Source: Euprymna scolopes (lineage: Eukaryota). From it: a stretch of 64,000 bases of DNA. Of this stretch, positions 1 through 64,000 are shown one piece after another. The stretch lies in the NCBI GenBank assembly GCA_053919585.1, contig CM132790.1, one strand, 5' to 3'. Under the pieces are notes generated by a model, which ran no database searches, had not been told where the DNA came from, and saw nothing but the letters and a program-made list of their open reading frames with translations. The position numbers and the translations under genes are program-made. Each line of letters starts with the position of its first letter. Positions within the stretch are counted from its first letter, which is position 1.

Positions 1-1027
1 CATGTATGTATATTTGTATGTCTGCCTTAAACTTTCGACAGAGACGACAAATTTTCACGAGATCGATATCGTCTTTAAGATCGACCCTTCGGGCGACAAA
101 TATCGAAAAATTGGCGAAAAACATTAATTCCTTCACCCTCAACTGGGCACTTCTCTACAAGGAGGGTTCGCTTTTATCGCCGGTATTTTCGAAAGTCATC
201 CCCTCTTTTCGATTGACTAGGCTTAATTTAAACCTTCGCCACTTCCGGTTTGGCGATGGACGCAACGGCAATGACGTCACGTTTTTTTTCATGTTCTTTT
301 CCACCTTCGCGGTATGGGCTTGAGCCTGCCTGCCTACTACCACTTTTGTTTTTGCTCAACACACACCTCCAAACATCCAGGCTGATAATAACTTAAGGAA
401 GAAACTATTTTGCAAGTTCTGGTAAAATAGTCAAACATGCTTTTGAGCTTATTTTGCCGGTTCTTGAAAAACAAACCCTTTTTATGCTTATTTTGTTGGT
501 CTTGGTAAAATAGATCCCAGGTTTTTTTCCCGGTAAATGTTTTTTTTTTTTTTTTTTTTAATTATTAATGCAAGTAAAGCAAATTTAGAAAACAGATTTA
601 ATATAAGCTTATTCATATTTATAATTTTTAAAACAATTCGAAAGTTTTACCTACTCCTGCCAAATGTCGAAACATTAAAACAATTTATTTAAAATAAAAT
701 ATATTTAGTCTCTGCAAATCCAAAATTTACCCATGTAGAAGGTTCTTTTACCAATGTACGTAGGTGCACCCACTGAAAACAAGTCGACACCGAAGGAAAC
801 GGACGTGTAAAGTAAAAGCGAGAATGGGCCGGCTGTGACAAGAGTGCGGTCGGAAGAAAGGGAAACGCTTCCAGGTTAGATGGACATGTAGCAGCGAGAG
901 ACTTTTTAAACTGTGTTGAGACTGGAGAGTAACGGTAATAAATGTTTTTGTTAAAAAAAAAAATTAATTAAATGCTGACCCGGATTTTTATTTATTTCCT
1001 TTGTTTGTTTGTAACTGCAATGTTACA

Positions 1028-1028
<1 letters not shown>

Positions 1029-1094
<66 letters not shown>
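1029..1094. repeat. (AAT)n microsatellite
   Basis: Directly visible. Confidence 0.97.
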
Positions 1095-1097
<3 letters not shown>

Positions 1098-1556
1098 ACA
1101 ATTGGGTAAAACAGTTTTTTCTTGCTAACTTGTGTTAAGTGTAGCTTGAATTTTAAAACGAACTACACAATGAAATCTTTTATCAATAAACTCGTTGTAA
1201 AAATGTTGCCCGAAATGAAGTGAAGTCATTTTAGCTTTTAATTTGCATTTAGTCGAACATTTTAAAACCTGACGGAGACAATTATTATTATACTATCCGT
1301 ATAAATATTGATCTTCCTTGCTAATTTTTTTGGGTTATTATTAAAATAAATAAGTCGTCATAGACAAAGTACTTATTTCTCGAAATCATCTGTAGTTAAT
1401 GTGTTATAATAATCCCAATAAAACGGGACTGCATTAAAAACGATAATTGGTCAATTAGAAAAGTTTTATTTGTCAGCTTAAATTCTATTTAAGCCTGGCT
1501 TTGAAAATCCGACAAGATAACTTAAAATGTAAGATTAAAAACTGATTATTACTTAC

Positions 1557-1836
1557 TTGTTGATTTGATACATATTTTCGTGGAGATTTTCACTTCAACT
1601 GGTTTTGTCGAATCTTCAGGAGTAATAGTAATTTTTAGTACTGTGGCATCTGTACCTGGTGGAATGCTTACAGGCTGTTCAGGTGATGATTTAATTGGAG
1701 TTGATGGAAGAATACCTATGGGAGTAGTGCCTGCAGCGGGTAAAACTGCGGATAGCGTGGTTGGTGATCCGGGTGCAACTATAGCTGGTGTCGTTTCTGC
1801 CACAGGTACACCAACAGGAGACACTGTGGTCGTTTT
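1557..1836 (-). CDS. Type-A exon (280 nt)
   Basis: aagcag|AAA ACG...A|gtaagt; ends [12 protein letters not shown]. Confidence 0.88.
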
Positions 1837-2411
1837 CTGCTTAAATATAAATTATATCGCATTAAATTGAGCCAAATTTAAGTAATATATTCACTAAATA
1901 TTTAATAGATTGTTTAAAGGAAGTTCAAAATTAACACGGTTTTCTGGGTTAATAAGTTGATACACTGAGACAGAAATATTGGTCGATATAAGAGCAGGTA
2001 TTGTGGATATGTTAGATATTGGAAGGAAACCACAGGAAGAAAAACATTCGATGGGTTGCACACACGCAAACAGATTCAAGTAAGGAATACGGGATTTCCC
2101 ACCATTGCTTAACGGAATGCATAGTTTGACCCAGAAATATATGAGAAGGTATCGGTCAAATGTTGAAACAATAGCCAAAGGAAATATCAAACATTCCAAT
2201 ACGAAAAGAATGTTTTAGAAATAAAATCGCAACAACAAAAATCAGTCAATCGATTAGAGAAATAATGAAAGGCTGTGTAACCATTTCTTCACTGCCAAAC
2301 AACCGCCTAAACCCGCACCACTTCACGCATCTTTCAGAAACGTCAAAACACTAGTAATAATTTATAATCAAAAGCTGGTTTGTCGCTGTGTTGTGGTTTT
2401 TGTCGCTTTCA

Positions 2412-2476
<65 letters not shown>

Positions 2477-5400
2477 ACCAGCGACAAAATTAGATGTTAA
2501 CACTTATATTGACTGGACAAACGCGTTTCGAACAACCGGCCACAGCGAATACGTAGCAGAGATATTCATCTTATGGATTTTAACAATGGAACTAAACCTG
2601 TTTAGCGCAGGTAACGTTTCATACCCCCCCCCCAAAAAAAGAATATAATCAACAAACTTTTCGCATGTTAATATTTAAATACATAGAACGACGCATATCC
2701 GTACCTGTACACATCTCATAATATTTTCGAGAAAAAATAAACTCTAATAATGATTAAAGCACCAACATTCACGACTAACATAAATTAGAACAAAAACATA
2801 GAAAACATTACCAAGGCTGCTGCAAGGTAGGTGGGTTTCCTCTACAGAGTTTACAAAAAACAAAAAAACCCCAAAAAACTGCCAGTATTCGATAACTCTA
2901 GAAAGCCACGATTTGTCAATATATGGAGTATTGTTGTCGCATTTGAACTGGTGCATTAACCACTAGCATCTACCCCTTGGCAGGTTACTAAAAAACCCTA
3001 TAATTTAAAAGGCCCCACATTACATATCAAGTTCCAACCCTTGCCCCATCTTTGCATCTTTGTGCTTGTTTATAAGGTGCCCCGAAATAACTTGATGCAC
3101 CTCATCGACAATTTAAATACATCCGGCCAACTTTCCAGTCAGCAAAATCTCATCCCTTTATTGTAGTTCATATTACATTTAAACTTCTGCATGCTAATAT
3201 AGTTAGGGAAGGAAGAAGCTGTGAGAGAATTCCAAAAGATACCGGTTTGATAAAAGAAGGTATTAGTAGAAAGCCTTCTGGCGTATGGGGACCTCTAAAA
3301 TAAAGGGGTGGGATTTTGCTGATTGTTAGATCAGTTGGGTGAATTGATGTCAAAAGGGGGCACCAGAGCAGTAAATTCGCCGGAGCAATTCCATTAAAAT
3401 GCTTGTAATACAAGCGCAGGGATGCAACATTGCACCCATGGTAAATGGCCTGGGACTTGGTATTAGATTAGAGTCCTTTTTTTAAAACTCTATGTAGACA
3501 TGTGACAATTAAAATATGATTGGATACAGTGGAAGCCTTTTGAATGACAAGATAAGAAAAGAGTAATAAACCAACTTATGGTGCACATATATCAGGGCAT
3601 GTAACAACTGTTACCGACAGAAAACTATTAAATGCTGAACCCCAATTACAGAGTTTTGTCATCAGTTCGTACTACTTCCAGGCCTATTTAAGCCTCCTAA
3701 CTATGGGTTAAATGTACTTTTTCTTAGGCACGATATCAAACTGAGTTCGACACTCTTAGATAAGGTGTTTATCTCTATTACATGCCACCGTTCCAAAGTC
3801 CATTGGTCGAAATCGTTACTAGATTATGTTTAATTTCTGTCTAGATTATGTTTAATTTCTGGCCAACCTTATTTATCCCTTCCGACAGACAATTATATCA
3901 AAGGCCTCTATTTGTAGAGCTTTGGGAAGTATGGAATCAGTCATTAATTATCATTACTCCAAGTTCCAATTTGATTCTGAGCGATAGTACACGTAAGAGT
4001 CCCATTTAAGGGTTAAATAGAGTTTAGCAATTAGAGACTATTTATTTATAAATTATACAGCCACAAAAGTAATTAATCTACGCAGTATACAAAATAGAAC
4101 TCTTAAATATTAGAAAATATCAAGGACTTGAAGCATAAAACTTCTACCGAAATAACTGCATTTGGCATTAAATAAAACCAGGCATAGGATGCTATGAAAT
4201 AAACTAAAATCAAATCAAGCAATTCAGCTGAGTGGATATGAGAAGCTTAACGCGTTCTCTAAATGCATTTTATGAGTCATGCTTCTTCCAGAAGATAAAG
4301 TAGACAACCGATTTGTGGTACATGCAAAGTATAAGCAGATGATTTAACAATTTACCTGGGTGGGTTTGAGTAATTCGACACCATATTCTTTGACGTTCTG
4401 CGGATTGATCAGTTTAACCACACCGCCAGTTTTTATATCTTCCCCAACCGTAAGTGTGGCCACTCTGTCGTCTGGTGTAATTGTTATCCATCCAGGACCA
4501 GTGGGTCTGACATCTCCGGGATTTCCTGATGGATTTGGCTCGAGTGTAATAGCATCATCCGGTAAGAGCGTATCATCTTCCATGCTTTCCACAAGTGGAC
4601 ACGTAGCTAGAAGGAAACNNNNNNNNNNNNNNNNNNNNNNNNNNNNNNNNNNNNNNNNNNNNNNNNNNNNNNNNNNNNNNNNNNNNNNNNNNNNNNNNNN
4701 NNNNNNNNNNNNNNNNNNNNNNNNNNNNNNNNNNNNNNNNNNNNNNNNNNNNNNTCAAATTGCAATATTTATTCCCATTCTTAGACTTTAGTTTAATTAA
4801 AATATACCATATTTATTCGAAAACATACAAAGGTAACTGTGAGGTCTCACCCATGCACAAGATATTAATACTTCTAGACTGTATATATAGACCGGAAGGT
4901 ACCGACTTTTGGGGTGGCCTGTCAACTTTGTAGTACACGTAAATTGTAATTCCAACCTCGACAACCATTTCAATGGCTTTTTTTGTCAGAATGATGCAAA
5001 ATTTTACGCCCCCCCTCATGATTTGCCTCTCGGTTTTTGAGAGAGGCAAGTTCATCGCTTGTGATCTTAGGCGTCCTTACCGGGGAATGCGGGGACTAAT
5101 GAGATGTACTTTTTCAGGACCAAAATGCTAGCTCATTTATCCCACCTTCCAATCTAGTGTCCCATACTCTCGTGGTGGGAGAGTTTCAAATACCGCGGCC
5201 TGTGTATTTTCGGAGTGCACCATCTTAACGGTACATGCTACGACTCTTGCTCTCTGTATATTCTGTTTTGTTTTAATACAAATTACCTTTTCTAACCCAT
5301 ATCCGTGTCCGTGTTTTCCTTAGTGATCCTTCCGAGCCACAGCAACTTGGAGACTAGAACTCGAATTCACAAAATGACTTGGAGATGAATAACGCAAATT

Positions 5401-8400
5401 TAAAAAGATCATTAAAAAAAATATTCGGTTCGAGAAATAAAGGAAAAGGATAAAAGTCAACCAGTAATAATACACCGAAGCTATCAGGCAACTGACTAAC
5501 ATTCTAAAACAAATATTTTTAACCAGGGCTATGAGAATACCTAAATGTTTGAACATTTAGTACAGTTAGAAATTCTAAGTTAAAACTAAAAAGAATAAAA
5601 CGGTAAGCACTAATTTTTTGCAATTAAATAGTTTTTTATTCTCTCTCTCCCTCTCTCTCTCAAAAAAAAAAAAGAAAAATACCGTAAATGTACAGTAATA
5701 AACTGTAATTAGTTAAATTACACCGATTTTTTCTCAAGTAAATTTCGCTCTAGGGAAAAGTAAACAAGATGGACGACTTTAAAGAGATTATTCTAAGGAT
5801 GTTACAGCAACAAGAACTCCTGAAACAACAGATGCTTCAACAACAAAAAGCTGAAGAAAGACAACAGAAAACTGAAGGAAGATTGATTCAACAACAAGAA
5901 AAAAAAATGGGAGAACGTCCACAAAAAAGAAACAAAAAAAACATGAATTACTTCACAAAAGCTTGACCAAAAAAACAACCGCAGGCAGTAACACAGCGTT
6001 TGCGCAAGAAACAATATTGAATACCACAGAGACGTTTACCTACGTTCCTGATTAAGACCAAACTTTATGAGGTACGAAGACCTTTGCAACGCTGATTGCA
6101 AAAAGTGGTCTAATGCGAAAAAACTTCGTCTGCTTTTACGAAAGCTAGCAAATGCTGAACACAGTGGTTCGTAGACTACATTTTACTATCAGAACTTTTC
6201 AGTCCTAATATATCTCTTTTTCATAAAAGATGGTGATGTTTTAATTTAGCTACGCGCGCCGGCGAAGATTATTTGACGTTGTAATAAACACTGTAACAAC
6301 TTTAGATGAGCAGAATTATTGGCAAATAATTTTAAACGTCTCATTTTTTGCTCAAGGGTTAGTGTTGGCAAAAAATGCTGAGATTAGACGAAAAGTGTAC
6401 GCAAAACTCGAAAGCGAATCCAATCTCCATCTGCATAAACTTATAAAGGATTGCCAAGGGGTATGAGCGTGAGAAAAGTAAAGTACACATCTAAAATGAC
6501 GCCTTTAAAAAGAGAAATACGAATATGCCAAACCACAGTCTCAGTATAAAACAAAAGGATTACTTCCCTAAAAAGTTAAAAGAAAAATGGCCGCACACAT
6601 TTTCAAAACGATATTAACAAGCTTTTTGTGTGCAAAAAGGCTTGGGAGAGGGATCTTTTGTTGACTCACCCATGCACAAGATATGAACTTTTCTGAACTT
6701 TATAAATAGACCGAGAGGTACAGACTCTCAAGGTGACATGTTTATACTTCGTAGTACGCCACCTTGACATTATGTTCTCTGTATAATCTGTTTTGTTTAA
6801 ATACAAATAACTTTTTCTAGCCCATATCCTAAAGAATGCATTGAACGTTTGGTCTTAACCAGGAACGTAGGTAAATGTCTCTGTGGTGTTCCGTATTGTG
6901 TTTTGCGCAAACGCTGTGTTACTTAGTGACCCACCCGGGCCACAATACAAATATACGATACTGTAACTCTTAAAATGACAACAATAGTCGTTGGAAAATA
7001 TGCCAGATATACTCTCTTCTATTGTGTATGTATAATAAAAGGGAAAAACTACAAGTAAGAGCTAAAATAATCTAGATATTGATTTTGAAAGGCACATTAA
7101 AATAATTGCAAAAGCTAAATAATTGTAATTACAATCTGACAGTAAAACAATTAAACAAAATAACATGGCGAATATGTCGATCTGTAAGATATAACATTTA
7201 TTTTCGATTGAACTTAAGATTTTTGTGCTTCGTCCAAAATAAAAGCGTTTGTATTTATTCGAAAAAAAAAAAACACGAAAATAATACGAGGTTGTGTAAC
7301 TCTGCAAGCAATACCAATTCTCAGTAGAACAATATGTCAAAATATAACCTTATATATTATATGTATGTAGTGAAATGTCAAAGATAGAAATAAGAGCCAA
7401 TGAAATCCAAATACTGAATACCTTATAACCGCATTAGAGTAATTACCGACACCAAATTCGCATTATCATTGTGCATTAATATGCAACAATATAATACGAA
7501 ATATTTGTTATAACAAATAATAGAAATCAGATGAAAAAGAGTAATTATGTGGTGTGGTAGCCGTAGTTACAACTGGCAGTGTAATAGTCGCAGGAGTAAC
7601 GATCGTTGTAGCAGCAGGCGTAAACGTTGTTACAGCTGGCGTCGTCTCAGCTGGTGAAACAGTTGTTGCTATCGCTACACGAAGAAAACAGAAGAAACTT
7701 TATAATTTATGCATATTTGCTAGAAATCGAAACCATATAAATATAAAGATTTTCTGCTGATTTTTATCTATTCATTCGAATGCAAATCATTTTGATGGCG
7801 TTTCTATCAAGATTGACCATGTTTCAGAAAAATACCTATCGTTCAAGGAAAGCACGTGTGCAGAAAATTTATCACTCACCAAATCTAAGTCTTGAATGAC
7901 TGATTTGCGCCGAAAGTGGCTTGGATTAGTAAATCGAACTACTTTATGGAACATTATATTAGTAAATGAAACAGTGAAAATAACATTTATCGTGAGGGTA
8001 AAAAGTAATTACGTGGTGTGGTCGCTGTAGTTACTGCTGGTGTAGTAGTTGTAGTTACTGCTAGTGTGGCAGTAGTAATTACTGCTGGTGTGGTTGCTGT
8101 AGTTACTGCTGGTGTGGTAGTAGTAATTACTGATGGTGTGATTGCTGTAGTTACTGCTGGTGTGGTAGTTGTAGTTACTGCTGGTGTGGTAGTTGTAGTT
8201 ACTGCTGGTGTGGTAGCTGTAGTTACTGCTGGTGTGGTAGTTGTAGTTACTGCTGGTGTGGCAGTAGTAATTACTGATGGTGTGGTAGTTGTAGTTACTG
8301 CTGGTGTGGTAGTTGTAGTTACTGCTGGTGTGGTAGTTGTAGTTACTGCTGGTGTGGTAGCTGTAGTTACTGCTGGTGTGGTAGTTGTAGTTACTGCTGG

Positions 8401-8675
8401 TGTGGTAGCTGTAGTTACTGCTGGTGTGGTAGTTGTAGTTACTGCTGGTGTGGTAGTTGTAGTTACTGCTGGTGTGGTAGCTGTAGTTACTGCTGGTGTG
8501 GTAGTTGTAGTTACTGCTGGTGTGGTAGTTGTAGTTACTGCTGGCAGTGCAGTAGTCACTGGAGTAATGCTCGTTGTAACCGCAGGAGTAGTCATACTTG
8601 GAGAAACTGTTGTTGCTGCAGCTAAAAGAAGAGGAAGAAATGATTAATTATTTGTACATATTATACATATATATA

Positions 8676-8739
<64 letters not shown>

Positions 8740-11700
8740 CAATGAAAATAATTTGATTTCCTCTTCTGGTCCACATAAAAATATTTTGCAGAAAGCAGTG
8801 TATGAACATTAGTTATTCCTGAAAATTACTCATGATAGATGAACAACGATGTTCAGAAAATGTTTAAAAAGACTAGTAGGCCGCCTGGCTGTGCTCGGTC
8901 GTAAAATACGCACAAATATTATATTTTAATTAATGCAAAATTCTTATTTATCATAAACAGAAATACAGTAGTAAAATTCATTTGTAAAAAATGAAGTTAA
9001 AAAAAACGAAAAAGAAAAACTGAGACATGTACATGCGAGTGTTATGTTTTTTTTCTAAACAGTTCACCTCTTGTAAGTAAAAAAAAAAACACTCGATCTG
9101 AGATCGAAACTAAAACCTAAGCACAGTGAGTCCAGTACAATAACCATTAGGCAAGCTTAACATGATTTTTAAAACTGTTTTGAAACTTACTTATTCTTAA
9201 CATAAGTAATCTGTCATGTGACGATTCACGTATGCGCATTCGCGAAACAGTTGATAAACAGATAAAAATCCGATGACACTCACGTACCAATTTTTAAAAT
9301 TCGACCCTTTAGCAGCCCTTTTTTCCGGATGAAACCCGATTAGTTTTCCATATGTCTGATAAATCTATATACTAAATTTCAAGCCTGAAAAATTCGTTGA
9401 GTATATAGGTTGAGAATCGTCATCACATACACACATTCTCACTTTTATAGATATGTAGATTAAATACATTAAGTCACTTTGCCTAAAAATGTTTCGTAAG
9501 AAAACGTGTTTAAATCTTTAATATAACTGCTGGGTCATGATATGTTAAAGCACACGCTGAACAATATCACTTTTTGTAAAGGACATGAACTCTAAACTGT
9601 AATGCAAATTTCTGCGTTTTTTTTAATAACTAAAATACTCATTAACACTAACTTGTTGATTTGATACAGATTTTAGTGGAGATTTTCACTTCAACGGGTT
9701 TTGTTGGATCATCGGGTATAATTGTAACTCTCACGACTGTCGCATCTGTACCAGGTGGAATGATAACGGGCTCGTCTGGTGAAAATTTAACTTTAGTTGA
9801 TGTAGGTGTAGTTGCTGCGCCTGGAGCACCTCCAACAGGCGTTGTTGCTGCGCCTGGAGCACCTCCAGCTGGTGTTGTTGCTCCGCTTGGAGCACCTCCA
9901 ACTGGCGTTGTTGCTCCGCCTGGAGCACCTCCAACTGGCGTTGTTGCTGCGCCTGGAGCACCTCCAACTGGCGTTGTTGTTCGTGCTCCAAGTATACCTC
10001 CAGCGGACACTGTTGTCGTTGTCTGTCAAAAACAAAATAATACAGTCTTAAATGCAGACAAAATCAAATAATAGTTAACCATCTGACAGCATATCTAAAA
10101 GAAGGCAAACGATTTTCGAGTAAAATTAGGACATAAATAATACAAAGATACTAATGTGAAAACACTATTATGAAATAGGCTACAAGAAAAAAAAAACATA
10201 GGATAAACCTCAGATTAATTTGTTTATTGCGGACTATTATCCTTATCTTTTTTTAGTTGTTGTTGCTTCACGGCGTTTCGGCCAACCATTCCTCTGACCT
10301 GTGTCTGGTGGTAACCGCAACGGGATAGGAGCTCCGAATCTCCTAACTACATTCTCAGCAATTACTGCCTTCCATAGTTGTTGTCGCCTTACCATGGTTT
10401 TGGCCAAATAGTTGGCCGAAACGTCGTGAAACAACAACAGTACAATGAATCTTTAGTACAGTGAATGCTTAATAATAAAAATGTAATTGATAAATAATCA
10501 ATAGGTTAACTATTTCAACACGTAAACCGGCAACTACATACATGTGCACATTAAACTTTGACAATAAATAAAGCATATTTTTAATCCAACTGTTTAACAG
10601 AACATATATATTCTAAAAATTAAAAAAAAAAAAGCAAAATATTTGTTTAATTGCAATTTTTATTTAAAAATATCTACTTATATTGATCATTCCTTACATG
10701 ATACATTAGGAATGTATATTAAAGATTTTTCATTTATTACAAACTGTAACATAAATATCAAAATTAGGAATACCTATGGCTGTTTGTGGGCGTTAGTAGA
10801 TTACTATATATACATTATTTGAAACATTTTATATCATACAATTAAATGAGCATAAGTCGCTTTAATGGTAATATAGTTAGGATAGATTTCAAAGACATTT
10901 GCATTTATCATTTATATTAGGAATGTACAAATATAAAAAAATGACTCCGATTCGTTAAAAAGTCAGTAAGAAACAGAGAATTATCCAGAAGTATTACTGA
11001 AATGTTTATGATCTATTCATTAACTAGCAGGGAGACACAACTTCGCTCGTGATTGGATAAGGATCAATGAATGTTCTACATCGCAATATGCTTATTTTCA
11101 TCGAAACCGCCCATTTTTTAAAATTTAATCGATCGATCGCCTGCTCTAATCGGGGATCCGCAGCATGTACCGGGAGGAAGCTTCACATCACTCCATTGCC
11201 TCCCTGCAATGACTTAGTCCACAATACATTGTAGAACACTTATTGCTGATTTCATAAAATTGTTTTTATATTTGAATTAAAGTTTAAAATGCAGAAGTCA
11301 TATATCATGCTTCAGTTGTGCTCTAAACAGAAACAATCGTTTCGAACGCGCGCCTGTTTTATCAAATAACCTACTATTGATTTATACGCTGGGTCCCTCT
11401 GCTTATGCGGTTATAAAACTTCATAAATGCACTTGTGATGCTAGGCTGCATGAGAATGTTACTTTTAATCGTATTTTTTGTATTATCGATTTTCGATACC
11501 TATGGGAGGCATTCCGATACCAGACGTATCTCAGAACATGAAGTAGATTTGTGTGAAAACAACAAAAAAGTATGACAAGCCATTTCGGAGCCTATAAGGA
11601 ACGAACTCTCATACACAAACACAGCCACAAACACACACAAGCACACACAGAGATAAAATGCCTTTTATATATAAGTAGAGATTGCTTATGTATTTAATGG

Positions 11701-14700
11701 CTCTATTCGTTTTAAATAAAATAACTAGAATCCTGATTCAACAATAATACAACAAACATCGACAAATTTTCAACTCCGACTTTCTCTTTCTTTTAGTTGT
11801 CCGAAATACGTTTACCTCCAGATTATTCCGCATATACAAATTGGTCTTACTTATATAAATCCCAAATTACGAATACAATCTTTTTCCACGGCAAAACATG
11901 CAAAACATACGACGCATTTCGAAGCTGGTGAGCTTCGTTTTCATTTCACTTGTTATAGTAAACAATATTTTATTTAATTTTTGAACTTACTGTGAAGAAT
12001 ATATTTTGCTTTACTTCAGGAACAACCACTGTGCGTATGTATCACACTGTTTCTTATTTACTTTGGTAATTTTATTTATAACGATAAACGATAATTTATT
12101 GAAATGGCTTAGAAAAATTTTTTTAAGTCCAAGAACGTATCGAAAATGTTTTAAAACGAATATTGAAAAATCAAAATAAACAAAATAAACGTAGAAACGG
12201 TTTTGTATTGAGGTTTTAACCAAAAAATTGAATGCTTTATTTCTTGTACAAACGGTATTTAAAAGTGTCACATGAATTAAAAAGCTAACTTACGCAGTAA
12301 AAACCCCTTGCATAGTATGATTATGCTAAAAAGATACATAGGAGTCTGACGTGTAGCATATAATCCGATGTAACAATTTACCTGAGTGGGTTTGAGAAAT
12401 TCCACAACGTATTGTTTGACGTTCTTTGGTTTGACGAGTGTAAGTACACCACCAGATTTGATATCTTCTCCAACAGTAAGTGTTGCAACTCTGTCGTCTG
12501 GTGTAGTTGTTATCCATCCAGGACCAGTGGGTCTGACATCTCCGGGATTTCCTGTTGGATTGGGCTCGAGTGTAATAGAATCATCCGGCAATAATGTATC
12601 ATCTTCCATGTTTTCCACAAGTGGACATGAAGCTATAAAGAAAACAAAACATGGCGGATCTGTAAATTTGCAATCTACGGAACGTATTTAAAACTTTTCT
12701 AGACTTAATCTTAAATAAATAACTCTGCTTTTATTGATTGATTGATTGATTGGTTTTATGGCATATCAACCTATGTGGTCATTTAATGCCAGAGTCTTTT
12801 TTATATACATTAATAATTATAAGTTTTATGCATGTATCTGGTGTTCAGTGTCTATGTTTATACAGTTAGATAAGGTATTTTTTTAAATTTTGTTGAGTAA
12901 CCCTGTTATCTTCAGATATTTGAGAAGGATAGTTGGGTCTACATGAGTGAATATGTCCTTTACATTTTTTTCATTATATAGATTCAGTCAGTTTGTTTTC
13001 AAGTCTTCGCATCTTGTTAATATGTGATTTACTGTGTATGGTTCCTGTCAGGGTATACAGAGTGGGGCTGCTTCTTTTTTTAAGTAGGTAGAAGTGTGTC
13101 ATAGAGGTATGACCTATTCAGAGACTTGTTATAACTTCTTCCTTTCTGGTCATTCTTTTGTTTGGTTTCTGCTTTCCTGTGGTTTCCTTGATTTGGTATA
13201 TTTTGTTTTTTAGTACAGAAGTTCACGACTCTTGCCATGTGTTTCTAATATATTTGTTAATGGTTTGTTTTAGATTGGTATGAGGCATCTTATCTTTGGT
13301 TGGGGTCAAATTTAGTGCTGCTTTTGCTGCTTTGTCAGCTCTATCGTTACCCTTTATGTTGATATGACTGGGTATCCAACAAAAGAGAATGTTTTTATCA
13401 TTATGAATATCATCAAATCTATTTAGGGGTTTGGTGATTATTGGGTTCGTTGGTTTCCTGTTTCCAGTGTTTCGAGTACTAATTTGGCATCTGAACAGAT
13501 GATGAATTGTTTATCTTTAGAAGATTCTATAAGATCGAGTGCCATACCAATGGCTGATATTTCGGCACTGTAGATGGATGCTTTATCTGGTAATCTTTTG
13601 ATTAGGATTGTTTTATTGTGTATGGCTGCACATCCAACGTTGTCTCCATCTTTTGAACCACCTGTATAAATTGTTGAGTGTTGGAATACTTGTCTTTTAT
13701 TAATTGGAATTTTTCTTGATATACGATTGGATTGGTTTTTGTTTTAGGATACTTAATTATGTCTGATATTATTTTTGGTGGTTTTGTCAGCCAGGGGGGA
13801 TATTTAAGTTTTACAAATTCGTGTATTGCTGCAATGTCTATCTGGGCTTTATTTATGGTTTTATAGTATTTTCTTTTCTATCAAAGGGATTTTTGTATTG
13901 GGGTGGAAGACACATTTATAGGCAGGATTAGTTGGACATGAAGCCAATTTTGTATAATTTTGTAGTCCTAGTTTTTCTCTTCTAAGTGACAACGAGGGTT
14001 CATTTGTTTCTACATATAAGCTTTCCACTGGGAAGGTGGGGAAAGTTCCTAGAGCCAATCTTAGTCCTTGGTGATGTATTGTATCTAATTCTTTATGCAG
14101 GACTTTCTTGCGGATCCATAGATATAGCATCCATAATCCAACTTGGATCTGACAAGGAATCTGTATAATTTAATTACTGAGTCGTTGTCTGCACCCCAGT
14201 CTGTATGAGCTACTACTTTTAAGAGTTGGATGGCTTTGTTGCATTTTTGTTTGAGGTATTTAATATGAGGAATGAATGTTAACTTTTTATCAAAGATGAT
14301 GCCCAAGTATTTATACTGATCAACTATAGGTATAATTTCATTGTCCAGTTTCAATATTGGGCCATGGTGCATTTTCCGGATTTGGCAGAAATGGATGGCT
14401 TTTGCTTTTTCTTTTGAAAATTTAAACTCATTTTTTGTTGTCCATTCATTTATTTTGTTTAGACACAGTTGTAAATGGCGTTCTATTCTTGGAATATATT
14501 TTGATCTATAGCAGAGCAGGAAATCATCCACATAGAGGGCAAATTCTGTTCCTACATATATATTTTTGACGATGTTATTTATTTTAATGCTAAAAAGTGT
14601 GACAGACAGAATGCTTCCTTGTGGTACCTACGTTTCTTGTTTTTTACTGATGGATAGGTTATCACCTAATCATACATTAAAATGTCTATCATTTATAAAA

Positions 14701-17700
14701 TTTGTGATAAAAATGGGCATTCTGCCTTTGAATTCTAGTTCTTGTAGATCTTTTATAATGCCATGCCTCCATGCCGAGTCGTATGCTTTTTCAATATCGA
14801 AAAAGACTGCTGTAAGATGTTATTTTTTGATAAAGGCTTCTCTGATGAAGGTTTCTAGCCGAATCAAGTGGTCCATGGGGCTTCTCTCATTCCTAAATCC
14901 TGACTGATACTCTGTAATCAGATTATTTGTCTCAAGGTACCATATTAATCTGCTGTTAATCATTCTTTCCATTATTTTGGAAATACAGCTAGTGAGTGCT
15001 GTAGGTCGGTAATTCATGGGATTTGTAGAGTCCTTTGATGATTTAGGAATAGGGATTACTATGGCTTGCCTCAAATTTCAGGGACGTTGCCACTTTCCCA
15101 AATATCGTTAAATATTTGTAGTAGGTAATCTGTAGACGTATCAGGAAGTCGTTTTATGAATTGATAGTGGATTTGATCAGGGCCAACAGCTGAGTCATAA
15201 GCTTTGCATAGGGATACTTTCAATTAATTTTTAGAGAATGGCTGGTTGTATTTTTCTGTATTATTTGTTTGAAACTGAGTTTTTCCTTTTTTGCTTTTTC
15301 CTTAATAATTTGAAATTTTTTGTTAGAGTTTTTGGAGGAGGAGTTTTTTTTTGCAAAAGTTTAAGCAAGACAATCTACCATTTCTTTCTTGCTAGTAATT
15401 TTTTGGTTATTATAGGTCAGGTGTTTAGTAGGGTTGCTGTTACTTTTCCCTGAGATTTTATGGATCATGTCCTAGACCTTTTTACTTTTTGTATTTGTAT
15501 TTATTTTTGATACATAGTTTTTCCATGATGTTCGCTTCGATTCTTTAATGGTTTTGCGAGCTTTAGCTTTACTGTTTTTATATTTATCGAGATTTTCTTT
15601 AGTTGGTTCTTTTTTGAATTTCATTAGTATAGCTCGACGAGTTCTGATGGCTACTTTGCATTTTTCATCATTATATTTTGGGGAGGTAGAGCTTTTTGGA
15701 ATGCATTCCTCAGCAATATTATACGGTGTATTGGTAAAATATGTGGTTTGGGTTATTATCCGATGTTAGTTTAGTCCGACATAAATTTTGGAATTTTTCC
15801 CAATCAGCCTTCTGTAAGTTCGATTGGGTATTTTGTTTTCTGGCATTGGATCATTGTTTTCAAGTGTAATGGGAAAGTGGTCAGTTCCATATGACTCTTC
15901 TAGTACATTCCATTTGTAACCCAAGACAAGTGTTGGATCACATAATGTTAAATCAATTGATGTGAATGTACCAGTTCCTGGGTGTAAATAAGTGTGTTTT
16001 ATCATTAAACAGATATAGGTTTTTGTTATTTATTATATTTTCTATAGTCCCCCCCCCTTTGTTTGTTTTTTCACTTCCCCATATCTCATTATGGCTGTTT
16101 AAATCTCCCATAATGATGTATAGCGTTGGAAATTGCTGTATTAGTTTGCTCAGATCTCTTTCTGTGATGCTTTCATTGGGGGGTATGTATAGTGAGCAAA
16201 TGTTGATGGTTGTGTGGAGTGTTGCTTTTATTGAAGTAGCCTGCAGTTTAGTATTAAGTTGTGTTTAAATTTGGGGTATGTCATTTCTAATAAGGATTTA
16301 TGTACCTCCAGAGGCCCTGAGCCCAGTATTGTGTATACAGTTATACTGATTGTAGGTTTTAATTTTTATATTGTCATCCGATTTCATAAAGGTTTCTTGG
16401 AGACAGACTGCTACTGGGAGTAATTTATCGAGTAGAGTAGTGAGCTTATTTAAGTTTGCCTTTAAACCATGACAATTCGACTGGATTATATTATTTGTCT
16501 TATTTCTATCCGGTATGATTCTGTGTGTCATGTTTTGTATTTTAGTTTGTTATTTGGGTGTTTTCGGTTTAGTTATCTTTTTTTTTAGTTCTCATCTATT
16601 TTCATCTCTTTGGATGTAGAGGGTTTGTTATGTTTTGGTTTAGGGCTTTTTGATTTGCTCTATATTACGTGCCCTTTCCGGCTCTGGATTTCGATTAATT
16701 CAAATTTATTTTCGTTTTCAATTAATACTGTTTCTGTTTTTTGTTTATTTTGGTCTTTGGAATAGGGTTTTGTGTTTCCCTGTTCTGTTTCATCTTTCTT
16801 GATATTGTGTGTTTAATGTCTGCTTTTGTCCTAGTTCGTGACTTGGATATTTCACGTTGATTTATTTGTAGTTTTTGTTGATCGGATTCTATTTTGCTCT
16901 TTGGAGCTTGTTTTTGATTTTGGTCACTTAATTGAGTTTTCAAGGATACTAGTATTTGTTTCTTATTAGTTTCATTTTGGTTTGTTTTTAAAGTATTAAT
17001 TAATTTTTGGAGTTCAGAAACAAATTTATTGAGTAACTCTTGGTAGTTTATTGTGTTAGTTTGGAGTTTTTTGTGATGTTTGCATAGGTGTTTACTTTTG
17101 GTAGGAGTCTACCATTTTCCTTGCTTCAGGGAAGGATATATTCTCTTTGTATTTTACTTCCACAATTTCTTTTTCCTTTTGGAAGGTTTTGCATGTTTTG
17201 GAGTATGCTGGATGGTTTTCCACGCAATTTGGGCATTTAGTTTCATTGGGGCATTCGTTTTCCATGTGGTTAGGTTCATTTAGACCACATTTCCACGCGT
17301 TTTGTGCCCTCTGCAAAGTTCTCTATGGTGCCCGTATCTTTGGCACTTAAAACATCTCAGAGGGGCTGGTATATATAGTTCCACTTTTTCAATTGTATAT
17401 CCAATTTTGACTTCTTTTGGAATTTTTGGAGTATTAGATATTAGTATATACGTCGTTGTAGGTATGGATTGACCGTTCCTTTTTATATTGATTCGGACAT
17501 GATCAATCACTCCCTGTTTTCTTAGTGCATTTTTGATTTCTTCTGATGTAGCTAAGGTTAGTTCATGGCTTCTTATGACGCCTTTAGATGTATTTAACAT
17601 TTCGTGAGCAAAAGTCTTGCATTTATGAATATGGAATTTTTTCATTCATTTTTAGGAGGTCCTTTGCATCTTTGTAATCGTCTACTATAACAAGTAAGTT

Positions 17701-20700
17701 ACCGTCTTTCATTTTTTAAAAAATGTTTTAGGATTGCTATTTTGAGTTAATACTTTTTCAATTAGGAATGGAGACAGATCGCTGGCCTTTTCCTTCCAAG
17801 GTTTCAATAACTATGAATCTTGGGAAGTTTTCTTTATCAATATGTTCAAGATTAACTTCTTGCTCACTGTCTGAGCTGGTGACGTCTGAAACGTCAGAGT
17901 AGGTTCTTTTGGTTTTTCTGTTTTTTTCTTTTTTTAGTTATTAGATCCATATATAGTTGATTAGTTTTTCATCTTTCTTGCTCGCCACTTTCCTTGGAGC
18001 CCAAATGTGATTCGCCCTTTCATCCCAAGGATACAAAAAGATATACTCAATCGGTTGAGTTTATGCCATCGCTTCCTGATTCCTCCTTTAGTTTTATTTT
18101 ACCAGTTTAAGAGAAACATCGGGTAGGGAACAGTTGTGTGGTTTTATCTCAGCAATTGATTGACCCTTGCCACCGCCTTCTAACACTTATTTGGGTTGCT
18201 TGTGTTTGTAGTAAGAGTAAGAGTTTGTATTATCTTTAAACTTCAATTTTTTTTTCGTGATATTGTAATTAACATTTGTTAGGGCTTGGCATGACTATCC
18301 GATTGATCGGATCGGGCCTCTCCGACTTCCCGTCTAGTCAAGATAAAGACAGAAGTGATGTGTTGCAGGGCCACAACTTTTTTCCCTAGTCATCTACCAC
18401 CAGGATCCCGTCCCAAGACATTACGGGTTGCTACCTACGGTCAACAAGTAGCCCCATTGAAGAACTTCTATTCTCTACAGGGGCTCAGTCGGCATATTCT
18501 GATACCCCGCCGACGAGGTCTAGTGAAATCTGTTTTATTTCTTCAAATAAACATTCTTGGATTTTAGTTTATTTGTTTTTATTATTTCCTTTCTAAACCA
18601 TGAAGCTTGGTTTGGTGCTTCTTGGTGGATTGTTGTTTTCATTTTCGGCCTTGCAGAAAATAATTGAGTGTTGCAGAGAAAAATGTTGTAGTATTATTGT
18701 CTGGACTGCTTTAATTTAGGAAGCCAGTAAGGAAGTGTTTTTGTTTTTGTAGAACATATTTAAGTTTAAAAAAGAGGATAGGAAACAAAAAAACAGAAAT
18801 TTAATGTAGGAGTATTTCGTCTCAGGAAGCCAATAGTCAGCCTGATTTGGAAGAACCAGACGCTGCTTTTATTCGAAATCACGGAACTCATATGGCAACA
18901 TGCGAGGAGAAAAAAAGTTATATTTTGAAATCTACGATAAATATATTCAAGTGAAAATATATGTAAATAGTGAAACGAAAACGCCAATGATGAATTACTG
19001 ATATTATCTGCTGGAAAAGCACATTAGAAAATGATAAAATCTAAATAATTATGATAATTAAGAAAACATATAAAACGCAGAGGAAGAATATATCTGGTAG
19101 GACAGACAATATAGTTTTAATGAAAAAAGGTAATTACGTGGTGTTGTAGCCGTAGTTACTGCTGGTGTTGTAGTTGCAGTTAGTGCTGGTGTGGTTGTTG
19201 TAGTTACTGCTGGTGGTGCAGTGGTCACGGGAGTAACGGGTGTTGTAACAGCTGGTGTAACAGTTGTTGAGGTAGCTGGCGTAGTTACAGCAGGGGAAAC
19301 AGTTGTCGTTACAGCTACAAGAATGACAACAACAGAATTTTCGCACATGAAGTGAACAGCAACATAGTAAATGTTTACATTAAGTTTTCTACTTGTATAA
19401 AAATTATAACTTACGTTTTTATTCAAGCAGTAAACTGATTCATACTGAGCATTTATTATACAACGATTGATTATTGTTATTTGTGTATATTTTAGCGCAT
19501 ATACGACGATCCGCTGACGTTTATTTTGTAGGTGATATTTTAAACGTATTTTATACTGGAAATCTCCTGGATCGGACAAATTATTTTAAAAATATTTCGT
19601 ACAAACAATGTTATCAATATCCCAATAACACAAATAAACATTGGCAAACCAGAAGTTTTATTTGTCAGCAAAAAGCTTTTCCGTCTTACTTTGTAAACTC
19701 AACAAAGTACTTTTTAAATACAGCACTTACTTGTTGATTTGATGCATATTTTAGTAGAGATTTTCACTTCAACAGGTGCTGTCGGTTCTTCAGGTATAAT
19801 TGTAACTCTAAGCACTGTCGCGTCTGTACCAGGTGGAATGGTAACAGGCTCGTCTGGTGAGGATGTAACTTTAGTTGGTGTGAGCGGTAGAATTTCTGCA
19901 GGGGTAGTTACTAAACCTGGGACACCTGCAGCTATTGTTGTTGTTGGTGTGGTTCCTGCGCCTGGAGCAACTACTGCTGGTGTTGTGGCTGCGCCTGGAG
20001 CAACTAGAGCCAGTGTTGTCGCTACGCCTGGAGCACCTCCAGCCGGTGTTGTTGCGCCTGGAGCACCTCCAACTGGTGTTGTTGCTGCGCCTGGAACACC
20101 TCCAGCCGGTGTTGTTGCTGCGCCTGGAGCACCTCCAACTGGTGTAGTTACTGCTCCAGGTATTCCTCCAGCGGACACTGTAGTCGTTGTCTGTCAAAAA
20201 CAAAACAATATTTTAAATGTGTCTTAAAAATGTAAAATTTAGATCGTAAGCTAAATATAAATAAAGCAATTTGTCTTTCTGAGTAAAATTATTCCTACAT
20301 TAAATGATACAAAAATAGATTATTTGACACGACTGAAAAATGTTTTAAGAAAATAAAAAAACATGGGATACATTTTATATATTTTAACCAAAGCAGCCCC
20401 TCATTAGCACTATAGATATTTAATAATTAAGAAAATATCATCAAGACATATTTTACGAGTTAACATTTTTATTATATGTAAAACGAAACCAATTTGATAT
20501 ATGTACAACAATGCAACAATGACAGGTTCATAATTATAATTCTCTCTTCGTTTGTCCTAGCTGTCGAAAATTCGACTGACTATAATCATTTGTTCCTCAT
20601 TCTTAAAAGTAGTTTTTCCCCGCATATACAAATTAGTTTTACATATAATATGTTGCAACTACAAAAGTAATTCCTGTTTTTTAATCGAACACAAGTGACA

Positions 20701-23700
20701 AAACCGGAAACAGCCGACACACTGCCAAGCCGCTAAGTTTTTGTTGAACGTCTCTTATTGTAATAGTAAGCAAAATAAATTTTTTTTCTTACAATTTTAA
20801 ACTTATTGCGAAGAATTATTTAAAATCAGAAATAACGGGTGTATCACGTTGATTCTAATTTGTTTTGCTTTTTTTCTATAAATTAACCGTAATTCATCGA
20901 AAGTGCTTGAAAATACTTCTAAAACAAATACTATACAGGAAAATGTATTACGAATACTTAAAACGAATGTTGAAAAATCAAAAAAATGTATATAAATTTA
21001 CTGTAGTGGGCTTAAGAAATTCCACAACGTATTGTTTGACGTTCTTTGGGTTGACGAGTGTAAGTACACCACCAGATTTGATATCTTCTCCAACAGTAAG
21101 TGTTGCAACTCTGTCGTTTGGTGTAGTTGTTATCCATCCAGGACCAGTGGGTCTGACATCTCCGGGATTTCCTGTTGGATTGGGCTCGAGTGTAATAGCA
21201 TCATCCGGCAATAATGTATCATCTTCCATGCTTTCCACAAGCGGACATGTTGCTAGAAAGAAAACAAAACATGGCCGATCCGTTAATTTGCAATCTACGG
21301 AATGTATTTAACAATTTTCAAGACATCGTCTTTCATAAATAACGCTACTTTTATTCGAAATCACGAAACTCATTTGGCAACATGTAAGTAGAAAACAAAA
21401 GAAAAAAAAAAGAAAAGTTATATTTGGAAATTTACGATAAATATATTCAAGTGAAAATATATGTAAATAGTGAAACGAAAACGCCAATGATGAATTACTG
21501 ATATTATCTGCTTGACAAGCACATTAGAAAATGATAAAATCTAAATAATTATTATAATTAAGAAAACATATAAAACGCAGAGGAAGAATATATCTGGTAG
21601 GACAGACAATATAGTTTTAATGAAAAAAGGTAATTACGTGGTGTTGTAGCCGTAGTTACTGCTGGTGTTGTAGTTGCAGTTAGTGCTGGTGTGGTTGTTG
21701 TAGTTACTGCTGGTGGTGCAGTGGTCACGGGAGTAACGGGTGTTGTAACAGCTGGTGTAACAGTTGTTGAGGTAGCTGGCGTAGTTACAGCAGGGGAAAC
21801 AGTTGTCGTTACAGCTACAAGAATGACAATAACAGAATTTTCGCACATGAAGTGAACAGCAACATAGTAAATGTTTACATTAAGTTTTCTACTTGTACAA
21901 AAATTATAACTTACGTTTTTATTCAAGCAGTAAACTGATTCATACTGAGCATTTATTATACAACGATTGATTATTGTTATTTGTGTATATTTTAGCGCAT
22001 ATACGACGATCCGCTGACGTTTATTTTGTAGGTGATATTTTAAACGTATTTTATACTGGAAATCTCCTGGATCGGACAAATTATTTTAAAAATATTTCGT
22101 ACAAACAATGTTATCAATATCCCAATAACACAAATAAACATTGGCAAACCAGAAGTTTTATTTGTCAGCAAAAAGCTTTTCCGTCTTACTTTGTAAACTC
22201 AACAAAGTACTTTTTAAATACAGCACTTACTTGTTGATTTGATGCATATTTTAGTAGAGATTTTCACTTCAACAGGTGCTGTCGGTTCTTCAGGAATAAT
22301 TGTAACTCTAAGCACTGTCGCGTCTGTACCAGGTGGAATGGTAACAGGCTCGTCTGGTGAGGATGTAACTTTAGTTGGTGTGAGCGGTAGAATTTCTGCA
22401 GGGGTAGTTACTACACCTGGGGCACCTTCAGCTATTGTTGTTGCTGGTGTTGTTCCTGCGCCTGGAGCAACTACTACTGGTGTTGTGGCTGCGCCTGGAG
22501 CAACTAGAGCCAGTGTTGTCGCTACGCCTGGAGCACCTCCAGCCGGTGTTGTTGCGCCTGGAGCACCTCCAACTGGTGTTGTTGCTGCGCCTGGAACACC
22601 CCCAGCCGGTGTTGTTGCTGCGCCTGGAGCACCTCCAACTGGTGTAGTTACTGCTCCAGGTATTCCTCCAGCGGACACTGTAGTCGTTGTCTGTCAAAAA
22701 CAAAACAATATTTTAAATGTGTCTTAAAAATGTAAAATTTAGATCGTAAGCTAAATATAAATAAAGCAATTTGTCTTTCTGAGTAAAATTATTCCTACAT
22801 TAAATGATACAAAAATAGATTATTTGACACGACTGAAAAATGTTTTAAGAAAATAAAAAAACATGGGATACATTTTATATATTTTAACCAAAGCAACCCC
22901 TCATTAGCACTATAGATATTTAATAATTAAGAAAATATCATCAAGACATATTTTACGAGTTAACATTTTTATTATATGTAAAACGAAACCAATTTGATAT
23001 ATGTACAACAATGCAACAATGACAGATTCATAATTATAATTCTCTCTTCGTTTGTCCGAGCTGTCGAAAATTCGACTGACTATAATCATTTGTTCCTCAT
23101 TCTTAAAAGTAGTTTTTCCCCGCATATACAAATTAGTTTTACACATAATATGTTGCAACTACAAAAGTAATTCCTGTTTTTTAATCGAAAACAAGTGCCA
23201 AACACGGGAAACAGCCGACACACTGCCAAGCCGCTAAGTTTTTGTTGAACGTCTCTTATTGTAATAGTAAGCAAAATAAAATTTTTCTTTTTTTACAATT
23301 TTTAACTTATTGAGAAGAATTACTTAAAATCAGAAATAACGGGTGTATCACGTTGATTCTAATTTGTTTTGCTTTTTTTTTCTATAAATTAACCGTAATT
23401 CATCGAAAGTGCTTGAAAATACTTCTAAAACAAATACTATACAGGAAAATGTATTACGAATACTTAAAACGAATGTTGAAAAATCAAAAAAATGTATATA
23501 AATTTACTGTAGTGGGCTTAAGAAATTCCACAACGTATTGTTTGACGTTCTTTGGGTTGACGAGTGTAAGTACACCACCAGATTTGATATCTTCTCCAAC
23601 AGTAAGTGTTGCAACTCTGTCGTTTGGTGTAGTTGTTATCCATCCAGGACCAGTGGGTCTGACATCTCCAGGATTTCCTGTTGGATTGGGCTCGAGTGTA

Positions 23701-26700
23701 ATAGCATCATCCGGCAATAATGTATCATCTTCCATGCTTTCCACAAGCGGACATGTTGCTAGAAAGAAAACAAAACATGGCCGATCCGTTAATTTGCAAT
23801 CTACGGAATGTATTTAACAATTTTCAAGACATCGTCTTTCATAAATAACGCTACTTTTATTCGAAATCACGAAACTCATTTGGCAACATGTAAGTAGAAA
23901 ATAAAAGAAAAAAAAAGAAAAGTTATATTTGGAAATCTACTATAAATATATTCAAGTGAAAATATATGTAAATAGTGAAACGAAAACGCCAATGATGAAT
24001 TACTGATATTATCTGCTTGAAAAGCACATTAGAAAATGATAAAATCTAAATAATTATAATAATTAAGAAAACATATAAAACGCAGAGGAAGAATATATCT
24101 GGTAGGACAGACAATATAGTTTTAATGAAAAAAGGTAATTACGTGGTGTTGTAGCCGTAGTTACTGCTGGTGTTGTAGTTGCAGTTAGTGCTGGTGTGGT
24201 TGTTGTAGTTATTGCTGGTGGTGCAGTGGTCACTGGAGTAACGGGTGTTGTAACAGCTGGTGTAACAGTGGTTGAGGTAGCTGGCGTAGTTACAGTAGGG
24301 GAAACAGTTGTTGTTACAGCTACAAGAATGATAATAACAGAATTTTCGCACATGAAATGAACAGCAACATAGTAAATGTTTACATTAAGTTTTCTACTTG
24401 TATAAAAATTATAACTTACGTTTTTATTCAAGCAGTAAACTGATTCATACTGAGCATTTATTATACAACGATTGATTATTGTTATTTGTGTATATTTTAG
24501 CGCATATACGACGATCCGCTGACGTTTATTTTGTAGGTGATATTTTAAACGTATTTTATACTGGAAATCTCCTGGATCGGACAAATTATTGCAAAAATAT
24601 TTCGTACAAACAATGTTATCAATATCCCAATAACACAAATAAACATTGGCAAACCAGAAGTTTTATTTGTCAGCAAAAAGCTTTTCCGTCTTACTTTGTA
24701 AACTCAACAAAGTACTTTTTAAATACAGCACTTACTTGTTGATTTGATGCATATTTTAGTAGAGATTTTCACTTCAACAGGTGCTGTCGGTTCTTCAGGA
24801 ATAATTGTAACTCTAAGCACTGTCGCGTCTGTACCAGGTGGAATGGTAACAGGCTCGTCTGGTGAGGATGTAACTTTAGTTGGTGTGAGCGGTAGAATTT
24901 CTGCAGGGGTAGTTACTACACCTGGGGCACCTTCAGCTATTGTTGTTGCTGGTGTTGTTCCTGCGCCTGGAGCAACTACTGCTGGTGTTGTGGCTGCGCC
25001 TGGAGCAACTAGAGCCAGTGTTGTCGCTACGCCTGGAGCACCGCCAGCCGGTGTTGTTGCGCCTGGAGCACCTCCAACTGGTGTTGTTGCTGCGCCTGGA
25101 ACACCCCCAGCCGGTGTTGTTGCTGCGCCTGGAGCACCTCCAACTGGTGTAGTTACTGCTCCAGGTATTCCTCCAGCGGACACTGTAGTCGTTGTCTGTC
25201 AAAAACAAAACAATATTTTAAATGTGTCTTAAAAATGTAAAATTTAGATCGTAAGCTAAATATAAATAAAGCAATTTGTCTTTCTGAGTAAAATTATTCC
25301 TACATTAAATGATACAAAAATAGATTATTTGACACGACTGAAAAATGTTTTAAGAAAATAAAAAACATGGGATACATTTTATATATTTTAACCAAAGCAA
25401 CCCCTCATTAGCACTATAGATATTTAATAATTAAGAAAATATCATCAAGACATATTTTACGAGTTAACATTTTTATTATATGTAAAACGAAACCAATTTG
25501 ATATATGTACAACAATGCAACAATGACAGATTCATAATTATAATTCTCTCTTCGTTTGTCCGAGCTGTCGAAAATTCGACTGACTATAATCATTTGTTCC
25601 TCATTCTTAAAAGTAGTTTTTCCCCGCATATACAAATTAGTTTTACACATAATATGTTGCAACTACAAAAGTAATTCCTGTTTTTTAATCGAAAACAAGT
25701 GCCAAACACGGGAAACAGCCGACACACTGCCAAGCCGCTAAGTTTTTGTTGAACGTCTCTTATTGTAATAGTAAGCAAAATAAAATTTTTCTTTTTTTAC
25801 AATTTTTAACTTATTGAGAAGAATTACTTAAAATCAGAAATAACGGGTGTATCACGTTGATTCCAATTTGTTTTGCTTTTTTTCTATAAATTAACCGTAA
25901 TTCATCGAAAGTGCTTGAAAATACTTCTAAAACAAATACTATACAGGAAAATGTATTACGAATACTTAAAACGAATGTTGAAAAATCAAAAAAATGTATA
26001 TAAATTTACTGTAGTGGGCTTAAGAAATTCCACAACGTATTGTTTGACGTTCTTTGGGTTGACGAGTGTAAGTACACCACCAGATTTGATATCTTCTCCA
26101 ACAGTAAGTGTTGCAACTCTGTCGTTTGGTGTAGTTGTTATCCATCCAGGACCAGTGGGTCTGACATCTCCGGGATTTCCTGTTGGATTGGGCTCGAGTG
26201 TAATAGCATCATCCGGCAATAATGTATCATCTTCCATGCTTTCCACAAGCGGACATGTTGCTAGAAAGAAAACAAAACATGGCCGATCCGTTAATTTGCA
26301 ATCTACGGAATGTATTTAATAATTTTCAAGACATCGTCTTTCATAAATAACGCTACTTTTATTCGAAATCACGAAATTCATTTGGCAACATGTAAGTAGA
26401 AAACAAAAGAAAAAAAAAAGAAAAGTTATATTTGGAAATTTACGATAAATATATTCAAGTGAAAATATATGTAAATAGTGAAACGAAAACGCCAATGATG
26501 AATTACTGATATTATCTGCTTGACAAGCACATTAGAAAATGATAAAATCTAAATAATTATTATAATTAAGAAAACATATAAAACGCAGAGGAAGAATATA
26601 TCTGGTAGGACAGACAATATAGTTTTAATGAAAAAAGGTAATTACGTGGTGTTGTAGCCGTAGTTACTGCTGGTGTTGTAGTTGCAGTTAGTGCTGGTGT

Positions 26701-29700
26701 GGTTGTTGTAGTTACTGCTGGTGGTGCAGTGGTCACGGGAGTAACGGGTGTTGTAACAGCTGGTGTAACAGTTGTTGAGGTAGCTGGCGTAGTTACAGCA
26801 GGGGAAACAGTTGTCGTTACAGCTACAAGAATGACAACAACAGAATTTTCGCACATGAAGTGAACAGCAACATAGTAAATGTTTACATTAAGTTTTCTAC
26901 TTGTATAAAAATTATAACTTACGTTTTTATTCAAGCAGTAAACTGATTCATACTGAGCATTTATTATACAACGATTGATTATTGTTATTTGTGTATATTT
27001 TAGCGCATATACGACGATCCGCTGACGTTTATTTTGTAGGTGATATTTTAAACGTATTTTATACTGGAAATCTCCTGGATCGGACAAATTATTTTAAAAA
27101 TATTTCGTACAAACAATGTTATCAATATCCCAATAACACAAATAAACATTGGCAAACCAGAAGTTTTATTTGTCAGCAAAAAGCTTTTCCGTCTTACTTT
27201 GTAAACTCAACAAAGTACTTTTTAAATACAGCACTTACTTGTTGATTTGATGCATATTTTAGTAGAGATTTTCACTTCAACAGGTGCTGTCGGTTCTTCA
27301 GGAATAATTGTAACTCTAAGCACTGTCGCGTCTGTACCAGGTGGAATGGTAACAGGCTCGTCTGGTGAGGATGTAACTTTAGTTGGTGTGAGCGGTAGAA
27401 TTTCTGCAGGGGTAGTTACTACACCTGGGGCACCTTCAGCTATTGTTGTTGCTGGTGTTGTTCCTGCGCCTGGAGCAACTACTGCTGGTGTTGTGGCTGC
27501 GCCTGGAGCAACTAGAGCCAGTGTTGTCGCTACGCCTGGAGCACCGCCAGCCGGTGTTGTTGCGCCTGGAGCACCTCCAACTGGTGTTGTTGCTGCGCCT
27601 GGAACACCCCCAGCCGGTGTTGTTGCTGCGCCTGGAGCACCTCCAACTGGTGTAGTTACTGCTCCAGGTATTCCTCCAGCGGACACTGTAGTCGTTGTCT
27701 GTCAAAAACAAAACAATATTTTAAATGTGTCTTAAAAATGTAAAATTTAGATCGTAAGCTAAATATAAATAAAGCAATTTGTCTTTCTGAGTAAAATTAT
27801 TCCTACATTAAATGATACAAAAATAGATTATTTGACACGACTGAAAAATGTTTTAAGAAAATAAAAAAACATGGGATACATTTTATATATTTTAACCAAA
27901 GCAGCCCCTCATTAGCACTATAGATATTTAATAATTAAGAAAATATCATCAAGACATATTTTACGAGTTAACATTTTTATTATATGTAAAACGAAACCAA
28001 TTTGATATATGTACAACAATGCAACAATGACAGATTCATAATTATAATTCTCTCTTCGTTTGTCCGAGATGTCGAAAATTCGACTGACTATAATCATTTG
28101 TTCCTCATTCTTAAAAGTAGTTTTTTCCCGCATATACAAATTAGTTTTACATATAATATGTTGCAACTACAAAAGTAATTCCTGTTTTTTAATCGAAAAC
28201 AAGTGCCAAACACGGGAAACAGCCGACACACTGCCAAGCCGCTAAGTTTTTGTTGAACGTCTCTTATTGTAATAGTAAGCAAAATAAATTCTTTTTTTTT
28301 TTTACAATTTTTAACTTATTGAGAAGAATTACTTAAAATCAGAAATAACGGGTGTATCACGTTGATTCTAATTTGTTTTGCTTTTTTTTCTATAAATTAA
28401 CCGTAATTCATCGAAAGTGCTTGAAAATACTTCTAAAACAAATACTATACAGGAAAATGTATTACGAATACTTAAAACGAATGTTGAAAAATCAAAAAAA
28501 TGTATATAAATTTACTGTAGTGGGCTTAAGAAATTCCACAACGTATTGTTTGACGTTCTTTGGGTTGACGAGTGTAAGTACACCACCAGATTTGATATCT
28601 TCTCCAACAGTAAGTGTTGCAACTCTGTCGTTTGGTGTAGTTGTTATCCATCCAGGACCAGTGGGTCTGACATCTCCGGGATTTCCTGTTGGATTGGGCT
28701 CGAGTGTAATAGCATCATCCGGCAATAATGTATCATCTTCCATGCTTTCCACAAGCGGACATGTTGCTAGAAAGAAAACAAAACATGGCCGATCCGTTAA
28801 TTTGCAATCTACGGAATGTATTTAATAATTTTCAAGACATCGTCTTTCATAAATAACGCTACTTTTATTCGAAATCACGAAATTCATTTGGCAACATGTA
28901 AGTAGAAAACAAAAAAAAAAAAAAAGAAAAGTTATATTTGGAAATTTACGATAAATATATTCAAGTGAAAATATATGTAAATAGTGAAACGAAAACGCCA
29001 ATGATGAATTACTGATATTATCTGCTTGACAAGCACATTAGAAAATGATAAAATCTAAATAATTATTATAATTAAGAAAACATATAAAACGCAGAGGAAG
29101 AATATATCTGGTAGGACAGACAATATAGTTTTAATGAAAAAAGGTAATTACGTGGTGTTGTAGCCGTAGTTACTGCTGGTGTTGTAGTTGCAGTTAGTGC
29201 TGGTGTGGTTGTTGTAGTTACTGCTGGTGGTGCAGTGGTCACGGGAGTAACGGGTGTTGTAACAGCTGGTGTAACAGTTGTTGAGGTAGCTGGCGTAGTT
29301 ACAGCAGGGGAAACAGTTGTCGTTACAGCTACAAGAATGACAACAACAGAATTTTCGCACATGAAGTGAACAGCAACATAGTAAATGTTTACATTAAGTT
29401 TTCTACTTGTATAAAAATTATAACTTACGTTTTTATTCAAGCAGTAAACTGATTCATACTGAGCATTTATTATACAACGATTGATTATTGTTATTTGTGT
29501 ATATTTTAGCGCATATACGACGATCCGCTGACGTTTATTTTGTAGGTGATATTTTAAACGTATTTTATACTGGAAATCTCCTGGATCGGACAAATTATTG
29601 CAAAAATATTTCGTACAAACAATGTTATCAATATCCCAATAACACAAATAAGCATTGGCAAACCAGAAGTTTTATTTGTCAGCAAAAAGCTTTTCCGTCT

Positions 29701-32700
29701 TACTTTGTAAACTCAACAAAGTACTTTTTAAATACAGCACTTACTTGTTGATTTGATGCATATTTTAGTAGAGATTTTCACTTCAACAGGTGCTGTCGGT
29801 TCTTCAGGAATAATTGTAACTCTAAGCACTGTCGCGTCTGTACCAGGTGGAATGGTAACAGGCTCGTCTGGTGAGGATGTAACTTTAGTTGGTGTGAGCG
29901 GTAGAATTTCTGCAGGGGTAGTTACTACACCTGGGGCACCTTCAGCTATTGTTGTTGCTGGTGTTGTTCCTGCGCCTGGAGCAACTACTGCTGGTGTTGT
30001 GGCTGCGCCTGGAGCAACTAGAGCCAGTGTTGTCGCTACGCCTGGAGCACCGCCAGCCGGTGTTGTTGCGCCTGGAGCACCTCCAACTGGTGTTGTTGCT
30101 GCGCCTGGAACACCCCCAGCCGGTGTTGTTGCTGCGCCTGGAGCACCTCCAACTGGTGTAGTTACTGCTCCAGGTATTCCTCCAGCGGACACTGTAGTCG
30201 TTGTCTGTCAAAAACAAAACAATATTTTAAATGTGTCTTAAAAATGTAAAATTTAGATCGTAAGCTAAATATAAATAAAGCAATTTGTCTTTCTGAGTAA
30301 AATTATTCCTACATTAAATGATACAAAAATAGATTATTTGACACGACTGAAAAATGTTTTAAGAAAATAAAAAAACATGGGATACATTTTATATATTTTA
30401 ACCAAAGCAGCCCCTCATTAGCACTATAGATATTTAATAATTAAGAAAATATCATCAAGACATATTTTACGAGTTAACATTTTTATTATATGTAAAACGA
30501 AACCAATTTGATATATGTACAACAATGCAACAATGACAGATTCATAATTATAATTCTCTCTTCGTTTGTCCGAGATGTCGAAAATTCGACTGACTATAAT
30601 CATTTGTTCCTCATTCTTAAAAGTAGTTTTTTCCCGCATATACAAATTAGTTTTACATATAATATGTTGCAACTACAAAAGTAATTCCTGTTTTTTAATC
30701 GAAAACAAGTGCCAAACACGGGAAACAGCCGACACACTGCCAAGCCGCTAAGTTTTTGTTGAACGTCTCTTATTGTAATAGTAAGCAAAATAAATTCTTT
30801 TTTTTTTTTACAATTTTTAACTTATTGAGAAGAATTACTTAAAATCAGAAATAACGGGTGTATCACGTTGATTCTAATTTGTTTTGCTTTTTTTTCTATA
30901 AATTAACCGTAATTCATCGAAAGTGCTTGAAAATACTTCTAAAACAAATACTATACAGGAAAATGTATTACGAATACTTAAAACGAATGTTGAAAAATCA
31001 AAAAAATGTATATAAATTTACTGTAGTGGGCTTAAGAAATTCCACAACGTATTGTTTGACGTTCTTTGGGTTGACGAGTGTAAGTACACCACCAGATTTG
31101 ATATCTTCTCCAACAGTAAGTGTTGCAACTCTGTCGTTTGGTGTAGTTGTTATCCATCCAGGACCAGTGGGTCTGACATCTCCGGGATTTCCTGTTGGAT
31201 TGGGCTCGAGTGTAATAGCATCATCCGGCAATAATGTATCATCTTCCATGCTTTCCACAAGCGGACATGTTGCTAGAAAGAAAACAAAACATGGCCGATC
31301 CGTTAATTTGCAATCTACGGAATGTATTTAATAATTTTCAAGACATCGTCTTTCATAAATAACGCTACTTTTATTCGAAATCACGAAATTCATTTGGCAA
31401 CATGTAAGTAGAAAACAAAAAAAAAAAAAAAGAAAAGTTATATTTGGAAATTTACGATAAATATATTCAAGTGAAAATATATGTAAATAGTGAAACGAAA
31501 ACGCCAATGATGAATTACTGATATTATCTGCTTGACAAGCACATTAGAAAATGATAAAATCTAAATAATTATTATAATTAAGAAAACATATAAAACGCAG
31601 AGGAAGAATATATCTGGTAGGACAGACAATATAGTTTTAATGAAAAAAGGTAATTACGTGGTGTTGTAGCCGTAGTTACTGCTGGTGTTGTAGTTGCAGT
31701 TAGTGCTGGTGTGGTTGTTGTAGTTACTGCTGGTGGTGCAGTGGTCACGGGAGTAACGGGTGTTGTAACAGCTGGTGTAACAGTTGTTGAGGTAGCTGGC
31801 GTAGTTACAGCAGGGGAAACAGTTGTCGTTACAGCTACAAGAATGACAACAACAGAATTTTCGCACATGAAGTGAACAGCAACATAGTAAATGTTTACAT
31901 TAAGTTTTCTACTTGTATAAAAATTATAACTTACGTTTTTATTCAAGCAGTAAACTGATTCATACTGAGCATTTATTATACAACGATTGATTATTGTTAT
32001 TTGTGTATATTTTAGCGCATATACGACGATCCGCTGACGTTTATTTTGTAGGTGATATTTTAAACGTATTTTATACTGGAAATCTCCTGGATCGGACAAA
32101 TTATTTTAAAAATATTTCGTACAAACAATGTTATCAATATCCCAATAACACAAATAAGCATTGGCAAACCAGAAGTTTTATTTGTCAGCAAAAAGCTTTT
32201 CCGTCTTACTTTGTAAACTCAACAAAGTACTTTTTAAATACAGCACTTACTTGTTGATTTGATGCATATTTTAGTAGAGATTTTCACTTCAACAGGTGCT
32301 GTCGGTTCTTCAGGAATAATTGTAACTCTAAGCACTGTCGCGTCTGTACCAGGTGGAATGGTAACAGGCTCGTCTGGTGAGGATGTAACTTTAGTTGGTG
32401 TGAGCGGTAGAATTTCTGCAGGGGTAGTTACTACACCTGGGGCACCTTCAGCTATTGTTGTTGCTGGTGTTGTTCCTGCGCCTGGAGCAACTACTGCTGG
32501 TGTTGTGGCTGCGCCTGGAGCAACTAGAGCCAGTGTTGTCGCTACGCCTGGAGCACCGCCAGCCGGTGTTGTTGCGCCTGGAGCACCTCCAACTGGTGTT
32601 GTTGCTGCGCCTGGAACACCCCCAGCCGGTGTTGTTGCTGCGCCTGGAGCACCTCCAACTGGTGTAGTTACTGCTCCAGGTATTCCTCCAGCGGACACTG

Positions 32701-35700
32701 TAGTCGTTGTCTGTCAAAAACAAAACAATATTTTAAATGTGTCTTAAAAATGTAAAATTTAGATCGTAAGCTAAATATAAATAAAGCAATTTGTCTTTCT
32801 GAGTAAAATTATTCCTACATTAAATGATACAAAAATAGATTATTTGACACGACTGAAAAATGTTTTAAGAAAATAAAAAAACATGGGATACATTTTATAT
32901 ATTTTAACCAAAGCAGCCCCTCATTAGCACTATAGATATTTAATAATTAAGAAAATATCATCAAGACATATTTTACGAGTTAACATTTTTATTATATGTA
33001 AAACGAAACCAATTTGATATATGTACAACAATGCAACAATGACAGATTCATAATTATAATTCTCTCTTCGTTTGTCCGAGCTGTCGAAAATTCGACTGAC
33101 TATAATCATTTGTTCCTCATTCTTAAAAGTAGTTTTTCCCCGCATATACAAATTAGTTTTACATATAATATGTTGCAACTACAAAAGTAATTCCTGTTTT
33201 TTAATCGAAAACAAGTGCCAAACACGGGAAACAGCCGACACACTGCCAAGCCGCTAAGTTTTTGTTGAACGTCTCTTATTGTAATAGTAAGCAAAATAAA
33301 TTCTTTTTTTTTTACAATTTTTAACTTATTGAGAAGAATTACTTAAAATCAGAAATAACGGGTGTATCACGTTGATTCTAATTTGTTTTGCTTTTTTTTC
33401 TATAAATTAACCGTAATTCATCGAAAGTGCTTGAAAATACTTCTAAAACAAATACTATACAGGAAAATGTATTACGAATACTTAAAACGAATGTTGAAAA
33501 ATCAAAAAAATGTATATAAATTTACTGTAGTGGGCTTAAGAAATTCCACAACGTATTGTTTGACGTTCTTTGGGTTGACGAGTGTAAGTACACCACCAGA
33601 TTTGATATCTTCTCCAACAGTAAGTGTTGCAACTCTGTCGTTTGGTGTAGTTGTTATCCATCCAGGACCAGTGGGTCTGACATCTCCAGGATTTCCTGTT
33701 GGATTGGGCTCGAGTGTAATAGCATCATCCGGCAATAATGTATCATCTTCCATGCTTTCCACAAGCGGACATGTTGCTAGAAAGAAAACAAAACATGGCC
33801 GATCCGTTAATTTGCAATCTACGGAATGTATTTAATAATTTTCAAGACATCGTCTTTCATAAATAACGCTACTTTTATTCGAAATCACGAAATTCATTTG
33901 GCAACATGTAAGTAGAAAACAAAAAAAAAAAAAAAGAAAAGTTATATTTGGAAATTTACGATAAATATATTCAAGTGAAAATATATGTAAATAGTGAAAC
34001 GAAAACGCCAATGATGAATTACTGATATTATCTGCTTGACAAGCACATTAGAAAATGATAAAATCTAAATAATTGTTATAATTAAGAAAACATATAAAAC
34101 GCAGAGGAAGAATATATCTGGTAGGACAGACAATATAGTTTTAATGAAAAAAGGTAATTACGTGGTGTTGTAGCCGTAGTTACTGCTGGTGTTGTAGTTG
34201 CAGTTAGTGCTGGTGTGGTTGTTGTAGTTACTGCTGGTGGTGCAGTGGTCACGGGAGTAACGGGTGTTGTAACAGCTGGTGTAACAGTTGTTGAGGTAGC
34301 TGGCGTAGTTACAGCAGGGGAAACAGTTGTCGTTACAGCTACAAGAATGACAACAACAGAATTTTCGCACATGAAGTGAACAGCAACATAGTAAATGTTT
34401 ACATTAAGTTTTCTACTTGTATAAAAATTATAACTTACGTTTTTATTCAAGCAGTAAACTGATTCATACTGAGCATTTATTATACAACGATTGATTATTG
34501 TTATTTGTGTATATTTTAGCGCATATACGACGATCCGCTGACGTTTATTTTGTAGGTGATATTTTAAACGTATTTTATACTGGAAATCTCCTGGATCGGA
34601 CAAATTATTTTAAAAATATTTCGTACAAACAATGTTATCAATATCCCAATAACACAAATAAGCATTGGCAAACCAGAAGTTTTATTTGTCAGCAAAAAGC
34701 TTTTCCGTCTTACTTTGTAAACTCAACAAAGTACTTTTTAAATACAGCACTTACTTGTTGATTTGATGCATATTTTAGTAGAGATTTTCACTTCAACAGG
34801 TGCTGTCGGTTCTTCAGGAATAATTGTAACTCTAAGCACTGTCGCGTCTGTACCAGGTGGAATGGTAACAGGCTCGTCTGGTGAGGATGTAACTTTAGTT
34901 GGTGTGAGCGGTAGAATTTCTGCAGGGGTAGTTACTACACCTGGGGCACCTTCAGCTATTGTTGTTGCTGGTGTTGTTCCTGCGCCTGGAGCAACTACTG
35001 CTGGTGTTGTGGCTGCGCCTGGAGCAACTAGAGCCAGTGTTGTCGCTACGCCTGGAGCACCGCCAGCCGGTGTTGTTGCGCCTGGAGCACCTCCAACTGG
35101 TGTTGTTGCTGCGCCTGGAACACCCCCAGCCGGTGTTGTTGCTGCGCCTGGAGCACCTCCAACTGGTGTAGTTACTGCTCCAGGTATTCCTCCAGCGGAC
35201 ACTGTAGTCGTTGTCTGTCAAAAACAAAACAATATTTTAAATGTGTCTTAAAAATGTAAAATTTAGATCGTAAGCTAAATATAAATAAAGCAATTTGTCT
35301 TTCTGAGTAAAATTATTCCTACATTAAATGATACAAAAATAGATTATTTGACACGACTGAAAAATGTTTTAAGAAAATAAAAAAACATGGGATACATTTT
35401 ATATATTTTAACCAAAGCAGCCCCTCATTAGCACTATAGATATTTAATAATTAAGAAAATATCATCAAGACATATTTTACGAGTTAACATTTTTATTATA
35501 TGTAAAACGAAACCAATTTGATATATGTACAACAATGCAACAATGACAGATTCATAATTATAATTCTCTCTTCGTTTGTCCGAGCTGTCGAAAATTCGAC
35601 TGACTATAATCATTTGTTCCTCATTCTTAAAAGTAGTTTTTCCCCGCATATACAAATTAGTTTTACATATAATATGTTGCAACTACAAAAGTAATTCCTG

Positions 35701-38700
35701 TTTTTTAATCGAAAACAAGTGCCAAACACGGGAAACAGCCGACACACTGCCAAGCCGCTAAGTTTTTGTTGAACGTCTCTTATTGTAATAGTAAGCAAAA
35801 TAAATTCTTTTTTTTTTTACAATTTTTAACTTATTGAGAAGAATTACTTAAAATCAGAAATAACGGGTGTATCACGTTGATTCTAATTTGTTTTGCTTTT
35901 TTTTCTATAAATTAACCGTAATTCATCGAAAGTGCTTGAAAATACTTCTAAAACAAATACTATACAGGAAAATGTATTACGAATACTTAAAACGAATGTT
36001 GAAAAATCAAAAAAATGTATATAAATTTACTGTAGTGGGCTTAAGAAATTCCACAACGTATTGTTTGACGTTCTTTGGGTTGACGAGTGTAAGTACACCA
36101 CCAGATTTGATATCTTCTCCAACAGTAAGTGTTGCAACTCTGTCGTTTGGTGTAGTTGTTATCCATCCAGGACCAGTGGGTCTGACATCTCCAGGATTTC
36201 CTGTTGGATTGGGCTCGAGTGTAATAGCATCATCCGGCAATAATGTATCATCTTCCATGCTTTCCACAAGCGGACATGTTGCTAGAAAGAAAACAAAACA
36301 TGGCCGATCCGTTAATTTGCAATCTACGGAATGTATTTAATAATTTTCAAGACATCGTCTTTCATAAATAACGCTACTTTTATTCGAAATCACGAAATTC
36401 ATTTGGCAACATGTAAGTAGAAAACAAAAAAAAAAAAAAAGAAAAGTTATATTTGGAAATTTACGATAAATATATTCAAGTGAAAATATATGTAAATAGT
36501 GAAACGAAAACGCCAATGATGAATTACTGATATTATCTGCTTGACAAGCACATTAGAAAATGATAAAATCTAAATAATTATTATAATTAAGAAAACATAT
36601 AAAACGCAGAGGAAGAATATATCTGGTAGGACAGACAATATAGTTTTAATGAAAAAAGGTAATTACGTGGTGTTGTAGCCGTAGTTACTGCTGGTGTTGT
36701 AGTTGCAGTTAGTGCTGGTGTGGTTGTTGTAGTTACTGCTGGTGGTGCAGTGGTCACGGGAGTAACGGGTGTTGTAACAGCTGGTGTAACAGTTGTTGAG
36801 GTAGCTGGCGTAGTTACAGCAGGGGAAACAGTTGTCGTTACAGCTACAAGAATGACAACAACAGAATTTTCGCACATGAAGTGAACAGCAACATAGTAAA
36901 TGTTTACATTAAGTTTTCTACTTGTATAAAAATTATAACTTACGTTTTTATTCAAGCAGTAAACTGATTCATACTGAGCATTTATTATACAACGATTGAT
37001 TATTGTTATTTGTGTATATTTTAGCGCATATACGACGATCCGCTGACGTTTATTTTGTAGGTGATATTTTAAACGTATTTTATACTGGAAATCTCCTGGA
37101 TCGGACAAATTATTTTAAAAATATTTCGTACAAACAATGTTATCAATATCCCAATAACACAAATAAGCATTGGCAAACCAGAAGTTTTATTTGTCAGCAA
37201 AAAGCTTTTCCGTCTTACTTTGTAAACTCAACAAAGTACTTTTTAAATACAGCACTTACTTGTTGATTTGATGCATATTTTAGTAGAGATTTTCACTTCA
37301 ACAGGTGCTGTCGGTTCTTCAGGAATAATTGTAACTCTAAGCACTGTCGCGTCTGTACCAGGTGGAATGGTAACAGGCTCGTCTGGTGAGGATGTAACTT
37401 TAGTTGGTGTGAGCGGTAGAATTTCTGCAGGGGTAGTTACTACACCTGGGGCACCTTCAGCTATTGTTGTTGCTGGTGTTGTTCCTGCGCCTGGAGCAAC
37501 TACTGCTGGTGTTGTGGCTGCGCCTGGAGCAACTAGAGCCAGTGTTGTCGCTACGCCTGGAGCACCGCCAGCCGGTGTTGTTGCGCCTGGAGCACCTCCA
37601 ACTGGTGTTGTTGCTGCGCCTGGAACACCCCCAGCCGGTGTTGTTGCTGCGCCTGGAGCACCTCCAACTGGTGTAGTTACTGCTCCAGGTATTCCTCCAG
37701 CGGACACTGTAGTCGTTGTCTGTCAAAAACAAAACAATATTTTAAATGTGTCTTAAAAATGTAAAATTTAGATCGTAAGCTAAATATAAATAAAGCAATT
37801 TGTCTTTCTGAGTAAAATTATTCCTACATTAAATGATACAAAAATAGATTATTTGACACGACTGAAAAATGTTTTAAGAAAATAAAAAAACATGGGATAC
37901 ATTTTATATATTTTAACCAAAGCAGCCCCTCATTAGCACTATAGATATTTAATAATTAAGAAAATATCATCAAGACATATTTTACGAGTTAACATTTTTA
38001 TTATATGTAAAACGAAACCAATTTGATATATGTACAACAATGCAACAATGACAGATTCATAATTATAATTCTCTCTTCGTTTGTCCGAGCTGTCGAAAAT
38101 TCGACTGACTATAATCATTTGTTCCTCATTCTTAAAAGTAGTTTTTCCCCGCATATACAAATTAGTTTTACATATAATATGTTGCAACTACAAAAGTAAT
38201 TCCTGTTTTTTAATCGAAAACAAGTGCCAAACACGGGAAACAGCCGACACACTGCCAAGCCGCTAAGTTTTTGTTGAACGTCTCTTATTGTAATAGTAAG
38301 CAAAATAAATTCTTTTTTTTTTTTACAATTTTTAACTTATTGAGAAGAATTACTTAAAATCAGAAATAACGGGTGTATCACGTTGATTCTAATTTGTTTT
38401 GCTTTTTTTTCTATAAATTAACCGTAATTCATCGAAAGTGCTTGAAAATACTTCTAAAACAAATACTATACAGGAAAATGTATTACGAATACTTAAAACG
38501 AATGTTGAAAAATCAAAAAAATGTATATAAATTTACTGTAGTGGGCTTAAGAAATTCCACAACGTATTGTTTGACGTTCTTTGGGTTGACGAGTGTAAGT
38601 ACACCACCAGATTTGATATCTTCTCCAACAGTAAGTGTTGCAACTCTGTCGTTTGGTGTAGTTGTTATCCATCCAGGACCAGTGGGTCTGACATCTCCAG

Positions 38701-41700
38701 GATTTCCTGTTGGATTGGGCTCGAGTGTAATAGCATCATCCGGCAATAATGTATCATCTTCCATGCTTTCCACAAGCGGACATGTTGCTAGAAAGAAAAC
38801 AAAACATGGCCGATCCGTTAATTTGCAATCTACGGAATGTATTTAATAATTTTCAAGACATCGTCTTTCATAAATAACGCTACTTTTATTCGAAATCACG
38901 AAACTCATTTGGCAACATGTAAGTAGAAAATAAAAGAAAAGTTATATTTGGAAATCTACTATAAATATATTCAAGTGAAAATATATGTAAATAGTGAAAC
39001 GAAAACGCCAATGATGAATTACTGATATTATCTGCTTGAAAAGCACATTAGAAAATGATAAAATCTAAATAATTATAATAATTAAGAAAACATATAAAAC
39101 GCAGAGGAAGAATATATCTGATAGGACAGACAATATAGTTTTAATGAAAAAAGGTAATTACGTGGTGTTGTAGCCGTAGTTACTGCTGGTGTTGTAGTTG
39201 CAGTTAGTGCTGGTGTGGTTGTTGTAGTTATTGCTGGTGGTGCAGTGGTCACGGGAGTAACGGGTGTTGTAACAGCTGGTGTAACAGTTGTTGAGGTAGC
39301 TGGCGTAGTTACAGTAGGGGAAACAGTTGTTGTTACAGCTACAAGAATGATAATAACAGAATTTTCGCACATGAAATGAACAGCAACATAGTAAATGTTT
39401 ACATTAAGTTTTCTACTTGTATAAAAATTATAACTTACGTTTTTATTCAAGCAGTAAACTGATTCATACTGAGCATTTATTATACAACGATTGATTATTG
39501 TTATTTGTGTATATTTTAGCGCATATACGACGATCCGCTGACGTTTATTTTGTAGGTGATATTTTAAACGTATTTTATACTGGAAATCTCCTGGATCGGA
39601 CAAATTATTTTAAAAATATTTCGTACAAACAATGTTATCAATATCCCAATAACACAAATAAACATTGGCAAACCAGAAGTTTTATTTGTCAGCAAAAAGC
39701 TTTTCCGTCTTACTTTGTAAACTCAACAAAGTACTTTTTAAATACAGCACTTACTTGTTGATTTGATGCATATTTTAGTAGAGATTTTCACTTCAACAGG
39801 TGCTGTCGGTTCTTCAGGAATAATTGTAACTCTAAGCACTGTCGCGTCTGTACCAGGTGGAATGGTAACAGGCTCGTCTGGTGAGGATGTAACTTTAGTT
39901 GGTGTGAGCGGTAGAATTTCTGCAGGGGTAGTTACTACACCTGGGGCACCTTCAGCTATTGTTGTTGCTGGTGTTGTTCCTGCGCCTGGAGCAACTACTG
40001 CTGGTGTTGTGGCTGCGCCTGGAGCAACTAGAGCCAGTGTTGTCGCTACGCCTGGAGCACCTCCAGCCGGTGTTGTTGCGCCTGGAGCACCTCCAACTGG
40101 TGTTGTTGCTGCGCCTGGAACACCCCCAGCCGGTGTTGTTGCTGGGCCTGGAGCACCTCCAACTGGTGTAGTTACTGCTCCAGGTATTCCTCCAGCGGAC
40201 ACTGTAGTCGTTGTCTGTCAAAAACAAAACAATATTTTAAATGTGTCTTAAAAATGTAAAATTTAGATCGTAAGCTAAATATAAATAAAGCAATTTGTCT
40301 TTCTGAGTAAAATTATTCCTACATTAAATGATACAAAAATAGATTATTTGACACGACTGAAAAATGTTTTAAGAAAATAAAAAACATGGGATACATTTTA
40401 TATATTTTAACCAAAGCAGCCCCTCATTAGCACTATAGATATTTAATAATTAAGAAAATATCATCAAGACATATTTTACGAGTTAACATTTTTATTATAT
40501 GTAAAACGAAACCAATTTGATATATGTACAACAATGCAACAATGACAGATTCATAATTATAATTCTCTCTTCGTTTGTCCGAGCTGTCGAAAATTCGACT
40601 GACTATAATCATTTGTTCCTCATTCTTAAAAGTAGTTTTTCCCCGCATATACAAATTAGTTTTACATATAATATGTTGCAACTACAAAAGTAATTCCTGT
40701 TTTTTAATCGAAAACAAGTGCCAAACACGGGAAACAGCCGACACACTGCCAAGCCGCTAAGTTTTTGTTGAACGTCTCTTATTGTAATAGTAAGCAAAAT
40801 AAATTTTTTTTTTTTTTACAATTTTTAACTTATTGAGAAGAATTACTTAAAATCAGAAATAACGGGTGTATCACGTTGATTCTAATTTGTTTTGCTTTTT
40901 TTTCTATAAATTAACCGTAATTCATCGAAAGTGCTTGAAAATACTTCTAAAACAAATACTATACAGGAAAATGTATTACGAATACTTAAAACGAATGTTG
41001 AAAAATCAAAAAAATGTATATAAATTTACTGTAGTGGGCTTAAGAAATTCCACAACGTATTGTTTGACGTTCTTTGGGTTGACGAGTGTAAGTACACCAC
41101 CAGATTTGATATCTTCTCCAACAGTAAGTGTTGCAACTCTGTCGTTTGGTGTAGTTGTTATCCATCCAGGACCAGTGGGTCTGACATCTCCAGGATTTCC
41201 TGTTGGATTGGGCTCGAGTGTAATAGCATCATCCGGCAATAATGTATCATCTTCCATGCTTTCCACAAGCGGACATGTTGCTAGAAAGAAAACAAAACAT
41301 GGCCGATCCGTTAATTTGCAATCTACGGAATGTATTTAATAATTTTCAAGACATCGTCTTTCATAAATAACGCTACTTTTATTCGAAATCACGAAACTCA
41401 TTTGGCAACATGTAAGTAGAAAATAAAAGAAAAAAAAAGAAAAGTTATATTTGGAAATCTACTATAAATATATTCAAGTGAAAATATATGTAAATAGTGA
41501 AACGAAAACGCCAATGATGAATTACTGATATTATCTGCTTGAAAAGCACATTAGAAAATGATAAAATCTAAATAATTATAATAATTAAGAAAACATATAA
41601 AACGCAGAGGAAGAATATATCTGGTAGGACAGACAATATAGTTTTAATGAAAAAAGGTAATTACGTGGTGTTGTAGCCGTAGTTACTGCTGGTGTTGTAG

Positions 41701-44098
41701 TTGCAGTTAGTGCTGGTGTGGTTGTTGTAGTTATTGCTGGTGGTGCAGTGGTCACGGGAGTAACGGGTGTTGTAACAGCTGGTGTAACAGTTGTTGAGGT
41801 AGCTGGCGTAGTTACAGTAGGGGAAACAGTTGTTGTTACAGCTACAAGAATGATAATAACAGAATTTTCGCACATGAAATGAACAGCAACATAGTAAATG
41901 TTTGCATTGTTTTCTACTTGTATAAAAATTATAACTTACGTTATTATTCAAGCAGTAAACTGATTCATACTGAGCATTTATTATACAACGATTGATTATT
42001 GTTATTTGTGTATATTTTAGCGCATATACGACAAGCCGCTGACGTTTATTTTGTAGGTGATATTTTAAACGTATTTTATACTGGAAATCTCCTGGATCGG
42101 ACAAATTATTTTAAAAATATTTCGTACAAACAATGTTATCAATATCCCAATAACACAAATAAACATTGGCAAACCAGAAGTTTTATTTGTCAGCAAAAAG
42201 CTTTTCCGTCTTACTTTGTAAACTCAACAAAGTACTTTTTAAATACAGCACTTACTTGTTGATTTGATGCATATTTTAGTAGAGATTTTCACTTCAACAG
42301 GTGCTGTCGGTTCTTCAGGAATAATTGTAACTCTAAGCACTGTCGCGTCTGTACCAGGTGGAATGGTAACAGGCTCGTCTGGTGAGGATGTAACTTTAGT
42401 TGGTGTGAGCGGTAGAATTTCTGCAGGGGTAGTTACTACACCTGGGGCACCTTCAGCTAGTGTTGTTGCTGCGCCTGGAGCACCTCTAACTGGTGTTGTT
42501 GATGTGCCTGGAACACCTCCAGCCGGTGTTATTGCTGCGCCTGGAGCACCTCCAATTGGTGTAGTTCCTGCTCCAGGTATTCCTCCAGCTGAAACCGTAG
42601 TCGTTGTCTGTCAAAAACAAAACAATATTTTTTAAATGTGTCTGAAAAAGTTATACATTAGATCGTACGCATGAAGGAAATAAAGCAATTTGTCTTTTTG
42701 AGTAAATAAAAAACATGGGATGCATTTTATATATTTTAACCAAAGCAACCCCTTACTAGCACTATAAATATTTAATAATTAAGAAAATATCATCGACATA
42801 TTTTACGAGTTAACCTTTTATTATATGTAAAACGAAACCAATTTGAAATATGCACAACAATGCAACACTGTCAAATTCATAATTATAATTCTCTCTACGT
42901 TAGTCTTAGCTGTCGAAAATTCGACTCGCTATAATCATTTACTCCTCATTTTTAAAAGTAGTTTTGTCGCCGCATATGCAAATTAGTTTTACATATAATA
43001 TGTTGCAACTACAAAAGAAATTCTTGTTTTTTGAATCGAAAACAAGTGCCAAACACGGGAAACATCCAAGTCGGTAAGTTTTTGTTTTCGTCTCTTATTG
43101 TAATAGTAAGCAAAATAAAATTTTTCTTTTTTTACAATTTTTAACTTATTGCGAAGAATTATTTAAAATCAGAAATAACGGGTGTATCACGTTGATTCTA
43201 ATTTGTTTTGCTTTTTTTCTATAAATTAACCGTAATTCATCGAAAGTGCTTGAAAATACTTCTAAAACAAATACTATACAGGAAAATGTATTACGAATAC
43301 TTAAAACGAATGTTGAAAAATCAAAAAAATGTATATAAATTTACTGTAGTGGGCTTAAGAAATTCCACAACGTATTGTTTGACGTTCTTTGGGTTGACGA
43401 GTGTAAGTACACCACCAGATTTGATATCTTCTCCAACAGTAAGTGTTGCAACTCTGTCGTTTGGTGTAGTTGTTATCCATCCAGGACCAGTGGGTCTGAC
43501 ATCTCCGGGATTTCCTGTTGGATTGGGCTCGAGTGTAATAGCATCATCCGGCAATAATGTATCATCTTCCATGCTTTCCACAAGTGGACATGAAGCTATA
43601 AACAAAAAACATGGCGGATCTATAAATTTGCAATCTATGCAATTTATTTTCAATTCCTCTTATGTAATGGAGAATTTATTTTTCGTATTTATGTATGTAT
43701 ATTTATATATTTTACTATTACCTTAGAAATTCAAGGCGAATAAGTCTTAAAGGAAAGGGACTTGGACGCAGAATATGTGACATTTTGTACAAACTATCCA
43801 TTGTTCTCCCTTAACTACCGCAGAATATGATTGAGGTCACTAAATTTGTCTCTTTCTAAACGATTTTAGCATCTGTATGTGCGTGAACCGCTTCTCCTAT
43901 CGGATACGTTAAGTTCATATGTTTGCAACGTTATGGATTGACATTAGCTGTGGCCAAATGGGTTAAGACAAAAGAAGTGTATTTATGCCAGTAACGTAAA
44001 AATCTTCTGTTCTGATGACGATGAAGTCGCTGAAGGCATTTTTGACATCGCCTAGACTTTTGAAGCATTTCTCACACAGAAAGTTGTCAAAATATTTG

Positions 44099-44129
<31 letters not shown>

Positions 44130-46832
44130 GGTAGTCGGTAAGGGGAGAGGTCTGGAAAGTATGGCGGATGAGGCACGGTTTCGTGGCCCAATTCCCTCAA
44201 CTTCTGCAGGGTCGATTTACATTGTCGTGGATTAAAATTGGGAATGTTAATTTTAACTAATGCTGGGTGTTGCCGAAGTTTCTGATGCATTTCATCCATT
44301 TTTTTGACAGTACTTCTCCGCCGAAATAGTTTCGCCTGCATTAAAAAAAAATGTAATGGATGAAACTTGTCGCACACCACCAAGCAGACAGTATGACCTT
44401 TTAGTGCAATTCTGGCTCCAGGAAGTGTTCTGGAGCTTCGTCAGCGTCTAAACACTGAACTGAGCGTCGCCGGTTTTCGTAGAAAACACACTTTTCTGCA
44501 AGTCACAACCTGGCCGAGAAAAGGGTAAATTTTGCCACTTCGTAACAGTGTTTCTTTTTGTTTCCGTTCAATTCGTGAGGTAATTATTTATCAAGATATT
44601 TTCTTTCTCATCTCTCACAAGTGGTTGAAAATTGTCGCAAACGTTACGTCTAATTCAAAAGCAAGTTCTCGAACAGTTGTGTGTTGATTGGCTACGACTA
44701 AGGCTCTTAATTGATCATTGTCAGCACCCGGTGGCCGGTAACTACGCTTATCATCTTCAAGACTCTCGCTCCGCCACGAAATTTCTTAAACCACCATTGT
44801 GCTGTGCGTCCAGTAGTTGTTCCTGAACAAAACGCTTCGTTGATATCGCGAGCTGTTTCAGCAGTTTCTGGCCTAGCTTGAATTGAAATAAGAAAATTCT
44901 GCGGATTTGCCTTTTTTCCATCTCATATTCAACGTTCTGCAACGAAGACAATTGTTTTAAAACGACTGTAATTTAAACTAACAGATAGAGTGAAAAACGC
45001 TCTTTAAAATGATATGTAAAGTAAAGGTATTATTACGAAATCTTATTTATAAATACATCATTTGAAATCAAAATAAAATACGTAATGTTTACTTTGCCCA
45101 AAATAAATAATTAGAGAGATTTTTTTTTATCGGCGGTTAAAACAAAAATCATTTTTCGTATTTCATTTTTTTTTTTTAAATCAGCTGTTAATTTAACGAA
45201 GGATTGGTATGAATATTACATACATAAATCTAAAATATATTAAAAAAAAATCGTAACTACTAAAAATCTTTTCTCGATAACATGCTACTATCCCGAATTC
45301 GTAGCATTAAGCTTACATAAGATTTTTTATTCGAACTGACAAAAATTATTAAATAAAAGAAAAAATCATTTAGCAACTGTAGTAAAACGCAATTGCATTT
45401 GCTATTTTTATATGGCCCGACCAACGCCGGGTAGCCCTGCTAGTCTTAAATAAAAGACACTGCCTTTATTCGAAATCACAAAACTAGTATAGCATCATGC
45501 AAGTGGAAAAAACGAAAAGTTGTCTTTGGAAATCCACGATAAATATACTCTAGTGAAAATGTATATAAGTATTGAAATTAAAACGCTGATCATGAAATCC
45601 TGATTTTGACTGTTTGAATAGCCCATTATAAAATTATAAAATCTAAATAATTAATATAAGTGAACAAACATATGAAACGTGGAGGAATAAACAAATAATA
45701 TAAATCAAATGAAAAAAGTAATTACGTGGTGTGGTGGCTGTAGTTACTGCGGGTGTGGTAGTTGTAATTCCTGCTGGTGTGGTAACTGTAGTTACTGCAG
45801 GTAGTGCAGTAGTCACAGGAGAAACGGGCGTTGTAATAGCTGGAGTAACGGTTGTTGTGATAGCTGGCGTAGTTACAGCTGGAGGAACAGTTGTCGCTAC
45901 AGCTACAAGAATAAAAACAAAGATTTTTCGCAGATGAATACGATAGCAGCATAGTAAATGTTTACATTAATTTTTTATACTTGTATAGAAGGTATGACTA
46001 ACATTTTCATTTAAAACCGAAATTGGTTCATAATATGCATTCATTAGGCGATAATGAATTGTTTTTATTTATGCATAAACCAAATGATATAAATAAAATT
46101 ACATTTCTCTGGTGATTTTCGTAGCTTTGAGGCATGAAAATATTTTTGTAAGGATTAGTTTAGTTTCAGAATGATTTATATTAGCTGAACATCATTGAAA
46201 TAGACGAATGAATGAAATAGATGGCAAAAAATAAACTGTTAAATGTTTTTGACTCCTAATAGGAGGTATGACACCAATGATTTCGACGATCGTTTTTATA
46301 ACCACACGTTATAATAACCAACCAATGAAAAGCTTCTAAAGTTACTATAAAAATTGTCGAATTTTGGATTCAATCAGTTCGCCGTCGTCTCGTCACGAAC
46401 CTGCATTTGATTCTTCGCCGCCATCTTTGTTACTGGGAATTACTTAAAACTCAAGATCGGAACTGCACTGAATCTTCGCCGCCATCTTTGTTACTAGGAA
46501 TTACGTAACACTCAGGATCGAAACTGCACTGATTCTTCATCGTCATCTTTATTACTAGGAATTATTTAACACTCAAGATCGGAACTGCCTTGAATCTTCG
46601 CGGCCATCTTTGTTACTAGGAATTACCTAACACTCAAGATCGGAACTGCACTAATTCTTCACCGCCATTTTTGTTCAACATAATGTCTCAACACTTAACA
46701 TAGACTACTTTCACGCTGTACTGAACATTATCAACAAGTAATGTGTAATTGTGAATAACTGAGAGTCGCAAATTGAATTTTGATTTGAGCTTGGTTGCAC
46801 ATTTTAAAACCGAAGGTAGACAACTTTTATGA

Positions 46833-46870
<38 letters not shown>

Positions 46871-49800
46871 TACATAAAAGGAACTTTGTCTCTGTGTGTA
46901 TGTGTGTGTGCGTGTTAATTTGTTTCCTATGGATTCGAAAACGACTGAGCTGATTTAAAAAGGATTTAATTACATTATGTATTCTTCCAGTGATGTCATA
47001 TGATCTAATTTTCCTTAGAAGACCATTATTCCATATCCTGTCAAAAGCCTTAGATATATCGAAAGCTACCGATATACCCTCCCCTGTTTTGTCCAGTGAA
47101 CGGTATATACGTTCAGAGATTACAGTTAGGATATCTGCTGTGGAACGGGCTTGCCTAAATCCATATTAATAGTCGGCCAGGAGTTTAGCAGCTGTAAGGT
47201 GATGGACTAGAGCTTGATTAATTAAGGACTCAAATATTTGGGCGAAAAGCGGGAGAAGGATAATGGGGTGATAATTTAATGGGTCAGTTCTTTCGCCAGA
47301 ATTCTTGAAAACTGATACCACAGAAGCGGTTTTCCAGCAGTCAGGGAAGCAAGATTCGTTGAGGCATTTGTTGTAAAATTTGGAGAAAACTGGAGCAACC
47401 TCAGCGGAGCATTTTTTTAATAGCACAGTCGAGATCGGATCCACATGCTTTTGAGGTGTCTAGGGTTTTTACGATACCGTTTACATGAGAAGGGGTGATT
47501 TTCAAAGGAAAATCAGGGAGGAAGTGGTGTGCCGGGTCCAATATGGGGTTAGAGGCAAACCGACTGGCTAGCATGTTAGCCTTCTCGGTTGCCGTGCAAA
47601 CAACCTCATGATTGTTTGATAGTAGGATTCCTAATTTCTGTGCTTCGATGCGTTTTCTGATGGTTCCAGTGTATTCTATTTTAGCTGTCGCCATTTCTCT
47701 CTTACAAGTACTTCTAGATTCTATATACTTCTGTCTGTTTGAAGTGGACTTATGTCGGTGGAATTTGCGGTACGCATGTTGCCTTTGAGCAATGGCAGCT
47801 GCACAAGTAGAAGTAAACCATTGGGGAGAGTGGGGCTTGTTATAGAATTTCCGTGTGGGAACATATGCTTCAATTGCAATTTTAAACCATTCAGTGGTCT
47901 CATTTGTGCACTGTTCAGCTGGAAGAGAAAAGATATTTCCGATGGGGCATCTCTAATGAGATCCCTGATGGCTTCCCAGTCAGCCTTTTTGTAATATCTT
48001 GTTGTTCTGAGCAGTTTGTCTTCAGTTTTGTGTCGAGAATTTAGGGCGATTTCTACCATTATCACAGCGTGATCAGCATTTCCAAGTGGGCTGTGGGTAT
48101 TCGTTGTAAAATCATCGGGGACTGTAGTCAGAAATAGATCTAGAAGTGAGGCGTGTTGTTCTTGCTGGTCTGGGAAACGTGTCGGAAATGTAACCGCCTG
48201 TGATAGGGAATGAGATATAAAGAGGCTATGTGTTGTCCTACCAGCTGCATCTGTTTAATTTGAGAAATCAAGCCAGTTACTGTGGTGGACATTGAAATAC
48301 ATGTACTTGTGCGCTAGTATCGAGATGGAGATATATATCTATGCTGTCAGAGACTTTGTTTATTAGGGTACAGTCTTGGGTTGAGGGAGAGCGGTAGAGA
48401 AAATACAATTAGCTAATATTATGTTGCATAGTCTGCAGTACATAACGGCCTGGTCGTCTGATTCTAGTTTAGTTTCTCTAGTTAGGGGGAGGGTGTTACG
48501 AATATAGCCTCCAATCCTGTGCATATGTCTGTCTGAGTCCTTACGGCAGAGTGGGAGATAACCAGGCATGTTAAAATGGTTATAGGGAATGGAGGAGTGT
48601 AAGTTAGTTTCACTTAATGCTAAGATATCCGTGGTGTTTACTAGGAGAAATGATTCAACGACATCTAAGTAAGTTCTAAGCCCGCGGATATTCCTAAATG
48701 CTGGCCTTAAGGAAGGAGGCAGGTTGTTTTTTTTTCTTAGTTTGGTCCTGGTTTAAACGTAACTTTTGATTGAACAGTCATTTCATTTTATTTAATTAAA
48801 AAGTTTTAGTTAGGGTGAGTGATGGGTCCTGGAGGAGTGGTTGTGCAGAACATCAGACGTGCAATACAAGTAGACCAGATAACAGAGATTCGACGAAAAA
48901 ATAATTACGTGGTGTGGTAGCCGTAGTTACAACTGGTAGTGGAGTAGTTACAGGAGTAACAACCGTCGTAACAGTTGGAGTAACAGTTGTTGTGATAGCT
49001 GGAGTAGTGACAGCTGTGGAAACAGTTGTCGCTGCAGCTACAAAAAAAAGTAAATGAATTTATACAGATAATGTTGTATCGTTTGGTAACAACAGTAAAT
49101 ATTTATATTGATTTTTATAAATTATGTAAAAGAGAAAATATATTTTACGTTTTAATTTTAAAAACGAAATTGGTTTATACTTGAAATACATTAGAAAATA
49201 ATGAATTACTATACATTTTGATTATAACGACAAAGTGTTAATTTGACGCCGAATCGGCCACACGCCGAATCAGCTACACCGGATCGCCTACGCTAAAACG
49301 TACCAAACCCGTTTTTAGAGTAGCTTGAATTCTAAAACGAACTATAGAAGAATATGCTTTATGAGCAAACTCACTGTACATACCAGGAGTTTCCACGGAT
49401 GAAGGAAAGTCATTTCGATTTCCAAATTGTATTTTAAAATTTAAGGTAGACAACTCCCATTATTCTACGAAATTATCACTGTCGCCGCTTTTCATTTGTT
49501 AACAGATAAAAAAGTTTTATATTAGAGACGGCCTTTACCAGAATAATTAAGTGTCTAACTTATTTATACATGTGCTATGAAAATCGCAATAAAATGGTAC
49601 AGCAATAGTAAGAAATAAAAATATATTAACCATATTATGTTTGACTTGACAAATCGTAAAAATTAATTGACTATGTTAGATTAAAAACTAATTAACACTT
49701 ACTTGTTGATTTGATACATATTTTAGTGGAGATTTTCACTTCAACAGGTTTTGTTGGATCTTCAGGTGTAATTGTAATTCTAATAACCGTGGCATCTGTG

Positions 49801-51057
49801 TCAGGTGGGATGTTGACAGGATTATCTGGTGAAGATTTAACTTTAGTGGGTGTGGATGGTAAAATTTCTACTGGGGTAGTTGTTGTGCCTATAGCACCTC
49901 CAGCTGGTGTTGTTGCTGCGCCTGGACCACCTGTCTCTGGACTAGCTCCACCTCCCGCTTCAGGTATACGTCCAGGCGACACAGTTGTCGTTGTCGTCTG
50001 TTTCAAAACAAAATGATATACTTTTAATTGCTGTCAAAATCAAATAATAGTTATGCATTCGATTTAACAACAAAAACTACTTATATTTATTATTGTCTTT
50101 GCAATACAGTAGGGATTTATATTAACAAATATTAATTTATAAAAGACTATAACATACGTATCGATCGATGCCTTTGTTCAATCTTAGGAGAAAATGGACA
50201 CCCCGTAAGGGTAGCTGCGCGTGTAATTGTGAGGAAAAATTTCAATCATACCTTCCCTGAATCGGCACTATTTGAGTCCAGTGATAAGGAGCGGACCAAG
50301 ACTTATTGGAAAAAAAAAATGAAAGATTAGCGGAGGGCACATACAGTACTCGGACTTTCAAAATGGTCACCCATTTAACTACTGAACAGGCTTAACGTTG
50401 CTTGACTTCGTTGATCTGATAGGAACTGTCGTGTCAACGCAATTATCCCGTGTACAACATGAGTATAGAACTTAAAAATATCGATAGCAACGTGTAGGTG
50501 TTTTAAAACATAATGTTGTATCATACAATTAAATAAGCATACGCCATTTACAAAGTTAAGATAAATATAAAAAACTCCGCATGTATTCATTTATGCATTT
50601 AGATTAGGCATGCACAAATATAACAATAATCATAAAGTTAAAAATAACAACATTGCGCATGTTGAAAGTTACTAAGAAACAAAGAATTGTCCAACATTAC
50701 TGCAATGTTTAACATATATTCATTAATTACTTATTTATTTAATGGTTCTATTCGCTGTAAAGAAAAATCTGGAGTCTTTCTTTAGAAACAATGCACTAAT
50801 AACAAGTCTCAAACTCCGACTCTTTCACCCCCTCTCTAAGCTATCTAAAATTCGATTTACCGTCTTCCTCCAGCCGTCATTCTTATAAGTAGTTGGTTTC
50901 CGCATAAGCAAATTAGCTTTACGTATAGACATATGATACAACGAATGTAATTTAGTTTTTCTTCCTCTGTAAAATAGGTGCTTGACACGTGAAGTATCGT
51001 ACATGCTTTGAAGCTAGTAAGTTTTCGTTTTCGTATTCTTTGTCATATTAAGCGATA

Positions 51058-51124
<67 letters not shown>

Positions 51125-51440
51125 TTATCTACTGTATCGAATGTTTCTATTTGGCATTCGTCCATAAGTTGCATAAAATGGGTCTTTAGTTTAAATAACA
51201 TTTTATTTTTGGACATTTTTAAAACATATTTTTTATGTCAAATTCAAACGCATCTCATAAATGGCGTCATTTTTGTTATTAAAGAAACATCAATCTATGT
51301 GTTTACTGCTTAATTTTGCATTTTGAATTTTGTCAAAACCCGGTGTGTTATTTTTGTAAAAAAATTATTTAATATATAATGTTTTTATTGTCCTTCGTAA
51401 TAAATAAAAACAAATAATAGCGTATAATGTTTTAAATTCT

Positions 51441-51498
<58 letters not shown>

Positions 51499-52196
51499 CA
51501 ACAACAACAACAACAACAACAAAGCAAATACACAGAGCTAGCCAGAGAGTTAAAAGGGATTTGGATGATGAAGAAAATCAAAATAGTACCGATAATAGTA
51601 GGAGCACTAGGAATAATTCCGAAAAACTTCGAAAAGAGAATGTCAGAAATTGGAATCAGAGGAATAACTGCAAAAGTACAACGACTAACGATAATGAAAA
51701 CGACTGGAGTATTAAGGAAAACCTTTGAATGCGGAGAATAATATAAGACAATATAACGAATAAGCGTTACAGGGAATGAAGAACACCGAAACTGCATATC
51801 TACAAGTTCTACACCCGCCCCCAACATGCATCCCCCATTGTTTCATCACCGCCCCCCCCCAATAAAAAGTGATACCAAAGGGCTGAGATGGGTCAATAAG
51901 GACTGAAAGACCAAGGAGCGAGCGCCAACCAGACCTCAGCTGGACAAGCGCAAAGAGAACTGGGACCTTGGGGAGGCTGAGTGCCACTCAAATTCCAGTA
52001 TAAACCAATGGCTACTACCAGCGAGAAATCAATGGTAAGCGGCTGTTGCGATCATGCACATTCATTTGCAAATGCTATTGAAGGAGGTGGAGAGAGCTGG
52101 ACGTCTGAGGAGACTTGTTGTCACTCAGCTTCCTGAGAACACCACAAGTTTCCAATCAGATCGTTTGTTGACTTGTGTGAAAGCTCCATGTGAGCC

Positions 52197-52256
<60 letters not shown>

Positions 52257-52428
52257 CAATGGCAAGCAGCTGTTGCGATAATGCAAATTTATTTGCGAAT
52301 GTTTATGAAAGTGGTGGAGACTACTAAAAAACCTGGGGAGACTTGTTGTCACTCAGCTTCCAGGAAACACCACAGGCTGTTTTCAGGGAAAGATCTCTGA
52401 AAACCTGCGTGAAAGCTCCTTGTGAGCC

Positions 52429-52477
<49 letters not shown>

Positions 52478-55400
52478 GCCTTTTTAACGATTTTGTAAAG
52501 CAATAATAAAGAAATCAAACCTACCGTTTTTTATTTATTTATTCAATTTTCACACCAAACAAAGCACAGTGCCACTTTGAAGTAGGGGGCTACTATCAAG
52601 TACATTAGCTGCAGAGGCATTATAAAGGGAGATGAGCAGCAAGCTGTCAGTTCACATTACACTTGAACTTCTGCATGTTAGTACAGTTGGGAAAGCAGAA
52701 TCCCGGAAGGGAGTTCCAAAGTGTAGCAGTTCTGGGGAAGAAACTATTGAAGTAGAAAGCTTTCTTACACCTAGGGATTTCTACTGCATAGGGGTGGGAT
52801 TTAGCTGCTTGTTGGGTTTGTCGGAGGTATTTGTTTCGAGGTGGTACAAGTGCTTGTAGTTCGTCAGACCATTTACCATTAAAATACTTGTAGAAAAGGC
52901 AGACGGATGAAAAATTCACATTTCATTCTTTGGGGTAATGTAGGGGTTAATTATTATTAATAATAATTTCAATTTCGTGTAATTTATTCTAATTTTTTGT
53001 TATACACAGTTTCTTCTTGCAATGAGCGAATGAATTGAAAAATACATTTATTTGGCAAATTTGCCGTGTAAGTACTTATACTCAATGAATATGATATACG
53101 TTACAAAGGGTACCTTGTGCAATAAAAGCATTTCAAATTACTTGATTATGCTAAAAAGATACATAGACAACCGAGTTGTAGTAAATGCGGCCTATATAAT
53201 CGGATATATAAATTTACCTGAGTGGGTTTGAGAAATTCGACAACGTATTCTTTGACGTTCTTTGGATTGACGAGTGTAAGTACACCACCAGATTTGATAT
53301 CTTCTCCAATAGTAAGTGTTGCAACTCTGTCGTTTGGTGTAGTTGTTATCCATCCAGGACCAGTGGGTCTGACATCTCCGGGATTTCCTGTTGGATTGGG
53401 CTCGAGTGTAATAGCATCATCCGGCAATAATGTATCATCTTCCATGTTTTCCACAAGTGGACACGTTGCTACAGGGAAAAAATTAGAACATGAAGTTAAA
53501 ATTAATAATAAAAAAACAACTGGCCTTTCAATTTACAAGATACGCAATTAATTTCCAGATTTCCAAGGCTACCTCTTAACGCCGTCTTTATTCGAAATCG
53601 CACAAACTAGTCCGATGTTACGTAAGTGCAAATAAAAGAAGATATTATATATATTTCAATTTTCTTATCAGTTTCTTCAAGCTGGGAATTGGGAATCCTA
53701 CCGGATGCCAAACGTTCACCCGCTATCTTATATATTCCAACCTATGGATTATTTTAAGCTTCTGACCTTGCAATAGTTTAAATCTCTTTTACACTTTATA
53801 TTTGCCGGGTAGTTTTTGAAATCCTTTCTCATGAGTCCAGCTCCTTCTATAATTAATGGAATAATAGAGATCTTCCTAAAATTCCAGTTTCCTTTTATGT
53901 CATCCATAAGACTTTGGTATTTCGTTATATTTTCCCTATTAAGTGAAAATGTATATACGTAATGAAATGGAAACGCAGATGTAAGAGCTGATGAAATTTA
54001 GATATTTAAGCATTTAGAATACGATTAGAACACTATAGAAGTCAAATAATAAGTAGCATTGAGTAAACGTATAAAAAATACAAAATATACTTTGCAAATG
54101 ATACAGTTACAAAAGGTACAAAAAAGTTACAGTTACAAAAAAGGCACAAAAAGTTTACAAAAAGCAGAAAGGTACACAATGGTTACAAAAGGTATAAAAA
54201 GCAGTACAGTTACAAAAAGGTACAAAATAATTATATTTTTCAAATAATACAGTTCAGATGAAAAGAGTAATTACGTGGTTGGATTGTTGTAGTTACAGTT
54301 GGCAAAGGTGTGGTTACAGGAGTAACGGTCGTTGTAACTGCAGGTGTAATCGTTGTGATAGCCGTAGTAGTCGTACCCGGTGGAACAGTTGTTGACACAG
54401 CTGCAATAAGAATGAAGAAAATGTGCAATTTGTAAAGATTTTTTTAGGATAGGATAGCAACAAAGTAAATGTAAAGGTAAAAATCTTTGCATAACATTTT
54501 CACGTTTTATTACGAACTGTCTATGGTCAATATGATTTGTTGCATCGCAAAATGAGGCCAAAAAAATTATTTGCGTTTAAAAAAAAATAATAATTTTACT
54601 CAGCCTTGAATATTTACGTCGAAGGTAACAAAACAACGATCGATGACAAAAACAAGGCTTTGAAATAAATTAGATTTACTTAAATTACAAATGAAATAAA
54701 TAATATCACGAAAGAAACAGATTTTTTAGTGTAAAATAGATGAGGCCGTGTAAGCGTAATTTTTCATTGTAATGAAAAATAAAACCTAGCTCGACTGGCG
54801 TAGAGTTCGTTTCCTTTTATCTTTTTTTTCCCCTATATCTGGTATGAATCTCTTTTGTTCTTCTCCCTTTGATTTTATACACACTTTTTATCTGCGTCAC
54901 GTCTTTTATTTTCTCGGCGTGAATTATCGCATAAAAGGAGTTCCATTCCTCTTCAGATCGCTTTTTGCATTTCCCTACCTGAAAATAAATACGAGGGGCG
55001 TGCAATAAGTAATTCCCTTAACCCACTTCCAGTTGTCTGATTTAGCTGAAATTTTGCATGTGCAATGATTTATATCTCTACGGGTTATGGGGCAAATCAC
55101 AGCTCTGAACTAATTGTGGTTTCTGTTTTACAGGTATTTAAACTGAGTCAGGTGTGAAATGGAACCTGTTGAATGTCGAGCAGTGATCCGTTTTTTTTTA
55201 TTTGAAAGGACGCACACCACGTGAGACTTTTGATGAAATGAAAGAAACTTATGGTGATAATGTCCCATCATATGACCTTGTAAAACGCTGGCATCGTGAT
55301 CAGAAGCACGGGCGTGTGGTTATGAAATAATCCCATCCTCCCTACTCTCCTGACCTTGCACCTTCTGACTTTCACCTCTTCCCAGTCATGAAGTTGTTTT

Positions 55401-58400
55401 TGAAAGGAAAGCGTTTCCCAGATGATGCGGCCTTGATTTCTGTAGTCACGTCGTGGTTGGAGGACCAACCTGGGGTGTTCTACAAAAACCGTCTCCAGAG
55501 CTGTATCAAACAATGGGAGAAATGCATAACTCTGGGTTGTTTCTATGTAGAGAAAGACTAATAATTGTGCCAAGTTTCGTTGCTCTACTGCTATAGGAAG
55601 TGGGTCAGGGGCATTACTTATTGCACGCCCCTCGTAATTTCTTAGTGACAGTCTATTCTTCTGTTCTCTGAATTCTTTTCTGACAGGGCTCAGATTGGAT
55701 AGCTGCAAAGCTTTTTCTGTAAATCCAATTTTTCAGTTTTTCTTTGCCATCATTTTCAGTTGTCACTCTCAGTTTTGTTGACATTCTCTAGAGAGTTAGA
55801 AGTTTCAGTATTTACTTTCACATTGAGTTACGGCCTTCATGAAGTATAGCAGATCTATATTATTTGGATATTTTATATGTCGCGTTTGCCTAGCGAGATG
55901 ATTCCTTGAAATTTAATCTACCGTTACTATATTGTCCCATTGACTAATATACACTCATTAACCCTTATCCCTTTTTTTTTTACAAGGGTGTCACCACTTA
56001 TCAAGGCCCAGAGGCCACTCGAGGATAAGGATTAATAGGTATACATTAGTCATTGTGATTATAGCATAGTAAACAGTGGGAATTTTGAAACTTGGATTAC
56101 TTAGGGGGACGATTCAATTAGAACTTGTTCACATTGGACATTTTTTTTTCATAGGTATCAACTCATTATCAAGGCCAAGAGGCCACTCAAGGATAAGGGT
56201 TAAAGAGTGTACAGTAGAAATTGGACAATATAATAATCATTAGTAATGAAAATTTGTTAAATTTGATAACTTATATGGAACGGCTCATCAAGAACTTATT
56301 TACGTTAGACTTGAAGACAACCATATTGTAGTCAGCCCTTGGGCCTTGATTAGTGGTGACTTCTTTATAAAAAAGAAAATGCTTTTTTTTTAAAATTCTT
56401 AGCGTTCACGTACGCTTTAATCCGAGCGGTCGTTACAAGGTTCTTTATTTGTGCATGTTCGCCGATTATTTTTCTTTCTATCATCTCAGAGCCGGTTAAA
56501 GATTCTTATCCTCCGCCCCTAAATTCAACAGAGATTAGAGCATTCCTGTAATGACCTGGTCCCTGTTGATTGCAGTGCAATGCTGGTTCTGTGCAGTTCT
56601 AGGAGGTCCACCCTCCCAGGCTTTGTCTTCTCTCTTTGAAAAGGGGTTAATTTATTGCTACATGCAGACATGTTGCCAAAGTTGATAAAAGAAATCAATT
56701 GCAATATATTAAAAAAAAATTAAATCATGGCTGATTTGCTAATTTCCAAGATATACAATTAATTTCTGATTTATTTTAAACTTCCCTTTAAATAAACGAT
56801 TTCACATTCGTTCTAAAACATACAAGTTATGAGTTGATATAACTTTGCAAACAACTACAATCATCGTTGGGACAATATGTTAGATATACCCTCGGATAGT
56901 TTATATATTTAATGAAATGGAAAATCTATATATGAGCCGATGGAAACCGGCTATCAACTGCCTGATCAAACGTGTTAAAAGCCAAATAATTAGTATCATG
57001 TATCATGTATATGAAAAGAAAAACTGCAAAATATTTGTTACAATAAGAAATAGAGAGAAAAAGAGTAATTACGTGGTTGGGTGGTTGTAGTTACAGCTGG
57101 TAGTGAAGTAGTCACAGGTGTAATGGTTGTTGTAACACCAGGGGTAAGCGTTGTGACAGCTGGAGTAGTCGAAGTTGGAGGTACAGTGGTTGCTAAAGAT
57201 GCGAGAGCAAAATGTAAAAAAAAAATGTATAATTTGTGTATATCAATTGAAAATGAATGAAATGATTTTTATTCTTTTGTGCTTAATTCAGTTCGTCCTT
57301 TGTGGCTCAGGTCATACAGTTAGTATCTTTCTCAACCACAAACTGCACATAATAATTACTGGGATAGGCGAGTTGAGGGGGGTACAAGATGTTGAGACTG
57401 TTGAAGTCTTAGAAGTTCTCAGACAGATACTTCTAAAATTTTCCCAGATATTTGACACAAAACAGAATTCTGTCGATATACGTATGGCCTTTTCGCGGCA
57501 TAATCATGCTCATACACTAGTACTCGTTAGACCAACGGGTCAGCAACGCCAAGCTTGGTCAGTACCAAATGAGTGATTATTTAGTAATATCAGGCGCTAT
57601 ATATAGGAGGACATCGACCCCCTCTGAAAAAACTGCAAAATTCTAACGTAGTCATTTCTAAGCGACTGAGAACCGCTTGTGAATTTGATATTCTCACCAG
57701 TTCAACCCGCCCGCCCGCTGCTTTCTCTCGGCTACCATCTCTATCCAGTGTTTGAAAATAGTGGATAAAAACTTAGTGTCGTCTGAATTTAATCTGAACC
57801 GTTTTTTGAAGATGGGCAGCATGATGTGATCTCCGCATGAACCACACCCAAAGAACATCGCAGTGTGAGGGAATTTAGATTAAATGATCGATAAAATTCT
57901 TGCGTACTGTAGGCTAACCATTAGTTGTTTTGCGTCTTGTGTAACTGATCCCAAGAAAAGTAAGAGCATCCACGTTTGATCGGGGTTTTGACCTTGTTGA
58001 GAAATTTATTGGGCATGATCAGTGAGTAGTTGACCCTCGCGACTTTTGCATGAGGAGTAGCGGAGGTCATAATTAAGCACGTTCTTCCTAGTCGCCGCTT
58101 CAATCCCAACTCTCTCGTCAAGATCCACATTGCCTTGGCTGAATTTTGCTGTATCTTTTTTCATTTCCTCTGTGAATTTCGCTGTGCGAACACAATCAGA
58201 GTGCATGCTTGATCCTTCTTTATAGTCACTACTTCCAAATTTCTGGCTAAATTTTCACGCTCACTTGTCACCACCTTCAAGATATTGAGCTGTGACTAAG
58301 ATTTCCAAATCATCACGATGCATGTAACTCTCTTCTAATATTCCAAATGCTTTCTCGTTGTCTTTGTTTTTCAGCTCTAAAATAGAGCTGAAAAACAAAG

Positions 58401-61400
58401 ACAACGAGAAAGCATTTGGAATATTACCAATATTGCACAGAAACTTTATCCCTTTCCACTTTACTGCTATTAAATGCATCAAATAGTTTCGAACATAAAA
58501 TTATCAAACTTATCTCGAAAACACTGTATTTCCGTGAGACTCGACGCTTTCACAATTACAAAGAATTCATTATTCTAAAACGTAATGCATTCAAATTAAT
58601 TCAAACCATTTGAATACTAACACATATTAAAAAAATAAAAGTACAAACGTACGATAAAGTATTTTGAAAATTTAAAGAAAACAAGATTTATCTATTCTAG
58701 AATCTGGTAAAAATTAAATCATTAAGAATAAAGACATATTAAAAAGAAATGACAAATACAACGATAAGATACGCTTTTATATGTAGTAAAAAAACGATAA
58801 AAACGTATTCATACTTACTAGATTCTACGGTACAGATTTTAGTCGATACTTTGATGACACACGGTTTTGTAGGGTCAACTGGCACAATTGTGATTTTTAT
58901 AATAGTTTTATTAGTGTCTGGTGGAATAGTTACTAATTCATCTGGAAGAGACGGAAATACATATTCTGTTGGAGGGGTAATTCTTGCAGGAGTTGTGAAT
59001 CCGGGTAAAAGTGTTACTGGTGAGCTAGCACTTGGCAAAATACCTGCTGGTGTGCTTACACCTGGTAAAAGTCCGGATGGTGTGCTAGCTTGAGGCAACA
59101 GTCCTAATGATGTGGTGGCTCCTGGCAATACTTCTGCAGGTGTGCTAGAGCCTGATACAAGTCCCCCTGCTGTTGTGCTAGCAGCTGGTAAATATCCTGA
59201 TGGTGTGGTAACACCAGGTACTAATCTTGCCGGTGTGCTGGCTCCTGGTAGGAGTCCTCCTGATGGTGTAGTTGCACCAGGTACTAATCCTGCCGGTGTA
59301 CTTGCTCCTGGTAGAAGACCTCCTGCCGGTGTGGTGGCTCCTGGTAAAAGTCCTCCTGATGGTGTAGTAGCACCAGGCACTAATACTTCCGGTGTACTTG
59401 CTCCTGGTAGAAGACCTCCTGCCGGTGTGGTGGCTCCTGGTAAAAGTCCACCTGATGGTGTAGTAGCACCAGGTACTAATCCTGCCGGTGTACTTGCTCC
59501 TGGTAGAAGACCTCCTGCCGGTGTGGTTGCTCCTGGTAAAAGTCCTTCTGATGGTGTAGTACCACCAGGTACCAATACTGCCGGTGTGGTAGCTCCTGGT
59601 AGAAGTCCTCCTGCTGGTGTGGTTGCTCCTGGTAAAAGTCCCCCTGATGGTGTAGTAGCACCAGGTACCAATCCTGCCGGTGTGGTGGCTGCTGGTAGAA
59701 GACCTCCTGTCGGTGTGGTGGCCCCTGGTAAAAGTCCTCCTGATGGTGTTGTAGCACCAGGTACTAATCCTGCCGGTGTGGTGGCTGCTGGCAGTAGACC
59801 TCCTGCCGGTGTGGTAGCTCCTGGTAAAAGTCCTCCTGATGGTGTTGTAGCACCAGGTACTAATCCTGCCGGTGTGGTAGCTCCTGGTAAAAGTCCACCT
59901 GATGGTGTAGTAGAACCAGGTACCAATACTGCCGGTGTGGTAGCTCCTGGTAAAAGTCCTCCTGATGGTGTTGTAACACCAGGTACTAATCCTGCCGGTG
60001 TGCTTACTCCTGGGAGAAGACCTCCTGCTGGTGTGGTGGCTCCTGGTAAAAGTCCTCCTGATGGTGTAGTAGCACCAGGTACTAATCCTGCCAGTGTGGT
60101 TGCTCCTGGTAGAAGTCCTCCTGCTGGTGTGGTGGCTTCTGGTAAAAGTCCTCCTGATGGTGTAGTAGCACCAGGTACCAACCCTGCCGGTGTGGTTGCT
60201 CCTGGTAGAAGTCCTCCTGCTGGTGTGGTTGCTCCTGGTAAAAGTCCACCTGATAGTGTAGTAGCACCAGGTACCATTCCTGCCGGTGTGGTAGCTCCTG
60301 GTAAAAGTCCACCTGATGGTGTAGTAGCACCAGGTACCAATCCTGTCGGTGTGGTGGCTCCTGGTAAAAGTCCTCCTAATGGTGTTGTAGCACCAGGTAC
60401 TAATCCTGCCGGTGTGCTTGCTCCTGGTAGAAGACCTCCAGTCGGTGTGGTGGCTCCTGGTAAAAGTCCTCCTGATGGTGTAGTAGCACCAGGTACCAAT
60501 CCTGCCGGTGTGGTTGCTCCTGGTAGAAGTCCTCCTGCTGGTGTGGTGGCTCCTGGTAAAATTCCTCCTGATGGTGTAGTAGCACCAGGTACCATTCCTG
60601 CCGGTGTGGTAGCTCCTGGGAAAAGTCCACCTGATGGTGTAGTAGCACCAGGTACCAATCCTGTCGGTGTGGTGGCTCCTGGTAAAAGTCCTCCTAATGG
60701 TGTTGTAGCACCAGGTACTAATCCTGCCGGTGTGCTTGCTCCTGGTAGAAGACCTCCAGTCGGTGTGGTGGCTCCTGGTAAAAGTCCTCCTGATGGTGTA
60801 GTAGCACCAGGTACCAATCCTGCCGGTGTGGTTGCTCCTGGTAGAAGTCCTCCTGCTGGTGTGGTGGCTCCTGGTAAAATTCCTCCTGATGGTGTAGTAG
60901 CACCAGGTACCAATCCTGCCGGTGTGGTTGCTCCTGGTAGAAGTCCTCCTGATGGTGTAGTAGCACCAGGTACCAATCCTGCCGGTGTGGTTGCTCCTGG
61001 TAGAAGTCCTCCTGCTGGTGTGGTTGCTCCTGGTAAAAGTCCACCTGATGTTGTAGTAGCACCAGGTACCAATCCTGCCGGTGTGGTTGCTCCTGGTAAC
61101 AGTCCTCCTGATGGTGTAGTAGCACCAGGCACCAGTCCTGCCGGTGTGGTTGCTCCTGGTAGAAGTCCACCTGATGGTGTAGTAGCACCAGGTACCAATC
61201 CTGCCGGTGTGGTTGCTCCTGGTAAAAGTCCACCTGATGGTGTAGTAGCACCAGGTACCAATCCTGCCGGTGTGGTTGCTCCTGGTAGAAGTCCTCCTGC
61301 TGGTGTGGTTGCTCCTGGTAAAAGTCCACCTGATGGTGTAGTAGCACCAGGTACTAATCCTGCCGGTGTGGTGGCTCCTGGTAAAAGTCCACCTGATGGT

Positions 61401-63238
61401 GTAGTAGCACCAGGTACCAATCCTGCCGGTGTGGTGGCTCCTGGTAAAACTCCTCCTGATGGTATAGTAGCACCAGATACCAATCCTGCCGGTGTGGTTG
61501 CTCCTGGTAAAAGTCCACCTGATGGTGTAGTAGCACCAGGTACCAATCCTGCCGGTGTGGTAGCTCCTGGTAAAAGTCCTCCTGCCGGTGTGGTTGCTCC
61601 TGGTAAAAGTCCACCTGATGGTGTAGTAGCACCAGGTACCAATCCTGCCGGTGTGGTAGCTCCTGGTAAAAGTCCTCCTGCTGGTGTAGTTGCTCCTGGT
61701 AAAAGTCCACCTGATGGTGTAGTAGCACCAGGTACCAATCCTGCCGGTGTGGTAGCTCCTGGTAAAAGTCCCCCTGCTGGTGTGGTTGCTCCTGGTAAAA
61801 GTCCTCCTGATGATGTAGTAGCACCAGATACCAATCCTGCCGGTGTGGTAGCTCCTGGTAGAAGTCCTCCTGCTGGTGTGGTTGCTCCTGGTAAAAGTCC
61901 ACCTGATGGTGTAGTAGCACCAGGTACCAATCCTGCCGGTGTGGTAACTCCTGGTAAAAGTCCTCCTGCTGGTGTAGTTGCTCCTGGTAAAAGTCCACCT
62001 GATGGTGTAGTAGCACCAGGTACCAATCCTGCCGGTGTGGTTGCACCTGGTAAAAGTCCACCTGATGGTGTTGTAGCACCAGGTACTAATCCTGCTGGTG
62101 TGGTTGCTCCTGGTAAAAGTCCTCCTGATGGTGTAGTAGCACCAGATACCAATCCTGCCGGTGTGGTAGCTCCTGGTAGAAGTCCTCCTGCTGGTGTGGT
62201 TGCTCCTGGTAAAAGTCCACCTGATGGTGTAGTAGCACCAGGTACCAATCCTGCCGGTGTGGTAACTCCTGGTAAAAGTCCTCCTGCTGGTGTAGTTGCT
62301 CCTGGTAAAAGTCCACCTGATGGTGTAGTAGCACCAGGTACCAATCCTGCCGGTGTGGTTGCACCTGGTAAAAGTCCACCTGATGGTGTTTTAGCACCAG
62401 GTACTAATCCTGCCGGTGTGGTAGCTCCTGGTAGAAGTCCTCCTGCTGGTGTGGTTGCTCCTGGTAAAAGTCCTCCTGATGGTGTAGTAGCACCAGGTAC
62501 CAATCCTGCCGGTGTGGTTGCTCCTGGTAGAAGTCCTCCTGCTGGTGTTGTTGCTCCTGGTAAAAGTCCACCTGATGGTGTAGTAGCACCAGGTACCAAT
62601 CCTGCCGGTGTGGTAGCTCCTGGTAAAAGTCCTCCTGATGGTGTTGTAGCACCAGGTACTAATCCTGCCGGTGTGCTTGCTCCTGGTGGAAGTCCTCCTG
62701 CTGGTGTGCTGGCACCTGGTAAAAATCCTCCTGATGGTGTAGTAGCACCAGGTACCAATCCTGCCGGTGTGGTTGCTCCTGGTAAAAGTCCACCTGATGG
62801 TGTAGTAGCACCAGGTACCAATCCTGCCGGTGTGCTTACTCCTGTTAAAAGTCGTCCTGATGGTGTAGTAGCACCAGGTACTAATCCTGCCGGTGTGCTT
62901 GCTCCTGGTAGAAGACCTCCTGGCGGTGTGGTAGCTCCTGGTAAAAGTCCTCCTGCTGGTGTGCTGGCACCTGGTAAAAGTCCTCCTGATGGTGTAGTCG
63001 CACCAGGTACTAATCCTGGCGGTGTGGTAGCTCCTGGTACGAGTCCTCCGGCTGGTGTGCTAGGTTGTGGCACGAGTCCTCCTAATGGTGTAGTTGCACC
63101 AGGTACTACCGCTTTAGGTGTTGTAACTCCTGGTACTAATCCCTCACTTGGCGTGCTGGCTCCTGGAACAAATCCTGCTGGTGTGCTGGCAACGGGTAAT
63201 GGTTTTATTGTAGTGGTTGCTTGCGGGCGAATTGTTGT
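1557..63238 (-). CDS. Internal part of a giant multi-exon mucin-like gene (split discoidin/F5-8C-like domains with internal G/P/A/T loops and Thr-rich linkers); 42 exons, about 5,350 aa in window, both ends outside
   Basis: Manual splicing: every exon has AG/GT ends, phases chain as C(1-0), A(0-1), B(1-1), and total length 16,051 nt = 3n+1 as required by a phase-0 start and phase-1 end. Confidence 0.9.
2413..2472. repeat. (TA)n microsatellite
   Basis: Directly visible. Confidence 0.97.
4356..4606 (-). CDS. Type-C exon (251 nt)
   Basis: ttctag|CT ACG TGT...CAG|gtaaat; adjacent to the assembly gap. Confidence 0.88.
4619..4755. other. Assembly gap (137 N)
   Basis: N run; the true size is unknown and could hide more exons or modules. 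Confidence 0.99.
4838..6949 (+). mobile_element. Degenerate, internally deleted Ty3/Gypsy-like LTR element
   Basis: Two diverged LTR-like copies (about 4838-5344 and 6659-6949) share CTCACCCATGCACAAGATAT and TTAGTGA..GCCACA; TGG follows the 5' LTR; purine tract GGGAGAGGGA precedes the 3' LTR; gag-like remnants ([28 protein letters not shown]). No pol and no clear TSD. Confidence 0.7.
7549..7674 (-). pseudogene. Type-B exon copy with mutated donor (GT>AT); probable pseudo-exon
   Basis: Acceptor intact, 126 nt open, but the 3' junction reads CCAC|ataatt where all other B exons have CCAC|gtaatt. Confidence 0.7.
8013..8621 (-). CDS. Expanded type-B exon (609 nt), 24-bp [16 protein letters not shown] repeats
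   Basis: ttttag|CT...CCAC|gtaatt; length 3n; ORF 7987..8595. Confidence 0.9.
8668..8735. repeat. (TA)n microsatellite
   Basis: Directly visible. Confidence 0.95.
8873..9459 (-). mobile_element. Non-autonomous Helitron
   Basis: On the minus strand A|TCTACATATCTATAAAAG...GC-rich subterminal motif...CTAG|T; no TSD. Confidence 0.72.
9653..10022 (-). CDS. Type-A exon (370 nt) with 33-bp [11 protein letters not shown] repeats
   Basis: tgacag|ACA...A|gttagt; length 3n+1. Confidence 0.88.
11024..11681 (-). mobile_element. Non-autonomous Helitron
   Basis: A|TC...CTAG|T ends; the paralogous intron near 50717-50750 shows the empty site TATTCATTAA|TTACTTAT with no duplication. Confidence 0.85.
12382..12632 (-). 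CDS. Type-C exon (251 nt)
   Basis: ttatag|CT TCA TGT...CAG|gtaaat. Confidence 0.9.
12736..18862 (-). mobile_element. Near full-length degenerate I-group LINE (ORF1 with CCHC knuckles; ORF2 APE-RT-RNase H), 11-bp TSD
   Basis: ORF1 [12 protein letters not shown] and [15 protein letters not shown]; [23 protein letters not shown]; RT QSGFR, LYVDDF; RNase H IYT(G)[26 protein letters not shown]. (CAAT)n tail at about 12736-12752. TSD CTGCTTTTATT at 12725-12735 and 18863-18873. Many frameshifts and stops. Confidence 0.93.
19138..19314 (-). CDS. Type-B exon, unit 1
   Basis: ttgtag|CT GTA...CCA C|gtaatt; 177 nt. Confidence 0.9.
19731..20190 (-). CDS. Type-A exon, unit 1
   Basis: tgacag|ACA ACG...ACA A|gtaagt; 460 nt. 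Confidence 0.9.
21002..21252 (-). CDS. Type-C exon, unit 1
   Basis: ttctag|CA ACA TGT CCG...ACT ACA|gtaaat; 251 nt. Confidence 0.9.
21638..21814 (-). CDS. Type-B exon, unit 2
   Basis: 177 nt, AG/GT. Confidence 0.88.
22231..22690 (-). CDS. Type-A exon, unit 2
   Basis: 460 nt, AG/GT. Confidence 0.88.
23508..23758 (-). CDS. Type-C exon, unit 2
   Basis: 251 nt, AG/GT. Confidence 0.88.
24143..24319 (-). CDS. Type-B exon, unit 3
   Basis: 177 nt, AG/GT. Confidence 0.88.
24736..25195 (-). CDS. Type-A exon, unit 3
   Basis: 460 nt, AG/GT. Confidence 0.88.
26010..26260 (-). CDS. Type-C exon, unit 3
   Basis: 251 nt, AG/GT. Confidence 0.88.
26646..26822 (-). CDS. Type-B exon, unit 4
   Basis: 177 nt, AG/GT. 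Confidence 0.88.
27239..27698 (-). CDS. Type-A exon, unit 4
   Basis: 460 nt, AG/GT. Confidence 0.88.
28516..28766 (-). CDS. Type-C exon, unit 4
   Basis: 251 nt, AG/GT. Confidence 0.88.
29152..29328 (-). CDS. Type-B exon, unit 5
   Basis: 177 nt, AG/GT. Confidence 0.88.
29745..30204 (-). CDS. Type-A exon, unit 5
   Basis: 460 nt, AG/GT. Confidence 0.88.
31022..31272 (-). CDS. Type-C exon, unit 5
   Basis: 251 nt, AG/GT. Confidence 0.88.
31658..31834 (-). CDS. Type-B exon, unit 6
   Basis: 177 nt, AG/GT. Confidence 0.88.
32251..32710 (-). CDS. Type-A exon, unit 6
   Basis: 460 nt, AG/GT. Confidence 0.88.
33526..33776 (-). CDS. Type-C exon, unit 6
   Basis: 251 nt, AG/GT. Confidence 0.88.
34162..34338 (-). 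CDS. Type-B exon, unit 7
   Basis: 177 nt, AG/GT. Confidence 0.88.
34755..35214 (-). CDS. Type-A exon, unit 7
   Basis: 460 nt, AG/GT. Confidence 0.88.
36031..36281 (-). CDS. Type-C exon, unit 7
   Basis: 251 nt, AG/GT. Confidence 0.88.
36667..36843 (-). CDS. Type-B exon, unit 8
   Basis: 177 nt, AG/GT. Confidence 0.88.
37260..37719 (-). CDS. Type-A exon, unit 8
   Basis: 460 nt, AG/GT. Confidence 0.88.
38537..38787 (-). CDS. Type-C exon, unit 8
   Basis: 251 nt, AG/GT. Confidence 0.88.
39162..39338 (-). CDS. Type-B exon, unit 9
   Basis: 177 nt, AG/GT. Confidence 0.88.
39755..40214 (-). CDS. Type-A exon, unit 9
   Basis: 460 nt, AG/GT. Confidence 0.88.
41030..41280 (-). CDS. Type-C exon, unit 9
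   Basis: 251 nt, AG/GT. Confidence 0.88.
41665..41841 (-). CDS. Type-B exon, unit 10
   Basis: 177 nt, AG/GT. Confidence 0.88.
42256..42607 (-). CDS. Type-A exon, array unit 10 (352 nt; 108 nt shorter than the others, in frame)
   Basis: gacag|ACA...A|gtaagt, length 3n+1. Confidence 0.88.
43345..43595 (-). CDS. Type-C exon, array unit 10
   Basis: 251 nt, [15 protein letters not shown]...FLKPTT. Confidence 0.9.
43658..45443 (+). mobile_element. Helitron-like element containing a nested mariner remnant
   Basis: 3' end GGCCCGACCAACGCCGGGTAGCCCTGCTAG|T (hairpin plus CTAG), after which host intron homology resumes; 5' TC boundary approximate. Confidence 0.65.
43950..44960 (-). mobile_element. 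Degenerate mariner transposase remnant
   Basis: [18 protein letters not shown]-terminus and [24 protein letters not shown] (YSPDL motif); frameshifted. Confidence 0.85.
45726..45902 (-). CDS. Type-B exon (177 nt)
   Basis: ttgtag|CT...CCAC|gtaatt; same length as the array B exons. Confidence 0.87.
46402..46676. repeat. Minisatellite, about 61-bp unit, about 4.5 copies
   Basis: TCTTCGCCGCCATCTTTGTTACTAGGAATTAC..AACACTCAAGATCGGAACTGCACTGA repeated. Confidence 0.9.
46838..46990 (+). mobile_element. Helitron-like 5' end fragment with (TATC)n
   Basis: TCTAT..TACATAAAAGG..TCTCTGTGTGT resembles the 5' end of the element at 11024-11681; no 3' end seen. Confidence 0.45.
47010..48780 (-). mobile_element. 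CR1/Jockey-like LINE fragment (APE plus N-terminal RT), degenerate
   Basis: [68 protein letters not shown]. Confidence 0.88.
48909..49037 (-). CDS. Type-B exon (129 nt)
   Basis: ttgtag|CT...CCAC|gtaatt; Thr-rich, length 3n. Confidence 0.85.
49703..49997 (-). CDS. Type-A exon (295 nt)
   Basis: aaacag|ACG...A|gtaagt; ends [12 protein letters not shown]. Confidence 0.9.
50340..50455 (-). pseudogene. 5S rRNA-derived sequence (5S pseudogene or SINE3 head)
   Basis: Minus strand GATCAACGAAGTCAAGCAACGT..GTTCAGTAGTTAAATGGGTGACC..GTACTGTA aligns with the animal 5S internal control region but carries many substitutions. Confidence 0.8.
51060..52476. repeat. Cluster of (TAA/ATT)n microsatellites at about 51060-51124, 51442-51520 (with AAC), 52197-52256 and 52429-52476
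   Basis: Directly visible. Confidence 0.93.
51521..51760 (+). mobile_element. 3' fragment of an RLE-type non-LTR element (R4/Dong-like) next to (TAA)n
   Basis: Translates [30 protein letters not shown], the typical C-terminal RLE motif. Confidence 0.72.
52530..52920 (-). mobile_element. 5'-truncated CR1/Jockey-like LINE 3' end
   Basis: [35 protein letters not shown], then a short UTR and an A-rich tail. Confidence 0.82.
53218..53468 (-). CDS. Type-C exon, N-terminal half-domain (251 nt)
   Basis: ctgtag|CA ACG TGT...CAG|gtaaat; reads [11 protein letters not shown]...EFLKPTQ. Confidence 0.9.
53660..53940 (-). mobile_element. Second RLE-type (R4/Dong-like) 3' fragment
   Basis: Minus strand [33 protein letters not shown]; boundaries approximate. 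Confidence 0.6.
54275..54400 (-). CDS. Type-B Thr-rich linker exon (126 nt)
   Basis: ttgcag|CT...CCAC|gtaatt; reads [16 protein letters not shown]. Confidence 0.85.
54992..55634 (+). mobile_element. Internally deleted mariner element with intact TIRs and TA TSD
   Basis: TA|CGAGGGGCGTGCAATAAGTAAT...ATTACTTATTGCACGCCCCTCG|TA; N-terminal [18 protein letters not shown] joined to C-terminal [16 protein letters not shown]. Confidence 0.95.
57073..57192 (-). CDS. Type-B Thr-rich linker exon (120 nt)
   Basis: ctttag|CA...CCAC|gtaatt; reads [22 protein letters not shown]; phase 1-1. Confidence 0.85.
57600..58380 (-). mobile_element. Tc1/mariner-superfamily transposase remnant
   Basis: Fragments [14 protein letters not shown] and [28 protein letters not shown] resemble ITm-family catalytic regions; heavily decayed, ends uncertain. 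Confidence 0.55.
58336..58426. repeat. Perfect inverted repeat, 44-bp arms and 3-nt loop
   Basis: 58336-58379 is the exact reverse complement of 58383-58426. Confidence 0.95.
58819..63238 (-). CDS. Giant type-A exon (4,420 nt): about 1,425 aa of PGATTP(A/S)G(G)L(L/V) repeats plus C-terminal half-domain (PDELVTIPP...[12 protein letters not shown])
   Basis: Acceptor ttttcag|ACA, donor A|gtaagt, length 3n+1; overlaps the 1444-aa ORF 58739..63073. Confidence 0.92.
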
Positions 63239-63825
63239 CTGAAAACAATTAACATAACAGGAATGTTAATATTATGCGATCAAATCTTACTTTATTTTAC
63301 TGTAATGCAATGTTTTATTTTTTATTTTTGTAGTGTAACCTGACACATGTTATGAAGTAATTACCTGTAAATGGTTACGAGAATTATATCATTGAACAAT
63401 GTATCTTAGGCTGCTTCATGCCATATAAGCAATAGTCAAAACTATTCAAAACATACATTTAAAAATAGTGCAGCGTTAAAATTTTTTTGTATACAAATTT
63501 GTTGTTTAAAATCTATAGGAGGATTAAATGTTTCCTACTGTAACAATGAAGAGGAAAAGTACGTATTATCATGTTGGAGGCCACTCGTTTTTTAGTGAAA
63601 AATTATTTATGCTTGTAGCTATAATTTTTTTAGGTGGCATTCATTTTTATATGAGGAGTAAAAACTGCTTTAAGAAATACGAATGGAGGAACACAGTTTT
63701 GAATTGCTTGAAAAATGATAGAAAACATTTGAGTTGAGATTTGTGATTTTGTCTTTCAGTGTTATTTAATAGGAGTTCCCTTTTTTCATTATAGAATTAC
63801 AAGTTATTTCAGCAAAAGCAGGAGA

Positions 63826-64000
63826 TTATGGAGTCAGGAATTGTGAGTTGAAGCAAAATATGATACCGCCTTTTGGTGAAAAATGTGATGTAGTGCGATG
63901 GGTGAAGAAAGTGAAATTGCAGGATAAGCAACAAATAGTATATAAAAACCTTACTAGTTTCATTCCACCTTTGCTGCACGGAGATACGCTTGTCGTTCTA
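63826..64000 (+). mobile_element. Probable LTR-retrotransposon gag start, degenerate, running off the window
   Basis: MIPPF..DVVRWVKKVKL..LTSFIPPLLHGD resembles Gypsy gag N-termini. Confidence 0.4.

Follow-up and report, generated by a model that had tools for sequence, protein, structure and literature searches.

The window, a stretch of 64,000 nucleotides from Euprymna scolopes, is AT-rich, eukaryotic DNA whose coding strand is the minus strand. The 39 exons recognised in it (13 of type C, 14 of type A and 12 of type B), when concatenated in genomic order, give a single open frame of 5,209 codons with zero stops, which is a lower bound for the gene since both of its ends lie beyond the window. 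Exon borders carry an AG acceptor and a GT donor in 39/39 cases, and the introns are of phase 0 between C and A and of phase 1 between A and B and between B and C. The C exon, 251 nt in length, encodes the N-terminal 83 amino acids of a domain, and the A exon has a Gly/Pro/Ala/Thr repeat at its 5′ side, followed by the tail of the domain with the motif STKIC. The exon C and exon A peptides quoted in the original prediction are all present in these minus-strand exons, whose coordinates are collected in Table 1.

Table 1. Coordinates of the exons of the minus-strand gene, with the tandem array and the marker positions of the C and A exons.
Feature	Position	Strand	Description
Giant A-type exon A0	58819..63238	-	Gly/Leu/Pro/Thr/Ala repeat of ~1,425 aa, then 44-aa domain tail (YVFPSLPDE...)
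C exon, module 1	53218..53468	-	N-terminal 83 aa of domain
A exon, module 1	49703..49997	-	51-aa insert + 43-aa tail
B linker exon after module 1	48909..49037	-	Thr/Pro/Ala/Val
C exon, module 2	43345..43595	-	
A exon, module 2	42256..42607	-	70-aa insert
B exon after module 2	41841-41665	-	opens the tandem array
Tandem array	19138..41841	-	nine C-A-B units, period ~2,505 bp
Standard array unit			C 251 nt, A 460 nt (106-aa insert + 43-aa tail), B 177 nt (47% Thr)
Example array unit	A 27698-27239, B 26822-26646, C 26260-26010	-	
C exon, module 12	12382..12632	-	
A exon, module 12	9653..10022	-	76-aa insert
Long B linker exon	8013..8621	-	~200 aa, 52% Thr, internal repeats
C exon, module 13	4356..4606	-	intact; assembly gap in intron just upstream
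A exon, module 13	1557..1836	-	48-aa insert + 41-aa tail; gene continues past window
Cys codons of the 13 C exons	53463, 43590, 41275, 38782, 36276, 33771, 31267, 28761, 26255, 23753, 21247, 12627, 4601	-	
STKIC of the 14 A exons	58846, 49730, 42283, 39782, 37287, 34782, 32278, 29772, 27266, 24763, 22258, 19758, 9680, 1584	-	

Thirteen complete copies of the domain are present, the number originally given. In transcript order the inserts measure 1,425 (giant exon), 51, 70, 106 (nine times), 76 and 48 aa, lengths that depend on the domain boundaries chosen in this analysis; those of the complete copies had been put at 46, 76, 106 (×9), 70 and 51 aa, read from the other end. Each standard module has exactly two cysteines, as had been noticed, and the 28 cysteines of the 5,209-codon model comprise 13 such pairs and two more in the tail of the giant exon. 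That tail (58832-58870, minus strand) has one extra Cys, unlike the modules inside the window; a partner for it, if one exists, would be found in the C exon beyond the window or on a different chain. The giant exon is bounded by the acceptor cag/ACAACA at 63238 and the donor A/gtaagt at 58819, has tandem periods of 63/96/159 nt, and has its partner C exon beyond the window, past position 64000. Between it and module 1 (58819 to 53468, minus strand) a B-type exon is absent; the phases would permit a direct A-to-C splice, which would leave two cysteines only ∼8 residues apart.

Several further sequences were noted in and around the gene. A copy of a Thr-rich B-type exon at 7530-7675 (minus strand) has a good acceptor and AT replacing the GT of the donor (...ACCACACCAC/ataatt); it is probably a dead, skipped exon, and the frame is open without it. 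The long intron between modules 11 and 12 holds a decayed retroelement (14085-14531, minus strand; RVT_1 reverse-transcriptase fragment, E 6e-5), the only match in a Pfam scan of the other ORFs in the long introns. Within the window we found no signal peptide and no VWD, C8, TIL or CTCK domain. A plus-strand ORF of 1,376 codons (59112-63242) was considered as a gene and rejected, as the splice signals and RNA joints agree with the minus strand; it is an antisense reading of the giant-exon repeat and a by-product of composition.

The exon layout is borne out by RNA. Of the words sampled from one unit, several RNA runs contain ∼35–42%, about the proportion that is exonic, and contigs from poly(A)/oligo-dT RNA (runs X5, X6 and X8) consist of exons only, with a match of ≥99%. 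The anticipated splicing of C to A is seen in these contigs as the joint 26010>25195 (CT..AC on the plus strand, that is, GT..AG on the minus strand). B is joined to C at 26646>26260, likewise with GT..AG on the minus strand, and A to B at 24736>26822, a joint read across the repeat period. Because exon A is contiguous in the RNA contigs, its repeat is retained in the mRNA. Contigs of X6, X8 and X13 leave the genome match at the acceptor of the giant exon (63238) and run on for 30 further letters which, together with the first codons of the exon, read ...KYIVELVNPLQ/TTIRPQ. The letters KYIVELVNP mark the end of an exon of type C (compare NVKEYIVELVNPSE in P0005). Since the RNA joins the giant exon to such an end, the repeat of ∼1,425 residues is flanked by two domain halves.

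The nine standard units of 2.5 kb are 98.6–99.9% identical, introns included, and must therefore be either very young or homogenised; for the same reason their exact number is assembly-dependent. The uniform units are flanked by modules 1, 2, 12 and 13 and the giant exon, all of which have diverged. An assembly gap (N run, 4619-4754) lies inside the intron upstream of the last C exon, and 12 intron bases (gtttccttctag) separate it from the first base of the exon at 4606, which starts CT ACG TGT. As the gap is intronic and ends 12 bases before the C exon, it interrupts no reading frame.

When exon C was used as the query of a full HMMER search, 28 matches were found among 1.8 billion representative proteins. 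Most were calls of a single exon, some at least taken from genomic contigs, and these calls shared an end point that was followed by an intron starting with GT. Continuous homologous regions were found in two proteins of Octopus bimaculoides, XP_052834281 (P0012:68-193), which has no insert, and XP_052821907 (P0019:18-154), which has a short one; the JGI-contig proteins P0004, P0007, P0010, P0022, P0024 and P0029 contain two to five copies of the domain, of 139–156 aa each. Unsplit domains of the relatives are thus 126–156 aa long. The Octopus paralogues are 36–44% identical to the C exon of the window, and word-indexed protein searches (7 matches each) gave no named relative beyond P0012 of O. 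bimaculoides. Among the sequences retrieved, the domain was found in cephalopods and in JGI contigs.

In 20/20 complete aligned domains the N-terminal half is followed directly by the C-terminal half, in the order C then A tail, and Cys is the first and the last residue in every complete copy aligned. Exon C makes up the first ∼85 columns of this alignment and the A tail the last ∼45, with the insert site in the most length-variable region. We also built a profile solely from foreign (non-window) domains and searched it against 1,132 ORFs. It matched the C exons at profile positions 4–81 (E ∼1e-20) and all 14 A tails from 100/109 to 149/150 (E 5e-5 to 5e-3), the tail of the giant exon among them at 109–149. 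The order in the Octopus and JGI relatives and these split profile matches exclude a pairing of the A tail with the following C exon, so that the proposed pairing of each C exon with the A tail downstream, and not by way of linker B, holds.

Some of the relatives have surroundings of their own. In the JGI-contig proteins P0004, P0007, P0010 and P0022 the domain copies lie downstream of VWC/TIL domains and are joined by acidic, His-rich spacers (HPHDEHHPHDEPHD), not by sequences rich in Pro, Thr and Ser (PTS). In P0032 (L001:6907-20442, 4,511 aa) the divergent domain occurs twice, at 3968-4277, in addition to a canonical PF00754 F5/8C domain at residues 171-285, which means that discoidin-like domains that Pfam can and cannot detect coexist in one protein. 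The gene adjoining that of paralogue P0019 in O. bimaculoides (L004:17019-17213, CM046602.1) encodes a TSP1/TIL-repeat (SCO-spondin-like) protein.

For the fold of the domain we turned to structure prediction with AlphaFold2. P0012:66-195, modelled with the family alignment, gave an all-β structure of ten strand segments (pLDDT 90.3, pTM 0.85), and P0019:16-156 reached a pLDDT of 91.2; both are predictions for Octopus paralogues and not for the window's own module with its insert. Foldseek matched the P0012 model in the PDB to CBM32, IFT25, factor VIII C2, neuropilin b1 and APC10 (E 2e-4 and weaker, TM 0.55–0.69) and, in the AFDB clusters, mostly to proteins named F5/8C. With VIA-align the same model matched neuropilin b1/b2, factor VIII C1/C2, factor V C2, DDR1/2 and CASPR2 at Z 11.5–12.3 and an rmsd of 2.6–3.1 Å over 120–126 of 130 residues, and the ESM Atlas also pointed to F5/8C, by features and by structure. 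For the P0019 model a Foldseek-independent search placed neuropilin-1 b2 on top (Z 12.0), with discoidin I at Z 11.0. Among the Swiss-Prot models matched were factor V/VIII, retinoschisin, lactadherin, EDIL3 and neuropilin. The best PDB matches of the two models are all F5/8C, CBM32 or DOC folds, and by fold the domain belongs with F5/8C. The C exon and the A tail, earlier joined by eye into one β-sandwich, thus make up a single sandwich in the confident models of the relatives.

Sequence comparison gave no such answer. In hmmscan searches against Pfam with E up to 10, neither exon C nor exon A nor the A tail had any match, and the unsplit relatives P0012, P0019, P0004 and P0010 likewise gave no discoidin match. 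Searches of the PDB sequences by phmmer/hmmsearch returned chance matches only (e.g. ‘Pizza’ designer proteins), those with the family profile being free of any discoidin, and when hhalign was used to compare the family profile with the true PF00754 domain of P0032, the probability was 1.9%. Because there is no significant sequence link to PF00754, we file the domain as discoidin-like by fold and not as a member of the Pfam family; the discoidin (F5/8C) identity put forward earlier is upheld by the predicted fold and not by sequence, even in unsplit relatives. It was also correctly foreseen that standard domain scans would miss the domain. The cause is divergence and not only the splitting into halves, given that unsplit relatives are missed too.

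Residues 3..130 of the P0012 model align with 2173..2329 of factor VIII C2. This places the first and last Cys of the domain at the positions of the canonical disulfide of that protein, Cys2174-Cys2326, and by analogy the two would form the canonical discoidin disulfide. According to the DSSP string, a conserved D-[IL]-R-P...G-W motif and an invariant Asn lie in loop regions.

The models also locate the insert. In that of P0012 the strand VKSYTVFIS (70–78) is followed by a four-residue turn and the strand KILIKTS (83–89). VKSYTVFIS corresponds to the YVKEF-like strand of the window, and the exon border and insert of the window map to the turn that follows, so that the repeat does sit in the loop after the YVKEF-equivalent strand. 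The C exon accounts for the first six strands and the last 41–44 residues of A for the last four. In the P0019 model the natural insert is the sole block of low confidence (residues 81–90, mean pLDDT 62), a coil of 15 residues that leaves the remaining fold unchanged. The Octopus gene for P0019 has an intron at the same hairpin (...VVLFGKVK/gtgagt, 113 nt) and its insert is the 5′ end of the next exon, and many of the exon-only matches likewise end at this site; in the gene for P0012, which lacks an insert, the intron lies seven residues later (...KILIK/gtatac). This arrangement agrees with an expansion of the repeat at the 5′ edge of the exon downstream, beside a phase-0 intron that marks a surface hairpin. 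The equivalent hairpin of factor VIII C2 is presumably the one after YVKEFLISSS. In the known discoidin topology that hairpin is at the pole with both termini and the disulfide, opposite the ligand-binding spikes. By analogy the insert would exit at the termini pole, leaving the usual ligand-binding loops free.

Comparison of the diverged modules gives dN/dS values of 0.16–0.26 for C exons and 0.13–0.23 for A tails, based on small counts, and the inserts vary among modules in both length and sequence. We argue from the low ratios in both halves, set beside inserts that differ, that the split domain is still functional. In the same module pairs dS is 0.5–0.7 in A tails as against 0.02–0.43 in C exons, a contrast in the sequences that suggests gene conversion of C exons or a mosaic duplication history.

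Three other readings of the locus deserve consideration. The bare layout, taken alone, would allow C and the A tail to be independent small modules, or the A tail to pair with the next C across linker B, given that A tail and next C are only ∼60 aa of linker apart and have one Cys each; the repeat would then lie between domains as in ordinary mucins. This reading, the least probable of the three, is already refuted by the alignment of the relatives, in which all complete domains run contiguously from C to A tail between their first and last Cys, by the models, which predict the unit as one sandwich at pLDDT 90–91, and by the profile matches, which split exactly at the exon border. It is hardly more probable that assembly error accounts for part of the array, or that the array is a decaying duplicate without expression, such that the true gene has far fewer modules or the repeat is untranslated. 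The near-identity of the units, introns included, and the gap at 4619-4754 could be read in this way, and the RNA contigs collapse into a single unit of 915 nt, from which copies are uncountable. A decaying or spurious array, however, would not be expected to keep its frame and splice sites in every one of 39 exons, to have diverged modules bordering the uniform ones, or to be matched by intron-free poly(A)/oligo-dT RNA contigs at ≥99%.

The third reading accepts the origin of the halves and denies their present fold: a domain with inserts of 48–1,425 residues would no longer fold, and the product would be an unstructured glycoprotein or elastomer in which the old pieces serve as spacers and cysteine carriers. 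In its favour, the computed structures are those of Octopus paralogues with no insert or a short one, a hairpin loop of 1,425 residues is extreme, and the inserts are Gly/Pro-rich and resemble elastic proteins. We nevertheless regard it as unlikely, although less so than the other two. Both halves are under purifying selection (dN/dS 0.13–0.26) while the inserts differ freely, the core residues common with the unsplit relatives are retained, and the fold is predicted unchanged in a relative with a short natural insert at this site. Moreover, the ends of a loop in a hairpin are adjacent, which implies little cost to the fold. A folded domain with the repeat in its hairpin is therefore the reading we retain.

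The repeats themselves are of two kinds. The B linkers contain 47–52% Thr and 12–17% Pro with no Gly, and are true, classical PTS sequences. Standard inserts consist mainly of Thr and Ala (23% each), Gly (19%), Pro (16%) and Val (10%), and the giant one, in which 124 TTP/STP motifs were counted, of Gly (23%), Thr and Pro (18% each), and Ala and Leu (14% each); across the A inserts such a motif occurs once per 11–15 residues. Their GGxPG/GLLPG motifs recall elastic proteins, and from their composition the inserts could serve as elastic elements or simply as flexible spacers, without carrying glycans. Their TTP/STP motifs, like the B linkers, are probably O-glycosylated. Overall the inserts have ∼24% Thr+Ser (24% and 23%) and ∼40% Gly+Ala, which exceeds the >20% Thr+Ser rule (PMC9417175) and is well below classical PTS domains. 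The description of the insert as a ‘mucin loop’ therefore needs qualifying: it is a Thr/Pro repeat with more than 20% Thr+Ser, but at only ∼24% it is a Gly/Ala/Pro/Thr sequence, and the true PTS of this protein are its B linkers. In the broad sense of a mucin, a protein with long tandem Pro/Thr/Ser-rich regions, the gene qualifies chiefly through these linkers and only loosely through the inserts.

Taken together, we consider it probable, at roughly 85%, that the window covers the middle of an expressed minus-strand gene for a very large, secreted-type mucin-like protein made of split discoidin-like folds with repeat loops. The repeat unit would be a strongly divergent F5/8C-like, galactose-binding-like β-sandwich of ∼126 aa (without insert) encoded by two exons, with the phase-0 intron predicted to fall precisely in the hairpin that joins the YVKEF-like strand to the next one. 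There the 5′ end of exon A would have expanded into a Gly/Ala/Pro/Thr repeat of 48–106 residues, and of ∼1,425 in one module, that would leave and re-enter the fold as a loop. Thr-rich B exons link most modules, and the putative terminal disulfide would close each insert into a loop hanging from a stapled bead. The protein would be a structural component of mucus or jelly, and its functional properties would be those of a secreted, glycosylated gel or mucus component with closed disulfide loops.

A more specific and more tentative possibility, which we think more likely wrong than right and which is drawn by analogy, is that of a ‘looped’ mucin. The terminal disulfide would pass tension from B linker to B linker, bypassing fold and insert, and the insert would be a closed, probably O-glycosylated Gly/Pro-rich ring beside a free ligand face. 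That face may bind sugars, as do CBM32 and discoidin I, and so cross-link its own or neighbouring glycans into a gel, with the hairpin intron acting as an ‘expansion port’; if so, repeat length could change without harm to the fold. The literature we searched contained no description of such a polymer design.

What RNA, homology and fold prediction indicate is the presence of long repeats inside a small folded domain, one of them ∼10 times the length of the domain. The locus is thus a natural test of the size of disordered insert that a β-hairpin tolerates, and of loop introns as sites that permit repeat expansion. If the terminal disulfide forms, the topology would be that of a looped bottle-brush with distinct mechanics, which bears on mucus, egg-jelly and adhesive biology and on the design of biomaterials. 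Pfam lacks a model for the domain family; with a new profile, cephalopod secreted proteins would be annotated better. Cephalopod mucin genes and secreted proteins are poorly known (preprint, bioRxiv 10.64898/2026.01.08.698421). In full-text literature searches we found no description of a discoidin domain with a long repeat insert, of this domain family or of such a cephalopod mucin.

Compared with the F5/8C domains of neuropilin b1/b2, factor V/VIII C1/C2, DDR1/2, CASPR2, lactadherin, retinoschisin and Dictyostelium discoidin I, the family has the β-sandwich in common (Z ∼12, rmsd 2.7–2.9 Å, ∼125 of 130–141 residues) and, by eye, the motifs C-P-L-x-x-M-E and I-x-D-x-x-I-T, a central Trp, and RV/RI-T-I before the last strand. 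It differs in its shorter core, of 126 aa against ∼150–160 aa, and in what corresponds to the ‘spike 3’ loop of factor VIII, here a tight turn with a nearly invariant Asn-Val. The domain of the window also carries a repeat insert of 48–1,425 aa in a hairpin, a feature that the literature searched did not describe for any discoidin domain.

The textbook mucin has its glycosylated repeats in the stretches that separate folded domains. Gel-forming mucins and VWF-like proteins have VWD-C8-TIL at the N-terminus and VWC/CTCK at the C-terminus; none of these is in the window, and the gene exceeds both window ends. The CysD domain of MUC2, MUC5AC and MUC5B is likewise a small disulfide-bonded globular bead that recurs along a glycosylated thread, features that in the present protein would hold if its putative disulfide and glycosylation are real. 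The fold of CysD, however, is unrelated, compact and uninterrupted, while the bead described here carries a loop longer than itself. Lang et al. (2016, PMC4948705) report F5_F8 domains as typical of the mucin-like proteins of Lophotrochozoa and of hemolectin in insects, so the association of discoidin domains with mucin-like proteins was already known; what is new is the loop insert. These gel-forming mucin-like proteins and hemolectin are likewise large extracellular proteins with PTS and discoidin-type domains, and distant relatives of the window's domain are found alongside TIL and VWC and, in P0032, alongside a canonical PF00754 domain. In the lophotrochozoan proteins and hemolectin the PTS lies between domains, whereas the gene described here has a second, compositionally different repeat inside each domain. 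Finally, the gain of exonic PTS repeats by non-mucin proteins has been termed ‘mucinization’ (Pajic et al. 2022, PMC9417175), and there too tandem repeats grow within a coding exon and add Thr/Pro-rich sequence. The expansion at this locus differs in that it lies inside a folded domain, at a hairpin marked by an intron, in parallel in 14 modules, and is Gly/Ala-rich.
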